A stretch of 64,000 bases of DNA, taken from the IMG/VR virus record IMGVR_UViG_3300012943_000028, positions 240,642 to 304,641 of that record; one strand, given 5' to 3'. The notes beneath the pieces were generated by a model. The model ran no database searches. It worked only from the letters and a program-made list of their open reading frames with translations, and was not told the origin of the DNA. The stretch is from a virus (lineage: Duplodnaviria; Heunggongvirae; Uroviricota; Caudoviricetes). The first letter of the stretch is position 1, and every line of letters begins with the position of its first letter. The position numbers and the translations under genes are program-made. Below are positions 1 through 64,000 of the stretch, in pieces.

Positions 1-286
1 AGGAGTCTGGGTAGCGGTCCTCGACCCAGCCTTCCTTGACCATCAGCATGCGTGGGTCCACCTTGCTGTAGAGCGGGAAGATGGTGCGTGGCGTGCGGGT
101 GCCGTCGGGGTGGCGCCAGTAGTCGAGCGTCACGCCCTTCTGCTCGTCCGACATCTTGTCCAGCACCTCGTTCCACACCTTGCGGCTGTACTCGTGGTGC
201 GAGCCACGGTAGTCGACGACGTAGAAGATGTGCTGGTTGACCAGCGGCAGGGACTCGGCTGGCCACATCTTGATCCACTTGCTCAT
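1..286 (-). CDS. hypothetical protein; the 3' end is truncated by the window edge, N-terminal ~95 aa visible (MSKWIKMWPAESLPLVNQH...)
   Basis: The ATG at 286-284 overlaps the TGA of the upstream gene (ATGA junction). The ORF is open to position 1. Strand and packing match the neighbours. Confidence 0.45.
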   Translation of the reverse strand, partial: MSKWIKMWPAESLPLVNQHIFYVVDYRGSHHEYSRKVWNEVLDKMSDEQKGVTLDYWRHPDGTRTPRTIFPLYSKVDPRMLMVKEGWVEDRYPDS

Positions 287-735
287 GCGAACCTCTCGGT
301 CACGTCAGGAATTCGGATGGACTCGAGGAGCAGCTCGACCTTCCACTTCGTGGTGTAGCGGGTGAGGAAGTTGCCAGGCTCGCCAGTCAGGCCAAGCGAG
401 TCAAGGTCGGCCATCACGAGGTGGTACAGCGACTCATCGTCCATCTGGCTGGGGTCAGCGTCGTCCCATACCAGCGGGTGCTTCTTGGCGATGTCAAGAA
501 GGTCGGCCTTGAGGTTGTCCAGCTGCTCCTTGCCTGGCTCGTACATGTTGCCGAACCGGCCAGGGGCGTTCCAACCCGAGCTGGTGGTGCGGCAGCCCTT
601 CACGAGGTCGACGAGGTACGCTACGTTCTCCTCAGGCAGGCCCTCAAGAACGCGAGTGTGCCTGAGGTCGTCATCGTTCTCGCACGACTCAACGGTCAGG
701 CGGTAGCCGGCGGGGATGGTCGTGTGCTTAGTCAT
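283..735 (-). CDS. hypothetical protein (~150 aa)
   Basis: ORF 283..882 trimmed to the internal Met (MTKHTTIPAGY). Its ATG overlaps the TAA of gene 728..1105. The upstream extension has an abnormal Arg/Pro-rich composition. Confidence 0.5.
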   Translation of the reverse strand: MTKHTTIPAGYRLTVESCENDDDLRHTRVLEGLPEENVAYLVDLVKGCRTTSSGWNAPGRFGNMYEPGKEQLDNLKADLLDIAKKHPLVWDDADPSQMDDESLYHLVMADLDSLGLTGEPGNFLTRYTTKWKVELLLESIRIPDVTERFA

Positions 736-1105
736 CGGCCTTCTCCGCCTCGAGGATGTTACGAACGATGCCGTCTTCCAGCGAGTAGGTCTCCCACCCC
801 GATGCCTCGAGGATGGCCATGATCTTCTCGTACTGGCGGCAGGGCGAGAAGGCTGAGATGTCCGAGTGGGCGGCACCGTCATCGCCGAGGATCAGCCACG
901 TTGATGGCTTCCACCAGCGCCTCGCTGCCCGCAGCTCGAGCGTGCGCTCGACGAACTCCTTGCGCCACTGCTCTTCCTTGCGCTTCTGCTTCTCGTGCAG
1001 ACGCTTGACGCGCGACCACCAGATTTGGCGGTTGTCGTACTTGATCGTGATCATGGCGCCGCCCTGTTCTTCAGGTACTCGGTGGAGAAGTTGCTGATCT
1101 TCCAC
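728..1105 (-). CDS. hypothetical protein
   Basis: 125-aa ORF with protein-like composition, coupled to its neighbours. Confidence 0.5.
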   Translation of the reverse strand: MEDQQLLHRVPEEQGGAMITIKYDNRQIWWSRVKRLHEKQKRKEEQWRKEFVERTLELRAARRWWKPSTWLILGDDGAAHSDISAFSPCRQYEKIMAILEASGWETYSLEDGIVRNILEAEKADD

Positions 1106-1446
1106 TCAATGAGGGCGTGCAGCGCCACCGAGATGGCGAACGCACCGACCAGGTACCAGCGGTGCGTCAGCAGCGTGAGGTAGGCGGTGCCTCCAACGTA
1201 GAGGGTGTAGCACGCGAGCTGGAAGCTGGTGCGAGGACGCCGCATTGCCAGTATCCTTGCCACGCCCGCGCTGATTGGGCTCTTGATGAGGGCGTTGATG
1301 CCGATGAGCATCATCGCCTCAGCGAAGATGATCACGCACAGGCAGGCCGTCAGCAGGCCAGGGATGCCTGGAACCGGCCACTTGAGGTACAGCAGCAGGC
1401 TGATCGGCAGCCAGAAGACCTTCAGGATTGTGGTGATGAGCGGCAT
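1051..1446 (-). CDS. hypothetical membrane protein
   Basis: 131 aa with several hydrophobic transmembrane-like segments. Confidence 0.5.
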   Translation of the reverse strand: MPLITTILKVFWLPISLLLYLKWPVPGIPGLLTACLCVIIFAEAMMLIGINALIKSPISAGVARILAMRRPRTSFQLACYTLYVGGTAYLTLLTHRWYLVGAFAISVALHALIEWKISNFSTEYLKNRAAP

Positions 1447-1447
1447 C

Positions 1448-1732
1448 TCAGTTCACCTTTCCGCCTTCAGGACCACCGATGGTGACGACCTTCGGCTTCT
1501 GCTCGGCGGGCAGCGGGGTGAGAACGTCGGCGAAGGCGTAGTCCACCATCTTCATGATGTCCTGCGGCTTGTAGATGCCGGCGTCGTGGAGCTGACGAAG
1601 GATGTGGCTCGCGCGCGTGAGCAGCATGGCCGACAGGACCTTGGCGTCGTACGTCATCGACAGCGAGTTCAGCTGCGCGTTGATCTCGGTGGCGGCCTGG
1701 TTGAAGCGCTGGTCTGGGGTGAGCATGTCCAT
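1448..1732 (-). CDS. hypothetical protein
   Basis: 94-aa ORF immediately downstream of the previous gene. Confidence 0.5.
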   Translation of the reverse strand: MDMLTPDQRFNQAATEINAQLNSLSMTYDAKVLSAMLLTRASHILRQLHDAGIYKPQDIMKMVDYAFADVLTPLPAEQKPKVVTIGGPEGGKVN

Positions 1733-1733
1733 G

Positions 1734-1925
1734 TCAGGACTCCTTCTTCTTGGGAAGCCAGAGGGCGAGGACGGCGCTGATCATCGTCAAGATGACGAAG
1801 GTGGCGGCCATGTAGTGGGCGGCGGTCTGCAGCGGCTTCGTGCCGACGGTCACGAGACCGAAGAAGCACGACAGCACGACGCAGATCATGAAGGTGAAGG
1901 CCAGCTTGGTGAAGGTGTCGTTCAC
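1734..1925 (-). CDS. small hydrophobic protein
   Basis: 63 aa, mostly hydrophobic (two transmembrane-like segments). Confidence 0.4.
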   Translation of the reverse strand: MNDTFTKLAFTFMICVVLSCFFGLVTVGTKPLQTAAHYMAATFVILTMISAVLALWLPKKKES

Positions 1926-2134
1926 TTGTCGATCTCCTCTTTCAGCTCATAGCAGCGCCACACGCTGAGGTAGGTGGCGCTCTTTGGGCCTTGCTGCTTG
2001 AGGGCGCTGAACGCCTCCTCAGCGTTCTCGTAGCTGGTGAACGAGAGGACCTGCGACGTGATGGCGGCGGCTCGAAGGCCGTTGTCCTCGTTAGTGGTGG
2101 CGGTAACGAGCAGCTTGTAGCATTCATCAACCAT
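1922..2134 (-). CDS. hypothetical protein
   Basis: 70-aa ORF with overlapping start/stop to its neighbours. Confidence 0.4.
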   Translation of the reverse strand: MVDECYKLLVTATTNEDNGLRAAAITSQVLSFTSYENAEEAFSALKQQGPKSATYLSVWRCYELKEEIDK

Positions 2135-2135
2135 C

Positions 2136-2327
2136 TCAACCTCCTACAACGAGCCAGCGGGCGGCGGGGTACAGGCACACGAAGAAGTAGGCAGCGAGGC
2201 CTACGTCGAAGCAGAGCCACGCCTTCCAGTGCCGAGGCCGCTTCTTCCAGCTGTCACGGGCAAAGTAGATCGCCGCCAGCATGAGGGCCAGGGTGAGCAG
2301 CGTCTTGAAAGGATCAGGGGCGACCAT
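2136..2327 (-). CDS. small membrane protein
   Basis: 63 aa with a hydrophobic core. Confidence 0.4.
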   Translation of the reverse strand: MVAPDPFKTLLTLALMLAAIYFARDSWKKRPRHWKAWLCFDVGLAAYFFVCLYPAARWLVVGG

Positions 2328-2586
2328 GTGGTTCGAACCTCTTCTTCAGGGTAAGGTACGTCTGGTAGTCGGCGTTCTGCTCAAGCTGGAACTGCTCGAG
2401 GTCGGCCGCCCAGAAGGCAGGGAACGCCTTGATCAGCCCGCCTCGGAAGGCAGCGATCTCACGCTCGAGCGCCGATGCACCACCGTCGGTGTGGTAGCCG
2501 CCATACGCAGCATCATCACGCTTCTTGGCGGCCACCTTCTCGAGGTAGGCGAGGAACAGCTCAGCGTCGACGCCCTTGACCATCAT
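2314..2586 (-). CDS. hypothetical protein
   Basis: 90-aa ORF. Confidence 0.45.
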   Translation of the reverse strand: MMVKGVDAELFLAYLEKVAAKKRDDAAYGGYHTDGGASALEREIAAFRGGLIKAFPAFWAADLEQFQLEQNADYQTYLTLKKRFEPHGRP

Positions 2587-2993
2587 GACAGCACCTCACC
2601 GTGGTAGGTGCGGCAGTTGACGACCTTGCAGAGGTACTCGGCACCGGCCTCGTTGAACCAGCGGACCTCGAGGCCGGTTGGCCGTGCCATCATGCAGGCG
2701 CTCTCGTACTTCTTGTCGTAGCCGACGAGGTCGAGCAGCGCGTTGTAGTCGGTCTCACCGACCTCTTCAACCATCGCCTTCATGAGCGGGCGCTGTGCAC
2801 ACGTTGTGTTCCAGTCCAGGCCGAAGTAGGCGTTGAGCGCGCGCAGGTACGGCATGATGTCGTCGAGCGAACCATCGAGGCCGTTCGTTTCCTTGAAGTC
2901 AGCATCACCATGCTCGATGTTGATGGACAGCGAGTAGCAGTTGCGCTTCGTCGGGGCTGGAACGGCGAGCTTGTTGAGAATGACCTCGATCAT
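2583..2993 (-). CDS. hypothetical protein
   Basis: 136-aa ORF; ATGA-type coupling at both ends. Confidence 0.5.
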   Translation of the reverse strand: MIEVILNKLAVPAPTKRNCYSLSINIEHGDADFKETNGLDGSLDDIMPYLRALNAYFGLDWNTTCAQRPLMKAMVEEVGETDYNALLDLVGYDKKYESACMMARPTGLEVRWFNEAGAEYLCKVVNCRTYHGEVLS

Positions 2994-3553
2994 GCGGCCT
3001 CCTTCTGCTTGAACTCCATCACGGCGTGGTACTGGTGCTTGAGCACCTTGCTAGTGAACAGCTCGTACTCGCTCGGCATGGAGAGGATGTAGTCAAACGT
3101 GTGGGCGAGGTTGTTCTCCAGCAGCGCAATGTTGGCCTCGCGCTTGATGTTCTCCTCGCTTGGTTCAGCTGGCTCTTCAGGAACTTCGGGCACGTACACG
3201 AGCCAGCTCCACAGCCAGAAGGTGCTGCGCTTCTTGTCGAGGGCCTTGATGCGCTCTTCCTGCTTGGTGATGTACCCTTGGAGGGCGGCGACGTACGCCT
3301 TGTCAAGGGTCGCCCTCTCGGCAGCGAGCACCTCATCACGAAGTAGCTGCAGCCCTTTCGATGCGTCGCTCTTGAGCGAGACGACGAAGGAGTGGAAGGC
3401 GCGCCGCTCGTCACCATCATCGAACATGATGACGGTCTCGCTGCGGTTGTACGCGCGGCGGACCGACTCGTAGACAGGGTCGTCATAGCCGCAGCAACCT
3501 ACGTACTCACGCTCCCAGCGGTGCTCAACCCAGCGGTTGGTGTGCTCGTACAC
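2990..3553 (-). CDS. hypothetical protein
   Basis: 187-aa ORF. Confidence 0.5.
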   Translation of the reverse strand: MYEHTNRWVEHRWEREYVGCCGYDDPVYESVRRAYNRSETVIMFDDGDERRAFHSFVVSLKSDASKGLQLLRDEVLAAERATLDKAYVAALQGYITKQEERIKALDKKRSTFWLWSWLVYVPEVPEEPAEPSEENIKREANIALLENNLAHTFDYILSMPSEYELFTSKVLKHQYHAVMEFKQKEAA

Positions 3554-3555
3554 GT

Positions 3556-4185
3556 TCAGCTCCCGACACCGATGTACGACTCGTACTGCTCATTGAGCAT
3601 TGCGAGGTAGCTGACGATGTAGTTCTGCTGGCGGCGCAGTGCCTCCATCTGCTTCTCGATGATGCCCTGCGGCGGCACCTCGTTGCGGAAGAAGTCGAGG
3701 TGGTAGCGCTCGGCGTGGATGGCCCAGCTCTCGGCGATGTGGAGGATGTAGTCACGCACCGTCTCGTCGCCATCCTCGGCCTCGGCCGGGCAGAAGAGCC
3801 AGCGGTCTTCCTTCGAACCGCTGCCGCTCTTGTCCCAGATGCGGTAGCGAATCCAGCCGGTCGGCGCCTTCGGCAGCGCTTCCTCGGCATGCTTGAAGGA
3901 GCGGATGTGGCTGAGCATGACCAGCTTCGTCGTGCTGGGCACGCTCATGTCCGGGTTCAGGAGGTCCTTGCTCGGCTTGAGCCACACCTCGGCGTTCTCG
4001 CCTGACGCCTCGATGCCGAGCAGCCTGAAGAAGTGCCAGTCACCGGTACGGCCAGGTGCGGCCCACTCGATGTAGATTTCGTGGCCGATCAGCGCCATCA
4101 GGGACTTGCCCTTGTCGCTCGTGCCGGCGAAGATCGGTGACCAGCCTTTCGGACGGGCGCCTGGTTCGAGGGTCGATGTGGACAT
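3556..4185 (-). CDS. hypothetical protein
   Basis: 209-aa ORF. Confidence 0.5.
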   Translation of the reverse strand: MSTSTLEPGARPKGWSPIFAGTSDKGKSLMALIGHEIYIEWAAPGRTGDWHFFRLLGIEASGENAEVWLKPSKDLLNPDMSVPSTTKLVMLSHIRSFKHAEEALPKAPTGWIRYRIWDKSGSGSKEDRWLFCPAEAEDGDETVRDYILHIAESWAIHAERYHLDFFRNEVPPQGIIEKQMEALRRQQNYIVSYLAMLNEQYESYIGVGS

Positions 4186-4532
4186 CAGAAGTACCTCACC
4201 TCGTTGATGGTGACATCACCAGCCGGCGTGATGACAGCTCGTGCCTTCTCGAAGAGCGGCTTCTGCTCGTTCTCGAAGCGGCCGTCCATCTCACGCAGCA
4301 CGTAGACGTCCTCGCCGAGGGTGGCGGCCAGCTCCTTCAGCTTGGCCTCGTCGTTCGTGATGTCGATGTCGCCGTACCACAGCTTGCCGTGGCCCTTCGT
4401 GCAGACGTTGCCGTTGAACACGACCACGTGGGTCGGGAAGCGGCTCGAGTAGCTGGACTTCGACGCGCTGATCATGCGGCCGCAGTGGCCGAGGATGCGG
4501 TCGACGGTCTCGTAGTTGGTGTCAACGCCCAT
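4185..4532 (-). CDS. hypothetical protein
   Basis: 115-aa ORF. Confidence 0.5.
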   Translation of the reverse strand: MGVDTNYETVDRILGHCGRMISASKSSYSSRFPTHVVVFNGNVCTKGHGKLWYGDIDITNDEAKLKELAATLGEDVYVLREMDGRFENEQKPLFEKARAVITPAGDVTINEVRYF

Positions 4533-4800
4533 TGCGCTTGCTCCTTCTTTCGTTCATCAGGTTTGTCCATGCGTCGATGCCGTACATGTGGACCGGCTTC
4601 TCGACGATCTGCAGCTCAACGATGCAGGCTCCCTTCTCGTTGTAGATGCGCCGGTCGGTCGGTGACAGGCACTTCACGTGGTTCGATACCGCAGACGAGG
4701 ACGAGAAGTTCCTCGCGTGCTTGCCAAACTGAGGGCTGCCCCACTTGACGTTCCGCAGCCAAGTTCCGTCGGCGGCCTGAATTCGGTAGATCGTCTTCAT
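4522..4800 (-). CDS. hypothetical protein (~92 aa)
   Basis: ORF 4522..4893 trimmed to the internal Met (MKTIYRIQ). Its ATG at 4800 overlaps the TGA of the upstream gene. Confidence 0.45.
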   Translation of the reverse strand: MKTIYRIQAADGTWLRNVKWGSPQFGKHARNFSSSSAVSNHVKCLSPTDRRIYNEKGACIVELQIVEKPVHMYGIDAWTNLMNERRSKRNGR

Positions 4801-4988
4801 GCTGCGTCGACGACCTTCAACTTGCCGAAGCCACCGGTCCAGAGCTCCTGGCGGCGGTCGAGGTTGGAGCCGAGCGTGATGTTCATGTGCCACGTCGGGT
4901 TGGGGTTCCAGTTGCCCGACTCCAGCAGCTTGATGATCTGCTCCGAGCTCTCTTCGTTCAGCTCGAATACCACCTTCTTACGAGACAT
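4797..4988 (-). CDS. hypothetical protein
   Basis: 63-aa ORF. Confidence 0.4.
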   Translation of the reverse strand: MSRKKVVFELNEESSEQIIKLLESGNWNPNPTWHMNITLGSNLDRRQELWTGGFGKLKVVDAA

Positions 4989-6363
4989 ACTTGAACTCCT
5001 TCAGCTCGCGACGGAACATCTCGTCGGCGGAATCCGCCTCGAGGGAGGCGAGGACCTTCTTCAGGTCGGCGACCTCGTTCTTGAGCTCGTCGATCTTGTC
5101 CTTCGTGAGGTTCCACATCTGCATCTGCAGCAGGCGGTCGTAGTCGACGAACTTGTTCTTGAGCAGCAGCTCGACAAGGTCGTCCTTCTTGCGATTGCGG
5201 AACTTGTCCACGTTGTCGAGGTAGAAGAGGATGAAGCGCAGCTTCTCGCTCATCCACCTGATGGACTCCTTGGTGGTGGCGATCTGCAGCTGCCGACGGT
5301 CTTCGTAGCGGGCGACTCGCCAGGTGGTGAAGCGCTCGATGATGTCCTCGACCGAGTCGAACCGCTTCAGCGTGCCGTCGATGTCCCAGAGCGTGTAGTT
5401 CTCCGTGTCACGCGCAACCAGCTTGAACTTGCGGTACAGCTCCTCGACGTCGAGGGCGGTGGTGCTGCGCGGGACGGTGATGGTGAAGTCGAACTTCGTC
5501 TCGTCAGTCTTGCCGATGTCGTAGTCCTTGACGAAGCCGCTCTCCTCGAGCTTGTGGAGCGTGTCCTTGAAGTCGTCGAGGTAGGTGCCGACTGGAAGTT
5601 CGGTCACCTTGATGGTGGTCGAGTTGACGACCTCCAGCTTGCCAGTGATCACGACCTGGCCCGTTTCTGGGTTGCGCTCGATCGTGCCGCTGAAGCCCTT
5701 GTACCAGGGAGTCAGCGTGCCGGCCTTCAGCTTCTTGCCGTCGAGGACCTTCAGCACGGCATCACGCACGTGCAGTGGGTGGTACGCCATGATCAGTGAG
5801 GCGTGACCAGTGCCGGTGCCGACCGAGCCGTTGATGAGGGCGATCGGCAGCAGTGGCGCGTACGTCTTCGGTTCGATCTTCTCGCCGTCCGTCTCGTTGT
5901 GCTCGAGGATGGCGTCGTCGGCCTTGTTGAAGAGAGAGCGGAAGTAGGGTGAGAGCTTCGTCTCGATGTACCTCGCGGCGGCAGGCTCTGCTGTCAGGCG
6001 ACTGCCGAACTGGCCTTCAGGTACGAAGAGGTTCATGTTGTTCGAGCCAGCGTAGTTCGTAGCGAGGCCGACGATGGTGCTCTGCATCGAACCGATACCG
6101 TGGTGGTAGTCGGTGCTGGCGGCGATGGCGGCGGCGAGACGCTCGACCTGGATCAGGCCAGCGGATTCACCACGAAGGAAGGTGCCATAGAGCGCCTTGC
6201 GCTGCGACGGCTTGAGGCCGTCCGTCAGGCGAGGGATCGAGCGAACGTTGTCGTACAGCGAGAACTCCTTGAAGGCAGAGTTCATGAAGTGCTGCGCGCG
6301 AATCTGGCGGCTGGCACGATATGCAGCGGAATCAGTCATCGTGTTGGTTCCCTTTGTTGCCAT
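4978..6363 (-). CDS. DNA topoisomerase II medium subunit (T4 gp52-like, GyrA-like breakage-reunion domain)
   Basis: Contains DGLKPSQRK (GyrA/ParC active-site region). The length and domain order fit the T4 gp52 family. The start is uncertain: ATG at 6363 (MATKG; leaderless, 6 nt after the -10) or 6339 (MTDSAAY, with an AAAGGGAA ribosome-binding site). The ORF-track start at 6399 lies upstream of the predicted promoter -10. Confidence 0.85.
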   Translation of the reverse strand: MATKGTNTMTDSAAYRASRQIRAQHFMNSAFKEFSLYDNVRSIPRLTDGLKPSQRKALYGTFLRGESAGLIQVERLAAAIAASTDYHHGIGSMQSTIVGLATNYAGSNNMNLFVPEGQFGSRLTAEPAAARYIETKLSPYFRSLFNKADDAILEHNETDGEKIEPKTYAPLLPIALINGSVGTGTGHASLIMAYHPLHVRDAVLKVLDGKKLKAGTLTPWYKGFSGTIERNPETGQVVITGKLEVVNSTTIKVTELPVGTYLDDFKDTLHKLEESGFVKDYDIGKTDETKFDFTITVPRSTTALDVEELYRKFKLVARDTENYTLWDIDGTLKRFDSVEDIIERFTTWRVARYEDRRQLQIATTKESIRWMSEKLRFILFYLDNVDKFRNRKKDDLVELLLKNKFVDYDRLLQMQMWNLTKDKIDELKNEVADLKKVLASLEADSADEMFRRELKEFKYVS

Positions 6364-6420
6364 GTGGCTATTATACCTCGAACCTGTGTGAAAGTACACT
6401 TAACATAATGTGCCTCAGCC
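6361..6420 (-). promoter_or_regulatory. conserved phage promoter motif copy 1 (TTAACATAAT half-site, GTGTAC box, 18 nt, TATAAT)
   Basis: Minus strand reads CATTATGTTAA-GTGTAC-N18-TATAAT-AGCCAC-ATG. Same architecture as five other intergenic sites. Confidence 0.55.
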
Positions 6421-6421
6421 G

Positions 6422-6745
6422 TCAGAGCTTGACCGAGACAGTCGTGTGGAGCTTCACCTCGCCAGGGTGGGCGTAGAAGACCTTGAACTTCTTGCTGTAG
6501 TGGCTCTCGGCCTCCCGCAGAATCCACCAGTTCAGTGCCTCCTCGCTCTCGAACCAGGCCACCGTCAGGTAGTTGTCAGTGCAGCTGCTCGAACCGCCGT
6601 ACGGGTCGGGATACGACCGTGTCTCGTTCTGGAAAACGAAGAACTGGGCGGAACTTGGCAGCTTGTCCACGCTTGATACAACGTGGCACTGCTTGTTGTA
6701 CTTCGTGTAGGCGTCTCGCTCTGCGTCTGACATTCCCATGATCAT
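6422..6745 (-). CDS. hypothetical protein
   Basis: 107-aa ORF between the two topoisomerase subunit genes. Confidence 0.45.
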   Translation of the reverse strand: MIMGMSDAERDAYTKYNKQCHVVSSVDKLPSSAQFFVFQNETRSYPDPYGGSSSCTDNYLTVAWFESEEALNWWILREAESHYSKKFKVFYAHPGEVKLHTTVSVKL

Positions 6746-8694
6746 GCCTCGATGAAGTCTTCGAAGTTGGCGGCCGGCGTTTCGAGCCAGGACTTGCGAT
6801 CGTCGGCCCGCTGGCCGTTGAAGGCGAGGTCGATGGCGGCCTTGTCATCCTTGTCACGGACGCTGATCTTGAAGAGGTAGCGGTCCAGGCTCTCCATGTA
6901 GGGCTTGAAGTCGGGGGTCTTGGTCGTGCCGAGACCCTTGAAGTAGCGGTGCGTCCAGCCTCGCAGCTTCTCGCCGTCCTTCTTGACCCAGTCCTTGAAC
7001 TCCCGCTCGGTGAAGAACTCGTGGACGACCTTGTCCTTCACGTACACCTTCACGATCGGCGTGCGGAGGATGTGGACGAAGCCCATCTCGAAGAGCTCCG
7101 GCCAGAAGTGGTCGAAGAGGTTGATGAGCAGGCCAGAAATGTGGGCACCGTCAACGTCTGCGTCGGTGGCGAAGGCGACCCGCCCGAAGCGAAGCTCGCG
7201 GAGCGTGTTGACCTTGACGCCGATCTGCAGGCCGATGATCGTGAGAATCTTCTGGATTTCGTTCGGCTCCGTCTTGCCTTCCTTCCGCTTGTCGAGGCCG
7301 AGCACGCGGGCAATCTCCTTCTCGCGTACGTTGAGCGGCTTGCCCTTGAGCGGGAAGGTTGCGACATATTGGTGGTCAGCGGTTGCGAAGAGGGACTTGG
7401 ACGCCGAGTCACCTTCTGCCAGGAAGAGCGTGCACTTGCTGCGATCTGCCTTCTCGCTGGCGTCGTTGAACTTGTCGATGCGCTTGGGGTTGGCCTTGTC
7501 GAGGTCCTTGTTGAGCTTGCGCAGCTCGCGCAGCTCGTCCATCTGCTGCTTTGCCATGACCCAGTCGATGATGGCCTGGATGATCGACGACTTGACGATC
7601 TTGTTGATCATCTTGTCGGGCACCGTCCATGTCGTCTTGTAGTCCTTCACCTCGGTGATGAGGTCTTCCTTCGTCTGCGACGAGTAGCGAGGGTTGACGA
7701 TGTTGCAGTCGAGGAAGAGGGTGAGGTGCTGGCGGATGTCGGCGGGCTTGACCTCGACCTTGTGCTTGCGCTTGATGTGGTCTCGCAGGCTGTCGACGAT
7801 CTGGTTGATGACGTACGTGATGTGCGATCCGCCGATCTTCGTGTTCGTGCCGTTCACGAAGGAGACGTGCTGGAAGCCGTCGTCGCTGGAGGCGATGGCG
7901 ACCCGCCAGTTGTCGGTCTCGTCGAAGGCGTACTCGCCTTCCTCGCCGACGTACATCTCGACGTAGTCCTTGAAGGTGCGCGTCATGATGCGCTCACCGT
8001 TCCAGTAGACCTTCAGGTGGGTGTTGATGCCGGCGATGTCGACGACCCGCTTGAGCAGCATCGCCACGTTGCCCTCATCGAGGGTGCAGCCGAGCTTCGT
8101 GAAGTCGGGGCGGTAGGTGATGCGCGTGTAGCCCTTCGAGCCGTCAGCGTCGGTCACCTTGGCAGGCTTGCGGTCCTGCGAGTTCTCTTCGAAGACCATC
8201 TTGAACTTCTGCTTGCCGTCGCAGGTCTCGACGGTGAATCGTTCAGAGAAGATGTTGGTGAGGGCGGCACCTTCACCGTTCTGGCCAGTGAGCATTGCCT
8301 GGTCGTTGTCGTCGAAGTTCGAGCCGGCGCGCAGCTCGAAGATCATCTCAGGCACCCACTGGTTGTACTCCTTGTGCTTGACGACGGGGATACCACCGTT
8401 GTCGTACACGCTGATCTCCCCCTTCTCGGCGTCTACCTCGACTCGAATGATGTCGAGGTGCTTGCCTTCGGGCCGCTTCGAGTGGTCGACCGAGTTGGAG
8501 ATGACCTCGTCGAAAAGCTTGATGAAGCCGGGGTTGAAGGTGATTTCCTTCTTGACCATCCGCTTGGTGGCGGGGTCGTACGTGTAGGCCGTCTCGGTAT
8601 GGGCGGTGATGGAGCCGATGTAGCGGCCCGGGCGGAGCAGAACGTGTTCTACCTCGCTGAGCTTCTTGAACTTCTGTTCGATGGTCTTGACCAC
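6742..8694 (-). CDS. DNA topoisomerase II large subunit (T4 gp39/gp60-like, GyrB-like ATPase plus Toprim)
   Basis: The N-terminal LRPGRYIGS matches the GyrB LKRPGMYIG motif. The 650-aa length fits a fused gp39+gp60 arrangement. GTG start at 8694 with a TGAGG ribosome-binding site. Sits next to the gp52-like gene. Confidence 0.9.
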   Translation of the reverse strand: MVKTIEQKFKKLSEVEHVLLRPGRYIGSITAHTETAYTYDPATKRMVKKEITFNPGFIKLFDEVISNSVDHSKRPEGKHLDIIRVEVDAEKGEISVYDNGGIPVVKHKEYNQWVPEMIFELRAGSNFDDNDQAMLTGQNGEGAALTNIFSERFTVETCDGKQKFKMVFEENSQDRKPAKVTDADGSKGYTRITYRPDFTKLGCTLDEGNVAMLLKRVVDIAGINTHLKVYWNGERIMTRTFKDYVEMYVGEEGEYAFDETDNWRVAIASSDDGFQHVSFVNGTNTKIGGSHITYVINQIVDSLRDHIKRKHKVEVKPADIRQHLTLFLDCNIVNPRYSSQTKEDLITEVKDYKTTWTVPDKMINKIVKSSIIQAIIDWVMAKQQMDELRELRKLNKDLDKANPKRIDKFNDASEKADRSKCTLFLAEGDSASKSLFATADHQYVATFPLKGKPLNVREKEIARVLGLDKRKEGKTEPNEIQKILTIIGLQIGVKVNTLRELRFGRVAFATDADVDGAHISGLLINLFDHFWPELFEMGFVHILRTPIVKVYVKDKVVHEFFTEREFKDWVKKDGEKLRGWTHRYFKGLGTTKTPDFKPYMESLDRYLFKISVRDKDDKAAIDLAFNGQRADDRKSWLETPAANFEDFIEA

Positions 8695-8724
8695 GGTTTG
8701 CCTCAGGCTTCTGTTGAGATAGGA

Positions 8725-8790
8725 CTATCTTATCACGAACCTGTGGAAAGGTACACAGGTCACCCAGTTAACATAATGTCAGGCTACCTG
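8725..8790 (-). promoter_or_regulatory. conserved phage promoter motif copy 2
   Basis: Minus strand reads CATTATGTTAAC-N9-CCTGTGTAC-N18-TAAGAT, upstream of the topoisomerase large-subunit gene. Confidence 0.55.
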
Positions 8791-8946
8791 GCCGAGGGCC
8801 CGGTTGCACTCATATGAGCAGGCTGGTTTGTGACCGCTGATGGCCCGTGAGATGGCGTTCATGTCCCCGTCAGGGAACATCTTGCGGCAGTGCGCGCACT
8901 CGATGTCAGGCGGACGCTGGTATTTCGGCTCTTTCTTTGACTTCAT
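8779..8946 (-). CDS. small Cys-rich protein (possible zinc ribbon), weakly supported
   Basis: ORF 8779..8994 trimmed to the internal Met (MKSKKEPKYQRPPDIECAHCRK...). It overlaps the 3' end of queC and the promoter copy 2 elements. Confidence 0.3.
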   Translation of the reverse strand: MKSKKEPKYQRPPDIECAHCRKMFPDGDMNAISRAISGHKPACSYECNRALGQVA

Positions 8947-9613
8947 CTTTCGGTACCTCAACGTATCCCACCTCGACACCAGGTATCGATGCATCGCAGA
9001 CGACTTGATCGGTTTCTTTCTTCAGTTCATCGAGCAGACCGAGATCGACCATGCGCTTGCACGAGTTGCAGCGACGGCACGACCAACCGTGCTCCATCGT
9101 TTCATGCGACTCGCACCACGTGACATGGTCACGCAGCTTCGAAGGCAGCCAGCTGTGGACGTGCTGCTTCGGAGATTTCGAAAGTGGGAAGGTTACCTCC
9201 CACTTTGGGTTGACGAGGAGCCCCTTGAAGCCGTCGAACATCGCCTTGATCTCATTGAGGTACGAGATGGCGCAGTCGTTCATGACGTAGCCGATGGCGA
9301 TCTCGGTGATCCCGTCTGGAAGAACGTGCATCACGACGGGCCAGAGGATGGCCTGCTGGAGGGCGACGTGGTTGCCTGAGGTCTTGACGTCGACCTTGAC
9401 GACGGTGCCCATGTAGTTGAAGAGGTCGCCGAACTCTGCCTTCAAGAGCGGCACGAGTCTCTCGATGGCTTCCTGCTCACGCTTCGACTGCACCTCGTTG
9501 TTCATGATCTCAACGTAGCCAGCTGAGACCTTGTACCCTTCAGAGAGGCGACAGTAGATGAGGTAGGTCGAGTCGAGACCACCGCTCCACAGCGTGAACG
9601 TATGCGACTTCAC
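8906..9613 (-). CDS. queC: 7-cyano-7-deazaguanine synthase QueC (PP-loop ATPase)
   Basis: N-terminal SGGLDS PP-loop motif and a C-terminal Cys cluster (CRRCNSC) typical of the QueC zinc site; ~235 aa. Confidence 0.8.
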   Translation of the reverse strand: MKSHTFTLWSGGLDSTYLIYCRLSEGYKVSAGYVEIMNNEVQSKREQEAIERLVPLLKAEFGDLFNYMGTVVKVDVKTSGNHVALQQAILWPVVMHVLPDGITEIAIGYVMNDCAISYLNEIKAMFDGFKGLLVNPKWEVTFPLSKSPKQHVHSWLPSKLRDHVTWCESHETMEHGWSCRRCNSCKRMVDLGLLDELKKETDQVVCDASIPGVEVGYVEVPKDEVKERAEIPASA

Positions 9614-9825
9614 CTGAGCTCCACAAAGATTTCGTGCTTGAGTTCCTGGTCCTCGTAGATGTGGTACTCGTGGAGGATGCGGGTCACCTTCAGCATCAGC
9701 GGTCGCTCGCAGTCGTGGATGGTGACCATCTCGCCGATGCGTGGTACGACAGGCTCACGAGTCGTGTAGAGGATCGTGAGCTGCTTCTTGTAGTTTCTGT
9801 CGGTGAAATGAACTTCGACCTTCAT
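9610..9825 (-). CDS. hypothetical protein (~71 aa)
   Basis: ORF 9610..9864 trimmed to the internal Met (MKVEVHF) forming an ATGA overlap with the upstream gene. Confidence 0.4.
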   Translation of the reverse strand: MKVEVHFTDRNYKKQLTILYTTREPVVPRIGEMVTIHDCERPLMLKVTRILHEYHIYEDQELKHEIFVELR

Positions 9826-9974
9826 GCTGGCTCCATGAGAACTTGAACGAGACGCTGCCAACACTTCAGGCAGACGTGGTACTTCTTCACGTCCTGTCCG
9901 TCTGGTGGCGAGAAGACAAGGGCACCAGGAGTGTTTAGCTCCTGCTCACAGCGATCACACTTAACGGCGATCAT
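9822..9974 (-). CDS. small zinc-ribbon protein (~50 aa)
   Basis: Internal start MIAVKCDRCEQ...CLKCW has a CxxC...CxxC pattern. The long N-terminal extension in the ORF track has an abnormal composition and overlaps the next gene. Confidence 0.35.
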   Translation of the reverse strand: MIAVKCDRCEQELNTPGALVFSPPDGQDVKKYHVCLKCWQRLVQVLMEPA

Positions 9975-10177
9975 CGACGGTGAAAGCGGATCGCCCGTGA
10001 GATGGCGATAGGGAAGATGATGAGCGACAGGACGATGGTGATCCACATGCAGATGGCCGACTTGTCCATGAAGTTGAGGGCAAAAATCCAGATCGCCATC
10101 GGTGTGATGAAGTAGTAGAACCGTCGTGGGTTCTGGAGACTGTCGTACCAGTTGTTGAAGCGAGTGAAGATGTTCAT
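9971..10177 (-). CDS. small membrane protein
   Basis: 68 aa with two hydrophobic helices. Confidence 0.4.
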   Translation of the reverse strand: MNIFTRFNNWYDSLQNPRRFYYFITPMAIWIFALNFMDKSAICMWITIVLSLIIFPIAISRAIRFHRR

Positions 10178-10638
10178 TTGAGGATGTTCTCCGTCTGAAG
10201 CACACGCCGCATCTTCATGAGGCGTGAGCAGAACTCATTGCGTGTCAGCACCGTCTCTGACTGCTTTGTGCGGCCGATGGAGTGCTTGAGCACGGCATTG
10301 GCCGTATGGAGCAGCGCATTACGAAAGCCTTCGTTCTGATCGCACATGGCCTGATAGGCTCTGTCGAGGAGCTCCTGGTACTCGAGCCCCTTGCGCGCGT
10401 ACTCGACACCCTTCCAGTGGAGGGTCTGGCGTTCCTGCCAGTTCTTGTGCTTGCCCTTACGCTTGGCCATTACACCGACTAGCTTGCACACCTCCACCTG
10501 CATGTGCTCTTCCTTGAACTTGAAGGCCTGCAGCAGGCCTTCCATGGAGTTACACTGCACACCGTCGAACGTGAACGGGTGTGGGGCAAAGTTGGAGAGG
10601 GCGTTTGCTGGGTAGCCGCTGCCCGACTTGATGTCCAT
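10174..10638 (-). CDS. NADAR-domain protein (YbiA-like N-glycosidase family)
   Basis: LSNFAPHPFTFDGVQCNSMEGLLQAFKF matches the NADAR signature (SNF..PF..G..Y.S.E..fQA.Kf). Confidence 0.7.
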   Translation of the reverse strand: MDIKSGSGYPANALSNFAPHPFTFDGVQCNSMEGLLQAFKFKEEHMQVEVCKLVGVMAKRKGKHKNWQERQTLHWKGVEYARKGLEYQELLDRAYQAMCDQNEGFRNALLHTANAVLKHSIGRTKQSETVLTRNEFCSRLMKMRRVLQTENILK

Positions 10639-10949
10639 CAGCTGAAGTCCCCATGGTCATTGCACATCCAGCAATCGCACGTGACACCTTTGATCTGTCC
10701 AACGATGGAGCCACCCGGCCGGCGGTACCGAACACAGTCCGCCGGCGGGTGCTTTGCGGAGAATGGTGACAGCGGCTGGCGGAACACCTCACGGTTGCCA
10801 GAGTCCCTAACCACAGCGTCATGGCCGTGGCCGTCAGCGCTGTCCTCATAGCTGACGTTAAGCCTGAGGCCGGTGCCGAGACCTACGTCGATTTTATCAC
10901 CATGGGAGAGCTCAATGAGTGGGAGGATGAGCCGCATAGGGTTTCTCAA
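10638..10949 (-). CDS. possible 6-carboxy-tetrahydropterin synthase (QueD-like), weakly supported
   Basis: ~100 aa with H...DGHGH and a C-terminal TCDC, resembling the QueD Cys/His-Gly-His zinc motif; located 3 genes from queC. Confidence 0.4.
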   Translation of the reverse strand: MRNPMRLILPLIELSHGDKIDVGLGTGLRLNVSYEDSADGHGHDAVVRDSGNREVFRQPLSPFSAKHPPADCVRYRRPGGSIVGQIKGVTCDCWMCNDHGDFS

Positions 10950-11015
10950 TGGATTTCAAGGTCAGAGACGATAAATACTACACTGACCGTGCTGTAATGA
11001 AAACTGGAGCCGCAC

Positions 11016-12605
11016 ATGTACATCGTACAATGGACTAGCAAGGACCTAGAGTCAATCCCTGGAAAGGAGGATGTCTCTATCGCTGATGGTGCCCTTGACA
11101 CATCAACAACATCGCTCGTCCTGACCGGAAGCTTCCCACAGGATAACTTCCTGCGCCTCCTTGAGAACTTTGCATCAGCAAATGAACCAGCAAACCCAAC
11201 CATCGGCCAAATCTGGTTCGACTATGACAACAACCAGCTCAAGGTCTATGACGCAACGCAGTCATGGGCTGCCATTGGTGGAGGAGGCGGTGGTAGCGTG
11301 AACTCGGTTGCCGTTGCATCGTCAACGATCTCGGTCTCTGGCTCGCCAATTACGTCAAGCGGCACGATCACAATCAACCTTCCAGCTTCTGGCGTTACCG
11401 CTGGCTCGTACACCCTTTCGAACATCACGGTAGACGCATATGGTCGCATCACCGCTGCAAGCAACGGTTCTGCTGGATCAGGTACGGTCACGTCGGTCGG
11501 CGTCTCTGGCAACAACGGCATCAGCGTATCTGGCTCGCCAGTTACCTCAAGCGGTACGATCACTATCGGCCTTGGTGCCATCACTCCAACTTCTGTCGCA
11601 GCATCAGGTGCCGTTACCGGCAGCAACCTTTCTGGTACGCACAGTGGCTCATCATCAGGCACCAACACTGGTGACCAGACCATCACGCTTACTGGTGACG
11701 TAACCGGTTCAGGCACTGGCTCGTTTGCTACAACACTTGCCACGGTCAACGCTAACGTTGGCTCATTCACGAACGCCAACATCACCGTCGACGCCAAGGG
11801 CCGCATCACCGCAGCCGCCAACGGCTCGTCAGGTACTAGCTTCCCACTGCTTGCCCCAGATGGATCAGCCGCTGCACCATCGTACGCATTCGCTTCACAG
11901 ACCGGCATGGGTTGGTCGCTGCTCACGAGCTCAGCAATGCGCTTCTCGATCGGTGGCGTGTCGAATGGTTACTTCTCTGGTGGTGTCAACGCTGATGGTG
12001 CGCTGAACCTCAACCAGAACGGTTCGGCAACTCGCGCATACGTTAGTTGCGGTGGTGGTGGTGGCCACTCAACGCAGCTTGTCGATGACGCATCGGAAAG
12101 TCGTGGCTCCATCCGCAGCACGCGTTCAGAGCTCGCATTCGCACCAAGCTTCTCAGGCAGCACGAACGGTACGTTCATGCTCAAGGCCAACGAGGTCTAC
12201 CTCCCAACTGGCCTTGGTACGACAGCATCAGCCGCAAACGCATTCATCAACGCAAGCTCATCACCAGCTAACCAGCTGCTTCGTTCAACGTCGTCGATCC
12301 GCTACAAGCAGGACGTTGAGAACGTAACGGCTGAAGAAGCTGACGCCGTTCTTGAGCTTCAGCCTGTAACGTACTCTAGCAAGTGTGAGGCAGATGATCC
12401 AGCAAAGCGCTGGTACGGTCTCATCGCTGAAGACGTTTATGCTGTCGATCAGAAGCTCGTGCACTACATCAACATTGATGATGAGCTGGTACCAGACGGT
12501 GTTCAGTACGACCGTCTGACCGTACTGCTGCTTGACGTGGTCAAGCGCCAGAACGCAAGGATCGAAGCGCTTGAGGCAGCTGTCGCCGCCCTTCAGAATC
12601 CGTAA
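11016..12605 (+). CDS. tail fibre protein with C-terminal intramolecular chaperone (peptidase S74-like) domain
   Basis: Gly/Ser/Thr-rich repeats (VSGSP(I/V)TSSGTITI, ITVDA(Y/K)GRITAA). The C-terminal SSIRYKQDVENV...YGLIAEDV is typical of auto-cleaving chaperone domains of tail fibres and endosialidases. Confidence 0.8.
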   Translation: MYIVQWTSKDLESIPGKEDVSIADGALDTSTTSLVLTGSFPQDNFLRLLENFASANEPANPTIGQIWFDYDNNQLKVYDATQSWAAIGGGGGGSVNSVAVASSTISVSGSPITSSGTITINLPASGVTAGSYTLSNITVDAYGRITAASNGSAGSGTVTSVGVSGNNGISVSGSPVTSSGTITIGLGAITPTSVAASGAVTGSNLSGTHSGSSSGTNTGDQTITLTGDVTGSGTGSFATTLATVNANVGSFTNANITVDAKGRITAAANGSSGTSFPLLAPDGSAAAPSYAFASQTGMGWSLLTSSAMRFSIGGVSNGYFSGGVNADGALNLNQNGSATRAYVSCGGGGGHSTQLVDDASESRGSIRSTRSELAFAPSFSGSTNGTFMLKANEVYLPTGLGTTASAANAFINASSSPANQLLRSTSSIRYKQDVENVTAEEADAVLELQPVTYSSKCEADDPAKRWYGLIAEDVYAVDQKLVHYINIDDELVPDGVQYDRLTVLLLDVVKRQNARIEALEAAVAALQNP

Positions 12606-12845
12606 TTAGAGCTTCTTCGCCAGAACTGGGAAGATTGAGCGCACTGGCCAAAGGCCGATAAGCAGCAGTGCGAGCCCAACAAGGGCGATGACCATGTACC
12701 ATGGATCGCCATTCAGCTTCAACTCGAGGTAGGCTCGATAGCCGACGAGCAGCGCTGCCATCATGAAGAGAGGAATGGCTGTGTAGAAGACACCGTGAGG
12801 GTGCTTCTTCCAGTTGAACATTGTGCTGAGAGCTTCACGGATCAT
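12606..12845 (-). CDS. small membrane protein (~79 aa)
   Basis: ORF 12606..13007 trimmed to the internal Met (MIREAL...). Two hydrophobic helices. The upstream extension has an abnormal His/Arg-rich composition. Confidence 0.4.
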   Translation of the reverse strand: MIREALSTMFNWKKHPHGVFYTAIPLFMMAALLVGYRAYLELKLNGDPWYMVIALVGLALLLIGLWPVRSIFPVLAKKL

Positions 12846-12853
12846 GTCACACC

Positions 12854-13384
12854 TCACATCTGCTTGGACCACTGACGCACCACGATCTCGTACAGCTCGA
12901 GCAGCTTCGGATCGGAAAGCGTAGTGATGATCTCTGGCTTGATCCTCTTCATTGCGGCCTTGCCCTTCTTTGTGGTCGTGCTGCCGCCCATTTCCTTGTG
13001 GAGCCACTCTTTCACGCTGCTCCAGCGGTGCCCATCAGAGAAGCCGTGTACAGTCATGAAGTAGATGGCACGCTGCTCGATGGCAGAGCGGAACGAGAAA
13101 CCTTCGATGCGCCTCGGTGCCTTCGGCTCCACGTTGAGCTGATTGCAGACGAACTCTACAGCATCGCCGACGGTGCGCATGTTTTCACCGTCATCATCGG
13201 AGATGTTGAAGTCAAAGGCCTCCTCCAGCGCCATCACCAGCTCAACGGTGTCGAGCGAGTCGGTGCCAAGGTCGGCAACGAACTGGGTGTCGAGGGAGAG
13301 GAGGTGAACTTCAGTGTTGAACTCCTCAGCGACGATCTTCTTGATCGTGCTCTCGATCTCCTCGTACGAGTAGTACGTCTTCAC
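12854..13384 (-). CDS. acyl-carrier-protein domain protein (ACP fused to a C-terminal domain of unknown function)
   Basis: LGTDSLDTVELVMALEEAFDF is the canonical ACP phosphopantetheine-attachment motif (DSL). The C-terminal ~95 aa have no recognizable family. Confidence 0.75.
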   Translation of the reverse strand: MKTYYSYEEIESTIKKIVAEEFNTEVHLLSLDTQFVADLGTDSLDTVELVMALEEAFDFNISDDDGENMRTVGDAVEFVCNQLNVEPKAPRRIEGFSFRSAIEQRAIYFMTVHGFSDGHRWSSVKEWLHKEMGGSTTTKKGKAAMKRIKPEIITTLSDPKLLELYEIVVRQWSKQM

Positions 13385-13833
13385 TTCTGCTCCTTCGAGA
13401 GAGCGACCAGCTCCATGTAGAAGTGGAAGTAGCGGGCCATGCGGGCGATGTCCTTGTCGGCGACGCCACGCAGGCGTCGGATGTCAGTATTGTGCCGCAG
13501 ATCGCAGAGCTTCACGCGCACTGAGTCGGGGTTGCTCTTGACCTTCAGCTTGTACTCGTCGTACGTTTCGCCAGGCAGCTTCGTCAGGCACTTGATGCCC
13601 TCGATGACACGGTCTGTCATGCCCGCGTTCTTCAGGTCCTGGTACGTGGTGTCAGTGTCCTCGATGAGGTCGTGGCCGAGGGCGATACACAGCAGCTCCT
13701 CGTCTTCCGAGTTCAGGAGGTTCATCACCGCCAGCGGGTGCAGAATGTAAGGGTGTCCACCCTTGTCAAACTGGCCCGCGTGTTTGTTGGTCGCAATGAC
13801 CAACATTGCATTCAGCATTTCGCCCTTGTTCAT
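13381..13833 (-). CDS. HD-domain phosphohydrolase (RelA/SpoT-type (p)ppGpp-hydrolase-like)
   Basis: H...HPLAV...GHDLIEDT pattern of the SpoT/Mesh1 HD domain. ORF trimmed to the internal Met MNKGEML. Confidence 0.7.
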   Translation of the reverse strand: MNKGEMLNAMLVIATNKHAGQFDKGGHPYILHPLAVMNLLNSEDEELLCIALGHDLIEDTDTTYQDLKNAGMTDRVIEGIKCLTKLPGETYDEYKLKVKSNPDSVRVKLCDLRHNTDIRRLRGVADKDIARMARYFHFYMELVALSKEQK

Positions 13834-14369
13834 GATGCCTTCTTCTGTTCGTCCATGTACGCCCAGCTGGACGCGAGGTAGTCGTGGATGCGGGCCATGA
13901 ACTCCTTGTCGAAGGAGAACATGGTATGGTTGTCGATGTCCCACCAGAAGTCCGGCTTCCACAGCTCACGTTCGGCCTTCTGTTTCTCCCACACCTTCTT
14001 CTGCTGTGGGGTCTTGACGTAGTCAGGCATCGTCTCGTAGCGATCTTCCGGAGCAAACTTGCTCCACTCCTTCAGGCGCACCTTGTCGGCACGGAGATCG
14101 ATGAGCAGCGAGTTGTACTCGACAAACTGCTTGTCGTCGAGGAAGGAGAGGACACGCAGTGAGCGGTCCTGGTTGTCCTTGATGTGGTTGAGGGTGCGCA
14201 GCTTGATCAGCGCATCGCACGCCTGTAGGGCACGCAGCGACTTTGGCAGGGCGCCGAACTCGAACTCGGCGGAGCCCATGTAGTCGAGGTTGACAGCGCT
14301 GCCGATGCGCTCATTGGACTCGGCAAGCGGGCGACGAATCTTCGCACGTTGGATCAGCCACATCTTCAT
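13830..14369 (-). CDS. hypothetical protein
   Basis: 179-aa ORF downstream of promoter copy 3. Confidence 0.5.
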   Translation of the reverse strand: MKMWLIQRAKIRRPLAESNERIGSAVNLDYMGSAEFEFGALPKSLRALQACDALIKLRTLNHIKDNQDRSLRVLSFLDDKQFVEYNSLLIDLRADKVRLKEWSKFAPEDRYETMPDYVKTPQQKKVWEKQKAERELWKPDFWWDIDNHTMFSFDKEFMARIHDYLASSWAYMDEQKKAS

Positions 14370-14402
14370 AGGTCAGCTTCCTCGGACAACCTTGGTAGAA
14401 CC

Positions 14403-14452
14403 ATTGTAAGCTCCTGCAATCAACCTGTACACAGTCTCATTATGTAAAATGG
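14403..14452 (-). promoter_or_regulatory. conserved phage promoter motif copy 3 (in a divergent intergenic region)
   Basis: Minus strand reads CCATTTTACATAATG-N5-CTGTGTAC-N18-TACAAT, then a GAGGAAG ribosome-binding site and the ATG at 14369. Confidence 0.5.
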
Positions 14453-14510
14453 AACAGCACTACGTAAATACCTGATTAGAGATTTCACCAGCGAGCTTGA
14501 GTGATACGAT

Positions 14511-15095
14511 ATGAAGGTGCTTGAACTCCTTGAGCAGCACGAACCTGCGGGCCTTTCGTCCGTAGAGTTCTCAGCGCTCTCACCGCCATCGGCCAAGAAC
14601 ATCGACGACCGTTACAAGGTGGGTGATGTTGCCTTTGACAGCAAGGTTGGTATTGGTGCTGTGCCGCACAACCAGGATGTCAAGTACTTTGGTTTTGCGC
14701 TCGAGCTAACCCCGTCAGACTTCCTTCATCTTGCGGCTACAGGTGATCGCACCGAAACTGCAAAGCAGATTGAAAGGCTGATTGTCAAGAAGGTGCCAGT
14801 TGGGCCACCGCTGCTCAAGCTGAACGTGAACCTAGAGGACAAGGCTGGCAAGCCGTTTGCCGCTGTCGCTACTCACGAAGGCAGGGCCAGAATGGAGGCA
14901 CTTCAGCGCCTTGGAATGGGTGACGTAAAGTTCCCAGTCCACGTGGTCATGAATGGTGGAGTACGTGCGCATAGCCTCGACGAAAAGTTCTTTGAGAGAC
15001 TTCGTGATGAGGGCATCGTACCAGAAGACTTTGATTCCCTCGGTCCACACGAAGCTAACGTTGGTAGAATCTTCTGGAGAGGAAGAGAGCTGTAA
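14511..15095 (+). CDS. hypothetical protein
   Basis: 194-aa plus-strand ORF starting after the divergent intergenic region. Confidence 0.5.
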   Translation: MKVLELLEQHEPAGLSSVEFSALSPPSAKNIDDRYKVGDVAFDSKVGIGAVPHNQDVKYFGFALELTPSDFLHLAATGDRTETAKQIERLIVKKVPVGPPLLKLNVNLEDKAGKPFAAVATHEGRARMEALQRLGMGDVKFPVHVVMNGGVRAHSLDEKFFERLRDEGIVPEDFDSLGPHEANVGRIFWRGREL

Positions 15096-15721
15096 TGAAA
15101 CTTCATGAGGTTGCTGGTGCAAGCAAGCGCAGCGGAACGCTGTACGTGTTTGACATCGATGATACGCTGTTCCGCACTACGGCGCAGGTACGTGTCATCA
15201 AAGATGGTGAGCCACCAAAAACTCTAACCAGCCAGGAATTCAATGACTACAAGCTCAAACCTGGTGAACGCTTCGACTACGGTGAGTTCGTTGACGCAGA
15301 GAAGTTCAACACAGAGAGCAAGCCGATCCCAAAGATGATTCAGACGCTAGTGCGAGTGCACGACAAGGTCAAGCTGAACCTTACGCCTGGCTCAAAGGTG
15401 ATCATCAGCACCGCACGTGGCATCCTTGACGATCAAGACACCTTCGACGACACGTTCAGGTATCACGGCATCGACATCGACAACATTGAGGCCAACCACG
15501 CCGAGCATGGTAAGGGGTCGTCGCCGGCAGAACGCAAGAACTCTGTTGCTCGACGCTACCTCAGCGCACATGATTACGATGCGTGCTACATGTACGACGA
15601 CAGCAAGACCAACCTTACGTACTTTCTACAGCTGAAGCACGAATTTCCTGAGGTAGATTTCAGGGCCTTCATCATTAATGATGAAGGCGAGATGCATCAG
15701 TTTACCGCTGAAGCTCGCTGA
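15095..15721 (+). CDS. HAD-superfamily hydrolase (phosphatase)
   Basis: YVFDIDDTLF matches HAD motif I (DxDxT). Confidence 0.65.
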   Translation: MKLHEVAGASKRSGTLYVFDIDDTLFRTTAQVRVIKDGEPPKTLTSQEFNDYKLKPGERFDYGEFVDAEKFNTESKPIPKMIQTLVRVHDKVKLNLTPGSKVIISTARGILDDQDTFDDTFRYHGIDIDNIEANHAEHGKGSSPAERKNSVARRYLSAHDYDACYMYDDSKTNLTYFLQLKHEFPEVDFRAFIINDEGEMHQFTAEAR

Positions 15722-16505
15722 GCAACGGTTCAACCTTCTGCCAAAACGCATCGGCCACCTGAGAGTGGAACTCTGGGCCACGATGGTGGCCATCTCTTGC
15801 GCACGTTTCCTTGTGGTGTTTTGGAAAATCTACCCACTCTATCTGAGGAAATTTTTCCTTCAACACTTCCATGTTGTCAACGGCCGTTGAAAGCGTCTTT
15901 GCTCCCCACAGCTCACACACGGTGCTCATCAACCGCATGCTTCTGATGGATTGGTTGGTGAAGAAGTACCGATCAGTAAAGACTGGCATGAGTGTCTCGT
16001 TGATCACGGCCGGGTAGTTTGATAGATCATTCGGTGAGAAGTGAAATTCTCTGCTTGCCTTGAATGAGAAGTCTCTCCAGAAGAAGGCAGGAAGCCAGCT
16101 CAGCACAAGCTTTGGGCGCATCTTAAGGTGAGTGTGAGCATAGTAGATTTCAGATGCCACTGTGTCCACAGAAGCGCCAGACACAGATAGGTTCCAGTAC
16201 GGAATCTTCTTACCTGTCGCAGCCCTGATCCTTTCAAGCAGCACGTAAGCCCACACCTTCTCAAGTGGGAGGCCTACACCTTCAGTGTGGCTGCAACCAA
16301 CGAAGATGATTGGCAGCTCAGATGGGTCGGTGAACTCATCACAGCGTAGGCCTTCACTGTTAAAGTTGTAAGTGATATCGCCTGGCTTGAATTGATTTGG
16401 ACCGTAGAAGGTCTCTTCCTTGTAGTTTTCAAGCGTGTCAAGGCTGTGCCATTCCGTGGTGCACGCTTTTTGCTTCGTGAACCAGAACAGCGGATGCACG
16501 TTCAT
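15702..16505 (-). CDS. SGNH/GDSL-like hydrolase paralog 1
   Basis: IIFVGCSHTEGVG resembles SGNH block I with Ser retained. Strong similarity to the partial plus-strand ORF at 63654-64000 (RAATGKKIP(Y/F)WN). Confidence 0.55.
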   Translation of the reverse strand: MNVHPLFWFTKQKACTTEWHSLDTLENYKEETFYGPNQFKPGDITYNFNSEGLRCDEFTDPSELPIIFVGCSHTEGVGLPLEKVWAYVLLERIRAATGKKIPYWNLSVSGASVDTVASEIYYAHTHLKMRPKLVLSWLPAFFWRDFSFKASREFHFSPNDLSNYPAVINETLMPVFTDRYFFTNQSIRSMRLMSTVCELWGAKTLSTAVDNMEVLKEKFPQIEWVDFPKHHKETCARDGHHRGPEFHSQVADAFWQKVEPLLSELQR

Positions 16506-17047
16506 TAGTAGTCTCGTGGATCGCCAGGAACGACAGCATCAAGCTTACGCTTGATTTCCTGCCAGAGGATTGGAGCGTAGCCCTGCGCATCAACGCCAAC
16601 GTCTAGGCGCCTACGTGTTGGGTCGAATGGAATCGTGTTGTGGCAGTGACCATGTAGATTGTACGAGCCACGGTGTGCCTTATGCCACGTAAGAAGTGGG
16701 TAATGGCACATCGCAACATAGGTGCCTTCGATCGTCTCATGCCAGAGGTCTGGGTAGATTTTCTCGAAGAGGTCTTGTAGCGGCTTCTGGTTACGGATCA
16801 GCTTGTCGTGGTTGCCAAGGATCAGGCGCTTCTTGCCATTCAGGCGGTGCATGATCTGCTTTGCCTCATTAACTTGGCAGAAGAACACGTCACCCAGAAT
16901 GTAGATGATGTCGTCGTACCGGACTCGTGCGTTCCAGTTCTCGATCAACCCTTCATTCATCTCCTGAGCGGAGGCATACGGTCGATCGCAGTATTTGATG
17001 ATGTTTTCGTGTCCGAAATGAAGGTCGGACGTAAAGTAGATGTTCAT
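16505..17047 (-). CDS. calcineurin-like metallophosphoesterase
   Basis: MNIYFTSDLHFGH...GDVF...GNHD metallophosphatase motifs. ORF trimmed to the internal Met. Confidence 0.7.
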   Translation of the reverse strand: MNIYFTSDLHFGHENIIKYCDRPYASAQEMNEGLIENWNARVRYDDIIYILGDVFFCQVNEAKQIMHRLNGKKRLILGNHDKLIRNQKPLQDLFEKIYPDLWHETIEGTYVAMCHYPLLTWHKAHRGSYNLHGHCHNTIPFDPTRRRLDVGVDAQGYAPILWQEIKRKLDAVVPGDPRDY

Positions 17048-17057
17048 ACGCAGGTAT

Positions 17058-17834
17058 TTACGAGTCTCTACCGTAGTACCTTGGTGATCCACGTTGTTCT
17101 GGTGATGCTGGTGGCGTGTAGATTTTATGTTCAAGCTCAAAGCATTTTTCAAAGTCTGCAATTGGATCAAGGTGCTGCGTTTCAGGTCTGAGAATAGCGT
17201 ACATGCCAACAGTCGCAACACCTATGTTTATTCCACGCTCCATCAAGAATTTGCCAAGCCCGAGATTTGGATTCTTGAGATGGTCCTTCAGCGACCAAAA
17301 GTATTGAGTTGCGGTGTCCATGATCTGCGCAGGCGCAGCCCAAAATACATCGTCCATGACCATCGCCTCTGGCGGCCGCCACTCACCATTTTCCATGATG
17401 AAAGCGTTTTCGTTCATCGCCTGCTCGACAATGGTGGATAGGAGCTTATATCTTGGGAAGATGATATCAGGCCGCATCTTGACAACAGCATCATACTTCA
17501 CGTTGTTCGATGTCTCGTACTGACGCCTAAACTCTACGCTCTTCATCCAAGAGTAGTAGAGCGCAATCGGTGCGTTCATGCTGCCATGCATGTTTAGAGC
17601 CCTAGCGTTTTCGGCAATGAACACCTTTGGCTTAAGTAGTTCAACGTACCGTGAAATAATTGCAGTAGGCACGACCTCCTCATCTACATCCGACAACGCA
17701 TATCGCCTGTTCGTGTTTGTTGTCCACGTATGAACGAAAAAGTCGATGTCCATATCACCGAAGAACAGCTGCTGGTTTTCTAGCGCCTTCAGGCAGGTAC
17801 GAAGCTGGCCGCTAAAGCAAACTGCGACCTTCAT
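17058..17834 (-). CDS. CxSGQxRT-family protein paralog 1 (unassigned family; possible glycosyltransferase)
   Basis: N-terminal MKVAVCFSGQLRT...FFVHTW; the same architecture as 24848..25642 and 25629..26393. Confidence 0.5.
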   Translation of the reverse strand: MKVAVCFSGQLRTCLKALENQQLFFGDMDIDFFVHTWTTNTNRRYALSDVDEEVVPTAIISRYVELLKPKVFIAENARALNMHGSMNAPIALYYSWMKSVEFRRQYETSNNVKYDAVVKMRPDIIFPRYKLLSTIVEQAMNENAFIMENGEWRPPEAMVMDDVFWAAPAQIMDTATQYFWSLKDHLKNPNLGLGKFLMERGINIGVATVGMYAILRPETQHLDPIADFEKCFELEHKIYTPPASPEQRGSPRYYGRDS

Positions 17835-18841
17835 ACCGTATAGCGATCAAGAAGCTGGAACACGCGCCTCTCTACGTGTTCCTGAAAGTCCTCATGGTCG
17901 TTGATCTTCTCAACGAGGCTTAGGTATTCAGGGTCAGTGAAGTGATAGTGCCCAGCGCAGATCAGCTTGTCGTATGTAGAGAAGGCAGGACCATATTCCC
18001 ACTTCTTCCATTTGCCTGAAGCGGCAACGTGGTCCGTGAAAGCATTCAACCCATCAACAAATCCACAGCGCATTGCTAGATCAACAAGCACCTGAGTCTG
18101 GGCGGCACCGAACTCTGGAGCTACATTGATAGCGTGAACACCAATCGTCTTTCTGTGCTGTACCTCCGCATCACTAATGTAATCAGCGTTGTGCTCCTTT
18201 AGCTTCACCCCATATTTCTCAGCGATGCTGACGAGCTGCTTGACAACCTCTGGGCTAAATGAACCGACCTGCTGGTGGCTCTTTACGAGTGATCCAGTCT
18301 GACCAACAACGTAGCGTGGCATTAGAACGCCTGGATACAGAGATGTGATGAAGCGTACGTCGCTTTCAAACTTTTCAACGCTGACAGCCGTTCCAATGTT
18401 CTCTTCGGTGCCAAACTCATACTCAAGCCACTTTGAACTGAGCATTGAAAGGGAGAACAGCTCTTCGGCGGCTGCATATGGGTCGGGTGCAGCAGATGTA
18501 TCAATGTGAATCAGGTCCATCGCATACATGTCGGTGCTGAGGCTTTGTTTAGTGCGCTCCATCGCCTCCTTGTATGACATGCCCTTTTCTATGTCGTTAA
18601 GGAATGGGCCACAGTGATCACGACACAGCATCACGTGTCCGTCTGGGTCTCTCTCACGAACGTATTGGGCGAAAGTTCTGGTATTGAAGGCACCAACATA
18701 ACCACCACCAAGCTCTGCGCACTCTATCTGGTTGCGTGATGCGATCAGCATGAGCTGGATATTTTTGTGGCGCGCATATTTGATCACAGCGTCGATGATC
18801 TCAACGCTCATTGGTCCTACGCCAACTTCTAGCTTTTTCAT
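17831..18841 (-). CDS. GatZ/KbaZ-family protein (tagatose-bisphosphate aldolase accessory / tagatose-6-phosphate kinase family)
   Basis: ASRNQIECAELGGGYVGAFNTRTFAQYV and CRDHCGPF parallel the GatZ [24 protein letters not shown] and GGDHLGPN regions. Confidence 0.7.
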   Translation of the reverse strand: MKKLEVGVGPMSVEIIDAVIKYARHKNIQLMLIASRNQIECAELGGGYVGAFNTRTFAQYVRERDPDGHVMLCRDHCGPFLNDIEKGMSYKEAMERTKQSLSTDMYAMDLIHIDTSAAPDPYAAAEELFSLSMLSSKWLEYEFGTEENIGTAVSVEKFESDVRFITSLYPGVLMPRYVVGQTGSLVKSHQQVGSFSPEVVKQLVSIAEKYGVKLKEHNADYISDAEVQHRKTIGVHAINVAPEFGAAQTQVLVDLAMRCGFVDGLNAFTDHVAASGKWKKWEYGPAFSTYDKLICAGHYHFTDPEYLSLVEKINDHEDFQEHVERRVFQLLDRYTV

Positions 18842-19299
18842 TCGAGAATCCCCTTGAGGTAGAGGCATGCATCAAGCACTGCACCTTGTCCAGCCTTCGA
18901 CGTAGTAACGAAGTCACTTGCCCAACGTGCCTCCTGTCTTGCAGAGACCGGGCAGATACCAAGAGCAACTGCCTCAAGAACAGGTGCATCGTAGTAGCCA
19001 TCGCCCATGTAGGCAACGCTGTCGAGGCCCAGTCCAGCAACAAAGCCGAGCCTGTCCTGTTCAGATACAAGCGACAGCTTGAAACCGAGGTCGTCCTCAA
19101 TGCGGCGCTTCGTGATCTCAAAACCACGGTGGTCGGCTGTGATGAACTGGATGTTGATCATGTCCTTGATCATCTTTAGACCGTCAGCATCGTGCGGGCC
19201 AAATACCTTGGCCACCTTACCTTCAGCCGTGTAGACGAACGTGCCATCAGTCATGACACCGTCGACGTCAAGGACGAAGTGCTTGAGCTTGTCTTTCAT
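18838..19299 (-). CDS. HAD phosphatase of the KdsC/NeuAc-9-P phosphatase subfamily
   Basis: FVLDVDGVMTDG motif and ~150 aa size match KdsC-type sugar-acid phosphate phosphatases. Confidence 0.7.
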   Translation of the reverse strand: MKDKLKHFVLDVDGVMTDGTFVYTAEGKVAKVFGPHDADGLKMIKDMINIQFITADHRGFEITKRRIEDDLGFKLSLVSEQDRLGFVAGLGLDSVAYMGDGYYDAPVLEAVALGICPVSARQEARWASDFVTTSKAGQGAVLDACLYLKGILE

Positions 19300-20092
19300 T
19301 GAAGGCCTCTGTCATTGCATTTACCGGTGCTGGTGTGCCGGTGTAAAGTCCAAATTGTTCCATGGCACCGTACAGCGCCATGATTGAGCCGTTGAAAGCA
19401 GGTATCCCAAGCTTTCTTGCAGTAATCACCGTAGGGGAATCATTCACTCCGAGATCGAGAAGCTTGTGCGTTCTCAGCAGCTCGATACCAAGCAGCTCAC
19501 CATTCATACCAACTGGGGTGCAGTTGATCATGGTGCCGTAGATGTCTTCTGCCCAAAGTTCATCGTGAGTTTCCCTGTTCCACTTTTCCTCAATGAAGGA
19601 ATCTTTGGATGGGTCTTTGATTCTACCTCGCACCCACACAGAAACATCGCTGTAAGCGCTAAGGCACTCGAGCACCGCCCTAGCCGCACCACCAGAACCG
19701 AAGACGTGTATCTTGTCGCCAAGCTTGACGTCAGCTACATCGAGCAGTTTTGAAAATCCAATCAGGTCAGTGTTGTAGCCGTAGAGCTTGCCATTTCGAT
19801 TGACGACTGTATTTACCGCCCCAATTTTGACAGCTGAATCATCAATCCAATCGAGGTAGTCTAGGACCTCAACCTTGAATGGCATTGAGATGCTGGCACC
19901 ACGAATGTCGAAGGTCTTCATCTGCAGCATGGCGCGCTTGATGTTGTCTTCTGAGCAGGCAAGGTACTTGAAGTCTAGACCACGTGCCTTGTAGCCGGCA
20001 CTATGGACCGTCATTCCTAGATTTCCAGGGTTCGAGCTCAGTGAAATACAGAGCTCAGATTTCCCAGCCATTTTAACTGCTTCAAGCAAGTT
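19268..20092 (-). CDS. shikimate/quinate dehydrogenase-like oxidoreductase (AroE fold)
   Basis: ISMPFKVEV...GAVNTVV...GYNTDLIGF parallels the AroE motifs (NVTvPfK, avNT, GyNTDg.G); Rossmann GSGGAARA. Confidence 0.6.
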   Translation of the reverse strand, partial: NLLEAVKMAGKSELCISLSSNPGNLGMTVHSAGYKARGLDFKYLACSEDNIKRAMLQMKTFDIRGASISMPFKVEVLDYLDWIDDSAVKIGAVNTVVNRNGKLYGYNTDLIGFSKLLDVADVKLGDKIHVFGSGGAARAVLECLSAYSDVSVWVRGRIKDPSKDSFIEEKWNRETHDELWAEDIYGTMINCTPVGMNGELLGIELLRTHKLLDLGVNDSPTVITARKLGIPAFNGSIMALYGAMEQFGLYTGTPAPVNAMTEAFNERQAQALRP

Positions 20093-21596
20093 CATTGAGT
20101 CTCTCCAGTGCCAAGCTGAAAAGCAGCTTGTCAAATGGGGCAGCGTGCAGTGGCGCCATGTTTAGGAAGATGATGGTAGTAATCTGATCAATGAGTGGGC
20201 TAGGGAAACGCTGTCTAAGGCTCGCGGCCAGCTCATCATGATGGCGGCTGTGGTAAAAGTTGAACCATACGCTGTCACCGTTCTCATCGAACATGAAGCG
20301 GTTCTGCTTGACTGTTGAGTAGTCAAGTATGATTCCACCTAGAAGCTTTGCGGCGTCATAGTACAGGTCTCCAACGAGTAGCTCACCAGCAAAGTCCTGT
20401 CGCCAGTCGAGCAGCGTAAATGAAGGGCCCTGCGTATCCGGGAATGAGCACACAATGTTGTCGAACTGTAGATCACCATGGATGAAGGTCGAGCGCTGTT
20501 CGAGGTCGCTGTTGCAGATGCTCTTCCAATCTATCAGCTGAAGCGCGTTGTCAATGTCAACCTTCATTCGGTTTCCATTGATGAACTTTGGGTTGAAGTT
20601 TGGGTATTTCTCCCTGAACATCGCTAGGCGCTTCATCGTCTTCGTGTGATAGAAGTCGGTGCAGTGGGAGGCAGCTAACTGCCGTCCGAGGTTGTGCCAT
20701 ACGCGAAAGTCTAGGAACGCTAGCAGCTCATCAAAGATGTGAGCGTCAATAATTGGGTAGAGCGTCTGACCAGAAACGAACTTGTAAGTGTAGAAGCGTT
20801 CCTTATGCTTCACGATCTTTGGGAAGATGCCTGGAGAGTATGCGGCTCTACGCACACGATCTTCTGCGATCTCGTGGTTCTTGAACCACTTAATGACGTT
20901 GTCACCAACTATCCACAAGAACTCATCTGTCTTTGAGAAGTCGTATGGAGAGTTCTGAAGGTAAAAGCGCTGGTACTTTTCAAACGTGCCGAGGTCTACC
21001 CACTTGAGCGGGAACCCATGAACGTCAAGCCCTGACCATCCAGATGAGAGCTCTACATCACCAAGGTTGGCCCAAAACTGGTCCGTGTCTTTGATGTAGA
21101 AGGCACCATTGACGGCGAGACCTGAATCACAGTAGCGCTTGTCAACGATCTTCGTAATCCGGCCGTCGTACATCTCAACGTTGCAGTATGCTGGTGAGTC
21201 TGCTACGTCGACGTTGGATACACCAACGTAGTTCTTATCCGTTGGGATATCGTTAAGCCCTTCGTAGTAGGCATCGCAGGCGATCAGATAGAATGGTCCG
21301 CTGATCACACGATGACAGCGACGAAGGGAATGAGCTGGTCCAGAGTTTGGACCATCGTAGTTGTTGACCAACACGAATGAGAACTTCGTGTTCGGATGTG
21401 CGAGCTCTAGATACGTTCTAACGTCTTGACTGAGGAACCCAAGCGCAACCACGAACTGCGTTGAGCTGTCAAACTGCTCAATGATGTGAGAGATGATTGC
21501 CTTGTCGTTGACAGGAAGCAGTGTCTTGTTGATGACGCCAGCATACTTGCCCATGCGGCTGCCAATACCAGCGGTAAGAAGAACGACGGTCTTCAT
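20082..21596 (-). CDS. bifunctional sugar-phosphate nucleotidyltransferase / APH-family kinase
   Basis: N-terminal VLLTAGIGSRMG nucleotidyltransferase signature. C-terminal IHGDLQFDNIV is the HGDxxxxN motif of aminoglycoside/choline/sugar kinases. The layout resembles LicC-LicA or HddC-HddA type sugar-activation pairs. Confidence 0.75.
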   Translation of the reverse strand: MKTVVLLTAGIGSRMGKYAGVINKTLLPVNDKAIISHIIEQFDSSTQFVVALGFLSQDVRTYLELAHPNTKFSFVLVNNYDGPNSGPAHSLRRCHRVISGPFYLIACDAYYEGLNDIPTDKNYVGVSNVDVADSPAYCNVEMYDGRITKIVDKRYCDSGLAVNGAFYIKDTDQFWANLGDVELSSGWSGLDVHGFPLKWVDLGTFEKYQRFYLQNSPYDFSKTDEFLWIVGDNVIKWFKNHEIAEDRVRRAAYSPGIFPKIVKHKERFYTYKFVSGQTLYPIIDAHIFDELLAFLDFRVWHNLGRQLAASHCTDFYHTKTMKRLAMFREKYPNFNPKFINGNRMKVDIDNALQLIDWKSICNSDLEQRSTFIHGDLQFDNIVCSFPDTQGPSFTLLDWRQDFAGELLVGDLYYDAAKLLGGIILDYSTVKQNRFMFDENGDSVWFNFYHSRHHDELAASLRQRFPSPLIDQITTIIFLNMAPLHAAPFDKLLFSLALERLNELA

Positions 21597-22288
21597 TTGT
21601 GCTCGCTTTCAATCCTACCATTTCCACGGTTAGCATCGTCCTGAACACGAATGACATCATCAAGGTGCGGTGTCGACACCTCAAAGAGGTGGAGGTCAGT
21701 GTTAGCACGAAGACGGTGAATCGTGTTTGGCGTAACGTGCAGACAGACAGGACCATTGAAGCTGCTTTCACCGAGGTCTGCCTTGGTTACAGCATCGTTC
21801 TGTGCTTCACGGTTTGCCTTGAACACGAGCGTAACGTTGCCGCTCTCAATAAGGTTTGTCTCTTCCTTGAAGTTGTGGTACTGAAGGCTCGTCTGATTTC
21901 CAGCCTTGATGAAGATCTTCTTTGCACAGTACCTGTCATTGTCTTTAGTCAACCACAGCTCATAGCCCCAAGGCTTCACAACTTTGTAGTGAACACCAGC
22001 TCTGGTTATGGTGAGGTAGTTGAGCGGCGCATCGTGTGATGCTACCTGAGCAACGTATATTTGGCCGTTACCAATGAGAAGCACCTCACGGTTCTTGACG
22101 TCGATCGTATCACCAGCCTCTACCTTCAATTTGTCAGAGGCTATTGTAAATGAGCCGCTGATGACGTAGATCGTGCGCTCTACTTCACCAGCAAAATACA
22201 CCTCATCCTTCACGTTTGACGAGTAGAAGAGATACGCGCCGTTCGCATACACGTGATCGGCCGTTGTTGGTTGGAGTATCTTGATCAT
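21593..22288 (-). CDS. cupin-domain protein (phosphosugar isomerase-like)
   Basis: VVKPWGYELWL and a second cupin-like beta-barrel core (bicupin). Confidence 0.6.
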   Translation of the reverse strand: MIKILQPTTADHVYANGAYLFYSSNVKDEVYFAGEVERTIYVISGSFTIASDKLKVEAGDTIDVKNREVLLIGNGQIYVAQVASHDAPLNYLTITRAGVHYKVVKPWGYELWLTKDNDRYCAKKIFIKAGNQTSLQYHNFKEETNLIESGNVTLVFKANREAQNDAVTKADLGESSFNGPVCLHVTPNTIHRLRANTDLHLFEVSTPHLDDVIRVQDDANRGNGRIESEHK

Positions 22289-22369
22289 TTGTAGATGTAC
22301 GGGTCTCGTTTACGAATCTCTTTCATCTTCTTCCAGTATCGAATCTTCGAGCGGATTCGATAGATGATG

Positions 22370-23164
22370 TCACGGAAGAACTGCATGATCGTCTCCTAAA
22401 ATACCACGTGCCTTGAGTTCCTGCACCATGTGATCCGCCCATGCAACATGTGTGCTTGGTGTAGGGTGAATGCACTTGGTCAGTTCCAGCTTGTTGTCAT
22501 ACACCCACTTCATGCATGACTCGTTGAGGTTCATGATGCTAGTGTCGATGAGCTCTGGCAGCATGTGAGCGAGAGCCGGCTTGTATTCACCTTTCTTGTA
22601 CACAGCAAGCGATTCCAAGTTTGGAAGCGCCGAGAAGAACAGGAACTTTACACCCTGCGTTCTCAGGAAGGACTTGAGCATCACAACCTGCTTGAGAAAG
22701 GTGTCCATCGCCGAATAGAACTCGTACACTTCAGCCACAAACATCTGGTGATATTTATCGAGCTGGCGGGCCTTCTCTTCAGTCATTGAATAGCCAGAGC
22801 CGCTGTAGAAGCCGCTGTACATAGAAAATGGCTGTGCTGCGTTGAATCTGAACCAACGATCTGATGGGTCGGCGGCCTTGCGCTCGAAACCCTCGACGTA
22901 AATTTCACCACGCTCAATCGTTGACCAGCCAATGATGACCAGGAGGTTCTTCCTTTCCTCTGGCGGAAGGTTGAGCACGTAGTCGATCGTCATTCTGTAC
23001 ATGCGCGCATTGCTGCCGCCGCCCGCTGCCTGGTTGACATGTGTGATGTTTAGCTTACGAGCTAGAACGGTTGGCCAGCAATGGTCGCGAACCTTACCAC
23101 CCCATGCGGCTGTGCCATCACCGTTCGCCCAGCTGCATCCGTTTGTGTAGAGCTTGTTGATCAT
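22370..23164 (-). CDS. SGNH/GDSL-like hydrolase paralog 2
   Basis: LYTNGCSWANGDG N-terminal block I-like motif; similar to 23949..24848. Confidence 0.5.
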   Translation of the reverse strand: MINKLYTNGCSWANGDGTAAWGGKVRDHCWPTVLARKLNITHVNQAAGGGSNARMYRMTIDYVLNLPPEERKNLLVIIGWSTIERGEIYVEGFERKAADPSDRWFRFNAAQPFSMYSGFYSGSGYSMTEEKARQLDKYHQMFVAEVYEFYSAMDTFLKQVVMLKSFLRTQGVKFLFFSALPNLESLAVYKKGEYKPALAHMLPELIDTSIMNLNESCMKWVYDNKLELTKCIHPTPSTHVAWADHMVQELKARGILGDDHAVLP

Positions 23165-23952
23165 TTGACTAGCTTCCTGTAGAGCTCTTCAGCAACAATC
23201 GCGTGCGCTTCTTCAGATGCGTGCATGCTGCCGATCTTGTCTGGATATTTCTGTGAGAGGCCGAACCAGTTCATTGAGTGAATCTCATCAGCCGGCACGA
23301 GGTCAAGCAGCAGTGGATCATTAGAAAGAATGACGCACTTGATGCCACGCTTCTTTGCGTAGAGGTATGACTTGAGTAGCACACCAACGTCGTAGTTGCG
23401 CTTGATGTCACCGTTTAGAATTTCGACGTAGTACTGACACATGCGCTTGAGCTTCTCAATCGGCTCAGTGTGTAGGCGCTTATAGTAGTGAATGGCGCCC
23501 TGCACATTGGAGCTCTTTTCTCTCTCACGCACCTTGATGTAGTCATCGATACCACCTACCTGTTCCGTGAGGAGACAAGGATCATACTCGCTCTTGTTCA
23601 GGAAGTGATGGTCGAATGGGTTCTTGTTTGCCTCTGGATTGTGGTGTGGTGGGTAGAGATGGTAGTTGATGTGCCGTGCCTCAAGTGGGAATCGCTGTGT
23701 CTTACCCTCCTCGATCCACTCAATACGGTCATAGCTCGTGGTGCCGATGACGATGAGGTCGGGTTTTGGGTCCATCCTTGCAGCGTACTCTACTTGAAGG
23801 TGGACGGCAAAGTTGCTTGCGCTTCCTCTTGCGAGCGTTACGAGCTCTGCTCCGAGCTTCTGCGCAAGCAGCACACCGTACGGCTGTGTCTGAAGGTCCA
23901 GCACGCCGATGCCACAGTTGAAGCTGTCACCGCATACGACTATCTTCTTCAC
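23161..23952 (-). CDS. SGNH/GDSL-like hydrolase paralog 3
   Basis: IVVCGDSFNCGIGV contains the GDS(F) block I motif. Confidence 0.55.
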   Translation of the reverse strand: MKKIVVCGDSFNCGIGVLDLQTQPYGVLLAQKLGAELVTLARGSASNFAVHLQVEYAARMDPKPDLIVIGTTSYDRIEWIEEGKTQRFPLEARHINYHLYPPHHNPEANKNPFDHHFLNKSEYDPCLLTEQVGGIDDYIKVREREKSSNVQGAIHYYKRLHTEPIEKLKRMCQYYVEILNGDIKRNYDVGVLLKSYLYAKKRGIKCVILSNDPLLLDLVPADEIHSMNWFGLSQKYPDKIGSMHASEEAHAIVAEELYRKLVK

Positions 23953-24848
23953 TTGAACTTCCTCTCATAGAGATGGTTTGCCCAAGCCTCGTGGCTCTCA
24001 GGGCTTGGGTGCATGTTGATCATTCGAATTGGCTTAGGCACGTTCTCATCGATGAACGACTTGAAGGACCTGAAGTCCAGCTTGTCCAAGAACACATCAT
24101 CTGGAATGCTCTTCCACTGTGCACGAATCCTGTTGATGTCTTGACGGTTGTTCCATGCGCCATCAAGCCAACCATCGAATGGTTCTGCGTGCCAATTGTT
24201 GATCACCAACGAGAGATCACATGGTCTCCAATCATTGAGCGGTGACAGCTTGCCTTTCGGCATGTTTGGAACATAGAAGGAGTTGAAGAAGACGTGCTGG
24301 ATGGCGTTGCTCTTGAGGTAGGTGTGCAGCTGGAAATTCTGCTCAACGAAGCGAGTGATGGCCTCACGCTCATTCCACAGGTGCTGGATGTAGAACTTTG
24401 AGAAGCGCTTCATGACGTCAAGCTTGTAGTACTCATCTTGGATCATGGCTGGCCAGATGGTGTACTGATGAAGCTTGTCGTCAAACCCTTCTATTAGAAT
24501 GTTCTTTCGCTCAAGGCTCGACCAACCAACCACAACAACAAGCTCTGCCGGATCACCACCCTCTGACAGGTACTTCATCACCCAACCCATCGTGCTGTTG
24601 AAGATGGTGTCATTGCTCCTTGCGGGCCAGCTAATGTTGACTGACTTGTAACCGAGCTTGTTCGCAAGGTGCGTGGACCAAATCCTTGGCACTCGGTAGT
24701 AATCATTGTGCGGCTGACAGTCAAGCATGCCCGCCTTGAAGTTCTGAGTCATGCCTTCGCCCTTCTCTCCAGCAGGCACGAGCATGTGCGGGCCAGCTAT
24801 CTCGCTGCCAAATGCCCAGCTATCTCCATTTGTCAAGAGCGTCTTCAT
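23949..24848 (-). CDS. SGNH/GDSL-like hydrolase paralog 4
   Basis: LLTNGDSWAFGSE GDS motif; TAATG coupling to the upstream gene. Confidence 0.6.
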   Translation of the reverse strand: MKTLLTNGDSWAFGSEIAGPHMLVPAGEKGEGMTQNFKAGMLDCQPHNDYYRVPRIWSTHLANKLGYKSVNISWPARSNDTIFNSTMGWVMKYLSEGGDPAELVVVVGWSSLERKNILIEGFDDKLHQYTIWPAMIQDEYYKLDVMKRFSKFYIQHLWNEREAITRFVEQNFQLHTYLKSNAIQHVFFNSFYVPNMPKGKLSPLNDWRPCDLSLVINNWHAEPFDGWLDGAWNNRQDINRIRAQWKSIPDDVFLDKLDFRSFKSFIDENVPKPIRMINMHPSPESHEAWANHLYERKFK

Positions 24849-25642
24849 TAGAAATTCCTATATGCGTCTCTAAGGGCTTCATGGTCTAACGGCCAGTTGA
24901 GGTGCTCTGTACCCAGTCGAACTACAAAAGGTCCGATGTTGCGTGGTATGTCAACCATCTTGATGCACTTGTCGTTGACCCACTTGTACAGCATTACACC
25001 TACACCATAACGATCTAGCGTTGGGTTTCTTGTGCTGTTGTAGTTGTGTAAAGCATGGAAACGACGGTTGCTGTAGTAGTGCCAAAACCCATCAATCATC
25101 GTCATCACACGACTGCTACCATAGTAGAAGATGTCATCGATGCATGGCTGTCGATATTCAAACGCAAACGAATTGCGTGAACAGTAAACGGTGTCTGGCT
25201 CGATGACGTCAGGTATCGTGAGATCAACGTATGCGTGAGGTGAACACGCAAAGTCAAAGCGCACATGGTAGACCATGTCGAATGACCTACCAGTTTCGAT
25301 CTCGTACTGTGTCTTGAGGTGCATTGACTTGGCGCTGCTTTTGAGCATCGCTGACCACGGAAGAACCTTTCCACCATTGATGAACTGGTGTATCTGCTCA
25401 TCTATTATGAGGCGCTCAAAATTGAATGCAGCCTGCAGCTCTTCACGAAGTGTTTCTACACAGAGCTTTTCAGTAGTTCCAGGATGATCACTGCTAGCCC
25501 GCCAGGTATTTTCGTCCCACGTATGGCCAAAGAACTTCACATCAGCCTTAAGACTGTTGAAGAAGCGCTTGATAGCCGGTAGAGCCGTCTTCCACGTACG
25601 GCTCTGTCCGCTCATGCACACTGCGATGCTATACTGTTTCAT
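24848..25642 (-). CDS. CxSGQxRT-family protein paralog 2
   Basis: Internal start MKQYSIAVCMSGQSRT...FFGHTW aligns with the other two paralogs. The ORF-track N-terminal extension overlaps the upstream paralog. Confidence 0.5.
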   Translation of the reverse strand: MKQYSIAVCMSGQSRTWKTALPAIKRFFNSLKADVKFFGHTWDENTWRASSDHPGTTEKLCVETLREELQAAFNFERLIIDEQIHQFINGGKVLPWSAMLKSSAKSMHLKTQYEIETGRSFDMVYHVRFDFACSPHAYVDLTIPDVIEPDTVYCSRNSFAFEYRQPCIDDIFYYGSSRVMTMIDGFWHYYSNRRFHALHNYNSTRNPTLDRYGVGVMLYKWVNDKCIKMVDIPRNIGPFVVRLGTEHLNWPLDHEALRDAYRNF

Positions 25643-26393
25643 ACTGCTCCAGCTTTCCAGCTCGTGCAAGATGCTCAGCATCACGCATGATCTTGAAGTC
25701 AATGTGTGGTAGCGGAACATTGTCTACGCCGATTGAAGCGCAGTAGTAGAAGAGCGCAAGCTCTGGTGGAAAGATTGGCTCACTAGGCATCACAGACAGC
25801 GCGTCGATATACCTAAAGCTGTCATAGAACATGGCGATGTGGTCATACGTCAGGCTGTCCGACATGAAGAAGATGTCACCAATGCGCATCACGCCATTCG
25901 TTGCATCGATGGAATTGTGAACAGAATGGATAGTCGATGGCAGCATAGTGTCTGCACGCACTGGTGATGTGAACCCACCAGAAAAGAAAAGGTCGGACCG
26001 CAGTCTGACAACAACATCATACTCGAAGTCGTTTTCCATCTCGTGCTCGCGCTTCAGCGTGGCTGCACGCCACAGGCTGTAGAACTGCTCATGAGCAAAC
26101 CATGAGACGACGTTTGTTGGGCCAGTCTGCGAGACGTCCTTCTTGCTCTCGAACAAGAACTTCTTCGGCTTCAAGGTGCTGACGATGCGAGCCTTCTCAT
26201 CTTCAGACAGCGGAATTTCCTTAGGCCTACCGTCTATGAACTCAGCCCTTAGCTGAGGATGACTGTTGTAATCCCACAGGTGGAAGAACAGGTCAACCTC
26301 GCCCATGTTTCCTAGGGCTTGATACCATGAGGCATAGCACTTTTCCCAAGTGCGGGCTTGACCACTGAGGCAGAAGGCGATTCTTGAAGTCAT
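25629..26393 (-). CDS. CxSGQxRT-family protein paralog 3
   Basis: MTSRIAFCLSGQART...LFFHLWD; shared YD.VV..R.D..F central block. Confidence 0.5.
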   Translation of the reverse strand: MTSRIAFCLSGQARTWEKCYASWYQALGNMGEVDLFFHLWDYNSHPQLRAEFIDGRPKEIPLSEDEKARIVSTLKPKKFLFESKKDVSQTGPTNVVSWFAHEQFYSLWRAATLKREHEMENDFEYDVVVRLRSDLFFSGGFTSPVRADTMLPSTIHSVHNSIDATNGVMRIGDIFFMSDSLTYDHIAMFYDSFRYIDALSVMPSEPIFPPELALFYYCASIGVDNVPLPHIDFKIMRDAEHLARAGKLEQYETV

Positions 26394-26436
26394 GATGGCA
26401 GCTGTGATGTGATGCCATATTTATTGCCTTGCCCGA

Positions 26437-26470
26437 GGCAAAAAGAAGGGCCCTACATCGAGGGCCCTTC
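26437..26470 (-). terminator. intrinsic terminator (minus strand)
   Basis: GC hairpin AAGGGCCC/GGGCCCTT with a 9-nt loop, followed on the minus strand by TTCTTTTTGCC. Lies after gene 26496..26894. Confidence 0.5.
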
Positions 26471-26495
26471 CTATCGACCAGGCGGACGCTGAAAG

Positions 26496-26894
26496 TTACA
26501 GCGCCTTTGCGATCGCCGCGGCGATCTCCACCTGCGTGCCGGCGGCCGGCACCTTCACGTTGAACTTCTCGGCGGTCTTCAGCAGCTTCGGCATGTTCGA
26601 CGGGTGGACGGCGATGCCGCTGCCCGACTTCACCGACGCCAGCCACTTGGGACCGAACTGGAAGCCACGCTTGCCCTCGTTGTGCACGACCTTGCTGCGG
26701 TACTTGGCGACGCGCAGCTGGCCGCCGTTCTTGGCGATCTTGGCCAGGTACTTCGCCACGACTTCACCCAGGCGCTTGAACGAGCGGACTTCGTTCTTCT
26801 TGATCAGTTCACGGGCGGCGGCTTCGTCGCTCACGCCCAGGGAAGCGGCCTTCAGGACCAGATCACCAACTTTCGGCTGATTGCTCATTGTCAT
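26496..26894 (-). CDS. hypothetical protein (FGPKW-family paralog A)
   Basis: 132 aa; shares FGPKW..SVK.G.GIA.H with 26926..27372. Confidence 0.5.
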   Translation of the reverse strand: MTMSNQPKVGDLVLKAASLGVSDEAAARELIKKNEVRSFKRLGEVVAKYLAKIAKNGGQLRVAKYRSKVVHNEGKRGFQFGPKWLASVKSGSGIAVHPSNMPKLLKTAEKFNVKVPAAGTQVEIAAAIAKAL

Positions 26895-26925
26895 CGTCTC
26901 CTTCTTCAGTGGTTGTTCAACATCA

Positions 26926-27372
26926 TCACAGCTTCGGGCTCAGCATCTCGCAGAGCTCGAGGTCAGTGTACTTCTCGGGATTCTTCAAGCCGAGCACCAC
27001 GCGAGCGTGGTGGTCCAGCTTTTCCTTGTCGTGCAGGGCGATGCCCTTGCCACGCTTCACGCTGTCGTTCCACTTGGGACCGAAGGCGTAGCGGCGGCCG
27101 TTTGGAGCCGGCACTTCACAGCGCTTGCCCTTGATCGACGACTTGATCTTGAGGACGCGCGGGCCCTGCGGCTTCTGCTCTTCCTCGACGATCGGCCCTT
27201 CGGCCTCGACGACCGCTGCGGCAGCCATCACCTGCTTGCGGAAGGTGCGGTCGAGAAGATCGACGTTCACCTCGACCGGCAGCTTGCGTTCGATTCGACG
27301 AAGCAGCGCCAGTGCAGCGGGATTTCCGGCATCGTACGGCAGCTTCGTGATCTTTGAGATTTCCTGCAGCAT
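26926..27372 (-). CDS. hypothetical protein (FGPKW-family paralog B)
   Basis: 148 aa; the AFGPKWNDSVKRGKGIALH block is shared with the adjacent gene. Confidence 0.5.
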   Translation of the reverse strand: MLQEISKITKLPYDAGNPAALALLRRIERKLPVEVNVDLLDRTFRKQVMAAAAVVEAEGPIVEEEQKPQGPRVLKIKSSIKGKRCEVPAPNGRRYAFGPKWNDSVKRGKGIALHDKEKLDHHARVVLGLKNPEKYTDLELCEMLSPKL

Positions 27373-27396
27373 GTGTTCTCCTACTCGACAGGTGGA

Positions 27397-27448
27397 ATTG
27401 TACTACGAACTTCTTGACTTGTACACAACTTCGTGATTTTACATAATG
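27397..27448 (-). promoter_or_regulatory. conserved phage promoter motif copy 4
   Basis: Minus strand reads CATTATGTAAAA-N9-TGTGTAC-N18-TACAAT, then an AGGAGAA ribosome-binding site and the ATG at 27372. Confidence 0.5.
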
Positions 27449-27450
27449 TC

Positions 27451-27708
27451 CTAGGCGACAGGGAAGAGGTGGAACGAATAGATGTTGGCCGTGGGTGCGT
27501 CCTTCTTCCACGGTTCTGTCTGCTTGCCGTAGAGGAAGACGCGCCGTGACTCGATCTTGATCGTCACCATCTTCTTACCGATGCCCTTCACCACACCAAC
27601 AACGACCGTGCCGAAGCCATTGGCGGTGCTGGAATATCCGTACTTCTTTCCGATCTCAACCGGATTTCCGAGGGCGTCTACCTGTTCCATGTCAGCTCCT
27701 GTTTCCAA
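27451..27708 (-). CDS. hypothetical protein
   Basis: 85-aa ORF; the start is possibly the internal MEQVDAL. Confidence 0.4.
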   Translation of the reverse strand: METGADMEQVDALGNPVEIGKKYGYSSTANGFGTVVVGVVKGIGKKMVTIKIESRRVFLYGKQTEPWKKDAPTANIYSFHLFPVA

Positions 27709-28327
27709 GGTTGGCGTATTCGGCCTGAGCTGCCTGAATCAGCTTGCTCAAGTGCGGCAGCTTGATCTGAGAGTTGGAATACCAGATCGCTGCTGGATTC
27801 GGGTGTGTTGCGACGTCGAGCCTGTCCTGAAGCGACATGCGATTTCCCTTCTTCTCGTTACAGCGCCGGCACATGCACTGTGCGTTCTCGATGGTGTTGG
27901 CACCTTCACGGGAACGTGGAAGCACGTGGTCCCACGTCATCATGACGTGGTGACCGTCCTTGTCGATGGCGTAGAGGTTCACGCTGAACGGCATGACGCT
28001 GTCGTTCTTGTGACGCTCGATGCGGAAGTAGGAGCCTTGCAGCCCGCACTTGACGCACTTCGTTTGACCGCTGGCGAACATGTGCACGCGCACGTTGGCC
28101 TTCTTCTGTGTGTTCTCGACGATGAAGCCGTTCAGCTTCCGCCATGGCTGCTTCCTGATGTAGTCGATGCCCTCTTCGAAGGTCATCTGCTTCAGGAGCA
28201 CCATGCTGTCGAGCATCCGCTTCCAGCGGCTGTCGTTGCGCTTGTTGGCCCTGTCCAGGCTCATGAACTTCTTGGCCGAGATCAGGCCAGGAATTGAGTG
28301 CTGGTACGGCTCGCGTTCGACATCCAT
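27692..28327 (-). CDS. HNH endonuclease
   Basis: DHVLPRSREGANTIENAQCMCRRCNEKKGN is a canonical HNH motif with a zinc-binding Cys pair. Confidence 0.8.
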   Translation of the reverse strand: MDVEREPYQHSIPGLISAKKFMSLDRANKRNDSRWKRMLDSMVLLKQMTFEEGIDYIRKQPWRKLNGFIVENTQKKANVRVHMFASGQTKCVKCGLQGSYFRIERHKNDSVMPFSVNLYAIDKDGHHVMMTWDHVLPRSREGANTIENAQCMCRRCNEKKGNRMSLQDRLDVATHPNPAAIWYSNSQIKLPHLSKLIQAAQAEYANLGNRS

Positions 28328-28515
28328 TAGGCGGCCTCGACCTCATGACGGTTCGGGCGGTGCGGCCGGTGACCCTGCTTCTTCTTTGCGACACGGCCAC
28401 GGTTGTCGTCGTCGAAGCGCTGCTTCTTCGGCATGCGCTCGAAGCTGCCGACTTCGTCAGTGTCTTCATCGAGGAGCAGGTTGCGGAGGTTGGCGTTCAT
28501 CGTAATGTCCTTCAT
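28327..28515 (-). CDS. small basic protein (~62 aa)
   Basis: ORF trimmed to the internal Met MKDITMNANL; Lys/Arg-rich C-terminus. Confidence 0.35.
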   Translation of the reverse strand: MKDITMNANLRNLLLDEDTDEVGSFERMPKKQRFDDDNRGRVAKKKQGHRPHRPNRHEVEAA

Positions 28516-28835
28516 CAGATGGTGTTGAGAGTGTAGAGGCCCGTCTTCTTCAAACGCGTTTCGATGGCATGGGCCTCGGATTTGCCACGAACGAACTGCA
28601 AGATGCGGGTGGTGAAAGACTTGGCACCGTGCATGCGAATTGACTCGCACAGCCTCCAGTCCTTGTCGTGAAGCATGGCACGGCCAATGTGGCGTGTCCA
28701 GCGTGAAGCGAGTGATTTCTTTCCGGACCGATCGGTCCGAACGGTCAGGCCGACGTACTCCTCGCCAGTCACGAGGTTCGTCAGCACGTAGATCAGGTGT
28801 ACCCTGTCCGACCGGCGCTTTCGAGAAGTCTTCAT
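28515..28835 (-). CDS. GIY-YIG nuclease-domain protein
   Basis: HLIYVLTNLVTGEEYVGLT matches the GIY-x10-YIG motif. ATG at 28835 lies 7 nt downstream of the predicted -10 (possibly leaderless). Confidence 0.65.
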   Translation of the reverse strand: MKTSRKRRSDRVHLIYVLTNLVTGEEYVGLTVRTDRSGKKSLASRWTRHIGRAMLHDKDWRLCESIRMHGAKSFTTRILQFVRGKSEAHAIETRLKKTGLYTLNTI

Positions 28836-28842
28836 GGAGGCC

Positions 28843-28918
28843 ATTCTATCACAGCCCCGGGGAATGTACACAGGTCAGCCCGTTATGTTAACTTGACTGA
28901 CCGGACCGTTATGTAAAA
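28843..28918 (-). promoter_or_regulatory. conserved phage promoter motif copy 5 (two TTATGT half-sites)
   Basis: Minus strand reads CCATTTTACATAAC...GTTAACATAAC-N9-CCTGTGTAC-N17-TAGAAT. Confidence 0.5.
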
Positions 28919-28922
28919 TGGA

Positions 28923-29195
28923 TCAGGCCTTGGCCTTGATTAGTTCCTTGACAGGCGTGCCATTGAACTTGACGTCGATGAGCTTGTCGGCACCGTCTCC
29001 ATCGAAGAAGACCTTAGGGCCCTCGCCCTTGTCACCATCAACGATACCCCATTGGCGGCTGGCGCCAATGGCGCAGGTGTATGCAACTCCATTCAGCAGC
29101 TCAGCGAGGCGCTGCTTTGCATCACCACGCACCTTCATGGTGATGGTAAGCTCTTCAGCGTCTTTGCTAGCTTCTAGGAGCTGCTCTACCTTCAT
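28923..29195 (-). CDS. hypothetical protein
   Basis: 90-aa ORF. Confidence 0.45.
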   Translation of the reverse strand: MKVEQLLEASKDAEELTITMKVRGDAKQRLAELLNGVAYTCAIGASRQWGIVDGDKGEGPKVFFDGDGADKLIDVKFNGTPVKELIKAKA

Positions 29196-29710
29196 TCCTC
29201 GTCGTCCTCGTCTTCATCCTCATCATCGTAGTCACTCTCATCATAGTCATCGTCGTCGTGATCAACGAACCTAAATGGACCTTCTTCATCGTATGGATCA
29301 CCGACCTTTGGTTCCTTCCTGAGCTTCTCAACGAAGGCTTCGTCCTTAGCGAGGCCGTTCGAGATCGACTCGATCTGCTTCATGAGCTTATCGTAGTCAT
29401 GCTCAGTGTGCACACTCTTGAGAACTGCACCGTACTCTGGCTTCATGTACGAGTAGAGCCAGTTGGCGCTACCGCTGATGTCGTTTGCCCAGCCCTTGTG
29501 GTGGCCAGTGTTGTCGTAGACATCACCGTCATTCCACCACTTGTAGGAGAGCTTGTTGACCGCAACAAGCCACTGTGTCAGTCGGCTGTCACCATCGCCT
29601 GAACCAGGCATCTCCTTGTCGGCGAGGTTGAGGAAGTCACGCATGTGGGCGTGTTCATCTACCTTGTTTGACTCAGCCTCTGAAATTGCGAGTAGTTCTT
29701 GAATGAGCAT
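29192..29710 (-). CDS. hypothetical protein with acidic C-terminal tail
   Basis: 172 aa ending in a run of Asp/Glu (DHDDDDYDESDYDDEDEDEDDEE). Confidence 0.5.
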   Translation of the reverse strand: MLIQELLAISEAESNKVDEHAHMRDFLNLADKEMPGSGDGDSRLTQWLVAVNKLSYKWWNDGDVYDNTGHHKGWANDISGSANWLYSYMKPEYGAVLKSVHTEHDYDKLMKQIESISNGLAKDEAFVEKLRKEPKVGDPYDEEGPFRFVDHDDDDYDESDYDDEDEDEDDEE

Positions 29711-29712
29711 AG

Positions 29713-31221
29713 TTATGCGTAAAGCTCTACGAGCTTCTCCCAGTTTGGTGCGCCAGAGGCGGCAAGGTTGAGGGCACGGACGAGCTTACGAAGGGATACG
29801 TCACCCTTACGCTTCGAACCCTTGACCACATTGAGAACGTGCTGGCGCTCTTCCTTCGAGAGCGACATGCCGTCTTCAAGGCGGATGTCCATGAGAATCT
29901 TTTCCATGTGCTTGAACAGCTCATCGTCAGTTGGGTCAACGTTCACGATGAAGGCGCGAGTACGTAGCGCTCCATCTGGATCGAGCTTATCAAGTGGGAG
30001 GTTTGAGATGAAGATGATGCGGCCCTTGAAGTCGAAGTGACTTGGGGACATCGAGAGATCGTCTTCATACTTGTCGGCGTCAGGACCATCTGGATCGAAG
30101 ATGAATGAGGACTTCTTGTTCCACACCATCTTGCGTACCTTCTTGGTGTCGGTTGCGGCCTTGATAAGGTTGCGCGCGTCGACATCTCCCATTGCACCGT
30201 CAGAGTCATCGAACACGATGATGTCGTTGCGGTGGTGGTAGAGAAGGTTGTAGATGCCGGCTGCCGATGCGGAACCGGTGTTCTTGAAGTAACCGCTGCC
30301 GTCGGTAAGGCCATTCTGGTGCAGAACGCGCTCAACAGTCTGAGTCTTACCCGTACCGCCCTTGCCTGCGACAAACAGCGAATTGAAAGAGCCCTTGACG
30401 AGGGCTGAGACAAGTCCCTCAAGGTGCTCAAGAGTGTCGGCATATGGCACGTGTTCAGGCTTGTCCTTTTCAAGGGCCTCTTCACCACCAGACTTGCCGT
30501 ACGTTTCCTTCGTACCACCCTTTGTCACCTCAACGACGCCAGCCTTTGAGAGGATGGAGTCCTTGAGCTTGTCAAGACCCTTGTTGCTGGCCAGCGATAG
30601 ACGCTTGCCGTCAACGATGAAGCGGTCCTTGAAGTTGTTGACCACGGTGTCGAAGATACCAACGTTGTTGATGTGGTAGTTACCAGCAAACTCAGAACGG
30701 GTAAATGACTTGCCGTTGCCGAGCTTGTGAAGGAAGTCGTTGAGCGCCTCTTCGGCGGTGAATGCGTCTGCCTTCACCTCAAACATCTTAGCTTCTTTCA
30801 CTTCTTCTCCTGCAGACATCGCCTGCTTTGGGTCAACTGGAAATGCAGTGTGCTTACCGAGAGATGGGCGCTGTAGGAGTTCAATGACTACAGGCAGCGC
30901 CTGAAGAATGCTGATACCATCCGTCTTGATGGTGAAGCTTGGATCACGTGACTTGCCGTTGAAGACGTCGATTGAGCTGATGCGAGTCAGCTTACCTGCG
31001 TCCGATGCTGATGGCCAGTTGAAGCGAATGCAGCGAAGGCTGCCGTCTTCAACATAACGGGCACCAACACCCTTGTGGGAAGAGTTGCTGAACGACTCGA
31101 GGCCAGGAATTCTAGTCAAGCTGGAACCAATCTGGTTTCCGATGTATGAGGCAATCTTTGGCAGGGCCACCGGTGCGGTCTCGGCCTTCGTATCACGCTC
31201 AAACAGGTTGAGAAGTTTCAT
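29713..31221 (-). CDS. P-loop AAA+ family ATPase (unknown role)
   Basis: Walker A FVAGKGGTGKTQT and Walker B IIVFDDSD about 50 aa apart in the C-terminal half; the N-terminal 280 aa are unassigned. Confidence 0.6.
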   Translation of the reverse strand: MKLLNLFERDTKAETAPVALPKIASYIGNQIGSSLTRIPGLESFSNSSHKGVGARYVEDGSLRCIRFNWPSASDAGKLTRISSIDVFNGKSRDPSFTIKTDGISILQALPVVIELLQRPSLGKHTAFPVDPKQAMSAGEEVKEAKMFEVKADAFTAEEALNDFLHKLGNGKSFTRSEFAGNYHINNVGIFDTVVNNFKDRFIVDGKRLSLASNKGLDKLKDSILSKAGVVEVTKGGTKETYGKSGGEEALEKDKPEHVPYADTLEHLEGLVSALVKGSFNSLFVAGKGGTGKTQTVERVLHQNGLTDGSGYFKNTGSASAAGIYNLLYHHRNDIIVFDDSDGAMGDVDARNLIKAATDTKKVRKMVWNKKSSFIFDPDGPDADKYEDDLSMSPSHFDFKGRIIFISNLPLDKLDPDGALRTRAFIVNVDPTDDELFKHMEKILMDIRLEDGMSLSKEERQHVLNVVKGSKRKGDVSLRKLVRALNLAASGAPNWEKLVELYA

Positions 31222-31280
31222 TTTCTGGCTGTCCTCTAGCAGTCGGGTCTTAACGACCTATTTATCGCCATGGTGCCGGA

Positions 31281-31313
31281 TACAAGAAAGGGGACCTCCG
31301 AAGAGGTCCCCTT
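31281..31313 (-). terminator. intrinsic terminator (minus strand)
   Basis: Hairpin AAGGGGACCTC-cgaa-GAGGTCCCCTT followed on the minus strand by TCTTGT; lies after the SPFH gene. Confidence 0.45.
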
Positions 31314-31336
31314 GACCCGTAGGGTCCCGAAGGTCC

Positions 31337-32563
31337 TTACTTCTTGATCTGCATGTCGGCGCCAAGCTCCTTGGCAGCCTTCGAGGTCAGCAGGTCAACC
31401 AGTGCAGTGGCGTTGCCACTGCCACCCTTGCCGTCGCCGTTCATGACGACCGAAGGCGTCCAGGCGCCTGGCTGGGCGGACTTGATGGCATCGGCATATG
31501 CGGCGTTCACCTTCACGTACGCTTCCAGCTTCTGCGTCAGAGCGCCGTCGGCGTTGATGATCAGCTCACGCTTGCGGGCTTCACCTTCACCTTCGAGGAT
31601 CAAGCGGCGCTTGTACTCGACGGCCTGCTCGGCCTGCAGCACAGCGATCTGCTTGTTCTTCTCGGCCTCGGCGACCTGCTTGGCATTGACCGTTTCCTGC
31701 TCCCACTTGGCCTTGGCGGCCGCTGCACGACCTTCCTGCTCAGTGGTGATAGCGGCCTGTTCGGCCTTGCGGGCGTTGGCGATGCTGATCTGCACCTGCG
31801 TCGTCGCTTCCTGGCGCTGCTTGATCTGGTTCTCCACGACTTCATCGTACTTGATGTTCTCGATGGAGACCGGCTGCAGCTGGATGCCGTAGGTCGTCAG
31901 CGGAGAGATGGCCTCACGAACCGGCTTGCCAGTGGCGTCAGTGGCAATTTCGACGACGTTCTGCATCTTGTCCTGGCCCGTGATCTGGTCCTTCACCAAC
32001 CGCTGCACGGTCTTCGTAAGGTACGGACCATTCTCGAGCTGGTCATCAATGTACGTCGGAATCTGCGGCCGACGTTCGGCCGAGGATTCGGTCGAGGACA
32101 TCGTCGGGCCCACGTTGAACACGACCTTCTGCACGGCCCGGCGCAAGAGCTGCTGCTCGATCGCCTCGAAGCCACGGAAGTCCTTGTGCAGTGCGATCAC
32201 CTTGTCCGGCGACAACGGCATGGCCCAGTTGATGGAGCCGGAGATGTTGCCGTGACCACCGTCGTTGAAGCGAGTCGAGATGCTGTCGTCATGATCACGC
32301 TGTGCCTCGCCTTCCTTCTTGGTCAAGAAGGCAAACTGCGCGCGGCGCGGGTAGCGGGTGATCGTACCGAAACCCTGGTATTTCCAACCCGGTTCCGTGT
32401 ACACCGAAAGCTTGCCGCTCATGGGTGCCTGCACGACCACGATTTCACTCGCATCGACATCGACCCACATCTGCGTAAGCGTGTAGATGCCCACCAGAAT
32501 CGCAGCTACGACGCCGACGATTACCAGCATGCCTCTACGTGCCAGACCATTCACATCACTCAT
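31337..32563 (-). CDS. SPFH/band-7 domain membrane protein (stomatin/prohibitin/HflK-like)
   Basis: N-terminal transmembrane helix, SPFH core, then a long Ala/Glu/Lys/Gln coiled coil (EAEKNKQIAVLQAEQAVEYKRRLILEGEGEARKRE), typical of HflK/C and flotillin-like proteins. Confidence 0.75.
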   Translation of the reverse strand: MSDVNGLARRGMLVIVGVVAAILVGIYTLTQMWVDVDASEIVVVQAPMSGKLSVYTEPGWKYQGFGTITRYPRRAQFAFLTKKEGEAQRDHDDSISTRFNDGGHGNISGSINWAMPLSPDKVIALHKDFRGFEAIEQQLLRRAVQKVVFNVGPTMSSTESSAERRPQIPTYIDDQLENGPYLTKTVQRLVKDQITGQDKMQNVVEIATDATGKPVREAISPLTTYGIQLQPVSIENIKYDEVVENQIKQRQEATTQVQISIANARKAEQAAITTEQEGRAAAAKAKWEQETVNAKQVAEAEKNKQIAVLQAEQAVEYKRRLILEGEGEARKRELIINADGALTQKLEAYVKVNAAYADAIKSAQPGAWTPSVVMNGDGKGGSGNATALVDLLTSKAAKELGADMQIKK

Positions 32564-32592
32564 GCGTATCTCCTCGTGTTGAAGGGGTTGGA

Positions 32593-32955
32593 TTACTCGG
32601 ACTTCGATTCCGCCGTCGGCTCGGTGGCCGGCGTTGCGGTTTCTTCGGCGGCGACCGGCTGTTCAACAGCGGCAGCAGGAGGTGAAGCTGCCTCTTCGAG
32701 GCGGCGCTTCTGCTCTTGCAGGCGGTTCAGTTCGGCACGGTTTGCATTGTGCTCACGCAGTGTTTCGACTTCATCGCGCGTCTGCTCGACGGCACGTGCG
32801 AGTTCGTTGCTGCGGAATGCGGGGAAAAGCTTGCGACCTTGCGCAGCGGGAATCAGCACCTGCAGGATGAGCAGGGCGATCAGACCAAAGATCAGCAGGA
32901 ATGCCAACAGACGAAGAAGAATCATACGAACCTCCGGTTCAAACAGTGAGGACAT
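32593..32955 (-). CDS. small membrane protein with coiled-coil tail
   Basis: Hydrophobic N-terminus (ILLRLLAFLLIFGLIALLIL), then a charged coiled coil and a Pro/Ala/Thr/Glu-rich tail. Confidence 0.45.
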   Translation of the reverse strand: MSSLFEPEVRMILLRLLAFLLIFGLIALLILQVLIPAAQGRKLFPAFRSNELARAVEQTRDEVETLREHNANRAELNRLQEQKRRLEEAASPPAAAVEQPVAAEETATPATEPTAESKSE

Positions 32956-32976
32956 TCTATCATGCCCAAACCTGAG

Positions 32977-33012
32977 GCAAAACTAAGGGCACCTAACCTG
33001 CGCTAGGTGCCC
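32977..33012 (-). terminator. intrinsic terminator (minus strand)
   Basis: Hairpin GGGCACCTA/TAGGTGCCC followed on the minus strand by TTAGTTTTGCC; lies after gene 33053..33361. Confidence 0.45.
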
Positions 33013-33052
33013 TGTTCAACCTGAAAAATACAGGTTAAATCGACTTCTTGAC

Positions 33053-33361
33053 TTAGGCGGCGAGGCGCTTGTTCAGAAGCTCAGCAACGGCCTGGAAGCC
33101 TTCGCTGTACGTGTCGACGGTGCGAGCAACGAACTCGTTGCTGATGACGGCGCCGTTGGCGGTCACAACGAACGATGGGCGGATCGTCTTGCGGCCGGCC
33201 TTGAACTTGCCCGTGAAGGCGAGTGAGCCGTTGGCAGCCTGGCGGTCGGTCGTGACGTCGTTGAGGCCAGCTGCGAGAAGGGCCTTGTAAGCCTTCGAGC
33301 GCTGTGCAGTTGCGATTGACTTGGACATGAGAGTACTCCTATCTGATTTCTTATTCATCAA
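33053..33361 (-). CDS. hypothetical protein (weak HU/IHF-like resemblance)
   Basis: ~100 aa; the FTGKFKAGRKTIRP segment loosely resembles the HU beta-arm GFGTFKVNHRAER. Not conclusive. Confidence 0.4.
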   Translation of the reverse strand: MMNKKSDRSTLMSKSIATAQRSKAYKALLAAGLNDVTTDRQAANGSLAFTGKFKAGRKTIRPSFVVTANGAVISNEFVARTVDTYSEGFQAVAELLNKRLAA

Positions 33362-33406
33362 ACGATCGAGTCAGCTTAGGACCAACTCGTTTTGAAGCAA
33401 CATGCT

Positions 33407-33583
33407 TCAAATATGGTTACGGTCTGGGCCGGTGAGGGTGATATCCATACCACCGGCTTTTGCGGCGGCGATCAAGTCCTGAAGGGCTTCCATCGTGAAG
33501 GTCATAGTGCACATGAACGTTGGAACATCTACCTTCACTGGCATGATGTACTCGCCGTCATTGTGCTTGATCCTGATTTCCAT
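33407..33583 (-). CDS. small protein (~58 aa)
   Basis: MEIRIKHNDGEY...; its ATG overlaps the TAA of mazG (TAATG). The longer ORF in the track has an abnormal N-terminal extension. Confidence 0.35.
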   Translation of the reverse strand: MEIRIKHNDGEYIMPVKVDVPTFMCTMTFTMEALQDLIAAAKAGGMDITLTGPDRNHI

Positions 33584-33987
33584 TAGAAGAGCCTTGCGAT
33601 GGTGCCAACGTTGTCGGCATGCTGTGGACCAACCCAGCCTTCCGGCTTGATGAGGTCTGGCAGACCGAGCGGGTTTGGACGTTCCTTCTTGATTCCACGC
33701 TCCTTGGCCATGTTTGCCCTGTGAACACGGTTCCAAGCTTCCTGCGAGTCTACGTCGAAGGCGTCGAGAGTGCCAATCGCAACGACGCAAAGGTCGATCA
33801 TGGCATCAACGATGTCTTCAGCAGACTCAGCCGTCTTAGCTTCATCAAGCTCTTCCTGAAGGAACTTCAGGCGGAACTCAAGGAAGGCAGCGAGCTTCTC
33901 TTTCGGCAGCTCACGAATTACCTCACGAACACCAAACTTGGTGTGGAGGTCATGAATGTCGTCGATCCAAAATGTCTTATTTGACAT
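33583..33987 (-). CDS. mazG: MazG-like nucleoside triphosphate pyrophosphohydrolase
   Basis: E..E..D...DIVDAMIDLCVVAIGT matches the MazG/dUTPase-like all-alpha NTP-PPase core. Confidence 0.7.
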   Translation of the reverse strand: MSNKTFWIDDIHDLHTKFGVREVIRELPKEKLAAFLEFRLKFLQEELDEAKTAESAEDIVDAMIDLCVVAIGTLDAFDVDSQEAWNRVHRANMAKERGIKKERPNPLGLPDLIKPEGWVGPQHADNVGTIARLF

Positions 33988-34069
33988 GCGGTGTTCTTCT
34001 TCTTGTTGTGCATGTATTTAGCGCGGCTCGGACCCGAGCCGGATCACGGTCAAATCAACGTAGAAACAA

Positions 34070-34756
34070 TCACCAATCTTCAACTCCAAACAGGTATCCC
34101 TTCTCACGAACGACCTCAACGTCAGCCAAGATCTGAACGAGGTTCTGCGCAGGGTCAACATCACCCTTCAGCGTGCGGTCCCACACACACTTGTAGTGCC
34201 ACTGAGTTTCAGGACCGAGCATGCTCACGAAGCGGTTGTTGTAGTTGCGAACTACGCTGAGCACTGTGTCAGTGTGCTCACCTTGGAGAGTGGTGCTGTT
34301 GAGAAGCTCCATCTGCTTGATGGCCTTCAAAACGTCCGCCTCATAGCGCTTCTTGAAGCGTTCAATGCGAACTTCCTGTGGAACATCGACGAAGTACTTC
34401 AGCCACAGCGCACCAACGTCCAGCGCTGGCTTTGCGTAGTGCTCGATTCCTTCTGGCTCGACAACCAAGAACGCAAGACCCATGTCTAGCTTCTTCTTGA
34501 ACTCTTCCTTGGTAACGCCGTAGCGGAATCCACGGAAGGTCATGAGCTCGGCGAAGCCATCTGCTGCCTCAATCGCTCTCGACTCCTCATCGCTGATGAA
34601 GAAGTAGTCTACGCCGTCTACCTCACCATCACGCTTTGGGCGGGTGGTGGTTGAGACGAAACATGGAAGCTTTGCCACATCTCGAATGTAGCTGAGGAGA
34701 TAGCTCTTACCTGAGCAGGTAGGAGATGTGAAGGTGATCAGGACGGGCTTTGACAT
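34070..34756 (-). CDS. guanylate-kinase-like nucleoside monophosphate kinase
   Basis: [11 protein letters not shown] P-loop and [21 protein letters not shown] mirror the Gmk GPSGAGKST and [21 protein letters not shown] motifs. Confidence 0.7.
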   Translation of the reverse strand: [228 protein letters not shown]

Positions 34757-35238
34757 AGCTTTGGCGTCTTCTTGATGAGCAGCGCTACGACCTGGTCGTG
34801 CAAGCGCTGCGTGGACATGACTCTCTTCTCGAACTCTTCTGGGGTCAGCGATACAACCGTCGTCGGCCCCATGTTGATCCAGTCGAACTTGCCATCCTTA
34901 CCCTCAACGACGGTCGTGTAGTGTGCGTCATGCTCGTTGATAGAGTGGTAGAGGATGAAAGCACCACCTGAGCTGACATGCTTCTTGAGCTGGTCGAGGT
35001 GGACTACTGGGATGGCCTTCGTCTTCAGCCGACCTCGGCTCATCCTGTTGAGGGCACGCCGAAGGTCCCACTGGTGGGTACCAGAGAAGTCCTCGTCATG
35101 CTTGTAGCGAGCCATATTCTTTATGTACTCGATGGACGAATCGTACGTCGCCCTGAGCCCAGCCCACTTGAGGATGTTCAGGATGGCAACAGGCCCACAG
35201 TCACTCTGCGTTCTTTGTCTTGTGTAGCGGGGCTTCAT
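34738..35238 (-). CDS. papain-like cysteine peptidase (C39-like) candidate
   Basis: QSDCGPVAILNILKWAG resembles the C39 QxxxxDCGxAxL catalytic Cys region; downstream HYTTVV fits the His motif. Confidence 0.5.
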   Translation of the reverse strand: MKPRYTRQRTQSDCGPVAILNILKWAGLRATYDSSIEYIKNMARYKHDEDFSGTHQWDLRRALNRMSRGRLKTKAIPVVHLDQLKKHVSSGGAFILYHSINEHDAHYTTVVEGKDGKFDWINMGPTTVVSLTPEEFEKRVMSTQRLHDQVVALLIKKTPKLCQSPS

Positions 35239-35534
35239 GCTTGATCGGTTGAAAGAGCGGAATTTAGAAATTCATCAAGGTCTGCCTGTGCAGGCAGCCA
35301 CGACTTGTCTGTTTTTATTGAGCGTGCCCATTGAACACGCATGAACATATTGTAACACACTCTGAAAATCTGTTCGTCCTTGATGCTGCGTGGCATCAAG
35401 GCTAGCACCTCTTCAGGGTGAATTGGCAGCCAGCTGTTGTCCTTTCGAAACTTGCGCAGGACCTTCAAATTTTCAAGGGTCTCTGCGCAGGCATCGATCT
35501 CAGCTTGCGACAGCCTGCTGTTCCTCTTCTCCAT
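35235..35534 (-). CDS. hypothetical protein (~99 aa)
   Basis: ORF trimmed to the internal Met MEKRNSRLSQ; the upstream extension has an abnormal composition. Confidence 0.4.
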   Translation of the reverse strand: MEKRNSRLSQAEIDACAETLENLKVLRKFRKDNSWLPIHPEEVLALMPRSIKDEQIFRVCYNMFMRVQWARSIKTDKSWLPAQADLDEFLNSALSTDQA

Positions 35535-36534
35535 TGCGCAAGAACCTCTTGGCTGCGGCGAGAGAGCTGCCGACGGCCTGGTGCATGTCGATGTAGACGT
35601 ACTGCCCACAGCGACCGATGAATGTCATCTTCGGCGTATCGATGGCGGCGTACTTCTTGTACGTCTCACGATTCTTTCCGTCGACGTCCTTGACTGGGTA
35701 GTACCGCTCCATGTTGTTGTAGCGGTAGTCGCATGGCTCTTCGAGCGTCAGCGTTGTGATGCTGTCGTTCTGACCGTGTACTGGGTAGTTCTTCCACTCG
35801 GTGATGCGGGTGTGTGGGCCATCATGAGTGAAGTTGACGACTGGGACAGGCAGAATCTTCGACATTGGGAGGTCGAAGGTCGTGAACTTGATTGAGCGGT
35901 ACGGCAGCTCACCGAAGCAGAAGTCGTGGTACTCGTCGATCGGCATCGAGTTGAAGATGTGATCAAACATGCCCTCGAAAATCTTGCTGAACGTGCAGCC
36001 GGTCTTGACGAAGATGTTCTCGTGCTTCAGCATCGCCTCAACCATGGCAGTGTAGCCATTGGTTGGCATTCCCTGGTATGGGTCGTTCGGGAAGTAGAAC
36101 TCGTTGTCGTCATCACGGATCGGCACGCGCTTCATGATTGATGGGTCGAGCCGCTCGAGCGGCATGCCCCACATCTTGAGGGTGTACGGCTTGAAGAAGA
36201 TGTCGAGGACGTTCTCCTCACCTACCATCGCCTTCGTTTCACGGTTGACCGGCAGCGTAGCGTAGCGGCCATCGGCCAGCAGCGCCTTCACCTTGTGCTT
36301 GTATGGAGTCCACTCGGTGAAACGAGACAGGAAGTTCCAGACCTCTTCATTGGCCGTGTGGAAGATGTGCGAGCCATACTTGTGAACACGGATGCCGTGC
36401 TCGTTGGTGTAGTCATAGGCGTTGCCTGCGATATGACCACGCTTGTCGATGACGGTGATGTCGTGTCCAGCTTCTGCCAGCACGCGAGCGACGGTTGCGC
36501 CGGCAAGGCCGGCACCCACTACAAGTATCTTCAT
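35500..36534 (-). CDS. glf: UDP-galactopyranose mutase
   Basis: MKILVVGAGLAGATVARVLAEAGHDITVIDKRGHIAGNAYDY...GIRVHKYGSHIFHT is near-canonical for Glf (FAD-binding GxGxxG then HIGGN then HKYGPHIFHT). Confidence 0.85.
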   Translation of the reverse strand: MKILVVGAGLAGATVARVLAEAGHDITVIDKRGHIAGNAYDYTNEHGIRVHKYGSHIFHTANEEVWNFLSRFTEWTPYKHKVKALLADGRYATLPVNRETKAMVGEENVLDIFFKPYTLKMWGMPLERLDPSIMKRVPIRDDDNEFYFPNDPYQGMPTNGYTAMVEAMLKHENIFVKTGCTFSKIFEGMFDHIFNSMPIDEYHDFCFGELPYRSIKFTTFDLPMSKILPVPVVNFTHDGPHTRITEWKNYPVHGQNDSITTLTLEEPCDYRYNNMERYYPVKDVDGKNRETYKKYAAIDTPKMTFIGRCGQYVYIDMHQAVGSSLAAAKRFLRNGEEEQQAVAS

Positions 36535-36719
36535 TTGAGCACCATGATCATGTCGTAGATGATAGCGACGTCAGTAAAATTGTATGAACCCTTCTGCAGC
36601 ACCGCCTCTTTGGCCCGCGCAAAGATCGCCTCATCGATAGTCCCATGCTGTGACATGATAATTTCTCTGGCAGTTTCAGTTGTCAGCGCAACTGCAAGCT
36701 CGTGTTCAACGTCGATCAT
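36531..36719 (-). CDS. hypothetical small protein
   Basis: 62-aa ORF. Confidence 0.35.
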   Translation of the reverse strand: MIDVEHELAVALTTETAREIIMSQHGTIDEAIFARAKEAVLQKGSYNFTDVAIIYDMIMVLK

Positions 36720-37885
36720 TTGACTGCCTTTAGCACGGCCTCGATCTCGCCGATCTGAATGAGCTTGTCGAGTGGGTGGATGCGATACAGTGCCTGCCTC
36801 TGCAGGGTGGCGATGTACTCAAGCTCAGTGGTGGCAGCTGTTGTGATGTCGGCTGCCGTTAGGTCGAGGAACGGGAAGTCGCTTCCGTAGTAAACAGCGA
36901 GCTCCTTCTTGTCACCAATGAGGATGCTGCCAGCGTCTGCGCACTGCAGCGGGCGTGCTCGCCACCAGCCGGAACCAGCGTGCTCATAACCAGGCATCAA
37001 GCACGCCCAATCACGGTTGATGACCTTGACCATCTCATCTTCGGTGAGGCGCTTCTGCGTCTCCGCCTTTGACCCGTAGAGGTCGACAGGCCAGTCAAGG
37101 ATTGTTCCTTCTTCATCATTCTTCGGGTTGCCAGTGTAGCCCTGCTTCTTGAGCCACTTCTGTGTCTTCGACTGCACGAGGCTGGCAAAGTTGAAGCGCT
37201 TCTCTTTACTCGGTAGGTCTCCAGCCTTCTCAAAGAGGTTGTCAAGAGATGGGTTCCACGTCGGGTCCTCTGCGCCCTCATGACGAATGTCATACCACGT
37301 GCGGTTGCGGTGGTATGGGTTCGGGTTGTAAACGAACAGCCGATCCCGCGGGTAGTCGATCTTGTCGAACAGCAGGTGAGGTCCGAAGTTCTCCGGATCA
37401 TTGAGGTGCTCAGTGCGGAAGGCGCTGATGAGCATGCGGTTCTTCTTCGCAGTGATCACCTTGATGGCGCTGATGAACTGCGTCATGTATGGGTTGAGGT
37501 CTTCCTCGGTCTTCTTGTTGACCCCGAGAATAAAGTCGGCTGACAGCTCGCTCCAATCCTCGCACTTGGCGACGCCCTTGAAAAGGTCTGGCACCTGCCA
37601 ATCGTCGAAGGCGAGGATGCAGTCTGGGCGCTGTGAGATGGCCCACAGTCCCTCGAACACTGTGGTGGCAACTAACTGGCGCGGGCCGGCGATGAAGACG
37701 ATGACCTCATCATATCCGCTGAGGTCCTCGCCAAGTGATACTTGACGCTGATCAACCTCGTAGCCCATTGCCGTAAGGCAGTTGAAGAGCGAGTAGTGAG
37801 ATGGTACCACCTTCAGCTGCTGACGAAGGTAGAACTTGCGGGTACACTGGTTCTTGTTGAAGCCAGTGATCAGAATTCTTTTCAT
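36716..37885 (-). CDS. T4 beta-glucosyltransferase-like DNA glycosyltransferase (GT-B fold), tentative
   Basis: N-terminus MKRILITGFNKNQ...VPSHYSLFNCLTAMGYEVD parallels T4 BGT MKIAIINMGNNV...VPSSETIYLFKVISEMGLNVD. C-terminal ILIGDKK aligns with BGT LIIGDKN. Confidence 0.55.
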   Translation of the reverse strand: MKRILITGFNKNQCTRKFYLRQQLKVVPSHYSLFNCLTAMGYEVDQRQVSLGEDLSGYDEVIVFIAGPRQLVATTVFEGLWAISQRPDCILAFDDWQVPDLFKGVAKCEDWSELSADFILGVNKKTEEDLNPYMTQFISAIKVITAKKNRMLISAFRTEHLNDPENFGPHLLFDKIDYPRDRLFVYNPNPYHRNRTWYDIRHEGAEDPTWNPSLDNLFEKAGDLPSKEKRFNFASLVQSKTQKWLKKQGYTGNPKNDEEGTILDWPVDLYGSKAETQKRLTEDEMVKVINRDWACLMPGYEHAGSGWWRARPLQCADAGSILIGDKKELAVYYGSDFPFLDLTAADITTAATTELEYIATLQRQALYRIHPLDKLIQIGEIEAVLKAVK

Positions 37886-37937
37886 GTGTTCTCCAAAATC
37901 CGGGGTCGGGCGTATTTACCGTGCCTTCGACCGCACT

Positions 37938-38240
37938 TCAACCGCCTGCGTTGTTGCTGCCCTTTCCAGAGCTCAGCGATCTTGCTGTTTCACGCGCCTT
38001 TTCTTCGGCATCAGAGATGGCGCTTTGAAGCTGACGGTAGAACATGGTGAGCTCGAAGGAGCCTGGAACTCTGCCCTTCCCTGCTGCCTCAAGACCACCG
38101 CAGAACTGAATCATTGCCTGCAGGCCGTCGAGGTTCGACTGCGTGATCCACACTGGAACCCTAACGCTGTCGTCATGGTTTGGGTGCCTGTCGCAGATCG
38201 ACAGACGAGCAAGGTGGATAGGACGATCGTTGAAGCTCAT
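37938..38240 (-). CDS. hypothetical protein
   Basis: 100-aa ORF. Confidence 0.4.
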   Translation of the reverse strand: MSFNDRPIHLARLSICDRHPNHDDSVRVPVWITQSNLDGLQAMIQFCGGLEAAGKGRVPGSFELTMFYRQLQSAISDAEEKARETARSLSSGKGSNNAGG

Positions 38241-38449
38241 GGTGAATCTCCAAGCTTTGCTCGCTCTTCACGGAGTTCGGCGAGCTTTGCATCGTTGTTA
38301 GCTGTCAGCGCTGCGATCTCACGATCGAGCTTATGGCGTCGAGCTTCTTTGTACACGAGTGATTGTGCTTCGTGGTAGAGCGCATGCTCTGCATCAGTCA
38401 TCCAGCCAGAGTTGATGATGCAAAGTGCCTGTGTAAGGGTCAAGCTCAT
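38237..38449 (-). CDS. hypothetical protein
   Basis: 70-aa ORF. Confidence 0.4.
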   Translation of the reverse strand: MSLTLTQALCIINSGWMTDAEHALYHEAQSLVYKEARRHKLDREIAALTANNDAKLAELREERAKLGDSP

Positions 38450-39054
38450 GATAGCGCTGCCTCGAGGATGGCTTCCTTCGGCAGGAAACCGCCAGTGGTT
38501 GGGTCAGTGACAACGATCTCGCGCTTGTCCTTGATGTTCGAGCGGTCAAATGCTGCGATGAACCGCGCCTGTTCTTCTTGACGCTTCTCGATGGGACCAA
38601 GCGACTGCCCATCGTCAACGAAGTGCTTTGCTGACGCAAAGTCCTCGAGCAGAAGTATGAGGCGCAGGCTCGGGTGCTCGTTCAACCCTGTGAGAAGCTC
38701 CTGCTTGTAGACGTAGTCGCCGCTGTAACCACGGTACATTGGAGAGTAGACGACCTCGCCGATGTGCCAGCGGTCAAAGATGATTCGTGAGTTGGACTTT
38801 GCCATCAGCATGGAGTTGCGGAAACTTTCCTGCTGGTAGAAGAACGCTGAGCGGTGCTGCTCTGGAACGAGCTCGATACCGCCGTCGCCCTGGTATGCAG
38901 GCTTCTTGGCCGCTTCTTCGTACAGCTTGAGCTTCTGCGGCTTTGCAAAGTGGACCACCTGATAGAAGCCGAAGGTGTCCATGATTCCCTGGATGAGCGT
39001 GCTCTTGCCGAGACGGTCAAGCCCCTCAATGCCGTAGACTGTGCATGGCTTCAT
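38446..39054 (-). CDS. deoxynucleoside monophosphate kinase (thymidylate-kinase family)
   Basis: VYGIEGLDRLGKSTLIQ matches the Tmk P-loop (ieGiDGaGKsT); ~200 aa. Confidence 0.7.
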   Translation of the reverse strand: MKPCTVYGIEGLDRLGKSTLIQGIMDTFGFYQVVHFAKPQKLKLYEEAAKKPAYQGDGGIELVPEQHRSAFFYQQESFRNSMLMAKSNSRIIFDRWHIGEVVYSPMYRGYSGDYVYKQELLTGLNEHPSLRLILLLEDFASAKHFVDDGQSLGPIEKRQEEQARFIAAFDRSNIKDKREIVVTDPTTGGFLPKEAILEAALS

Positions 39055-39189
39055 TTCATTTCCTCAGGTGTGACCAAATAAGAACAGTCGCTGCGATGAT
39101 CGCCGCTACAGTTCTGATGATGCTCATGATGAACTCCGCTTTCTTGCGGCGTTCCTTGAATTCTGGTTGCTCCATCGTATCACCAACCT

Positions 39190-39519
39190 CTAATCAGATA
39201 CAACCTTCCCGTTCGACCTGACAATATCAGGAATTGAGAAGAACACCGGTATGCCAAGCTCCTTGGCACGTGCGACCTCTGCATCGGCGCCCGACGATTC
39301 ACCAGGAAGGCGCAGGACGCAGTCACAGTCCTCGATCCACGCCATGCACCACTTCAGCCAGTCCGAGTATTCACGCTTGTGAACTTGGTCATGGAAGTGA
39401 ACGAGCAGCGGCATGAACGGAATATAACCGAGGTTCATGAGAACATTGGCCGCATCCATCTGGCGCCTGACGTTACCGTCAACGTCTCCGCTGTAGCCGC
39501 TTGAGATGAAGACCTTCAC
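39190..39519 (-). CDS. nucleoside 2-deoxyribosyltransferase-like protein (DUF4406-like), tentative
   Basis: MKVFISSGYSGD...YIPFMPLL layout resembles the small Rossmann-like deoxyribosyltransferase-like family. Weak. Confidence 0.45.
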   Translation of the reverse strand: MKVFISSGYSGDVDGNVRRQMDAANVLMNLGYIPFMPLLVHFHDQVHKREYSDWLKWCMAWIEDCDCVLRLPGESSGADAEVARAKELGIPVFFSIPDIVRSNGKVVSD

Positions 39520-39857
39520 TCTTCATCCTTCTTCTGAGAGTCAAGAAGGCGCTGGTATTCATCGGCCGTGAGGAGCAGACGTTCACGATAGCACTCAACG
39601 AGGGTGCTGATGTCATGCCCCCACATGTTGTGGTCCATCGAGCTCTTGCCAACTTCAACGAGAGTTGGCTCATCCATGATCATGCGAATCTCGTAGACGG
39701 TGTCAGGCTTGAGAAAGCTTTCACCCTTCTTCGGAGCTGTGCCGATGATCATGTCGACTCGACCTTTGCCTTTAGGGCCGGTACCACGCGTGACGAACCT
39801 CGTCACCAGCGGAAAGGCCTGGCTCATTGGTATCTTCTTCGGTGTCTGTGCTTTCAT
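39516..39857 (-). CDS. hypothetical protein
   Basis: 113 aa from ATG 39857 (MKAQTPKK); the track start at 39860 is TTG. Confidence 0.45.
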   Translation of the reverse strand: MKAQTPKKIPMSQAFPLVTRFVTRGTGPKGKGRVDMIIGTAPKKGESFLKPDTVYEIRMIMDEPTLVEVGKSSMDHNMWGHDISTLVECYRERLLLTADEYQRLLDSQKKDEE

Positions 39858-40024
39858 CAAACTCTCTCCTTTTCAACGATGTAGCCAGCTCCCATGCAAG
39901 AACCGCAGTGCATGTATGGATCAACGCATGGGATCATGCGCGTACCGCTTCCGTTGCAGGAGTTGCACTGTCTCCTGCTTTCACGGTACTGAACTCGCTT
40001 CTTGGCCTTCTTACGCTTTGCCAT
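39857..40024 (-). CDS. small zinc-ribbon protein (55 aa; not in ORF track because <60 aa)
   Basis: MAKRKKAKKRVQYRESRRQCNSCNGSGTRMIPCVDPYMHCGSCMGAGYIVEKERV has four CxxC-type pairs. TGATG coupling to the downstream gene. Fills an otherwise empty gap. Confidence 0.4.
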   Translation of the reverse strand: MAKRKKAKKRVQYRESRRQCNSCNGSGTRMIPCVDPYMHCGSCMGAGYIVEKERV

Positions 40025-40514
40025 GAAGCGCCTTAGCGCGAGCCTGTCTCACGCTCACTTCATTTGCCACGGGCCAAGGCACAAACGGGCCGACATTGCT
40101 GCCGAGACGGATCATCTCACGGATCATCGTCGATGAGATGAACGTGTGATCAGACTTTGCCGTAAGAAACACCGTCTCTATTGTGGGGTCAAGGTGGCGG
40201 TTGAAGTGGGCGATCTGTAGCTCGTACTCGAAGTCTGACATTGCACGCAGGCCACGAACCAGCACGGTAGCCTTGTGTGCCTTAGCGTAATGAACCGTGA
40301 AGCCATCGTAGTGACTGACCTCAATGTTCGGAACATCCTTGAACGTCTCAACGATGAACTTGGCTCGTTCTGCTGGAGTAAACATTGTGCTCTTTGCGGA
40401 TGTAATCGGCAAAGCAACGATCACCTTTTCAAACATTGATGCTGCACGCAGTGCAATGTCAGCGTGACCGATGGTGATCGGGTCGAAGGTACCAGCGTAG
40501 ACTGCGATTGTCAT
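40011..40514 (-). CDS. coaD: phosphopantetheine adenylyltransferase (PPAT/CoaD)
   Basis: MTIAVYAGTFDPITIGHADIA matches the CoaD N-terminus (AVYPGSFDPITNGHLDI, T/HxGH nucleotidyltransferase motif). ORF trimmed to the internal Met. Confidence 0.8.
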   Translation of the reverse strand: MTIAVYAGTFDPITIGHADIALRAASMFEKVIVALPITSAKSTMFTPAERAKFIVETFKDVPNIEVSHYDGFTVHYAKAHKATVLVRGLRAMSDFEYELQIAHFNRHLDPTIETVFLTAKSDHTFISSTMIREMIRLGSNVGPFVPWPVANEVSVRQARAKALHGKA

Positions 40515-42259
40515 AGGAACTTTGTGAACCTCGTGTTGAACTCGTCCTTCCATACGTTGAAGCTGCCAGTCCACAGGCGTTGAAGGTTGGCGTCCATGCA
40601 GTACGTGACAGCATGATCGTCGGCGCTGCGGACTGATCGGCCTGCACCCTGCACGGCCTTCATCACGGTGATGATGTTGTACAGGGACGGGTGCTTGTCG
40701 AGAATGAACTTCATGCGCTTGTCGGCGAGTGATGGGAACGGAGCCTTCACTAGAATCTGCCAACGTGACAGATCGCCGGGAAGGTCGATGCCCTCGAACA
40801 TTGACGGCGAGATGAGAACGGCTGGCCCGCCCTGGTAAGCCTTGAAGGCGACGAGGATGTTCTCAAGCTTCTCACCCTGGCGGTGCTCGAAGAGCTTGTA
40901 GCCCTTGATGCCGACGAGCTCTGCGACGAGCTCGTTCTGCAGCTTGAAGCTTGGTGTCAACACAATGCCACGCTCGCCCTTCTCAACGTGGTGCTTCACC
41001 ACCTTTGCCACGTTCTTGCGCAGTTGCGTGACCACCTTCGGGTCCTGCAGCGACTTGTAGCCGAGCGAGAGAGGGTCGAAGAACACAACCTCCTTGTTCT
41101 CCTTCGGAAAGGTAGGTGGCAGCTTGATGAACTTCGTCTGCATTGGGTCGAGGTTCAGGGTCTTCACCATGAACTCTTCAGATACCGTTGCCGACATGAA
41201 GAGATTGTAGTCGGCTGACTGCAGTGCGTCGATCATCGTGCCAACGAAGATTGGCTTCACAGAGATGGCACGCTCTTCTTCCTTGTACTCAAAGACGTGA
41301 TCGTAACCATAGTTGAAGAAGTCGTCGATCTTGCAGCAGAGCCCTTCGTACTTCTTTGCAAAGCGGTTCAGCTTCGTGTACTTGCCCATGTTGCCTGAGC
41401 GCAAGGCGATGTCAGCTTCTGCCTGTCCAGCCTGCTTGGCATAGGTGTACACCTCCATGAGAGCACGAAGGTAGGCCTGGTAGTTGCCAAGATCGCTTGT
41501 TCCGTTGCCATCGTGGATTTTTCCTGGGGTACCAACATCCTTTGCCAGCGACTGAAGCAGCTTGGCGATCTTGACGTCTGTCAGGCCGACAGAGGTGTTG
41601 ATCTCTTCGGCGTACTGCTGCGCCCGCTTTTGTGAGAAGTAGATGGCGTTGTGCTCGCTGAAGAGGTCATTGACGAGGTGGGCTTCGTCCCACACAACAA
41701 GGTCACGGTTCTCAAACTTGCCCGTGTACATGCGGTCAATGAAGTAGTACGAGTAGTTCGTCGTGATGTGACGTACCAGGTTCTTCTTCTGCTTGATCTT
41801 CAGGTAGTCGCAGCCATTGCAGTGCTGCTGGAGAACGGCCTCAAACGAGGAGTCCTTCACCATCGTGTACCAGGCACATGACTCGGCGGTAGCTGGTTCG
41901 GCCGGCGTGCTGAGGGCATCGCAGTCGTAGTTGCCTGCGCCCTTGATCATCACGTACTTACCGTCCTTCTCAAGCTCACGGAATGTGGCGCCGTACTGCT
42001 TTGCAAGAACGTTGGTTGCGGTCAGTGAGATGGAGGACTTGATCGTGCTGGCACTTCCGCCACGGGCGGCCGTCAGCGCCTCGGCTGCGGCGGCGCCGAT
42101 GATGGACTTACCTGTACCAGTAGAAGCATTGAGGATGACGTTCTTGGCCTTGTCGTCGATGAAAGCGGTGATGATTCGATCGACGGCTTCCTTCTGGCCT
42201 GGGCGTGGCGCAAAACCTAGGCGAGCAAACGCTGCGTCAATTTGTTCTTCGTACTTCAT
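40511..42259 (-). CDS. dinG: DinG/Rad3-family ATP-dependent helicase (iron-sulfur type)
   Basis: RPGQKEAV...ASTGTGKS Walker A, a four-Cys cluster (CAWY..CNGCDY), VVWDEAHLVND DEAH box, and the C-terminal LISPSMFEGIDLPGD...VKAPFP typical of DinG. Confidence 0.85.
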   Translation of the reverse strand: MKYEEQIDAAFARLGFAPRPGQKEAVDRIITAFIDDKAKNVILNASTGTGKSIIGAAAAEALTAARGGSASTIKSSISLTATNVLAKQYGATFRELEKDGKYVMIKGAGNYDCDALSTPAEPATAESCAWYTMVKDSSFEAVLQQHCNGCDYLKIKQKKNLVRHITTNYSYYFIDRMYTGKFENRDLVVWDEAHLVNDLFSEHNAIYFSQKRAQQYAEEINTSVGLTDVKIAKLLQSLAKDVGTPGKIHDGNGTSDLGNYQAYLRALMEVYTYAKQAGQAEADIALRSGNMGKYTKLNRFAKKYEGLCCKIDDFFNYGYDHVFEYKEEERAISVKPIFVGTMIDALQSADYNLFMSATVSEEFMVKTLNLDPMQTKFIKLPPTFPKENKEVVFFDPLSLGYKSLQDPKVVTQLRKNVAKVVKHHVEKGERGIVLTPSFKLQNELVAELVGIKGYKLFEHRQGEKLENILVAFKAYQGGPAVLISPSMFEGIDLPGDLSRWQILVKAPFPSLADKRMKFILDKHPSLYNIITVMKAVQGAGRSVRSADDHAVTYCMDANLQRLWTGSFNVWKDEFNTRFTKFL

Positions 42260-42443
42260 TCTCGTAGTGTGCCTTGTTGAACTTCACGCCGTCGTTGCAC
42301 TCTTCGCAAATCCAGGCGTCCCAGAAGCCCTTGTTCTCGTTGTAGTCGCTTTCGTGTATGTCCCAACATAGTGAGATGCCGCAGCTATTGCAGATCGGCG
42401 TCACACCTTCATCCATCGTACCATGATGGATGTGAACACCCAT
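42237..42443 (-). CDS. small Cys-rich protein
   Basis: 68 aa with CNSCG...C...CEEC. Confidence 0.4.
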   Translation of the reverse strand: MGVHIHHGTMDEGVTPICNSCGISLCWDIHESDYNENKGFWDAWICEECNDGVKFNKAHYENEVRRTN

Positions 42444-42754
42444 CAGTCGGTTGACCAGCTGATCAGCAGATCGTACTCGTCTTGTGTCAGCGTGATGGAG
42501 TTCGTGTTCGGGTTCGTCACGGCGTGCAGCAGCACCCTGGCGATCTCGAGCGTACGATCAGCATGAAGACCGGCGACCACGCGCTCGTCGATAGAGTGGT
42601 CGCTGTACTTGTACAGCCAGCGGCTGATGGCGCCCATCTTTGCAATGTCGGCATCGATCTCGTCGATGCGCTTCTTGCGCTCAGCCTTGATCGTCTCGAT
42701 GACCTTGTTGCAGATCAGCTGCCATTGGTGACGGTTGTCGAGCTCGATTTTCAT
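42443..42754 (-). CDS. hypothetical protein
   Basis: 103-aa ORF. Confidence 0.45.
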   Translation of the reverse strand: MKIELDNRHQWQLICNKVIETIKAERKKRIDEIDADIAKMGAISRWLYKYSDHSIDERVVAGLHADRTLEIARVLLHAVTNPNTNSITLTQDEYDLLISWSTD

Positions 42755-43149
42755 ACTGAGTCCTCGTCTCTTGCGTCTTTGGGGTGCATTGGGCCAGGCT
42801 TGCGATCGGTGTAGTACACATCGTCTTCAACAGCAAAGATGTTGGCACCGCTCATGCATGGAACGTGCGCCTCAACTGCGGTCAAGGCAGCTCGGCGCGT
42901 GCAGGGATAGGTGCTGTGCTCAGTGTCGTTCTTGACAAGCGTGCACGCAGTCGCTTCACCAGCCTTCGCTCTGTCAAGCTTCGACAGTAGCGTCGTGATG
43001 TTGCGACGAGAGATGTAGATCGTGTCTGCCTGTTGGTCTGGGTAATGATCACCCATGGCTGACTTCACGATGCGTGGGGCTGGGGCCTTGGCATTCAGGG
43101 CCGCAAGCAGCAGGCTGAGATCATTGCGAGTCAAGAAGAGTTGAATCAT
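42751..43149 (-). CDS. hypothetical protein
   Basis: ORF trimmed to the internal Met MIQLFLTRNDLSL. Confidence 0.4.
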   Translation of the reverse strand: MIQLFLTRNDLSLLLAALNAKAPAPRIVKSAMGDHYPDQQADTIYISRRNITTLLSKLDRAKAGEATACTLVKNDTEHSTYPCTRRAALTAVEAHVPCMSGANIFAVEDDVYYTDRKPGPMHPKDARDEDSV

Positions 43150-43218
43150 GGCTCTACCTAGGGGAACTGGTGGTCCATTGTAACACGGTGACAATCAGCA
43201 GTAAACCAACAACCTCGA

Positions 43219-43249
43219 GGCAAAAGAAGGGGGACCGAAGTCCCCCTTC
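43219..43249 (-). terminator. intrinsic terminator (minus strand)
   Basis: Perfect hairpin GAAGGGGGAC-cgaa-GTCCCCCTTC followed on the minus strand by TTTTGCC, 20 nt after the stop of the outer-membrane beta-barrel gene. Confidence 0.6.
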
Positions 43250-43271
43250 AACCTGCGAGCTTGCGTGAAGC

Positions 43272-43859
43272 TTAGAACTTGTACGCGAGCGATGCCACAA
43301 CACCATTGTACGTGGTGTTCGTCCAGGCCTTCTGACCACCAACCTTGCCAACGAGCTTTTCGTTGATGTTGATGTAGGCGCCCAGTGAAGCGTACTTGTC
43401 GCCTTCCTTCTCGAGGGAAGCGCTGTAGCCGCCGAAGAGCGTTACGTTCTTGATGAACGTTGGAACGCTGATTTCGCCGAAGGCTACGGTGTCGTCGGTG
43501 TGGTTTGCACCACGATCAACACCAGTCCAGTTCACACCACCAACGAGGGCGATCGAACCGAGCTTCAGACCATTGGCATAGCCTACCGAGTACGTGAGCT
43601 GATCTGCGCGGGCGCCACCGGCATACGTTGAAACGTTGCCAACAGAACCGAATGCCGAACCGAGCACGCCTGCATTCAGCTGCAGGCCGGCGAGACCGAC
43701 GTGGCTCGAGACCCATGGGGTTGAGCTGTCAGCACGACGCAGGTACGAATAGTCAACGGTGGCTTCGACTCCCTTCGAACCAACTGACGAGAGGTCAGCA
43801 GCCGCAGCAGCGCCTGCAAAGCCCAGCGTCAGAGCGAGGGCGAGTAGAATCTTCTTCAT
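43272..43859 (-). CDS. outer-membrane beta-barrel protein (OmpW/OmpX/Ail-like) with signal peptide
   Basis: MKKILLALALTLGFAGAAAA signal peptide, alternating amphipathic beta-strand pattern rich in Gly/Tyr/Ala, and the C-terminal ...LAYKF with terminal Phe typical of Gram-negative outer-membrane proteins. Confidence 0.65.
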   Translation of the reverse strand: MKKILLALALTLGFAGAAAAADLSSVGSKGVEATVDYSYLRRADSSTPWVSSHVGLAGLQLNAGVLGSAFGSVGNVSTYAGGARADQLTYSVGYANGLKLGSIALVGGVNWTGVDRGANHTDDTVAFGEISVPTFIKNVTLFGGYSASLEKEGDKYASLGAYININEKLVGKVGGQKAWTNTTYNGVVASLAYKF

Positions 43860-43911
43860 GCAATACTCCTTATGATTGAACAATTTCGATCATTGCTGAT
43901 CGACGGGGTAT

Positions 43912-44151
43912 TTACTGTGCGCAGGTTGCGTTCTTTTCAGACTCACGAGCGATTGAAAGTGATCGCTCTAGAATCTCTACAGAACCTGGCCAACGTCCAG
44001 CAAAAACTTCTTGTGCAACGACAGCATCCGTTTCTGCCGCTTCGAGGCGCATTAGCATCTCTTCAAACGCTTCTTTCGCCTCTGGTGTTTCGGGTTTGAG
44101 TGCCTTCGCCCAGCGATCTATCGCCGTACATGTCTCACACGTGCAGCTCAT
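43912..44151 (-). CDS. hypothetical small protein
   Basis: ORF trimmed to the internal Met MSCTCETC. Confidence 0.35.
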   Translation of the reverse strand: MSCTCETCTAIDRWAKALKPETPEAKEAFEEMLMRLEAAETDAVVAQEVFAGRWPGSVEILERSLSIARESEKNATCAQ

Positions 44152-44489
44152 GATTTTCTCCTGAGGTATGCCATCTTGTGTGGGCCTGCAGGCATGGCCT
44201 CGATTTCCCACGTAGCTTCCATCTCATCTAGCTGAGAGCGCCAGCACTTCAGCACCTCAACATCATTTGGTTTGCGATGGAAGAAGTAGAGCTCCATGTC
44301 ACCAACAGATGACTTGTAGTCTTCAATCCGTTTGGCGGCTGTCGCCTTAGCCTTCTCAACATCGCCATGATGTACGATGGTGTAGAACTCGACTGCCTGC
44401 TCAAAGGTCATCTCATGGTCAGCAAGATAGTCGCCGGTGCTCGGCGTGAGATTGCCAATCCAGGACTCGAAGGCGGTGATCAGCTTCAT
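44148..44489 (-). CDS. hypothetical protein
   Basis: ORF trimmed to the internal Met MKLITAFESW. Confidence 0.4.
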   Translation of the reverse strand: MKLITAFESWIGNLTPSTGDYLADHEMTFEQAVEFYTIVHHGDVEKAKATAAKRIEDYKSSVGDMELYFFHRKPNDVEVLKCWRSQLDEMEATWEIEAMPAGPHKMAYLRRKS

Positions 44490-45229
44490 GGCGTGTAGTT
44501 TGGGTCGACAAGCGTGTAATGACGAGCGTAGACGTGAAGCGATCCGGCGTTCCAGAAGATGTTGCCAACTGGAACGTCGAGGTCGGCTGCGAGCTTGGTT
44601 AGCACGTGGTGCTGCCATGCCCAATCATTCTTGTAACCGAACACCGCATCATTGCTGCGCATCTGAACGATGGCATGCAGCTCGCCGTTACGGATGAGGT
44701 ACTGCACGGCGTTCGTGCACATGAAGTCCGAACGACCATTCTTGTTGTAGTCCAGCCACATGGATGGGCGGGTGTAGATCATCATGGCTCGCCGAGACTC
44801 TGGGTTCTTGCGGAGCTCGATGGCACAGCGCGTGTACTGGCTGTCGTTGTCAATCAGCTGGCTGACGATGTCGTCGTAGTGCGTGAAACCGTTGGCGCTA
44901 GAGTAGATGCACCAGCCGTAGTTCGAGTTGATAAAGCCGTCCTTGTCGGCGACGGTCTTCCAAATCTGTGGTGGTCCGCCGGGGATGTCGTTGACGTTCA
45001 GCGACATTGAGTTGTACCATTCCTCTTCACGCTGCACGTAGTCTTGGTTGACTTCGCCGAAGATTGACGGCTCATCAGCGATGAAGGATGCATTGACGAT
45101 CTCAATCGTTGTAGCGCCGGTAAATCCTAGAAGGTTTGCCTCTCTGTTGACTGAGGTGAACTGCTTGTTGGCGAGTAACGCTTTGAAGAGGTTGCGCACG
45201 TCATTTGTCTTGAGGCTGAGTCCTAGCAT
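44486..45229 (-). CDS. thymidylate-synthase-family pyrimidine hydroxymethylase (dCMP hydroxymethylase-like)
   Basis: RRAMMIYTRP...FMCTNAVQY...QMRSNDAVFGYKND aligns with ThyA RRIIMSAWNP...PCHALFQFY...QRSCDVFLGLPFN. An Asp sits at the position of ThyA Asn177, the cytosine-versus-uracil discriminator. The N-terminal half is divergent. Confidence 0.75.
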   Translation of the reverse strand: MLGLSLKTNDVRNLFKALLANKQFTSVNREANLLGFTGATTIEIVNASFIADEPSIFGEVNQDYVQREEEWYNSMSLNVNDIPGGPPQIWKTVADKDGFINSNYGWCIYSSANGFTHYDDIVSQLIDNDSQYTRCAIELRKNPESRRAMMIYTRPSMWLDYNKNGRSDFMCTNAVQYLIRNGELHAIVQMRSNDAVFGYKNDWAWQHHVLTKLAADLDVPVGNIFWNAGSLHVYARHYTLVDPNYTP

Positions 45230-45877
45230 TTACTTTCTCACTTTCTGGTTGTATTTTTCGAAGAGAGTAACGAACTTGTTGATCGTGTCACGGTAGTCGT
45301 CAGCGTCGATGTAGAAGTTCTTCTTCAGGTATTCGTCAGGGCTCGTTGCGAGGTATGCGTGTGTTTCATCTGCAAACACGTTCTCACCGTAGCCCATCAT
45401 GTCAGAGAAGCGCTGGTTGAAGATCATCTGCAGCGCTGGGTCTATCTGATTTATCGCTTCCAGAACCTCATTTCGGTAGTCTTCATAGAGGAAGAACATC
45501 GCGTGAGCGATCTCATGATCAACGGCGTGGCTACCGCCTGACAGAGTGCCGATCACGTAGAATGGTCGGCTGTCAGTGTTGGCCTTGATCATTCTCAACA
45601 GGTCACGTTCAGGTTTTGTGATCGCTGTGTGGAGGTTGCGCCAGTTGTGGAAGACGTAGGACGGAAAGTTGAAGCCACTCCACGAATGGAAATAGTCAAA
45701 GTGCCCCTCATCGTTCGTGTACGCCTGCACGAACTCGAAGAAGTCGAACTTCTTACCACGAATGTTCTCGAACGGCGATTCGTAGAATTCCTGAATTCTA
45801 CAAAACGTGAGCACGAGTTCTTTCTGGGTATCTGCCTCGAAGTGCAGAATTTGGTCGGTGATCTTAGTGAGGTTCAT
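45230..45877 (-). CDS. hypothetical protein with HExxH motif
   Basis: 215 aa containing AVDHEIAHAMF (zincin-like HExxH). Confidence 0.45.
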   Translation of the reverse strand: MNLTKITDQILHFEADTQKELVLTFCRIQEFYESPFENIRGKKFDFFEFVQAYTNDEGHFDYFHSWSGFNFPSYVFHNWRNLHTAITKPERDLLRMIKANTDSRPFYVIGTLSGGSHAVDHEIAHAMFFLYEDYRNEVLEAINQIDPALQMIFNQRFSDMMGYGENVFADETHAYLATSPDEYLKKNFYIDADDYRDTINKFVTLFEKYNQKVRK

Positions 45878-45948
45878 TTGTGGTCGCCGTGAAGCGGCGA
45901 GGCTTATTCTAAGCCCTAATCATACCACAGTTGAGTGCGTAGAAAAAC

Positions 45949-46812
45949 TTACAGCTCTTCTGGGATTGGGAGCTTTGCTTTCTTCAACTCTGACCTGCTT
46001 GCACGCAGGATTTGATCTGCGTTCTTCAGGCCCTTGACGTGCTTGATGACGTCCTCAGCCGTGAGAAGGTCGCTAGGCTTAACGTCTGATCCGAAGATGT
46101 GGGCGGCAACCTTAGCTGGATCGCTAGTTGCATCTTCCTTGTCTGAAAACTCTGCGCTCTTGCCGATTGACTTGAGATGAGAGCGCAGCTCATCTGGTGT
46201 TGCTTTGATCAGCGTCTTGTTACCAGGCTTGGCATACTTGAACATGCGCTTCATGCCGTCAGCAAGCGTGATGGACTTAGATGCCCTTGCGATGGCCTTA
46301 CCGTCCTCATCACGGATAACAAAGTCTTCGCCAGGCTTTTGTGAGTGCGCAAGAGCCGTAAACAGAATGATGTTGCGCACCGCTCCAGGATATTTTGAGC
46401 CAGCACCGTGAGCTGAGTGGTAGATAAAGTTTGCCCAGTTCTTGTCCTTAACGTACATAAGGTCCACTTGAACCTTCTTACCGCCAACTGGAACGGCATA
46501 CGAACCGACCTTGGTGCCCGTGTTGTATGTGCCCTGATCACCGGTGGCTGCCATCATCTTCTTGTGCACGTCATCGGCATTTACCTCTTTGTATGGAAGT
46601 GCAATGTCGACATCGCCGCTGTCCTTCTTTTTGCCGGCAAGGGTAAGCCGTGTTGAACCTAGCAGTCCATTCTTGAGCTCTATGGATGGGATACCAATGG
46701 TCTTTGACACGAACTTGATTGCAGTGTCGACATCCTTCTGAGATGCACGTACAGTGTTGTACTTTGCCGTGGCGTGACCACCTTCTGTAAGGAATTGCTT
46801 GAACGAGACCAT
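45949..46812 (-). CDS. Pol-beta-superfamily nucleotidyltransferase-fold protein
   Basis: LLGSTRLTLAGKKKDSGDVDIALP fits hG[GS]-x9-13-DhD. ORF trimmed to the internal Met MVSFKQFL. Confidence 0.5.
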   Translation of the reverse strand: MVSFKQFLTEGGHATAKYNTVRASQKDVDTAIKFVSKTIGIPSIELKNGLLGSTRLTLAGKKKDSGDVDIALPYKEVNADDVHKKMMAATGDQGTYNTGTKVGSYAVPVGGKKVQVDLMYVKDKNWANFIYHSAHGAGSKYPGAVRNIILFTALAHSQKPGEDFVIRDEDGKAIARASKSITLADGMKRMFKYAKPGNKTLIKATPDELRSHLKSIGKSAEFSDKEDATSDPAKVAAHIFGSDVKPSDLLTAEDVIKHVKGLKNADQILRASRSELKKAKLPIPEEL

Positions 46813-46918
46813 TAGACACCTCAGGACGATACGGATATTTATGCCCACCGGCGTCGATCTGATAAATATCGTAGGGAGAAAGTCACCTGGCTGGTGACGC
46901 CTATTAGGAGTATCGGAA

Positions 46919-49120
46919 ATGCTATTCGACGGTATCAAGCTTGTAGAAGGCTCTGAGGTTCAGAACCTGGTTGTTGACACTGGATCAGTGTTTCCCGCCT
47001 CACCAAACGACGGTGAGCTGTTCTACATCAACAACACTGGCGATGGTAATGACATCGGCCTGTACGTCTACTCTGAAACGGACACCGCATGGTTCCGCCA
47101 AGTAGCTGAAGGTGATGACATCGGCGACATTCTCCCAGACGTCGTCTCACCTGGTACCTACAAGTCCGTCACGGTTAGCGCCAAGGGTATCGTAACGGCC
47201 GGCACCAACCCAACCACTCTCTCAGGCTACGGCATCACCGATGCCCAGCCGCTCGATGCCGACCTCACCGCAATTGGTGCGATCTCGGCTACCTCAGGTC
47301 TGCTCCGTAAGACGGCAGCAAACACCTGGTCGCTCGACACCTCAACTTACCTCACCACGAACGAAACAATCACGCTTTCTGGTGACATCTCCGGTTCAGG
47401 CACGTCCTCAATTTCCACGACGCTGGCTAACACTGCCGTTGGTCCAGGTTCGTACGGCACTGCAACCAACGTTGCCACCTTCACCGTCGATTCCAAGGGT
47501 CGCCTCACGAACGCTTCGAACACGCCGATCGCAATTGACGCTTCAGCAGTAACATCTGGCAGCTTCGCAAACGGTCGCATCTCACAGGCAAGCGTAACGC
47601 AGCATGAGTCTGCTCTGACGATCCTCGAGTCACAGATCACCGACGGCGCAACGCTCGCTCGCGTTGGTGCAAGCGAGACCATCTCTGGAGCATGGACGTT
47701 CAACAACGCTATCACCCAGAACACCGCCCCAACGGTCAGCACGCACGTAGCAACCAAGGGCTATGTGGACAACGTCGCCTCTGGCATGAACGTCCACCTC
47801 GCCTGCCGTGCTGCAACCACTGCCAACCTTTCGTCTACGTATGACAACGGCGCATCTGGTGTCGGCGCAACGCTCACCGGTTCAGGTGCCCTCGGTACAA
47901 TTGATGGTGTCACGATGGTCGTCGCAGACCGCGTGCTCGTCAAAAACCAGACCGACCCAAAGCAGAACGGCGTCTACGTCGTAACGCAGACCACAGCAAA
48001 CTGGGTACTTACCCGTGCTGATGACTTCGACAACTCACCAACTGGTGAAGTCGTTGCAGGTGACAGCACCTTCATCCAGGAAGGTACACAGGCCACCACG
48101 CAGTGGGTGCAGACCACAACCGGCTCTATCACGATCGGTACCAGCAACCTAGTCTTCACGCAGTTCGGCGGTCCAGGTACCTACCTCGCCGGCGCCGGCA
48201 TCAACATCACTGGCACGACCATCGCCAACACCGGCGTTACGTCGGCTGCTGGTGGCACCGGCATCTCAGTCAACGCCGCAACTGGCGCAGTAACGTTCAC
48301 CAACACTGGCGTAACGAGCCTCACTGGTGGTACGAACATCAACGTGTCAGCCGCAACTGGTGCGGTAACCATCAGCATTACCGGCACGGTCGCTTCAGCT
48401 ACCTCTGCAACCACTTCAACGAACGTCGCTGGCGGTGCTGCAAACAGCCTTGTCTACCAGACTGGTTCAGGTACGACTGGATTCATTGCAACTGGTACCG
48501 GCGTTCTCGCCGCATCTGGTGGCGCTCCAGCTTACACGACTGCACCATCAATCGCTGGTACAAACTTCAGCGCAATTCCAAACTCGGCCCTTACCAACAG
48601 CAGCGTCACGGTTACCGCAGGTACCGGCATGTCTGGCGGTGGTGCAGTATCTCTCGGTGGTTCAGTCACGCTCAACAACACAGGCGTTACCTCACTGGCC
48701 GGTACTTCAAACCAGGTGTCGGTGTCTGGCGCAACTGGTTCAGTCACGATCTCAATTCCATCAACATTCGTCGCACCTGGTTCGGTTCAGGCCACCACAT
48801 TCGTCAAGAAGTCAGTCACGACTGGCGTCACCGCAGCTGGTTCAAACTCAGCTGGTGCAACGCTGCTTACAACTGAAATCAACGACGTTGGTGCAGGCAG
48901 CGGTGGTGTTCGCCTTCCAAACTCGCTTGGTACTACGTTCATCGTTCGCAACTCACTCGGTTCGGCGCTCAATGTTTACCCAACGTCTGGCGGTACCATC
49001 TACAGCAGCAACGTCAGCTATGGCACGGACGGCGCATACGCGCTGCCAGTTGGTGCAACGATCATGTTCATTCAGGTGACCTCATCTGTATACGTGGTAC
49101 TGAACTCAGCATACGTTTAA
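46919..49120 (+). CDS. tail fibre protein
   Basis: 733 aa, Gly/Thr/Ser-rich, with the LSGYGITDA phage tail-fibre repeat, FTVDSKGRLTNAS shared with the 11016 fibre, and three NTGVTS...AATGAVT repeats. Confidence 0.8.
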   Translation: MLFDGIKLVEGSEVQNLVVDTGSVFPASPNDGELFYINNTGDGNDIGLYVYSETDTAWFRQVAEGDDIGDILPDVVSPGTYKSVTVSAKGIVTAGTNPTTLSGYGITDAQPLDADLTAIGAISATSGLLRKTAANTWSLDTSTYLTTNETITLSGDISGSGTSSISTTLANTAVGPGSYGTATNVATFTVDSKGRLTNASNTPIAIDASAVTSGSFANGRISQASVTQHESALTILESQITDGATLARVGASETISGAWTFNNAITQNTAPTVSTHVATKGYVDNVASGMNVHLACRAATTANLSSTYDNGASGVGATLTGSGALGTIDGVTMVVADRVLVKNQTDPKQNGVYVVTQTTANWVLTRADDFDNSPTGEVVAGDSTFIQEGTQATTQWVQTTTGSITIGTSNLVFTQFGGPGTYLAGAGINITGTTIANTGVTSAAGGTGISVNAATGAVTFTNTGVTSLTGGTNINVSAATGAVTISITGTVASATSATTSTNVAGGAANSLVYQTGSGTTGFIATGTGVLAASGGAPAYTTAPSIAGTNFSAIPNSALTNSSVTVTAGTGMSGGGAVSLGGSVTLNNTGVTSLAGTSNQVSVSGATGSVTISIPSTFVAPGSVQATTFVKKSVTTGVTAAGSNSAGATLLTTEINDVGAGSGGVRLPNSLGTTFIVRNSLGSALNVYPTSGGTIYSSNVSYGTDGAYALPVGATIMFIQVTSSVYVVLNSAYV

Positions 49121-49141
49121 TCAAAGAAGAGAGCGCATAGA

Positions 49142-51148
49142 ATGAGTTACTCTCATGGACAAGTGATCACACGTGCAGACTACAATGCACTTGCTGGTCA
49201 AACGGGAACAGCAGGCTCTCTTAGCACCGGTCTGCTCTTCACCAACATCGTCACATCTCCTGGTTCTGACTACACGGTTGTAGGTGTAACCAGCCCAGAG
49301 AATGCCGTTATCGTTCGCAAGACGAGCGGCGTCGGTTCATGGAGCAGCGGCTTCAATTCGAACCTCACTGAAGTCAGCGTTTGCGCTATTGAGTTCCAGT
49401 TTGAAGGTCAGTACGGCGCCGGCAATGGTGACGCAATGTGCGGTCTGTCTAACGGCGCAGCTTCACGTGACGGTGGCTATCCATCAATTGAGTTCGCCTT
49501 CCACAACTCTGAAGGCCGTACTCCATACATCTTTGAGAGCAACTCTGCCGTTTGGTCAGGTGGCGTAGGTTCAGTCGGTCCAGACACCAAGTATGCCATC
49601 AAGTACGATGGCAAGCACGTTCGCTACTACATCGACGGCGTTCTCATCCGCACCGTCGCGCGCACTGGTACCCTTGGTCTTGACGGTTCCATCTACTACC
49701 CAGGCGCAAACCTCGGCATCAAGAACCTTCGCTACACGCGTGATTCTGGTGGAACCACGCTCATGACAGCTGGCTCCATTTGGGGCGTCGGCTATGGTGA
49801 TCGTGGTTACGGCCAGTCAAGCCCAGCCCTCGTTAATGTTTCCGCTGGCAACCCAGTGGGTCAGGGATATCCAAACCTTCGCAGCGTAATTGCAAACCTC
49901 TGCTCATGGCAGAACACCTCAACGTCGCTTCTCCCATCTTCTGGTGCTGTGTCTGCGGGTGCGGTCATCTCAGCATACCCAGTGAACGAAACCCCATCGT
50001 TCCCTGACATCATTCCTCTGGTAGACACAAACCGCTTTAACTACCAGGTCGGCAACATGACGCTCACGTCATCGGCTGCATCTACAACGCGTTCAACGAA
50101 GTGGGGCTTTACGCCGAACTTGACTGAGCGCGTGCTTGGTGGTGGTGGTGGCGTAACTGGCACCAACGGCTCATACACCATTCACAAGGGAACCGGCGCT
50201 GGTTCAGGCTGGCACCTGATCGCCTACACACCTGAGGTGTTCGGAACGTTCCGCGTTGACTGGCGCTGCGACACCAGCAACCACACGATGATCGGTCTGA
50301 TCCCACAGCCAAACGCTTATGAGACGCCGTGGGAACAGCCAAGTTCGTTCTTCATCTACAATGACTGGTTCAACGGTCCAGCCGTTCGCTGCTACGAAAG
50401 CAACACGAACCCAGCCACGTTCATGGGTGCATGGACGACGTCTGACATCTTCACTATCACGTATGACGGTTCAAATGTTCGTTACTACGTGAACGGCGCC
50501 CTGCAGCGCACTACGGCGTACTCAGCAGGCCCGCTTGGCCTTGCCATCAGCCAGTACTACGATTATGGTCAGTACCCAGCAAACGTGTTCGGTCTCGGCT
50601 ACACACCTGACGTCTCTGGTAACCTTGCTCCAGCCTTCATTCAGGGTGGATTCCAGGTGGACTTCGCAAGCGAAGACGCGGCACGTTACTTCTTTAACAC
50701 TGGTGGTGAGATTCGTGTTGCATTCGCTCACCCAAATACTAGCACATCTCAGGACAGCAACTGGAACTCGACACTAAGCAACCTGAACATCGCGTTCAGG
50801 GCCAACAGCTCAGCGAAGCTTTCAGGAAATGGAACTACAACGACGAACGTTGGTTACTACCAGCTCACCACTGACTGGCAGGTAATCCACACTGTAGATG
50901 GTAGCGGTGCATACTCGTCTAATATCATGCAGGTTTACGCTAAGGCACTGTCGATTAGTGGCTCAAATGGCGCAAAGGGTTATCAGATACAATTCTTCGC
51001 CAACTTCTACGACAACCATGACTCGAACTACTACGACGTCGTGAACTCTGGAACGGTCATGACGCTGTCGCACCTGCGTGCAACGGCATCGCCTCTCACT
51101 ACCGCTATCGCTGCACCAACATGCAGCGTTGCTCAGGCCCTCGGATAA
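49142..51148 (+). CDS. tail fibre / receptor-binding protein with internally duplicated domain
   Basis: 668 aa immediately after the fibre gene. Two copies of the block YDG..VRYY(I/V)(D/N)G.L.RT.A..G.LGL suggest a tandem lectin-like domain. Confidence 0.6.
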   Translation: MSYSHGQVITRADYNALAGQTGTAGSLSTGLLFTNIVTSPGSDYTVVGVTSPENAVIVRKTSGVGSWSSGFNSNLTEVSVCAIEFQFEGQYGAGNGDAMCGLSNGAASRDGGYPSIEFAFHNSEGRTPYIFESNSAVWSGGVGSVGPDTKYAIKYDGKHVRYYIDGVLIRTVARTGTLGLDGSIYYPGANLGIKNLRYTRDSGGTTLMTAGSIWGVGYGDRGYGQSSPALVNVSAGNPVGQGYPNLRSVIANLCSWQNTSTSLLPSSGAVSAGAVISAYPVNETPSFPDIIPLVDTNRFNYQVGNMTLTSSAASTTRSTKWGFTPNLTERVLGGGGGVTGTNGSYTIHKGTGAGSGWHLIAYTPEVFGTFRVDWRCDTSNHTMIGLIPQPNAYETPWEQPSSFFIYNDWFNGPAVRCYESNTNPATFMGAWTTSDIFTITYDGSNVRYYVNGALQRTTAYSAGPLGLAISQYYDYGQYPANVFGLGYTPDVSGNLAPAFIQGGFQVDFASEDAARYFFNTGGEIRVAFAHPNTSTSQDSNWNSTLSNLNIAFRANSSAKLSGNGTTTTNVGYYQLTTDWQVIHTVDGSGAYSSNIMQVYAKALSISGSNGAKGYQIQFFANFYDNHDSNYYDVVNSGTVMTLSHLRATASPLTTAIAAPTCSVAQALG

Positions 51149-51190
51149 AACAAAGGGCGCTTGGAGAAATCCAGCGCCCTTTGTTTGGCC
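51147..51190. terminator. intrinsic terminator, probably bidirectional
   Basis: Hairpin AAAGGGCGCT-loop-AGCGCCCTTT flanked by an A-run upstream and TTGTTTGG downstream, 1 nt after the fibre-gene stop. Confidence 0.5.
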
Positions 51191-51326
51191 TCGAACTTGT
51201 GATCAGCTGTAGATGAACTGCTTGAAGCTGTTCAGTGCCAGTGCGATTCGGAATTCCACCTGCGTCATGAACATCTGGAAGCGGAGCTTGCGGATGTCAC
51301 GGTTGATCTGACGAACTGCGTCCATG

Positions 51327-51860
51327 TTACTCTCCAGCGTAGAAGGTTGAGGTGATGATGATCATGACGTCTTCACCGACGTTCGGCTGTCGGACCATGA
51401 CGCCTTGCATCTGAAGACCCGCGTAGGTGGCCGTGTAGTTCCAGCCGACCGTTCGCATCTCGAAGACCGTGACGCAGCCGTTCGAATCGGCCGCAGAGGT
51501 GCGCTTCTCGTAGGAGCGCTTGTCGATGTTGTTGCCGATGGCGCCGCCAGCTGCAGCGCCTGCCACCGTCGCAACCCCATTCTTGTCGCTGATGACGTAG
51601 CCTGCTGCAGCACCTGTGATGGCACCGATGATCGTGCCTTTGTTCACGACGCTGTGCGGCTTGGGCTTGGTGGGATCGGGGCAGTCGTAGCCGACGTTGA
51701 TCGGCTTGGTGATGGGCGACCCGACCGAAATGATCGTGCCAACCACTCGCTGGGTGAATTGAACGCCGGGACCAGATGCGCCGTCAGGGCGGTTGGCAGG
51801 AATGTCCTGCGCATTTGCCGTTGCGGCGGCGATCAGAAGAGCAGCGGTCAGGGCTTTCAT
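51327..51860 (-). CDS. secreted glycine-zipper protein (Gly-zipper_2TM / 17-kDa surface-antigen-like)
   Basis: Signal peptide MKALTAALLIAAATANA and GTIIGAITGAAAGYVISDKNGVATVAGAAAGGAIG glycine zipper. Confidence 0.65.
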   Translation of the reverse strand: MKALTAALLIAAATANAQDIPANRPDGASGPGVQFTQRVVGTIISVGSPITKPINVGYDCPDPTKPKPHSVVNKGTIIGAITGAAAGYVISDKNGVATVAGAAAGGAIGNNIDKRSYEKRTSAADSNGCVTVFEMRTVGWNYTATYAGLQMQGVMVRQPNVGEDVMIIITSTFYAGE

Positions 51861-51891
51861 CGTGATGCTCCAGTGTGTCGAAGTAGGAGCA

Positions 51892-51960
51892 TCATATCAA
51901 GAACTGGGGAATTGTACACAGGTTGACAGTTATGTTAACTGGAACGGTCAGTTAACATAA
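51892..51960 (-). promoter_or_regulatory. conserved phage promoter motif copy 6 (two inverted TTATGTTAAC sites)
   Basis: Minus strand reads TTATGTTAAC-N12-GTTAACATAAC-N9-CCTGTGTAC-N16-TATGAT. Confidence 0.5.
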
Positions 51961-51984
51961 TATCCCAGTCTTGGAGTTGACCGG

Positions 51985-52293
51985 CTAGAATATAGAAAGG
52001 ATGAGGAACGACGCGATGATCGTTCCACCGGCCACAAGGATCACGCTGACGGTGTTCTTGTGCCCAAGCTTCTTTGCCTGAGCGATGGCTGGCTGGATGG
52101 CGGGTGCAAGAAGGCACATGCCGATGAGCATGAGGATTCGGCTCTTCAGCTCTACACCGATGCAGAAGCCTAGAAGACCGAGAGTCAGGAAGAGCATGAA
52201 CAGAAATACGCGCTTCGGCTCTGGCTGTCTTTCAAACCACTCGTCAAACCGATTGATGATGCGCGGGATTTTCATGCGCGTATTTACGCGCAT
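51985..52293 (-). CDS. membrane protein
   Basis: 102 aa with three hydrophobic helices; the start is possibly the internal MKIPRIINRF. Confidence 0.45.
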   Translation of the reverse strand: MRVNTRMKIPRIINRFDEWFERQPEPKRVFLFMLFLTLGLLGFCIGVELKSRILMLIGMCLLAPAIQPAIAQAKKLGHKNTVSVILVAGGTIIASFLILSIF

Positions 52294-52302
52294 GCGGCAT
52301 CG

Positions 52303-52527
52303 CTATTTCTTTTTCGGCGCTTCTTCGTCTGGAACGAGGATTGGACGCTCAGCACGCCAGTAGATGTCTGGCACGTAGTTCAAGTTGTTCTGCTTGTTGT
52401 GCTCAACAACGAACGCCTCGGCCTCCTTCAAGGAATTTGGGCCAGTGAAGTACTTGCGGTCGTCCACCTTTTGACCCCAGCCACGCTCACTCTCAATGAT
52501 GTCAACTCTGTAGGTTGTCATGTTCAA
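52303..52527 (-). CDS. hypothetical protein
   Basis: 74-aa ORF. Confidence 0.4.
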   Translation of the reverse strand: MNMTTYRVDIIESERGWGQKVDDRKYFTGPNSLKEAEAFVVEHNKQNNLNYVPDIYWRAERPILVPDEEAPKKK

Positions 52528-53111
52528 ATACCATAGTCAATGGACAGCTTGGTGTACGCCTTCAAGTTGCCGATGGCATCATGAAGTGCGTTGTGACGGA
52601 CCACCTTTGGGTCCGAAAAGTATTCTTCAAGGGCCTTCTGGAAGGTCTCAACTCCACGGTTGTAGACAGCGGTCGCTTCATCAAGCGCCATGCCTTCTGC
52701 AAGGGCCTGTCTAGCAAAGCGAGCCATGTTGTCAAACACGAACTCCACGTGGCTGAACTTTGGGTGTTCGGCAAGGCCGTGCGCCTTGAAGAGAAGCCAG
52801 TCGGTTGGGTAGTCTACGATAACCGAGAACTTGTCCGCCGGCAGCTCGTCAAGCCATTCCCAGAGACGAGCGACAAGCGTTGAGCGCTTCATGCCGTACT
52901 TGACTGGATCAAGAAGCGGATAGATGTTCTGGACCACCCACGTCGATGACAACGACTGATCAAAGTCCAGGTTCTCTGCGTAAAACGTAAGATCAGTCGA
53001 TGCGGCGATGCCGATCGAGATCATGTCCGCCTTAGCAAAGTCGGTGAACTCTGTGTCAATATGAAGGCGGAGGGTCTTTTGAGAACTCTGTGAAGCAGTA
53101 GTCGTAGCCAT
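52524..53111 (-). CDS. DEDDh 3'-5' exonuclease (DnaQ/RNase T-like)
   Basis: LHIDTEFTDF (Exo I) and HNALHDAIG (Exo III) motifs. The start is uncertain because the ORF overlaps the DHFR 3' end. Confidence 0.65.
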   Translation of the reverse strand: MATTTASQSSQKTLRLHIDTEFTDFAKADMISIGIAASTDLTFYAENLDFDQSLSSTWVVQNIYPLLDPVKYGMKRSTLVARLWEWLDELPADKFSVIVDYPTDWLLFKAHGLAEHPKFSHVEFVFDNMARFARQALAEGMALDEATAVYNRGVETFQKALEEYFSDPKVVRHNALHDAIGNLKAYTKLSIDYGI

Positions 53112-53595
53112 TTTCGTGCAGCTTTGCTGATGTGTAGCGGTTGTAGTACAGCGTTGAGCAGCCTGATGGCATGAAGATGCCACCCTTGAACTGCCACCCC
53201 TCGTATGGGAACTTCACGTCACCTTCTGGATCAGCATCAACGACGGTGATGTAGAACGTTGCGGGACGAAGTGAGCATGCCTCTTCGTAGATTCTCTGGC
53301 CACCGATGGCAAAGACATCACCATCTTCCTGCGAGAGGGCCTCAGCAAGAGTTGGGTAGGTGATGACCTTATGGCGCCAGCGGAACTGAGGGTCTGACGT
53401 GATGACGATGTTCTTGCGCTTCGGCAACGGTCGGCCGATCGACTCAAAGGTCTTGCGACCCATGACGACGGTCTTCTCAGCCGTCACGCGCTTGAAGTTG
53501 AACAGGTCCGCTGGCAGGTGCCATGGGATCGTGTTGGTGCGTGAATCGCCGATGACGCCGTTGAGCGCCACCGCAGCAATGACGTTGAGGTTCAT
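53056..53595 (-). CDS. folA: dihydrofolate reductase
   Basis: NVIAAVALNGVIGDSRTNTIPWHLPADLFNFKRVT...VVMGRKTFESIGRPLPKRKNIVIT is near-canonical for FolA. Confidence 0.85.
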   Translation of the reverse strand: MNLNVIAAVALNGVIGDSRTNTIPWHLPADLFNFKRVTAEKTVVMGRKTFESIGRPLPKRKNIVITSDPQFRWRHKVITYPTLAEALSQEDGDVFAIGGQRIYEEACSLRPATFYITVVDADPEGDVKFPYEGWQFKGGIFMPSGCSTLYYNRYTSAKLHENGYDYCFTEFSKDPPPSY

Positions 53596-53801
53596 CGAAC
53601 CTTCTTGACCGTTGCGGTACCAGCTTCGAGGTCGACCTCGACGTCAACGTACTCGGTTGAGCCGAGAATTTCGATGAGGCGCTCCATGTAGGCCTCACGC
53701 TTTTCACGAAGCTCGACGATGCTGCCAGTCTCATTGGCCATCAGATCGTCGACGGCAAAGTAGAGGGCGTCAGGGGATTTGTATGTCACTCGGATTTTCA
53801 T
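53592..53801 (-). CDS. hypothetical small protein
   Basis: ORF trimmed to the internal Met MKIRVTYK. Confidence 0.4.
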   Translation of the reverse strand: MKIRVTYKSPDALYFAVDDLMANETGSIVELREKREAYMERLIEILGSTEYVDVEVDLEAGTATVKKVR

Positions 53802-54060
53802 CGATGTCCTTAATCGGTTCCCAGGTATCTGGATCAAATGGGTCGCCAGTGAAAAAGCCTTTCTTTTCGCCATCGTCACCAGAAAAGTAGCAGTCGTGAC
53901 CGAGCTTTTTGACTATCCGTGCGTGAAGATCAGGCGCAAGCATCTCGTAGATGGTGCGGCTGACGACGGAGACCGGTTCACCCTCTTCTATCTTCCACCC
54001 AGTCAGATCGACTTGACGGTGGCGGGCATGAACCTCGATCTTCTCAACTTCTATCTTCAT
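53770..54060 (-). CDS. hypothetical protein
   Basis: 96-aa ORF. Confidence 0.4.
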   Translation of the reverse strand: MKIEVEKIEVHARHRQVDLTGWKIEEGEPVSVVSRTIYEMLAPDLHARIVKKLGHDCYFSGDDGEKKGFFTGDPFDPDTWEPIKDIDENPSDIQIP

Positions 54061-54066
54061 GTTCCA

Positions 54067-54111
54067 GGCAAAACAAAGGGCGAGAGGTTCATTCTAAACC
54101 TGTCGCCCTTT
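54067..54111 (-). terminator. intrinsic terminator (minus strand)
   Basis: Hairpin AAAGGGCGA-loop-TCGCCCTTT followed on the minus strand by GTTTTGCC. Confidence 0.45.
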
Positions 54112-54118
54112 GGGTAAA

Positions 54119-54313
54119 CTATGACCTGCGCTTCGGTGGTACTCTACGAATTGGAACTAGCGGAGTTCGAAAAGCATTCCATAGACCACGTAGTTCGTCT
54201 TCTGTGAAGTCCTTCGGTGTACCGAAGAGCTCGATCACATCAGCAGTGGATTTCACTTCAACCACCTTCTCAGGTGGCGTAGTTACTCCGGTTCGACCGC
54301 TTTTTCTACGCAT
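54119..54313 (-). CDS. hypothetical small protein
   Basis: 64-aa ORF downstream of rsr. Confidence 0.35.
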   Translation of the reverse strand: MRRKSGRTGVTTPPEKVVEVKSTADVIELFGTPKDFTEDELRGLWNAFRTPLVPIRRVPPKRRS

Positions 54314-54468
54314 TCGCCCGCCGTCTTGAGCATCTTCTCGGTTGAACCGAAAGCTGGCTCGTTGTTGTACGCAGTTGATGGAAGCTTGGCAATGTCAACG
54401 GCCACGGCAACAGGGGTCAGAGCGGTCGCTACTGCGGCCTTACTCAGATTTGTCAGCATCTTGAACAT
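54283..54468 (-). CDS. hypothetical small protein
   Basis: 61-aa ORF. Confidence 0.35.
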   Translation of the reverse strand: MFKMLTNLSKAAVATALTPVAVAVDIAKLPSTAYNNEPAFGSTEKMLKTAGECVEKAVEPE

Positions 54469-54625
54469 TGACCTTCTCCTTCGGCTTCCTGAACCTATTT
54501 AACTCGAGCTCAATCTCAAGATCAGTGTAGCCTTCCATCTCCATGTTGGACGCGATGGCCGCCTCCCCCATTGCTTCCCAAGATTCCTTGAAGAACTTGG
54601 AAATGCGATGGAGGAGGCGCTTCAT
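54440..54625 (-). CDS. hypothetical small protein
   Basis: 61-aa ORF. Confidence 0.35.
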   Translation of the reverse strand: MKRLLHRISKFFKESWEAMGEAAIASNMEMEGYTDLEIELELNRFRKPKEKVNVQDADKSE

Positions 54626-54626
54626 C

Positions 54627-56243
54627 TTAGAAGGACTGAATCAGCTGCGGAGCGGCTGAGTCGAATCCAACGATGTCGAGCATGCCTGGGTCCTTCGGGT
54701 CAGCGATGGTGAAGTTCGTCGTAGACGTACCACACACGATCAGCTTCGCGTTCTTGACGTACTGCTTGCGGTAGCGAGCGAGGGCCTCGACCGGCTGCAT
54801 GCGACCAGCGTAGGTCTCGTTGTCAGTGATGACAACGAACTTCTCAACACCGTCCATCTTGTGCTCGAGGGCGTGCGTCATCGGCAGAGAGCAGTCGGTG
54901 CTGCCCCACGAGAATGCCTGGATGACCTTCAGCACCTTGTCGAGGCGCATTGCTGGCGTGATCTTGAGCTCACCCATCTTGTGGTTGAAACCACCGATCC
55001 AGTAGTTCGGCTCGCGCTTCGCTACGGCCAGGGCCATAACACCAGCCACCTCGGCGGCGGTGAGGTTGTTTGCGCCAGTCACGCGCGCGCCGAACATCGA
55101 GCCAGAGCAGTCCACGCCGATGAGGTGACCCTTACCGGTTGACTCAATGAACTCGAACGACTCGTAGAACGCATCGTTCAGGGCGTCAAGCACCTGCTGA
55201 ACTGGAGTCCAGGTCAGCGAGCCCTTGTCACCATGACCCTGCTTGTACTGGTTGAAGGCGTTGAGGATCGTGATCGGGTGAACACGGCCTGCCTTGATCG
55301 CCTCCTTGTCAGTCAGCTTCTCGATGACGACCTTCATGTCGGCCGACAGCGGCTTGAGCACACCCACATTCGTGAGCTGGCCCAGCTTGCGGATGAGTGC
55401 CGTCATACCCATGCCTGGGAGCAGGGCTGACATCACCTTCACATCACGCTGCAGCTCAGTTGGGATCATCTCCCAAGTGATTGCGTCGTTCGACTCGATC
55501 AGCTTGATGGCCTTCTTCGCATCGGCACCCTTGAGCGCCTCGAAGTCGTTGAGCAGCTGCGGAACAACTGCACCAGCCTCCAGGCCTTCAGCACCCTTCA
55601 CGACGTAGCGGAAGAGGTTCGACTGAACGTCAGAGAGCGGCTTCACGTGCGCCAGGCGGAGCACGTCACGGTGAGCCCAGCCATCACGTGACTGGTACTT
55701 GAGCAGCTGGAGGGCCAGCTTGTCCTCACCACGCTTGGTGTACCACGCAGCGACACCACGCTTTGCAGCAGCGTTCCACTTGCCGAGCTCATCGAGCGCA
55801 GCAACGAACTGGAACAGGTGCGTGCCGATACGGCAGACCTTTGGCAGCGCCTCGTAGGCGGCCTTCACGGTCTCCTCGTTACCATGCACAGCGCACATGG
55901 CAAGAGCAAAGACCGATGGATCGTTCTTCGGAGCACGGCCGGCGAGCGACAGCTCGGTGATGCGGTTGACAGTGCGGACACCGTCAGCCTTGATGCACTC
56001 GAGAAGGTTCTTCGACGCGCCGAGGGTCAGCTTCTTGGCAGAAGCGTAGTACGAAGGCGTGTCTGAGCCGAGGATCAGGAAGCGGTCGAGGTAGCCCCAC
56101 TGATCAAGCTGGAAGGTCATTCCGCCTGCAGAGTTGCGCACCATTTCTGCCTCGCGACCTGGGAGCGCCTGCGTCTGTGGGGTCACAGTCGAAGCTGGCT
56201 TGCGAGTGTTGGTTGAAACGTAGATTGCCGATGAACGTGCCAT
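54627..56243 (-). CDS. rsr: Ro60-related protein (TROVE domain plus C-terminal vWA-like domain), Rsr homolog
   Basis: AGGMTFQLDQWGYLDRFLILGSDTPSYYA is the TROVE signature; a vWA-type DxSGS motif (VDCSGSM) lies in the C-terminal part. Start set at ATG 56243, preceded by an AAGGAG ribosome-binding site. The ORF-track extension to 56390 lacks a ribosome-binding site. Confidence 0.8.
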   Translation of the reverse strand: MARSSAIYVSTNTRKPASTVTPQTQALPGREAEMVRNSAGGMTFQLDQWGYLDRFLILGSDTPSYYASAKKLTLGASKNLLECIKADGVRTVNRITELSLAGRAPKNDPSVFALAMCAVHGNEETVKAAYEALPKVCRIGTHLFQFVAALDELGKWNAAAKRGVAAWYTKRGEDKLALQLLKYQSRDGWAHRDVLRLAHVKPLSDVQSNLFRYVVKGAEGLEAGAVVPQLLNDFEALKGADAKKAIKLIESNDAITWEMIPTELQRDVKVMSALLPGMGMTALIRKLGQLTNVGVLKPLSADMKVVIEKLTDKEAIKAGRVHPITILNAFNQYKQGHGDKGSLTWTPVQQVLDALNDAFYESFEFIESTGKGHLIGVDCSGSMFGARVTGANNLTAAEVAGVMALAVAKREPNYWIGGFNHKMGELKITPAMRLDKVLKVIQAFSWGSTDCSLPMTHALEHKMDGVEKFVVITDNETYAGRMQPVEALARYRKQYVKNAKLIVCGTSTTNFTIADPKDPGMLDIVGFDSAAPQLIQSF

Positions 56244-56790
56244 GTGATATCTCCTTGATGACGGCTGCCACTGCGGCAGCAAAGAACTTAACTTAGAGAG
56301 GCTGACTCCGACAAAGGTTAGTGTCGGGCCTTCGGATACTTCAGCTGCGGCCAGGTTTGCAACCCTAACCGCGTGTTGCCGCTGGGACAACGCTTGGTTC
56401 CTACACCAGTTGATTTGGCAACTGGTAACCTATCGACTTAATTCGTGTCGCAACTATTGGGTGTTTCAGTCCCACAAATATCGAGTGTTCTACCTCGCAC
56501 TATCTCTTGTTGGGTTGTTGCGGCATACGCCTGGGCCGGTCAAGAGAACCCGCATGCGATTCGGCACATGCGCCTATCCGATCACAAACTGCTGGTCTGC
56601 TTTCGGAACCTACCGTTAAGTATTGGGTAACCAACACCATCGGTGAAGTCAGCTTTTCTAAGTCAAGTTTTCGAAGATGAAGAGTTCAGAGAAGGGAACA
56701 AAAGAGTACAAGTCGTTCATAACCAAGATAACCAACTTGTTCCGGTTCCAAAGAACTCTTTAAGATGAGAATTCTACCACAGAGGTGCGT
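56244..56790 (-). ncRNA. candidate Y-RNA-like noncoding RNA locus (ORF-free region adjacent to rsr)
   Basis: About 550 nt without a credible minus-strand ORF in an otherwise gene-dense genome. It contains several stem-loops (GGTTAG...CTAACC, CCAGTTG...CAACTGG) and UCCGAAGG / CUUGACC-like segments on the minus strand. Bacterial and phage Rsr genes are usually accompanied by Y RNAs. Confidence 0.35.
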
Positions 56791-56814
56791 GGCAGTAAAC
56801 TCTCGTGCGGCTAT

Positions 56815-57402
56815 TTATACGGTTTCGTCAACCTGACGAATGACAATCGGGAGTTCATCGTCCATCTTGTAGATGATGCCAGGCGGAACGATGATGCAAC
56901 CTTCGGGAAGGTTTATGCGCTGTGCTGGTGTCTGTGCAACAGAATGGTAGGTGAAGCGGCGCACGACACCGTCACCGCCGACGAAGTGCAGCCATTCGTA
57001 GATGTTAGCGTCCATGAACTTGCCAAGTGGTTTTTCCGGGCCGGCCACAACGAAGAATGGCTGGATGGCGGCGAGGTTCAACTTACCTGGGTCTGTCGGC
57101 GCCTTTTCGGTCTGAGGGGCTCCAGTCAACAGGCCTTGAAAATGGTTGATGGCGCCGTCTGTGTCGATGATGAACTCTCGAAGATCACCTTTGTAGATGC
57201 GGCGCTGGAGATAGAAGAAGTGAAGGGCTGAGCCGACCTTCATGATGCTGAAGGCGGCGAGGGCGGCCAGAACGAATGACGGCCACCCGAGAAAGAAGGT
57301 CTTCCATAGAAGGAGGATTCCAACTATGGAAGACAGAAGACCGATGATGAGCGACCCACGACGTTGAGCTTCAAGAAATTGCTGCATGCGTGGGTCGATC
57401 AT
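56815..57402 (-). CDS. membrane-anchored hypothetical protein
   Basis: 195 aa with N-terminal transmembrane helices. Confidence 0.5.
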   Translation of the reverse strand: MIDPRMQQFLEAQRRGSLIIGLLSSIVGILLLWKTFFLGWPSFVLAALAAFSIMKVGSALHFFYLQRRIYKGDLREFIIDTDGAINHFQGLLTGAPQTEKAPTDPGKLNLAAIQPFFVVAGPEKPLGKFMDANIYEWLHFVGGDGVVRRFTYHSVAQTPAQRINLPEGCIIVPPGIIYKMDDELPIVIRQVDETV

Positions 57403-57411
57403 CTCTACTCC

Positions 57412-57984
57412 TTACCGTGCCTTGGCTGCGTGCTGTCGAACGCGCGACTTCTCATCGACGAACGACAGCAAGAACTCCATCTGATCCGCAAGGATGTTGC
57501 GGTTGGCCAAGATGAGGTGCTCAGCCCGGTTCGGCACATACGGCGCATAGAGCAGCGGCATGTTTGCCTGCTCAGGCGTGCGGTCGTCCTTCTTCTGGTT
57601 GCACTTCGTGCAGGCCGAAACGCAGTTCATCCATGAGTCAGCACCCTTCTGTGCCTTTGGGATGATGTGGTCACGCGTGAGGTTCGACTCACCGAAGATG
57701 TCGCCGCAGTATGCGCACACGTGATGGTCACGGCGGAACAGCTCCTTGTTGTTGAGAGCTGGAACGCGCGTCTTGCGCTTCGTCTTGCCCTTGACGGCCA
57801 TGATCGAGGAGGTGACAACGACAGTCTGGGTTCCCGTCTTGGACGAGGTACCACCCTTCACGACCGTTTCTACCTCACCAATTTCCCAGGCGACCAGGTT
57901 CTTGGCGTGATAGGTCACTGCGGCCTTCCACGAAATCCACTTGCTCGGTTGACCCGAAGCGTCAAGCTGAAGAATCAATGCCAT
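57412..57984 (-). CDS. HNH endonuclease
   Basis: HHVCAYCGD...LTRDHIIPKAQKGADSWMNCVSACTKCNQKK is a canonical HNH motif. Confidence 0.8.
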   Translation of the reverse strand: MALILQLDASGQPSKWISWKAAVTYHAKNLVAWEIGEVETVVKGGTSSKTGTQTVVVTSSIMAVKGKTKRKTRVPALNNKELFRRDHHVCAYCGDIFGESNLTRDHIIPKAQKGADSWMNCVSACTKCNQKKDDRTPEQANMPLLYAPYVPNRAEHLILANRNILADQMEFLLSFVDEKSRVRQHAAKAR

Positions 57985-58303
57985 TACACGTCAGCTCAAT
58001 TTCTCAAGCTGCTCCTTCTTATTGTGGCCACATAAACAGCAGCCGTATGATGAAGATGTCTACCATCAGCACGTGTTCACATTCGTCATCAATCGGTGTC
58101 ACGTACTCTACACCACACGAAACACCAGTGATCACGTCTAGTCCAATGTTCATAGAAGTCCTTTGAACCAGGCTTGATCTGGTTCGATTGTATCACATCG
58201 ACCTGAGCAGATAAACTGCAGGTCGATAGGGTTGATTGGCTCATCTGGACAACCTGAGCGCTCGTAAATACCCTAGCGCAATCGTATTCAACCGGAGATC
58301 ATC

Positions 58304-59062
58304 GTGAACAAGAAAGCCTTAGTGCTGGCCTTCGTACTATTTACATCGGCATTTGCAGCAGTTCCAGCACATGGGCTGGATCAAGCAGAATGTCTGAAGA
58401 TGGTCTACGCAGAAACCTTCCCAAAGATGAAGGATCAGACGATCATTTGCCACAAGAGCTACGTTGTTGGTTATTCGGCAACCGTGAAGGGACCACTATG
58501 GTCGGCGCAGCTGCTCACCGCCGATGATCTCAAGATCGAGGCTGTAGATCGAGATGGCAGCTTCAAACCAGACCCTGATTTTCCAAAGGACAAGCAGTCG
58601 TCAGCAGCAGCATACACGAACACCGGTTTTGACCGTGGGCATTTGACGAGCTTTGCTGACATCGCAGATGATCCAGTGTCGGCAGAAGAATCGTTCTTCA
58701 TGACCAACATTGTGCCGCAAAAAGCTGGCAACAACCGTGGAATTTGGAATGCGCTAGAGGGTCGTGTTAGGAAAATCGCAGCTAGAGAAGGTGCTGTCTA
58801 CATCGTAAGCGGTGTGCTCTATGATGGTAAGGTCTCAACGCTTGTCGACGGCACTGCAATTCCAACCCGTCTATTCAAGCTCGTCTATGCGCCTGCATCT
58901 GGAAAGGTGTATGCGCTCATTATTCCGAATCTCGAAGGGCTACCTTCATCAACGCTTCCTGCATACCTTATCACGTTGAAAAATCTCAAGCTGATTCTTG
59001 GTGATCTGAATGTTCTACCAAAGATGCCGGCGAAATACACTGACATGACGGTCATCGAATAA
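58304..59062 (+). CDS. secreted DNA/RNA non-specific endonuclease (Serratia NucA / EndA family)
   Basis: Signal peptide MNKKALVLAFVLFTSAFAA and the GFDRGHL beta-beta-alpha-Me DRGH active-site motif. GTG start with a GGAGA ribosome-binding site. Confidence 0.8.
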   Translation: MNKKALVLAFVLFTSAFAAVPAHGLDQAECLKMVYAETFPKMKDQTIICHKSYVVGYSATVKGPLWSAQLLTADDLKIEAVDRDGSFKPDPDFPKDKQSSAAAYTNTGFDRGHLTSFADIADDPVSAEESFFMTNIVPQKAGNNRGIWNALEGRVRKIAAREGAVYIVSGVLYDGKVSTLVDGTAIPTRLFKLVYAPASGKVYALIIPNLEGLPSSTLPAYLITLKNLKLILGDLNVLPKMPAKYTDMTVIE

Positions 59063-59087
59063 GAAAAGGGGCTCGTAAGAGCCCCTT
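59060..59087. terminator. intrinsic terminator (serves minus gene 59116..59379; possibly bidirectional)
   Basis: Hairpin AAGGGGCTC-gtaa-GAGCCCCTT followed on the minus strand by TTTTCTTATT. Confidence 0.45.
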
Positions 59088-59115
59088 CTGCTATGATGGT
59101 CAGCAAACGAAGAAC

Positions 59116-59379
59116 TTACTTCTTCGTCTTCTTCTCGAGCTTCTTCTCAAGCTTGTCGGCGACTGGGTCGGCGACATCCTGCAGCTGGTCTACGGTGCTC
59201 TCAACCTTCGTGAAGAAGATTGCCAGGAATGGAACCTTGGCAAGAATCTTGTACTTTGCGAAGTTGTAGGCAGCGATCCAGAGTGGTGAGAAGAGAGCGC
59301 CAAGAACGATACCGACGTAGGTGTATGGGCTGATGACGCTCTTTGCGAGCAGGCCCAGAATGTAGGTCATGAAGTCCAT
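59116..59379 (-). CDS. small membrane protein (holin-like size)
   Basis: 87 aa with two hydrophobic helices and a Lys-rich C-terminus. Confidence 0.45.
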   Translation of the reverse strand: MDFMTYILGLLAKSVISPYTYVGIVLGALFSPLWIAAYNFAKYKILAKVPFLAIFFTKVESTVDQLQDVADPVADKLEKKLEKKTKK

Positions 59380-59459
59380 GGTTTTTCTCCTAAAGAATAA
59401 ACAGACGCAACCGCTATTGCGGCTTGATATTCCTTATGAGATGAGCTAGTTGGTCGAAC

Positions 59460-59960
59460 TTACTTGTTCGACGGATTGTTCTTCGACTTCTTCCATTTGC
59501 GAGTGAGCTCGCTGATGGCAGAGTCATAGGTCTTCACGAGTGACTTGACTGGATCGCCTGAGACCATGCGTGGCTTCGGAGATGCAAGGCGTGTACGAGC
59601 TTCACCGCCCCAGTTGTTATCGCTTGAGCTACGAATCTGGCCGTTAGCATGAACGATGTAGGTGTTCTGCTCACGACCAAGGCGGCCAGGCTGGTTGTCA
59701 TAGCCCTTACGTGCTACCTTGAAGTAGAAGGTGCCGTTCTTTTCGGCCTTGGAATTTGGCGAGTAGATCAGACCTGCTTCCTTGGCCTTTGCGAAGGCAT
59801 CACCGCCACGAACGTGGTCCATTGCCTGCTTGATGTGCTCAGGCTTTACACCGCCGGCATCGAGCCAATCCTTTACAGAGCCAAGAAGGTTTTTGTCCTT
59901 GTAGGCAGGATTGTAGTAGGCGCCAGACTGACGCTCTAGAAGCAGTTCAGATACCTTCAT
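59460..59960 (-). CDS. hypothetical protein
   Basis: 166-aa ORF. Confidence 0.45.
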   Translation of the reverse strand: MKVSELLLERQSGAYYNPAYKDKNLLGSVKDWLDAGGVKPEHIKQAMDHVRGGDAFAKAKEAGLIYSPNSKAEKNGTFYFKVARKGYDNQPGRLGREQNTYIVHANGQIRSSSDNNWGGEARTRLASPKPRMVSGDPVKSLVKTYDSAISELTRKWKKSKNNPSNK

Positions 59961-59991
59961 GGTGTTCTCCAGAAACCGATGCAGGTATTTA

Positions 59992-60519
59992 TCAGAACCG
60001 AGTTGTAAGGCTCTTTAGAGCAGAGATGCTCTTGGTGTGATCCGTGTACTCGTGGAGGATGCCGAAGCCCATTCCGTGGTTGATCCATTCCTGGATGTTG
60101 CTGTGGCGGTCGTCAACCAGGACGTCACCAGGCTTTGCATGCTTCCACTTGTCAGCCGAGAACGGACCGAAGTTCACCTTGATGTCTGGGCCGAGGTGCT
60201 TGAGGGCCCAGTCAATCTTGTCCTGGTTTGCCGAAGGCATCTCGACACGACGTGGGATTGCAGTCAGAATCTCTACCTTGGCACCGGTAGCTAGAGCGGC
60301 TTCAACCAGCTCATGGCAGTATGGGGTTGGTTCGAGGTGCAGGTACATGTTCGGCACCGACTTGAGGAAGTCCCACATTTCTAGGTCGGCGCCTGGGCCG
60401 TCGGCGTGGATGAAGGTGCGGCCAAGGTTCTGAAGAACGAAGAGGTCGAAGTCGGCAAGCACTCCGTCCATGTCAAGGTAGACGATGTTGACCTTGTTGC
60501 TGAACGTTCTGCGTACCAT
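59992..60519 (-). CDS. HAD-family 5'(3')-deoxyribonucleotidase-like
   Basis: YLDMDGVLADF motif I and the ~175-aa size of NT5C-type nucleotidases. Confidence 0.65.
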   Translation of the reverse strand: MVRRTFSNKVNIVYLDMDGVLADFDLFVLQNLGRTFIHADGPGADLEMWDFLKSVPNMYLHLEPTPYCHELVEAALATGAKVEILTAIPRRVEMPSANQDKIDWALKHLGPDIKVNFGPFSADKWKHAKPGDVLVDDRHSNIQEWINHGMGFGILHEYTDHTKSISALKSLTTRF

Positions 60520-60665
60520 TAGCTTGCCTTCTTGATCTGTGAAAATGAAACGTGGCTGATCATCTTTTTCTTCTTGCTCGCCTTTGAAACGTGCGAGGCG
60601 GTACTGAGCACAGACGTCACCTGCTGGGAAACTACCCTCTTCAGCTTTTTCTGCTTCTCATCCAT
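60519..60665 (-). CDS. small Lys-rich protein (48 aa; below ORF-track cutoff)
   Basis: MDEKQKKLKRVV...; its ATG overlaps the TGA of the upstream small ORF (ATGGATGA); TAATG coupling to the nucleotidase gene. Confidence 0.25.
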   Translation of the reverse strand: MDEKQKKLKRVVSQQVTSVLSTASHVSKASKKKKMISHVSFSQIKKAS

Positions 60666-60804
60666 CTGTCGTCTTCACCTTGCCATCTTTCTTCTGCTTC
60701 CAAATTTGGAACAGACGCTCAGCCTCTTCCTGAACCTTCTTGTCACGAGCGATGGCGGCGGCCTTACGCTCTTCGAAGGTTCCCCTTCGTTTTGCTTCTC
60801 CCAT
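60658..60804 (-). CDS. small basic protein (48 aa; below ORF-track cutoff)
   Basis: MGEAKRRGTFEERKAAAIARDKK...; an AAGAGG ribosome-binding site lies 8 nt upstream. Confidence 0.3.
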   Translation of the reverse strand: MGEAKRRGTFEERKAAAIARDKKVQEEAERLFQIWKQKKDGKVKTTDG

Positions 60805-60847
60805 GTGGGATACCTCTTATTGTACTTTGATTTGGGTTGCCGGTAAA

Positions 60848-61288
60848 CTATACCAGCGCAGCGGCCTTCCTGACAATGTGCTGCTGTGGCTGACGACCCT
60901 TCTTGACGAAGTCCTTGGCTGTCAGCCAGGCGGTCTCAGCTGTTTCGTGCGTTGGCTCTTTGAAGTTGTCTTTCTTCTTGATCTCGCCCATGTACACTGA
61001 CATGGTGTAGACCTCTTCAGCCCCGCGCATCTTACCACGCCATACGAGTTGAACAGTATCGTCCTTGACGTTTGAGCGGCGCAGGCCAAGTTCCTCTTTG
61101 GCCTCACGGAGGGCGGCGTCAAGCGATGTCTCACCACTTTCCAATCCACCCTTGGCGATCTGGAACTGGGCGCCACCAAACTTGGCCTTCGATGGCTTCA
61201 TGAAGTAAAACACTGGCTCGTCATCTTCAATGACGTATGGCAGAAAGCCTGCACGTTCGGTGATCTTTGCCACTTCAAGAAGCTTCAT
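60848..61288 (-). CDS. Nudix hydrolase
   Basis: GGLESGETSLDAALREAKEELGL matches the Nudix box GX5EX7REUXEEXGU. ORF trimmed to the internal Met MKLLEVAK. Confidence 0.75.
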   Translation of the reverse strand: MKLLEVAKITERAGFLPYVIEDDEPVFYFMKPSKAKFGGAQFQIAKGGLESGETSLDAALREAKEELGLRRSNVKDDTVQLVWRGKMRGAEEVYTMSVYMGEIKKKDNFKEPTHETAETAWLTAKDFVKKGRQPQQHIVRKAAALV

Positions 61289-61638
61289 ACGGCAAACGAT
61301 GAGCCGCAACCGCATGAGCCTGTTGCGTTCGGGTTGACGATCTTGAACGTTGAGCCCATGATGTCCTCAACATAATCGATGGATGCGCCATCAAGATAGT
61401 TTCCAGAGATAGCGTCGACGATGAACAGCACCCCATGCTGTGAAACGAGGTTATCACCGTCTTCAAACTCACTTTCGAAGGCAAAACCGTACTTCATACC
61501 TGAACACCCACCGCCCTCAACATAGACGCGCAGACCTTTATTGTTCGGTCCATTGCTTCCGGGATTTGGGTTGATAGGGTTCTGCTCGAGCAGTGAGGCA
61601 ACCTTCTTTGCTGCGGCTTCGGTGATGGTCAAATTCAT
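61285..61638 (-). CDS. erpA: A-type iron-sulfur cluster carrier (ErpA/IscA/HesB family)
   Basis: GGGCSGMKYGFAF...VDAISGNYLDGASIDYVED...FKIVNPNATGSCGCGSSF carries the three conserved Cys of HesB-family proteins. Confidence 0.8.
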   Translation of the reverse strand: MNLTITEAAAKKVASLLEQNPINPNPGSNGPNNKGLRVYVEGGGCSGMKYGFAFESEFEDGDNLVSQHGVLFIVDAISGNYLDGASIDYVEDIMGSTFKIVNPNATGSCGCGSSFAV

Positions 61639-61964
61639 GCTACGGCCTTCGTGAGCTTCTTCCAGATGAGTTCGAGGACGTCGTTAGACACTGCATCTGG
61701 ATGGTCAGCTGAATAGTCGACACCACCACGGATGTCGTGCGTCTCTGGTTTGGTGCGCCAGCTTTCAGTCAGAGCATTCGTATGCCACAGACCGTAGGTG
61801 TTGCGAATCCACTGGCCAACGGAGTGGTGCATGGCACACACGTTGTCGAGAGAGTGTTTCGTAACCCATACCTTGTCTTCATCGCTCATCTTGCTGATGA
61901 CGTCATCCGCAATGCCTTCGATGGTGTTGATGTTGGAGAGTTCCATGTCTGTATTTATCTCCAC
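61635..61964 (-). CDS. hypothetical protein
   Basis: 109-aa ORF. Confidence 0.45.
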   Translation of the reverse strand: MEINTDMELSNINTIEGIADDVISKMSDEDKVWVTKHSLDNVCAMHHSVGQWIRNTYGLWHTNALTESWRTKPETHDIRGGVDYSADHPDAVSNDVLELIWKKLTKAVA

Positions 61965-62629
61965 AAAAGTTGGAAGTTACCTGCTAGAACTGCGTCAGTC
62001 GGTGCCTGCCGTTCAGTGCGGTGGTCTTTGACGATGTTGTCTTGGAAGCGATAGGTACGAATCTTGTCGCCCCTCTCACCACTTCCAACCTGCTGTTTTC
62101 TATCAACTGCCATTGTATCACGAACCTGTTGGTGTTGGAACTGGTTCAACCTGCGCAGAATTTCTTCCTTCGCCTGTTGAAGCGAGCTCTGTCTGCTCCT
62201 AGTTTGTGACGTGACAATGACTCCACTTTTGATGTGGGTGATGCGGCAAGAGTTTTGGTGCTTGTTGCGGTGTTGACCACCGGCGCCTGAGCCCGAGTAC
62301 CACTCTACCTTGAAGTCACGGTCATTGAATTCAACTCGCTTTGTCTCAAGCGGGTTGATGACGGCGACGGTCACGGTAGACGAGTGGACTCGCCCATTGC
62401 GTTCAGTTGGTGGTATGCGCTGGATGCGGTGGCCTCCGGCTTCTCCATCTAGAACATGGAGGTTGTCGCCTTCGACCTCGATCGTTGCTTCCCCAAGACG
62501 CGGGAAAGCGAGCCGATACTTTCAGCCGACCTTGAGAAGGTACTTCGTGTATGCGTTGGCCAAGTCTCTTACGAAGAGCTTGGAGTCTGCTCCGCCTTCT
62601 GCGGAACGAATTTCGATGATGCGCTTCAT
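61955..62629 (-). CDS. class I peptide-chain release-factor homolog (domains 2-4 only) interrupted by an in-frame TGA at 62522-62524
   Basis: Reading from ATG 62629 gives MKRIIEIRSAEGGADSKLFVRDLANAYTKYLLKVG-TGA-KYRLAFPRLGEATIEVEGDNLHVLDGEAGGHRIQRIPPTERNGRVHSSTVTVAVINPLE...SGSGAGGQHRNKHQNSCRITHIKSGVIVTSQ...IRTYRFQDNIVKDHRT. It has the GGQ motif and a PxT-type (PPT) codon-recognition tripeptide. The TGA aligns with the conserved Trp of GWK in RF1/RF2, and the frame is identical before and after it. Confidence 0.6.
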
Positions 62630-62877
62630 GTTCGCTCCTTTAGTCGTGGACATTCTTTGAGAATCACAATCCACATTTCTCGCGTTTGAGTAAATGCTTC
62701 TTGCTTTTGGTTGAGGGACTTCATCTGTTCGAGAAGCCCTGGGGATGGGGAAAGTTTCAAGCGCTTGAGCTCTAGGAGCTCGGCGTTGACTTGCGCTATG
62801 CGCTCACCTATCTCGGCGAGGCGATCGTCAATGCGTTGGAGTTGATCTATATCAACAGCTTGATGTTCATGTGGCAA
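62626..62877 (-). CDS. hypothetical coiled-coil protein
   Basis: 83-aa ORF directly downstream of the tRNA. Confidence 0.45.
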   Translation of the reverse strand: MPHEHQAVDIDQLQRIDDRLAEIGERIAQVNAELLELKRLKLSPSPGLLEQMKSLNQKQEAFTQTREMWIVILKECPRLKERT

Positions 62878-62889
62878 GATTCCGGTAGG

Positions 62890-62964
62890 TGGTGCTCGCT
62901 GTAGGGATCGAACCTACGACCTCTTCTATGTCAAAGAAGTGCTCTACCACTGAGCTAAGCGAGC
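62890..62964 (-). tRNA. tRNA-Val (anticodon GAC)
   Basis: Minus strand GCTCGCT-TA-GCTC-AGTGGTA-GAGC-A-CTTCT-TTGACAT-AGAAG-AGGTC-GTAGG-TTCGATC-CCTAC-AGCGAGC-A-CCA gives a full cloverleaf with canonical U8, GG in the D-loop, U33/A37, TTCGATC T-loop and an encoded CCA. Confidence 0.8.
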
Positions 62965-63455
62965 CCGAGTTTCTTCATCTTCTTCTTGATCCAGTCCTTC
63001 TTGACTGGGCTCAAGTGATCGTAAAACGTAATTCCATTCAGGTGATCAAGCTCATGCTGAAAGCAGACTGCGTCAATGCCATCAAGCGTAAGCTCAAACT
63101 CTTCAAACTTGTCGTCACGAGCCTTCACCTTTACCCAGCTTGGGCGCTTCACGATGGCAAACAGGCCAGGGAAGCTCAAGCAGCCTTCGTTGAAGGGCAC
63201 GATCTCTGTCGATGCTTCAACGATCTCTGGGTTGAAGAACACACGGCGCTCCATCTTTCCACCCATGGAACTTGTGTCCATGATGAAGATGCGGAACGGG
63301 TATCCAATCTGAATGGCCGAAAGCCCAATGCCATTCTGGCGCTTCATCACCTCAAACATCTCAACGATCGTCGCCTCATCAACGTTAGTGATGCGGGAAA
63401 CCGGGTTGCTGATCATCTTCAGCGTCTTGTCTGGGTAGTGAAGAACTTTCATCAA
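62955..63455 (-). CDS. def: peptide deformylase
   Basis: GIGLSAIQIG (motif 1), EGCLSFPG (motif 2) and QHELDHLNG (HExxH motif 3). Confidence 0.85.
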   Translation of the reverse strand: MMKVLHYPDKTLKMISNPVSRITNVDEATIVEMFEVMKRQNGIGLSAIQIGYPFRIFIMDTSSMGGKMERRVFFNPEIVEASTEIVPFNEGCLSFPGLFAIVKRPSWVKVKARDDKFEEFELTLDGIDAVCFQHELDHLNGITFYDHLSPVKKDWIKKKMKKLGLA

Positions 63456-63556
63456 GGTGGTGCCCTCACACAGAATCGAACTGTGGTTTCAGCCTTACCA
63501 AAGCCGCGTAATAGCCACTATACTATGAGGGCATAATCTCGTACATCTCTATTTAT

Positions 63557-63632
63557 TGGAGCGCCCAGTGGGAATCGGACCCACGACCTTCGCCTTCGGA
63601 TGACGACGCTCTATCCACTGAGCTACAGGCGC
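63557..63632 (-). tRNA. tRNA-Arg (anticodon CCG)
   Basis: Minus strand GCGCCTG-TA-GCTC-AGTGGATA-GAGC-G-TCGTC-ATCCGAA-GGCGA-AGGTC-GTGGG-TCCGATT-CCCAC-TGGGCGC-T-CCA gives a cloverleaf with two G-U pairs in the acceptor stem. The T-loop has C at position 55 (unusual). Confidence 0.7.
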
Positions 63633-63653
63633 ATTGGAACCACGGTAAATACA

Positions 63654-64000
63654 CCATGGAAACCGTCATTGAACATTACATGAACCGTCTGGATTCTCGC
63701 CGTGGTGCACTGCACCAGTGGTGCGGAACAGACAATGCAGAATCGTACCGTGAGCAACATGGCAATGGTCCAAATCCGTTCAAGCCGGAGGACTTCGATT
63801 ACCGCTTCAACTCAAATGGGTTCAGGTGCGACGAGTTCACAGAAGAAAGCGAGCTGCCGGTTCTATTCAACGGCTGCAGCATCACTGAAGGGATAGGAGT
63901 TCCTGTCACTGGAACTTGGGCCTATCAGCTCGTTGAGAAGCTGCGCGCTGCAACTGGCAAGAAGATTCCATTCTGGAACATTGCCATTGGCGGTGGTGGA
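63654..64000 (+). CDS. SGNH/GDSL-like hydrolase paralog 5, 3' end truncated by window edge
   Basis: METVIEHYMN...GPNPFKPEDFDYRFNSNGFRCDEFTEESELPVLFNGCSITEGIGVP...RAATGKKIPFWNIAIGGGG is strongly similar to the gene 15702..16505 product. Open to the window end, so absent from the ORF track. Confidence 0.5.

What the first reader, a model, noticed from the sequence alone, without database searches (positions are those of the whole stretch)
33583..45229. T4-style hydroxymethyl-cytosine nucleotide toolkit scattered over 12 kb
The thymidylate-synthase-family protein (44486..45229) keeps the catalytic Cys (FMCTNAV) and the RS-x-D segment. Its residue aligned with ThyA Asn177, the discriminator between dUMP and dCMP, is Asp, as in T4 dCMP hydroxymethylase. 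A Tmk-family dNMP kinase (38446..39054) could phosphorylate hm-dCMP, as T4 gp1 does. A MazG-type NTP pyrophosphohydrolase (33583..33987) could deplete dCTP, the gp56 role. A guanylate-kinase homolog, DHFR (53056..53595) and a putative DNA glycosyltransferase complete the set. This argues for cytosine replacement by 5-hmC followed by glycosylation. The genes are not organised as in T4, and the N-terminal half of the hydroxymethylase is highly divergent.
Basis: partly seen in the sequence, partly recalled or inferred. Interest (0 to 1): 0.7.

Follow-up and report, generated by a model that had tools for sequence, protein, structure and literature searches.

The report
Phage genes for sugar-coated hydroxymethylcytosine DNA
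A giant uncultivated bacteriophage carries a T4-like enzyme for replacing cytosine in its DNA with 5-hydroxymethylcytosine, but instead of T4's glucose transferases it has a widely conserved two-gene cassette (a UDP-galactopyranose mutase and a new transferase) that probably attaches galactofuranose, a decoration not yet described for this base.

Summary
The thymidylate-synthase homolog (44486..45229, - strand) is a T4 gp42-type dCMP hydroxymethylase. It is 51% identical to T4 gp42 and matches PDB 1b5d at E=1e-72. It keeps the folate-type active-site signature (ThyA numbering E58, W80, L143D, C146, D169, G173, N177D). It lacks the D169N/E58F/W80A signature of the 5-hydroxy-dCMP synthases of RB69, DLP3 and RL38J1.

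The genes form a conserved locus found in about 350-kb environmental jumbo phages: TS, helicase, Tmk-like kinase, sugar cassette, Gmk-like kinase, MazG.

Across 44 IMG/VR loci, X is followed by Glf in 41. In 34 of 34 informative loci it is linked to an hmC-type TS. Cultured Aeromonas phage 25, which has gene 42 but no gt genes, also carries Glf and X.

Prediction, with no chemistry done: cytosine is replaced by 5-hmC and then galactofuranosylated. This is a new variant of a known kind.

The parts
44486..45229 (-). T4 gp42-type dCMP hydroxymethylase (247 aa). Catalytic Cys171; Glu68 (T4 E60); Trp90; Asp168 (ThyA L143); Asp194 (ThyA D169); Gly198; Asp202 (ThyA N177 / T4 D179). It has a 15-aa insertion relative to T4 gp42.
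   Evidence: PDB 1b5d E=1e-72; 51% identity to T4 gp42, E=3.9e-88; far below every ThyA equivalog cut-off.
36716..37885 (-). 'X': a 389-aa GT-B-fold glycosyltransferase with no Pfam or NCBIfam match. It is the candidate DNA hmC (galacto)furanosyltransferase. Family-invariant residues are T7 G8 E53 D54 Y58 D95 W96 G271 G304 W308 R309 R311 E328 Q362.
36531..36719 (-). Small 62-aa ORF between X and Glf. It overlaps both neighbours by 4 nt. Function unknown.
   Evidence: A 78-90-aa ORF sits at the same position in L010, L012 and L018.
35500..36534 (-). UDP-galactopyranose mutase (Glf), short form of 344 aa. It lacks about 40 residues of the helical domain found in solved UGMs.
   Evidence: PF03275 E=6e-52. 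(TIGR00031 288.3 bits against a cut-off of 303.75). (PDB 3hdq E=9.5e-69, matched in two stretches). (homologs in Tulanevirus, Erwinia FBB1, Phage C48C1 and Pootjesviridae).
38446..39054 (-). Tmk-like nucleoside-monophosphate kinase (202 aa). It is a candidate hm-dCMP kinase and is conserved at this position in all the jumbo relatives examined.
   Evidence: 56-62% identity to L010, L013 and L014; 35% identity to Ralstonia phage RsoM2USA gp6.
34070..34756 (-). Guanylate-kinase-family kinase (228 aa), on the distal side of the sugar cassette.
33583..33987 (-). MazG-type all-alpha NTP pyrophosphohydrolase (134 aa). It is a candidate dCTP/dUTP pyrophosphatase.
   Evidence: (nearest PDB entry DR2231, E=3e-6). 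(36% identity, E=6e-24, to RL38J1 gp218, which lies between that phage's 5hodCMP synthase and its dNMP kinase). (a homolog in 22 of 44 X-bearing loci).
34738..35238 (-). Conserved 166-aa ORF of unknown function between Glf and Gmk.
   Evidence: 40% identity to the L014 165-aa ORF. (a 170-aa ORF at the same place in L017). (only a weak Peptidase_C39 hit).
40511..42259 (-). Superfamily-2 helicase (582 aa). It serves as the syntenic anchor of the locus.
   Evidence: (47-70% identity to relatives).
39190..39519 (-). DUF4406/DUF7768 protein (nucleoside 2-deoxyribosyltransferase-like superfamily) inside the locus. A Nuc_deoxyrib_tr protein occupies the same position in L013.
45949..46938 (-). Conserved protein of about 290 aa upstream of the TS gene. 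It has a GDVDIAL motif that looks, by my reading only, like a Pol-beta-type nucleotidyltransferase motif. The true start is probably Met43. Function unknown.
   Evidence: sequence. (42-55% identity to ORFs at the same position in L010, L013 and L014). (no family or PDB match).
53056..53595 (-). Dihydrofolate reductase. It serves the folate pool or dTMP synthesis and is not required by the hydroxymethylase itself.
   Evidence: The Ro60-DHFR-...-TS order is also seen in L013.
17058..25720 (-). Second sugar-nucleotide-type gene cluster with lower GC (about 50%). A link to DNA modification is unproven. It contains: a bifunctional NTP_transf_3 + APH kinase (20082..21596); a cupin isomerase; a shikimate-DH-like protein; a HAD phosphatase that I read as KdsC-like from its DVDGVMTDG motif (18838..19299); a GatZ-like aldolase; two DUF6071 proteins; and SGNH-like proteins.
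   Evidence: (22.5% identity, E=1.6e-8, to Morganella phage Rgz1 gp39, an ORF of similar length in the position of the RB69 gp52:53-type gene; the Rgz1 domain architecture was not tested).

Best explanation
The window is part of a roughly 358-kb jumbo-phage genome. Its distant cultured relatives are Ralstonia phage RsoM2USA and Xanthomonas phages X1 and BUDD. It carries a pre-replicative 5-hydroxymethyl-dCTP pathway followed by post-replicative DNA glycosylation.

Step 1 (strongly supported): the gp42-type enzyme converts dCMP plus methylene-THF plus water to 5-hm-dCMP.

Step 2 (inferred): the Tmk-like and/or Gmk-like kinases phosphorylate hm-dCMP, host NDP kinase completes hm-dCTP, and the phage polymerase incorporates it.

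Step 3 (inferred): the MazG-type pyrophosphohydrolase removes dCTP (and dUTP), so that C is excluded and dCMP is supplied.

Step 4 (inferred from fold, position and co-occurrence): phage Glf converts host UDP-galactopyranose to UDP-galactofuranose, and the GT-B protein X transfers the furanose to the 5-CH2OH of hmC in DNA, giving galactofuranosyl-hmC.

The slot between the two kinases behaves as an exchangeable sugar cassette. Sister phages hold a true T4 beta-glucosyltransferase homolog there.
For: TS identity:
- PDB T4 dCMP hydroxymethylase E=1e-72; 51% identity to T4 gp42.
- Signature E58/W80/D143/C146/D169/G173/D177 is identical to T4 and Aeromonas gp42. It differs from the 5hodCMP synthases at four positions and from ThyA at two.
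- The protein is below all ThyA equivalog cut-offs.

Operon-like packing:
- 4-nt overlaps run Tmk / 70-aa ORF / 100-aa ORF, and X / 62-aa ORF / Glf.

X:
- AF2 pLDDT 84.9.

Positional equivalence:
- Sister contigs L013, L014 and L022, and cultured RsoM2USA, share the TS-helicase-Tmk backbone (helicase 67-70% identity in L013 and L014). At the slot of X and Glf they carry a PF09198 protein that is 27% identical to T4 beta-gt (E=1e-34 to 1e-36).

Co-occurrence:
- X is adjacent to Glf in 14 distinct cultured-phage genomes and in actinophage DSL-LC01.
- X is followed by Glf in 41 of 44 IMG/VR loci.
- 34 of 34 linked TS genes have the hmC-type signature and none has the N169 type.
- In one lineage, TS, a GalE-like epimerase, X and Glf lie within 1-3 kb.
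- A GalE-like epimerase next to X in L012 and many other loci fits a UDP-Glc to UDP-Galp to UDP-Galf supply line.

Cultured proxy:
- Aeromonas phage 25 has a T4-type gp42 and has Glf and X. It lacks alpha-gt and beta-gt according to Petrov et al. 2010.

MazG:
- The homolog in RL38J1 lies between that phage's cytosine-modifying TS and its dNMP kinase.
- A homolog occurs in 22 of 44 X-bearing loci.
Against: - There are no chemical data. Nothing shows that virion DNA contains hmC or any sugar.
- Glf is a short form that lacks about 40 residues and scores just under the NCBIfam equivalog cut-off.
- Glf genes in Streptococcus prophages serve capsule synthesis.
- MazG shows no similarity to T4 gp56. 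Its nearest solved relative is DR2231, which by my own recollection prefers dUTP.
- The Tmk-like score is below the Pfam gathering threshold.
- No gp1-type dNMP kinase, dCMP deaminase, ThyA, or alc/denB analogue was seen in the 64-kb window. The remaining roughly 290 kb of the genome could not be read.
Confidence: 0.6

Rival explanations
1. The TS homolog is a flavin-dependent 5-hydroxy-dCMP synthase, as in RB69 gp48, DLP3 gp80 and RL38J1 gp216. The sugar would then be attached directly to C5 through an ether bond (galactosyl-5hoC, as in Rhizobium phage RL38J1, which also encodes Glf).
For: Glf is part of the proposed RL38J1 pathway, and a Tmk-like 'nucleotide kinase' sits in all three published clusters. 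A distant X homolog (Morganella phage Rgz1 gp40) lies inside an arabinosylation-type cluster.
Against: - The diagnostic D169N is absent: the window has Asp194. E58, W80 and G173 are kept, whereas the HX01 (RB69-like), Rgz1 and RL38J1 homologs have F, A and V at those positions.
- Identity is only 18-24% to those enzymes, against 51-52% to T4 and Aeromonas gp42.
- All 34 TS genes linked to X and Glf in IMG/VR have the D169 signature.
Confidence: 0.03
2. The TS homolog is an ordinary thymidylate synthase or a dUMP hydroxymethylase (as in SPO1). The gene set would then be general nucleotide metabolism or a thymine-replacement pathway.
For: It is a Pfam PF00303 member. PHROG and many GenBank records label homologs 'thymidylate synthase'. 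DHFR is nearby.
Against: - N177 is Asp and L143 is Asp.
- E=1e-72 to T4 dCMP hydroxymethylase, against about 1e-4 to E. coli ThyA.
- The best ThyA equivalog score is 45 bits against a cut-off of 175.
- Relatives carry a separate, genuine ThyA (L010 17785..18720, 51% identical to E. coli ThyA, with N177 and L143) in addition to the hydroxymethylase type.
Confidence: 0.02
3. The phage makes hmC DNA, but Glf and X do not act on DNA. They would glycosylate something else, such as host envelope glycans, virion proteins or a small molecule. The hmC would then stay bare or be modified by other genes, such as the 17-26 kb cluster.
Against: - The X-Glf pair sits inside DNA-metabolism operons in five unrelated phage lineages.
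- It occupies exactly the slot held by a T4 beta-gt homolog in sister phages.
- It is linked to an hmC-type TS in 34 of 34 informative loci, often within 0.5-3 kb.
- gt-less, gene-42-bearing Aeromonas phage 25 has it.
Confidence: 0.2
4. X is a DNA hmC glycosyltransferase but uses a donor other than UDP-galactofuranose, for example UDP-glucose, UDP-galactopyranose or UDP-arabinofuranose. Glf would then serve a second step or another furanose interconversion.
For: Donor specificity cannot be read from a model. By my own recollection, UGM-family enzymes can also act on UDP-arabinose or UDP-GalNAc. The distant X homolog in Morganella phage Rgz1 sits in an arabinose cluster without Glf. The short-form Glf is atypical.
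Against: There is near-obligate adjacency and translational coupling of X with Glf. GalE-like epimerases are frequently in the same cassette. The loci with X but no Glf (L056, L057) are rare.
Confidence: 0.12

Closest known systems
T-even phage hmC pathway (T4 gp56 dCTPase, gp42 dCMP hydroxymethylase, gp1 dNMP kinase, alpha-gt and beta-gt)
   Same: There is a true gp42 orthologue-grade enzyme (51% identity, identical active-site signature). The logic is also the same: modification at mononucleotide level, then glycosylation at polymer level by a GT-B enzyme.
   Different: - There is no gp56, gp1, alpha-gt or beta-gt homolog by sequence. The kinases are Tmk-like and Gmk-like, and the pyrophosphatase is of the DR2231/RL38J1-gp218 type.
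- The transferase belongs to an unclassified GT-B family.
- The phage supplies its own donor-modifying enzyme (Glf), so the predicted sugar is galactofuranose, not glucose.
- Gene order is unrelated to T4, and the backbone is a jumbo phage.
Glycosylated 5-hydroxycytosine systems (RB69, DLP3, Rhizobium phage RL38J1; Lee et al., NAR 2026, PMC13326640)
   Same: These are cytosine hypermodification clusters that combine a TS-family enzyme, a Tmk-like kinase, a MazG-like pyrophosphatase, phage-encoded NDP-sugar enzymes and GT-B transferases. RL38J1 also encodes Glf, and a UDP-Galf route is proposed for it. The sugars are furanoses (Araf, Galf).
   Different: The base chemistry differs. The window's TS keeps D169, E58 and W80 (folate-type hydroxymethylase) rather than D169N, E58F and W80A (flavin-type hydroxylase). 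X has no BLASTP similarity to the RL38J1 or RB69-like transferases tested.
Aeromonas Tulaneviruses (phage 25, Aes508, phiAS4 and others) and Erwinia phage FBB1
   Same: All carry the Glf-X pair (X 26-28% identical to the window's). Aeromonas phage 25 was checked and has a T4-type gp42 (52% identity to the window TS); gene 42 was not checked in FBB1. They are cultured carriers of what looks like the same modification module.
   Different: They are T4-like Straboviridae. In them the cassette sits next to motA and gene 52, far from gene 42. Their DNA sugar has, as far as the searched literature shows, never been determined. Petrov et al. 2010 list phage 25 as having gene 42 but no glucosyltransferase.
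Sister jumbo phages with a T4 beta-gt homolog (contigs L013, L014, L022; Ralstonia phage RsoM2USA)
   Same: The locus backbone is the same (TS, helicase, Tmk-like, GT slot; Gmk-like also in L013/L014), with 56-76% identity for TS, helicase and kinases in L013/L014.
   Different: Their slot holds a PF09198 beta-gt homolog plus CofD-like proteins (plus an NTP_transf_3 protein in L013 and L014) instead of X and Glf. This points to cassette exchange and a different adduct.

Membership tests
T4 gp42-type dCMP hydroxymethylase (EC 2.1.2.8) | Thymidylate-synthase fold with the catalytic Cys (T4 C148 / ThyA C146) | tested here: met
   PF00303 E=4.9e-13. Cys171 aligns with C146/C148.
T4 gp42-type dCMP hydroxymethylase (EC 2.1.2.8) | Asp at the ThyA N177 / T4 D179 position (selects dCMP over dUMP) | tested here: met
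   Asp202.
T4 gp42-type dCMP hydroxymethylase (EC 2.1.2.8) | Acidic residue at ThyA L143 (T4 D145), which admits water so that the product is hydroxymethyl rather than methyl | tested here: met
   Asp168. The criterion is taken from PMC13326640.
T4 gp42-type dCMP hydroxymethylase (EC 2.1.2.8) | Folate-type residues retained: ThyA E58 (T4 E60), W80, D169 and G173 | tested here: met
   E68, W90, D194 and G198.
T4 gp42-type dCMP hydroxymethylase (EC 2.1.2.8) | Closer in sequence to gp42 than to any other TS-family branch | tested here: met
   E=1e-72 to 1b5d, against 9e-9 for the best ThyA and 3e-5 for MilA. Identity is 51% to T4 gp42, against 18-24% to 5hodCMP synthases and 21% to ThyA.
T4 gp42-type dCMP hydroxymethylase (EC 2.1.2.8) | Catalyses dCMP to 5-hm-dCMP | not testable with these tools
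   Needs an enzyme assay or in vivo expression followed by LC-MS.
5-hydroxy-dCMP synthase (RB69 gp48 type) | Asn at ThyA D169 (the diagnostic D169N) | tested here: not met
   Asp194. HX01, Rgz1 and RL38J1 homologs all have Asn there.
Thymidylate synthase ThyA | Asn at position 177, hydrophobic Leu at 143, and a score above the NCBIfam equivalog cut-off | tested here: not met
   D202 and D168. Best ThyA model 45.4 bits against a cut-off of 174.55.
T4 beta-glucosyltransferase family (PF09198) | Sequence match to PF09198 or T4 beta-gt | tested here: not met
   X gives no Pfam hit even at E<=1, hhalign probability 0.2 against the L013 beta-gt homolog, and no BLASTP hit to T4 beta-gt.
GT-B glycosyltransferase superfamily | Two Rossmann-like domains with the GT-B topology | tested here: met
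DNA hmC glycosyltransferase (functional class) | Transfers a sugar to 5-hmC in duplex DNA | not testable with these tools
   Only contextual support is available: the slot is shared with beta-gt homologs, and 34 of 34 informative loci link X to an hmC-type TS.
UDP-galactopyranose mutase (Glf/UGM) | GLF domain plus an N-terminal FAD-binding Rossmann domain | tested here: met
   PF03275 E=6e-52 and PF13450 E=1.2e-19. PDB UGM 3hdq E=9.5e-69.
UDP-galactopyranose mutase (Glf/UGM) | Full-length equivalog score (TIGR00031 at or above 303.75 bits) | tested here: inconclusive
   288.3 bits, just below the cut-off, because about 40 residues of the helical domain are missing. The motifs around the substrate-binding Arg and Tyr residues align, but I did not map them residue by residue.
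T4 gp56 dCTPase-dUTPase | Sequence homology to gp56 | tested here: not met
   BLASTP E=0.15 over 32 residues. The protein belongs to the same broad all-alpha MazG/PRA-PH superfamily, and its nearest PDB entry is DR2231.
Thymidylate kinase family (Tmk) | Pfam PF02223 or TIGR00041 above threshold | tested here: not met
   24.0 bits against a gathering score of 27. TIGR00041 gives 22 bits against 83.25. P-loop and DRW motifs are present by eye. It is a Tmk-like NMP kinase, not a Tmk orthologue.

The most novel reading that the evidence does not exclude
The Glf-X pair is a mobile 'furanosylation cassette' that turns 5-hmC DNA into 5-(galactofuranosyloxymethyl)cytosine DNA. This would be a hexofuranose-decorated hmC, which has not been described. 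The cassette is spread across jumbo phages, a second (compact) lineage of uncultivated phages in IMG/VR, T4-like Aeromonas and Erwinia phages, and an actinophage. X would found a new family of DNA glycosyltransferases. This would also answer the open question from 2010 of what, if anything, decorates hmC in gt-less, gene-42-bearing phages such as Aeromonas phage 25. In the jumbo lineage the locus would be a swap site where the hydroxymethylase lineage (T4-type or 325-aa type) and the sugar cassette (X with Glf and sometimes GalE, or beta-gt with CofD) are exchanged independently. The second NDP-sugar cluster of this window (17-26 kb) may extend the glycan further.
Probability: 0.45. Interest if true: 0.75.

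Novelty: new variant of a known kind. Interest (0 to 1): 0.6.

Why it matters
Base hypermodification decides which restriction, CRISPR and type IV defence systems can attack a phage, and which enzymes can be used to sequence or engineer it.

If the prediction holds, hmC joins 5hoC as a platform for furanose sugars. A new GT-B family of DNA glycosyltransferases would be defined, with at least 647 relatives in public protein data.

The system is directly testable with phages already in culture: Aeromonas phages 25, Aes508 and phiAS4, and Erwinia phage FBB1.

The analysis also gives a practical sequence rule, checked here on 34 loci. A TS homolog with E58, W80, D143, D169 and D177 next to X and Glf predicts glycosyl-hmC. 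N169 predicts the 5hoC branch.

The exchangeable cassette in jumbo phages shows how DNA glycan diversity can evolve by module swapping.

Tried and rejected
- Megablast of 33000..46000 against 50,697 phage records found no match. The phage has no close sequenced relative. The nearest by topoisomerase II are Xanthomonas phages X1 and BUDD at 55%.
- Exact-protein look-ups meant to recover the 358-kb source contig or extend past the window failed or returned only short contigs. I therefore could not check the rest of the genome for gp1-type kinase, gp56, dCMP deaminase, ThyA, or alc/denB analogues.
- Sequence searches with X against PDB, Pfam, NCBIfam and by hhalign against beta-gt homologs gave nothing. 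Only fold comparison was informative.
- The 329-aa and 215-aa ORFs upstream of the TS gene gave no PDB or family hit. An initial idea that 45949..46938 is a radical-SAM enzyme, based on a weak DUF512 hit at E=0.002, was dropped. This also removed the thought of an M6/ViI-type thymidine hypermodification pathway.
- I considered and rejected the 5-hydroxycytosine reading prompted by the Glf link to Rhizobium phage RL38J1.
- BLASTP of window proteins against the RB69-like, Rgz1 and RL38J1 kinases and transferases found no similarity apart from X to Rgz1 gp40.
- Literature searches for galactofuranose or UDP-galactopyranose mutase together with hmC, Aeromonas phage or jumbo phage found no description of Galf-hmC.
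- The Rfam search for a Y RNA beside the Ro60 gene found nothing.
- The DSL-LC01 329-aa ORF next to Glf is not a TS homolog.

Full report
**1. What is in the sequence**

The interval 33583..45229 lies in a long run of co-directional minus-strand genes.
- The TS homolog (44486..45229) matches PF00303 at E=4.9e-13.
- The Tmk-like protein (38446..39054) matches PF02223 at E=3.5e-5. That is below the gathering score, although PHROG 'thymidylate kinase' gives 1.6e-8.
- The MazG-like protein (33583..33987) matches PRA-PH at 6e-9.
- The guanylate-kinase homolog (34070..34756) scores 2.5e-13.
- DHFR (53056..53595) scores 5.6e-40.

One is a UDP-galactopyranose mutase, Glf (35500..36534, PF03275 E=6e-52). 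The other is an unannotatable 389-aa ORF, here called X (36716..37885).

The packing is operon-like. Tmk, a 70-aa ORF and a 100-aa ORF overlap by 4 nt each, and so do X, a 62-aa ORF and Glf.

**2. Identity of the thymidylate-synthase homolog**

Against all PDB sequences the best match by far is T4 deoxycytidylate hydroxymethylase (1b49/1b5d, E=1e-72, residues 34-243 aligned). The best ThyA scores 9e-9 and E. coli ThyA about 2e-4. BLASTP against T4 gp42 taken from NC_000866 gives 51% identity over 249 columns, E=3.9e-88.

I aligned the protein with:
- Aeromonas gp42;
- three enzymes of the 5-hydroxy-dCMP synthase branch: the RB69-like HX01 gp145, Morganella Rgz1 gp33 and Rhizobium RL38J1 gp216.

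The window protein has E68, W90, D168, C171, D194, G198 and D202 at ThyA positions 58, 80, 143, 146, 169, 173 and 177. This pattern is identical to gp42. ThyA has L143 and N177. The 5hodCMP synthases have F58, A80, N169 and V173.

The D169N criterion comes from Lee et al., NAR 2026, who showed that RB69, DLP3 and RL38J1 enzymes annotated as hydroxymethylases actually hydroxylate C5 with a flavin. The newer alternative of 5-hydroxycytosine is excluded as well as sequence can exclude it.

The statement that the N-terminal half is highly divergent is true only relative to ThyA. Against gp42 the N-terminal half aligns well, with one 15-residue insertion at a site where relatives carry insertions of other lengths. 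The protein is far below every NCBIfam ThyA cut-off.

**3. Genomic setting**

Megablast finds nothing in 50,697 phage records. Topoisomerase II (6742..8694) is 55% identical to Xanthomonas phages X1 and BUDD and 46% to the jumbo phages XacN1 and RsoM2USA. Exact copies of X and of another window protein are on a 358,444-bp metagenomic contig, so this is a jumbo phage.

Contexts of homologs on long contigs show a conserved locus. The gene order is: a protein of about 290 aa, TS, small ORFs, the 582-aa helicase, sometimes CoaD and DUF4406, the Tmk-like kinase, a glycosyltransferase cassette, the Gmk-like kinase, and MazG.

The closest sister (L017, 198 kb) has the identical order, including a 247-aa TS, X and Glf.

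Local BLASTP shows that the window is a mosaic:
- Its backbone is closest to L013 and L014: helicase 67-70%, TS 68-76%, Ro60 78% (Ro60 compared in L013 only).
- Its cassette matches that of L010 and L012 (X 65-69%), whose helicase is only 47% identical. Their TS is a different 325-338-aa hydroxymethylase-type lineage: 29-31% identical, but with the same E58/W80/D143/D169/D177 signature.
- L010 also carries a genuine ThyA, 51% identical to the E. coli enzyme. No ThyA lies in this window.

**4. The cassette**

- T4 alpha-glucosyltransferase (1y6f) scores 14.2.
- The phage HY126 glycosyltransferase (9iqz) scores 13.4.
- SenB scores 15.7 and PimA 15.5, so the lead over ordinary GT-B enzymes is small.

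In sisters L013, L014 and L022, and in cultured Ralstonia phage RsoM2USA, the same slot is occupied by a PF09198 protein. It is 27% identical to T4 beta-gt (E=1e-34 to 1e-36) and is followed by CofD-like (and, in L013 and L014, NTP_transf_3) genes. X itself shows no detectable sequence relation to these proteins. X is therefore a non-orthologous occupant of a slot that otherwise holds a bona fide hmC-DNA glucosyltransferase homolog.

**5. Co-occurrence**

In GenBank phages, X homologs occur in 25 records. In 14 distinct genomes the coordinates place X within about 150 nt of Glf: Phage C48C1, twelve Aeromonas Tulanevirus-type phages (one of them deposited as Stenotrophomonas phage IME13), and Erwinia phage FBB1.

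Actinophage DSL-LC01 has an X homolog, Glf, a 329-aa ORF and a gp56-like MazG inside its replication module.

Aeromonas phage 25 has a gp42 with the full T4-type signature. Petrov et al. 2010 list it among phages with genes 42 and 56 but no glucosyltransferase, and leave open whether such phages carry another modification.

A scan of IMG/VR with the X alignment returned 44 loci, with these results:
- Glf follows X directly in 41. One of the other three contigs ends 0.4 kb after X.
- A TS homolog lies upstream in 34 loci. That is every locus with appreciable upstream sequence except two, and those two also lack Glf.
- All 34 TS homologs carry the hmC-type signature, and none has N169.
- In a second, compact lineage (X 42-47% identical), MazG, TS, a GalE-like epimerase, X, Glf and another GalE-like gene lie within a few kb.
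- A MazG homolog is present in 22 of the 44 loci.

Over 24 X-family sequences (23-86% identical), the invariant residues are T7, G8, E53, D54, Y58, D95, W96, G271, G304, W308, R309, R311, E328 and Q362. My reading of these, an inference only, is an N-domain acidic catalytic or acceptor site and C-domain phosphate- and ribose-binding residues, as in other GT-B enzymes.

**6. The other components**

Glf aligns with solved UGMs at E=9.5e-69 but in two stretches. It lacks about 40 residues of the helical domain, and it scores 288 bits against an equivalog cut-off of 304. Phage C48C1 shares this short form.

The MazG protein is not similar to T4 gp56 (E=0.15). Its nearest solved relative is DR2231, a MazG-like enzyme that I recall, from my own knowledge, as preferring dUTP. 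It is 36% identical (E=6e-24) to RL38J1 gp218, which lies between that phage's cytosine-modifying TS (gp216) and its dNMP kinase (gp219). A role in dCTP/dUTP clearance is plausible but unproven.

The Tmk-like kinase is confined to the jumbo lineage. Its only GenBank phage hits are RsoM2USA and one uncultured record. Which of the two kinases handles hm-dCMP cannot be decided here.

DHFR is real, but hydroxymethylation does not oxidise THF. It more likely belongs with dTMP synthesis.

**7. Mechanism and confidence**

My step-by-step estimates are:
- The phage can make hm-dCMP: about 0.9.
- hmC largely replaces C in virion DNA: about 0.7. This depends on dCTP clearance and kinase specificity.
- hmC is glycosylated by X: about 0.6.
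- The sugar is galactofuranose supplied by Glf: about 0.55.

The main rival is that X and Glf act on a non-DNA acceptor (0.2). The 5hoC reading and the ThyA or dUMP readings are contradicted by the active-site signature.

**8. Comparison and novelty**

The base-modifying step is a new member of a well-known family. The glycosylation module is not known. It differs from T4 (glucose from host UDP-Glc, alpha-gt and beta-gt) and from RB69, DLP3 and RL38J1 (furanoses on 5hoC). The searchable literature contains no description of galactofuranosyl-hmC or of the Glf-X pair as a DNA-modification module. I therefore rate it a new variant of a known kind, with moderately high interest because it is widespread and testable in cultured phages.

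**9. Limits**

Everything beyond the TS assignment rests on fold, synteny and co-occurrence. I could not read the other roughly 290 kb of the genome.

Noticed in passing
window 17058..25720 (- strand), plus 15702..16505: A second sugar-nucleotide-type cluster with lower GC (about 50%, against 55-60% in the flanks). It contains: a bifunctional NTP_transf_3 + APH kinase (20082..21596); a cupin mannose-6-P-isomerase-like protein (21593..22288); a shikimate-DH-like protein (19268..20134); a HAD phosphatase with a DVDGVMTDG motif that I read as KdsC-like (18838..19299); a GatZ/KbaZ-like aldolase (17831..18868); two DUF6071 proteins; SGNH/GDSL-like proteins; and two paralogous unknowns with a CxSGQxRT motif (17058..17834, 24848..25720). 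The 504-aa enzyme is weakly similar over its full length to Morganella phage Rgz1 gp39, an ORF of similar length at the position of the RB69 gp52:53-type gene (the Rgz1 architecture was not tested). It has about 40%-identical bacterial homologs. In one relative (L021) it occurs alone near topoisomerase II. Whether the cluster feeds DNA glycosylation is unknown.
   Followed up: partly
L013 14858..18942; L014 15412..20809; L022 16324..19935; L016 (Ralstonia phage RsoM2USA) 15545..18536: In sister jumbo phages the T4 beta-gt homolog is followed by a 610-650-aa CofD-like (2-phospho-L-lactate transferase family) protein and, in L013 and L014, an NTP_transf_3 protein. This is a CofC/CofD-like pair that could activate and transfer a phospho-acid or other non-sugar group. 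It may be a different, undescribed adduct on hmC or glucosyl-hmC, and it is present in a cultured phage.
   Followed up: partly
window 44486..45229 compared with L010 4926..5903, L012 2059..3075, L018 2345..3418: Two distinct hydroxymethylase-type TS lineages occupy the same locus upstream of the helicase in related jumbo phages: a T4-like form of about 247 aa and a 325-357-aa form with a C-terminal extension. They are only 29-31% identical to each other. This suggests replacement of one by the other, independent of which sugar cassette is present.
   Followed up: partly
window 54627..56390 (-): A phage-encoded Ro60/TROVE protein (vWA_Ro60 E=1e-52), also present in sister L013 at 78% identity. 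No Y RNA or any other Rfam family was detected nearby at E<=1.
   Followed up: partly
window 39190..39519 (-) and 40011..40514 (-): A DUF4406/nucleoside-2-deoxyribosyltransferase-like protein and a full-scoring CoaD (pantetheine-phosphate adenylyltransferase, TIGR01510 179 bits against a cut-off of 103) sit between the helicase and the Tmk-like kinase. The deoxyribosyltransferase-like fold recalls, from my own memory and untested here, MilB, the hydroxymethyl-CMP hydrolase that partners the TS homolog MilA. A dNMP N-glycosidase role in pool editing is conceivable.
   Followed up: no
window 58304..59062 (+), 59992..60519 (-), 60848..61315 (-): More nucleotide-pool and nuclease genes lie just outside the finding: a non-specific DNA/RNA endonuclease (Endonuclease_NS, E=6e-38), an NT5C-type 5'-deoxynucleotidase and a NUDIX hydrolase. 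NT5C and Endonuclease_NS homologs are also upstream of Ro60 in L013.
   Followed up: no
window 45230..45877 (-): A 215-aa ORF abuts the hydroxymethylase start and contains an HEIAH (HExxH-like) motif. It has no family or PDB match. A 214-aa ORF occupies the same position in L017 (similarity not tested); no homolog was found in L010, L012, L013 or L014.
   Followed up: partly
window 61955..62374 (-) and 62890..63632 (-): A peptide-chain-release-factor RF-1-domain protein (139 aa, ArfB/peptidyl-tRNA-hydrolase-like) lies next to three tRNA genes: Val-GAC, Thr-GGT and Arg-CCG.
   Followed up: no
window 12854..13384 (-), 13381..13962 (-), 8906..9613 (-), 31337..32563 (-): Other unusual cargo: an N-terminal segment with what looks to me like an acyl-carrier-protein motif (LGTDSLDTVELVMALEE); a weak HD-domain protein; a weak QueC-like PP-loop hit; and a 408-aa SPFH/Band-7 protein.
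   Followed up: no
window 46919..51148 (+): Two large plus-strand genes (733 and 668 aa) interrupt the minus-strand early-gene block between the hydroxymethylase region and DHFR. They have virion-type PHROG hits (head decoration, virion structural protein) and weak lectin/glucanase Pfam hits.
   Followed up: no

What the first reader, a model, noticed from the sequence alone, without database searches (positions are those of the whole stretch)
35500..37885. UDP-galactopyranose mutase adjacent to a T4 beta-glucosyltransferase-like gene
Glf (35500..36534) is unmistakable and makes UDP-galactofuranose. Two genes away, the product of 36716..37885 parallels T4 DNA beta-glucosyltransferase at the N-terminus (MK-ILIT-FNKN ... 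VPSHYSLFNCLTAMGYEVD versus MKIAIINMGNNV ... VPSSETIYLFKVISEMGLNVD) and at a C-terminal IGDK motif. If the similarity is real, the phage may transfer a furanose sugar to hydroxymethylated bases. Galactofuranosyl DNA has not, to my knowledge, been reported. Alternatively the glycosyltransferase is a generic GT-B enzyme acting on a non-DNA acceptor.
Basis: partly seen in the sequence, partly recalled or inferred. Interest (0 to 1): 0.65.

Follow-up and report, generated by a model that had tools for sequence, protein, structure and literature searches.

The report
Phage DNA galactofuranosylation gene module (predicted)
A giant phage carries, in one operon, a distant relative of the T4 enzyme that puts sugar on phage DNA and an enzyme that makes UDP-galactofuranose. 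It also has a T4-type enzyme for hydroxymethylcytosine, so it probably coats its DNA with an unusual five-membered-ring sugar to evade host nucleases.

Summary

- The window encodes a T4 gp42-type dCMP hydroxymethylase (44486-45229, 51% identity, 5hmC-type signature).
- Hydroxymethylase-GT-Glf linkage recurs: Glf follows the GT in 39 of 41 informative viral contigs, and GT-Glf adjacency is also seen in Aeromonas, Erwinia, Kyanoviridae and actinophage genomes.
- 15 of the 150 best-scoring family representatives are fusions to C5-cytosine DNA methyltransferases.

Best explanation (about 0.58): the GT transfers galactofuranose from phage-made UDP-Galf to 5hmC in DNA. No chemistry was tested.

Novelty is moderate. 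BGT-like phage DNA glycosyltransferases have been characterised (Burke 2023), and a phage Glf feeding DNA galactosylation has been proposed for RL38JI on 5-hydroxycytosine (Lee 2026). Neither describes this family or Galf on 5hmC. I rate it a new variant of a known kind, testable in cultured Aeromonas phages.

The parts
36716..37885 (-). BGT-like GT-B glycosyltransferase (389 aa). Predicted DNA 5hmC galactofuranosyltransferase, from a family with no Pfam model (phrog_14998, function unknown).
36531..36719 (-). 62-codon ORF between GT and Glf, overlapping both by ATGA. Function unknown, not conserved in relatives.
   Evidence: Also called in an independent assembly of the same phage. No tblastn match in any related locus, and in L006 the Glf match begins where the GT match ends (tblastn gap 0).
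35500..36534 (-). UDP-galactopyranose mutase (Glf), the predicted supplier of UDP-alpha-D-galactofuranose.
   Evidence: Pfam GLF 6e-52. PDB UGMs 1e-47 to 1e-68, with substrate-binding residues conserved.
44486..45229 (-). T4 gp42-type dCMP hydroxymethylase (thymidylate synthase homologue), the predicted source of 5-hydroxymethyl-dCMP.
   Evidence: Pfam Thymidylat_synt. 51% identity to T4 gp42 against 24% to the RB69 5hoC synthase. Signature N168/D169/D177 as in T4 gp42, not Q168/N169 as in RB69.
38446..39054 (-). Thymidylate-kinase-like nucleotide kinase, candidate hm-dCMP kinase. Conserved upstream of the GT in related jumbo-phage contigs.
   Evidence: Pfam Thymidylate_kin 3.5e-5 (24 bits, below the 27-bit cut-off) and phrog_761. 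51-72% identical homologues upstream of the GT in L006-L011, L013 and L017. Same position as the kinases next to the first glycosyltransferase in RB69, DLP3 and RL38J1.
34070..34756 (-). Guanylate-kinase-like nucleotide kinase, in the same operon downstream of Glf.
   Evidence: Pfam Guanylate_kin 2.5e-13 and phrog_1815 3.5e-28. Conserved downstream of Glf in jumbo relatives.
33583..33987 (-). MazG-like nucleoside-triphosphate pyrophosphohydrolase, candidate dCTPase (dCTP to dCMP, excluding C from phage DNA).
   Evidence: Pfam PRA-PH 6e-9 and phrog_671 1e-19. 51-59% identical homologues 3-6 kb upstream of TS-GT-Glf in the Kyanoviridae-like contigs. A MazG-like gene also lies next to GT-Glf in actinophage DSL-LC01.

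Best explanation
This is a pre-replicative cytosine hypermodification pathway of the T4 type, ending in an unusual sugar.

Inferred steps:
1. A MazG-like pyrophosphohydrolase converts dCTP to dCMP.
2. The gp42-type enzyme makes 5-hydroxymethyl-dCMP.
3. Phage kinases and host NDK raise it to the triphosphate.
4. The phage polymerase builds DNA with 5hmC in place of C.
5. Glf converts host UDP-galactopyranose to UDP-alpha-D-galactofuranose.
6. The BGT-like GT-B enzyme transfers the furanose to the hydroxymethyl oxygen of 5hmC in duplex DNA. By analogy with BGT this would go through base flipping and an inverting mechanism with an Asp base (candidate D95), giving beta-D-Galf-5hmC.

The expected pay-off is resistance to restriction, CRISPR and glucosyl-hmC-specific type IV nucleases.

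Shown here: the gene identities, the BGT homology and fold, the hydroxymethylase signature, the conserved linkage and the domain fusions. Inferred: acceptor, donor, stereochemistry and biological role.
For: Fold and homology:
- GT-B model with pLDDT 90.
- In BFVD, after five members of its own family, the next hit is a 351-residue entry with scores nearly identical to the PDB BGT hit. It is presumably BGT, but the entry carries no name.
- The family profile against the BGT family profile gives 95.6% (E 1.2e-8, 303 columns); in global mode 98% (E 1.2e-12).
- BGT R269/E272/R195/I238 align to R311/Q314/K243/L280. R309 is invariant, and D95, W96, E282 and R311 are at least 90% conserved across 112 diverse members.

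Substrate supply:
- A gp42-type hydroxymethylase is in the window.
- All 36 thymidylate synthase homologues recovered from the 44 contigs carrying this GT have the T4 gp42 signature and none has the 5hoC signature.

Linkage:
- Glf lies directly downstream on the same strand in 39 of 41 IMG/VR loci with room (median gap about 66 nt).
- A gp42-type hydroxymethylase lies upstream in 30 of 32 loci with room. It is near-adjacent in the Kyanoviridae-like group, in the same order as T4 42->beta-gt.
- The GT-Glf pair also occurs in phage C48C1, Aeromonas phage 25 and relatives, Erwinia FBB1 and actinophage DSL-LC01.
- Linkage persists although the parts have been exchanged. Jumbo relatives share a 69-77% identical GT but only a 41-45% identical Glf and a 28-31% identical hydroxymethylase.

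DNA as acceptor:
- 15 of the 150 best-scoring cluster representatives fuse this GT domain to a C5-cytosine DNA methylase, and two of the ten scanned with Pfam also carry a UDG-superfamily domain.
- A member sits inside the RB69-like arabinosyl-DNA cluster of Morganella phage Rgz1.
- An exception without Glf lies among PolA, FEN and dCMP deaminase genes.

Operon: GT, orf62 and Glf are translationally coupled.

Precedent: BGT-like GT-B phage enzymes glycosylate 5hmC in DNA experimentally (bioRxiv 10.1101/2023.12.21.572611).
Against: - There are no chemical data for this or any related phage.
- No family member reaches any Pfam glycosyltransferase model, including PF09198.
- The catalytic Asp could not be placed by sequence. 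hhalign puts a gap opposite BGT D100, and the isolated N-domain segment shows no detectable similarity.
- BGT E22 aligns to Y31.
- A second NDP-sugar pathway in the window (15.7-25.7 kb) could supply an alternative donor.
- Glf lacks about 35 residues of the helical domain.
- Many of the 44 contigs are related phages, so the counts overstate independence. Roughly five lineages are independent.
Confidence: 0.58

Rival explanations
1. The GT is a DNA 5hmC glycosyltransferase but uses a different donor: UDP-glucose or UDP-galactopyranose as in BGT, or the NDP-sugar made by the 15.7-25.7 kb island. Glf then feeds a second step on the DNA glycan or another acceptor.
For: - BGT itself uses UDP-Glc.
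- Burke et al. found that a BGT-like GT-B enzyme needs a HAD/APH bifunctional enzyme and a cytidylyltransferase to add heptose to 5hmC.
- The window has an analogous set: KdsC-like HAD phosphatase, NTP-transferase+APH kinase and a cupin isomerase. The nucleotidyltransferase domain is closest to a heptose-1-P guanylyltransferase pathway protein.
- Sugar-pocket residues could not be mapped.
Against: - GT-Glf adjacency holds in 39 of 41 informative contigs and across about five lineages.
- The island's bifunctional enzyme is absent from the Aeromonas, Erwinia and C48C1 phages that carry GT-Glf.
- The coupled GT-orf62-Glf unit argues that Glf serves this GT.
Confidence: 0.2
2. GT and Glf act on a non-DNA acceptor, such as host envelope polysaccharide or LPS (receptor masking, superinfection exclusion) or virion proteins.
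For: - Galf is normally a cell-envelope sugar.
- The UGM of phage DSL-LC01 was interpreted as an auxiliary metabolic gene for host wall synthesis (PMC10611076).
- Gordonia phage 'glycosyltransferase' genes share the C-terminal domain.
- Most GT-containing phage contigs in Burke et al. lack an adjacent base-modification gene.
Against: - Full-length profile homology is to BGT specifically.
- The gene is linked to gp42-type hydroxymethylases, nucleotide kinases, MazG and replication genes.
- Family members are fused to C5-cytosine DNA methylases.
- A member sits inside a DNA arabinosylation cluster.
- No membrane-associated or signal features were noticed in the model (not formally tested).
Confidence: 0.12
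3. The association is incidental. Glf is an auxiliary metabolic gene that perturbs the host UDP-galactose pool, and the GT is an unrelated or inactive relic.
For: No experimental data exist. The 62-codon ORF between the genes is not conserved.
Against: - The GT is strongly conserved, with invariant or near-invariant R309, R311, D95, W96 and E282.
- Glf substrate-binding residues are conserved.
- Linkage persists despite component exchange.
Confidence: 0.05

Closest known systems
T4 DNA beta-glucosyltransferase (BGT; CAZy GT63, Pfam PF09198)
   Same: - GT-B fold, and the best solved structural match.
- Full-length profile-profile homology.
- R269/E272-type nucleotide-binding motif retained as R311/Q314.
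- Encoded downstream of a gp42-type dCMP hydroxymethylase, adjacent in many relatives as in T4 42->beta-gt.
   Different: - About 10% identity, and below every Pfam threshold.
- 389 aa against 351, with insertions around residues 195-225 and 250-262.
- BGT E22 is not conserved, and the catalytic Asp could not be mapped by sequence.
- Paired with Glf rather than relying on host UDP-glucose.
BGT-like GT-B phage DNA glycosyltransferases GT53/GT66/GT94 (Burke et al., bioRxiv 10.1101/2023.12.21.572611)
   Same: - Phage GT-B enzymes whose models match T4 BGT at Foldseek E 1e-5 to 1e-7.
- Shown to glycosylate 5hmC in DNA.
- Their HMM hits are often next to thymidylate synthase homologues.
- The C5-MTase fusions found here link this family to the same methyltransferase/TET world.
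   Different: - Their characterised enzymes come from MT+TET (post-replicative) clusters and add glucose-type sugars, heptose or Kdo-like sugars.
- No mutase or furanose is mentioned.
Rhizobium phage RL38JI / Pootjesviridae glycosyl-5-hydroxycytosine system (Lee et al. 2026, PMC13326640)
   Same: Phage-encoded UDP-galactopyranose mutase proposed to supply UDP-Galf for the base-proximal galactose on cytosine, in a cluster of thymidylate synthase homologue, glycosyltransferase and nucleotide kinase.
   Different: - The base is 5-hydroxycytosine (D169N-type synthase), whereas here it is the T4 gp42 type (D169).
- RL38J1 gp215 shows no detectable relation to this GT family or to BGT (hhalign 0.2% and 0.1%).
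- By gene number, Glf (gp84) is about 130 genes from the GT (gp215) in RL38J1. Here the two are adjacent.
RB69 / DLP3 arabinosyl-5-hydroxycytosine clusters
   Same: The logic is the same: a phage-made NDP-sugar, DNA glycosyltransferases, a thymidylate synthase homologue and a Tmk-like kinase. A member of the present GT family (Rgz1 gp40) sits inside such a cluster in Morganella phage Rgz1.
   Different: RB69 gp46:47 (arabinosyltransferase 1) is unrelated to the window GT at BLAST level. The base, the sugar and the synthase signature all differ.
Bacterial UDP-galactopyranose mutases (K. pneumoniae, D. radiodurans, E. coli Glf)
   Same: Full GLF domain, FAD-binding GxGxxG motif, and conserved Y155/W160/R174/N270/R280/Y314/R343/Y349 (K. 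pneumoniae numbering).
   Different: About 35 residues shorter in the helical domain. Encoded by lytic phages next to a DNA-type glycosyltransferase rather than in an O-antigen, capsule or arabinogalactan locus.

Membership tests
T4 beta-glucosyltransferase family (Pfam PF09198 / CAZy GT63) | Sequence match to the family model above threshold | tested here: not met
   No Pfam family at E<=0.01 for the window protein or for any of 112 diverse relatives. True BGT homologues all carry PF09198.
T4 beta-glucosyltransferase family (Pfam PF09198 / CAZy GT63) | Remote homology detectable by profile-profile comparison over the whole protein | tested here: met
   hhalign A3 against A4: 95.6%, E 1.2e-8, 303 columns. 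Global mode: 98%, E 1.2e-12.
T4 beta-glucosyltransferase family (Pfam PF09198 / CAZy GT63) | Two-Rossmann-domain GT-B fold closest to BGT | tested here: met
T4 beta-glucosyltransferase family (Pfam PF09198 / CAZy GT63) | UDP-binding residues (R191, R195, R269, E272; residue roles from my knowledge of the Morera/Lariviere structures) | tested here: inconclusive
   R269->R311 (at least 90% conserved), E272->Q314, R195->K243, R191->S239 with K240 adjacent. The basic/polar character is retained but the residues are not identical.
T4 beta-glucosyltransferase family (Pfam PF09198 / CAZy GT63) | Catalytic base Asp100 after beta-4 | tested here: inconclusive
   Near-invariant D95 follows the predicted strand 90-93. 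However, hhalign places a gap there, and the isolated segment gives no significant alignment. No model coordinates were available for superposition.
T4 beta-glucosyltransferase family (Pfam PF09198 / CAZy GT63) | Transfers a sugar from a UDP-sugar to 5hmC in duplex DNA | not testable with these tools
   Supported only indirectly, by hydroxymethylase linkage and C5-MTase fusions.
UDP-galactopyranose mutase (Pfam PF03275 GLF) | GLF domain above the gathering score, plus an FAD-binding Rossmann motif | tested here: met
   176.7 bits against a cut-off of 26.3, covering profile positions 2-203 of 203. NAD_binding_8 1.2e-19.
UDP-galactopyranose mutase (Pfam PF03275 GLF) | Conserved substrate-binding Arg/Tyr/Trp residues of solved UGMs | tested here: met
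   The alignment to 1wam shows identical residues at Y155, W160, R174, N270, R280, Y314, R343 and Y349. The roles of these residues come from my knowledge of the UGM literature.
T4 gp42-type dCMP hydroxymethylase | Thymidylate synthase fold with catalytic Cys, Asp at ThyA position 177 (cytosine specificity) and Asp at position 169 | tested here: met
   51% identity to T4 gp42. C146, N168, D169 and D177 are identical to T4 gp42.
5-hydroxy-dCMP synthase (RB69 gp48 / DLP3 gp80 type) | D169N signature (Lee et al. 2026) | tested here: not met
   The window and all 36 linked homologues have D169. RB69 gp48 and Rgz1 gp33 have Q168/N169.
RL38J1 gp215 'galactosyltransferase 1' family | Detectable sequence or profile similarity | tested here: not met
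   hhalign A3 against gp215: probability 0.2%. No Pootjesviridae hit in tblastn. The single-sequence target limits sensitivity.
BGT-like GT-B DNA glycosyltransferases of Burke et al. 2023 | GT-B model matching T4 BGT at Foldseek E about 1e-5 to 1e-7, encoded with a 5hmC-producing enzyme | tested here: met
   Foldseek E 3e-6 and a gp42-type hydroxymethylase in the window. Criteria taken. Membership in their HMM was not tested.

The most novel reading that the evidence does not exclude
Galactofuranosyl-5-hydroxymethylcytosine is a widespread, so far undetected DNA hypermodification. It would be made by a new BGT-related glycosyltransferase family in at least five phage lineages. In this jumbo phage the Galf would be further elaborated by the second, low-GC sugar island (NDP-heptose-like pathway plus four SGNH/GDSL-type proteins). 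The result would be a branched or O-acylated heteroglycan on DNA.
Probability: 0.1. Interest if true: 0.8.

Novelty: new variant of a known kind. Interest (0 to 1): 0.6.

Why it matters
Sugar-coated cytosines decide which restriction, CRISPR and type IV systems can attack a phage, and they affect sequencing and engineering of phage DNA.

If the prediction holds, three things follow:
- A hexofuranose joins the short list of sugars known on phage DNA.
- About 530 uncharacterised protein clusters (at 50% identity) gain a function.
- 'GT next to Glf next to a gp42-type hydroxymethylase' becomes a simple genomic marker for the modification.

The module is present in cultured Aeromonas and Erwinia T4-like phages, so the claim can be tested directly by nucleoside LC-MS and NMR. 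An enzyme that attaches Galf to 5hmC could also serve as a labelling tool orthogonal to T4 BGT.

Tried and rejected
- Direct sequence routes to BGT failed. There was no Pfam hit, no PDB sequence hit with either the single protein or the family profile, and only a weak N-terminal hhalign match against the single BGT sequence. Homology appeared only once a BGT family alignment had been built.
- I tried to place the catalytic Asp by re-aligning only residues 60-135 of both families. No signal was found, and model coordinates are not exposed to scripts.
- I tested whether the GT belongs with RB69 arabinosyltransferase 1 (gp46:47) or RL38J1 gp215. It belongs with neither.
- I tested whether the thymidylate synthase homologue is a 5-hydroxycytosine synthase. 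It is not.
- Megablast of the 5-kb region against phage genomes found nothing.
This biases the loci towards two subfamilies.
- The 329-aa protein next to Glf in DSL-LC01 is not a thymidylate synthase homologue.
- Annotation of the unknown proteins in the sugar island by PHROGs, NCBIfam and PDB sequence search gave little.
- The genome contigs and metagenome-contig scans were not run.
Full report
WHAT IS THERE

The window belongs to a 358-kb metagenomic contig, i.e. a jumbo phage: the GT protein is identical to P0001, whose longest contig is 358,444 bp. The region 33-43 kb is a run of minus-strand genes. In transcription order, with annotations, they are:
- a DinG-like helicase (40511-42259)
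- a CoaD-like cytidylyltransferase (40011-40475)
- a DUF4406/nucleoside-deoxyribosyltransferase-like protein (39190-39519)
- a thymidylate-kinase-like kinase (38446-39054)
- two small ORFs
- the 389-aa candidate glycosyltransferase (36716-37885)
- a 62-codon ORF (36531-36719)
- Glf (35500-36534)
- a weak C39-like protein
- a guanylate-kinase-like kinase (34070-34756)
- a MazG-like pyrophosphohydrolase (33583-33987)

GT/orf62 and orf62/Glf overlap by ATGA, so the three are translationally coupled. A strong terminator-like hairpin at 43249-43226, followed by a promoter-like site, suggests that the transcription unit starts near 43.2 kb.

CHECKING THE OBSERVATION

Glf is unambiguous:
- Pfam GLF 6e-52, plus an FAD Rossmann domain.
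- 1e-64 to 1e-68 to solved UGMs, with Y155, W160, R174, N270, R280, Y314, R343 and Y349 (K. pneumoniae numbering) all conserved.
- It lacks about 35 residues of the helical domain.

The claimed resemblance of the 389-aa protein to T4 BGT is half right.
- Pairwise BLASTP gives only 17/53 identities at the N-terminus (E 0.039), and the 'IGDK' match has E 3.9.
- In the full-length alignment, window I323-K326 pairs with BGT L281-E284. BGT's own IIGDK strand pairs with window 296-300.
- The C-terminal motif is therefore a coincidence one beta-alpha-beta unit out of register.

IS IT BGT-LIKE?

At sequence level there is no direct evidence.
- No Pfam family matches the protein or any of 112 diverse relatives.
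- The PHROG is 'unknown function'.
- No PDB sequence is hit.

Structure and profiles give a different answer.
- An AlphaFold2 model from 45 homologues is confident (pLDDT 90.1, pTM 0.89) and shows two Rossmann-like domains.
- Against the PDB, Foldseek ranks T4 BGT entries first (1qkj, E 3.1e-6, TM 0.54/0.58). SenB and T4 alpha-glucosyltransferase follow.
- In the viral structure library, the five best hits are uncharacterised members of the protein's own family. The sixth is a 351-residue entry with scores nearly identical to the PDB BGT hit, presumably BGT.
- I built a BGT family alignment and a diverse alignment of the query family. hhalign then gives 95.6% probability (E 1.2e-8) over 303 columns, and 98% (E 1.2e-12) in global mode.
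- BGT R269, E272, R195 and I238 align to R311, Q314, K243 and L280.
- R309 is invariant across the family. D95, W96, E282 and R311 are at least 90% conserved.

One gap remains. The catalytic base D100 could not be mapped by sequence. D95, which follows predicted strand 90-93, is the obvious candidate, but that is inference.

Conclusion: this is a distant homologue of BGT that forms its own, unannotated family. The family has 531 cluster representatives at E<=1e-3 in the 50%-identity library. It is not a member of PF09198/GT63 by the family's own threshold.

IS THE ACCEPTOR DNA?

Four independent lines say yes.

(1) A hydroxymethylase is present. The window encodes a thymidylate synthase homologue at 44486-45229. 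It is 51% identical to T4 gp42 and only 24% identical to the RB69 5-hydroxy-dCMP synthase. At the diagnostic positions defined by Lee et al. 2026 it reads N168/D169/D177 like T4 gp42, not Q168/N169 like RB69. It is therefore predicted to make 5-hydroxymethyl-dCMP.

(2) Synteny is conserved. A scan of IMG/VR returned 44 loci encoding relatives.
- Glf lies directly downstream on the same strand in 39 of 41 loci with at least 1.5 kb of room. The median gap is about 66 nt.
- A gp42-type hydroxymethylase lies upstream on the same strand in 30 of 32 loci with at least 5 kb of room.
- All 36 linked homologues have the T4 gp42 signature.
- In the 40-47%-identity group the order is MazG...hydroxymethylase-GT-Glf, with the hydroxymethylase about 430 nt from the GT. 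This mirrors T4's adjacent 42->beta-gt.
- GT-Glf adjacency is also seen in phage C48C1 (Kyanoviridae), in 19 Aeromonas phage records and 2 Stenotrophomonas phage IME13 records, in Erwinia phage FBB1, and in actinophage DSL-LC01. In DSL-LC01 it sits beside RecA, helicase, PolI and MazG.
- In Aeromonas phage 25 and in FBB1 the pair lies between motA and asiA.
- Linkage survives component exchange. Jumbo relatives share a 69-77% identical GT but only a 41-45% identical Glf and a 28-31% identical hydroxymethylase.

(3) Domain fusions. Nine of ten long family members carry an N-terminal C5-cytosine DNA methylase domain. Two also carry a UDG-superfamily domain, and two carry an intein with a LAGLIDADG endonuclease. 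A local HMM finds the methylase domain in 15 of the 150 top representatives.

(4) Recruitment into another DNA-sugar cluster. Morganella phage Rgz1 gp40, a family member, sits between arabinose-5-P isomerase and the NDP-sugar synthase of an RB69-like arabinosyl-5-hydroxycytosine cluster. That cluster also contains the RB69 gp46:47 homologue and a Q168/N169 synthase.

One contig without Glf has the GT among PolA, FEN and dCMP deaminase genes.

WHICH SUGAR?

The near-obligate, translationally coupled pairing with Glf is the argument for UDP-galactofuranose.

A competing donor exists in this window. A lower-GC island (GC about 0.50 at 16-26 kb; genes at 15.7-25.7 kb) encodes the following:
- a KdsC-like phosphatase
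- a shikimate-dehydrogenase-like reductase
- a bifunctional sugar-1-P nucleotidyltransferase/APH-type kinase, whose N-domain is closest to a 6-deoxy-heptose pathway guanylyltransferase
- a cupin isomerase
- four proteins with N-terminal GDS(L)-type motifs
- two paralogues of unknown function

This resembles the salvage-type logic of the RB69 arabinose pathway and the HAD/APH/cytidylyltransferase set that Burke et al. found necessary for heptosylation of 5hmC by a BGT-like enzyme. However, the island's bifunctional enzyme has no homologue in the Aeromonas, Erwinia or C48C1 phages that carry GT-Glf. The GT-Glf module therefore works without it.

MECHANISM PROPOSED

Probability about 0.58. The steps are:
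1. dCTP is converted to dCMP (MazG-like enzyme).
2. dCMP is converted to 5hm-dCMP (gp42-type enzyme).
3. Kinases raise it to 5hm-dCTP.
4. It is incorporated into DNA.
5. Glf converts UDP-Galp to UDP-Galf.
6. The BGT-like GT transfers Galf to the 5hmC hydroxyl. By analogy with BGT this would use base flipping and an inverting mechanism, giving beta-Galf-5hmC.

Gene identities, homology, fold, signature, linkage and fusions are shown here. Acceptor, donor, stereochemistry and anti-restriction role are inferred.

Rivals:
- same acceptor, different donor (0.20)
- non-DNA acceptor (0.12)
- incidental association (0.05)

COMPARISON WITH THE LITERATURE

- T4 BGT is the closest characterised homologue.
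- Burke et al. (bioRxiv 10.1101/2023.12.21.572611) showed experimentally that phage GT-B enzymes with BGT-like models glycosylate 5hmC. They also showed that such enzymes are often next to thymidylate synthase homologues. They do not mention a mutase or a furanose.
- Lee et al. 2026 (PMC13326640) propose phage-made UDP-Galf for the galactose on 5-hydroxycytosine in RL38JI. That system uses a D169N synthase and a glycosyltransferase (gp215) with no detectable relation to the present family.
- The only paper in the held library that comments on a member of this module treats the DSL-LC01 mutase as a host cell-wall auxiliary gene.
- No paper in the held library links Aeromonas phages to the mutase.

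VERDICT

It extends known chemistry (sugar on hydroxylated cytosine) rather than adding a new category, so I rate it a new variant of a known kind. Interest is 0.6, because the prediction is specific, widespread and immediately testable in cultured phages.

Noticed in passing
window 15702-25720 (- strand), GC about 0.50 against 0.54-0.57 in the flanks: A lower-GC sugar island encodes: a KdsC-like HAD phosphatase (18838-19299); a shikimate-dehydrogenase-like protein (19268-20134); a bifunctional sugar-1-P nucleotidyltransferase + APH-type kinase (20082-21596, closest PDB sequence a 6-deoxy-heptose pathway protein); a cupin/PMI-like isomerase (21593-22288); a weak GatZ-like protein (17831-18868); four proteins with N-terminal GDS(L)/SGNH-type motifs (15702, 22370, 23161, 23949; two match DUF6071); and two paralogues of phrog_13607 (17058, 24848). 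It looks like a salvage-type NDP-sugar pathway with tailoring enzymes. The acceptor is unknown. Its bifunctional enzyme is absent from other GT-Glf phages.
   Followed up: partly
proteins P0161, P0165, P0170, P0175, P0183-P0185, P0192, P0196, P0201, P0207, P0220, P0237, P0244: Multidomain relatives combine a C5-cytosine DNA methylase with this GT domain. Some have a UDG-superfamily domain between the two. P0170 and P0175 have an intein with a LAGLIDADG endonuclease inside the methylase. These appear to be single polypeptides for making and glycosylating a C5-modified cytosine.
   Followed up: partly
L006-L017 compared with the window: The module is a mosaic. The window's GT is closest to jumbo-phage relatives (69-86%). 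Apart from L006 (and L008 for the hydroxymethylase), those relatives have only a 41-45% identical Glf and a 28-31% identical hydroxymethylase. The window's Glf and hydroxymethylase are closer to those of the Kyanoviridae-like group (61-67% and 43-50%). The components have been swapped while linkage was kept.
   Followed up: partly
L050 (Morganella phage vB_MmoM_Rgz1) 7004-8071: A member of the same GT family (gp40) sits inside an RB69-like arabinosyl-5-hydroxycytosine cluster, next to arabinose-5-P isomerase. It may be the second arabinosyltransferase there, in place of RB69 gp3.
   Followed up: partly
L004 (Aeromonas phage 25) 5893-8074; L005 (Erwinia phage FBB1) 5934-8059: In these T4-like phages the Glf-GT pair lies in the variable region between motA and asiA, annotated 'not conserved in 44RR2.8t'. 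This suggests a mobile cassette.
   Followed up: no
window 35500-36534: The phage Glf is about 35 residues shorter than bacterial UGMs in the helical domain (between K. pneumoniae residues about 104 and 146), although the substrate-binding residues are intact.
   Followed up: no
window 12854-13384 and 40011-40475: The phage encodes an acyl-carrier-protein-like protein (PP-binding 6.9e-11) and a CoaD-like cytidylyltransferase/phosphopantetheine adenylyltransferase-like protein (CTP_transf_like 1.7e-18). This pairing is unusual for a phage.
   Followed up: no
window 54627-56390: A Ro60/TROVE + vWA protein (Ro60 vWA 1e-52, TROVE 1e-33), i.e. a phage-encoded Ro60-like RNA-binding protein. No search for an accompanying Y-RNA was made.
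   Followed up: no
window 58304-59062 and 57412-57984: A non-specific DNA/RNA endonuclease (Endonuclease_NS 5.8e-38) and an HNH endonuclease. The former would fit degradation of unmodified host DNA by a phage whose own DNA is modified.
   Followed up: no
window 39190-39519: A DUF4406/DUF7768 protein (phrog_355 'nucleoside 2-deoxyribosyltransferase', 2.3e-23) lies in the same operon as the kinase, GT and Glf, and is conserved in L006. A role in nucleotide-pool editing is possible but untested.
   Followed up: no
window 8906-9613: A borderline QueC-like hit (22.3 bits against a cut-off of 22, N-terminal about 50 residues only). It is probably just a PP-loop ATPase, but is noted because QueC belongs to 7-deazaguanine DNA modification pathways.
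   Followed up: no
window 4978-8694: Type II topoisomerase subunits (GyrA-like 4978-6399, GyrB-like 6742-8694) lie in a higher-GC stretch (0.59-0.62) at the start of the window.
   Followed up: no
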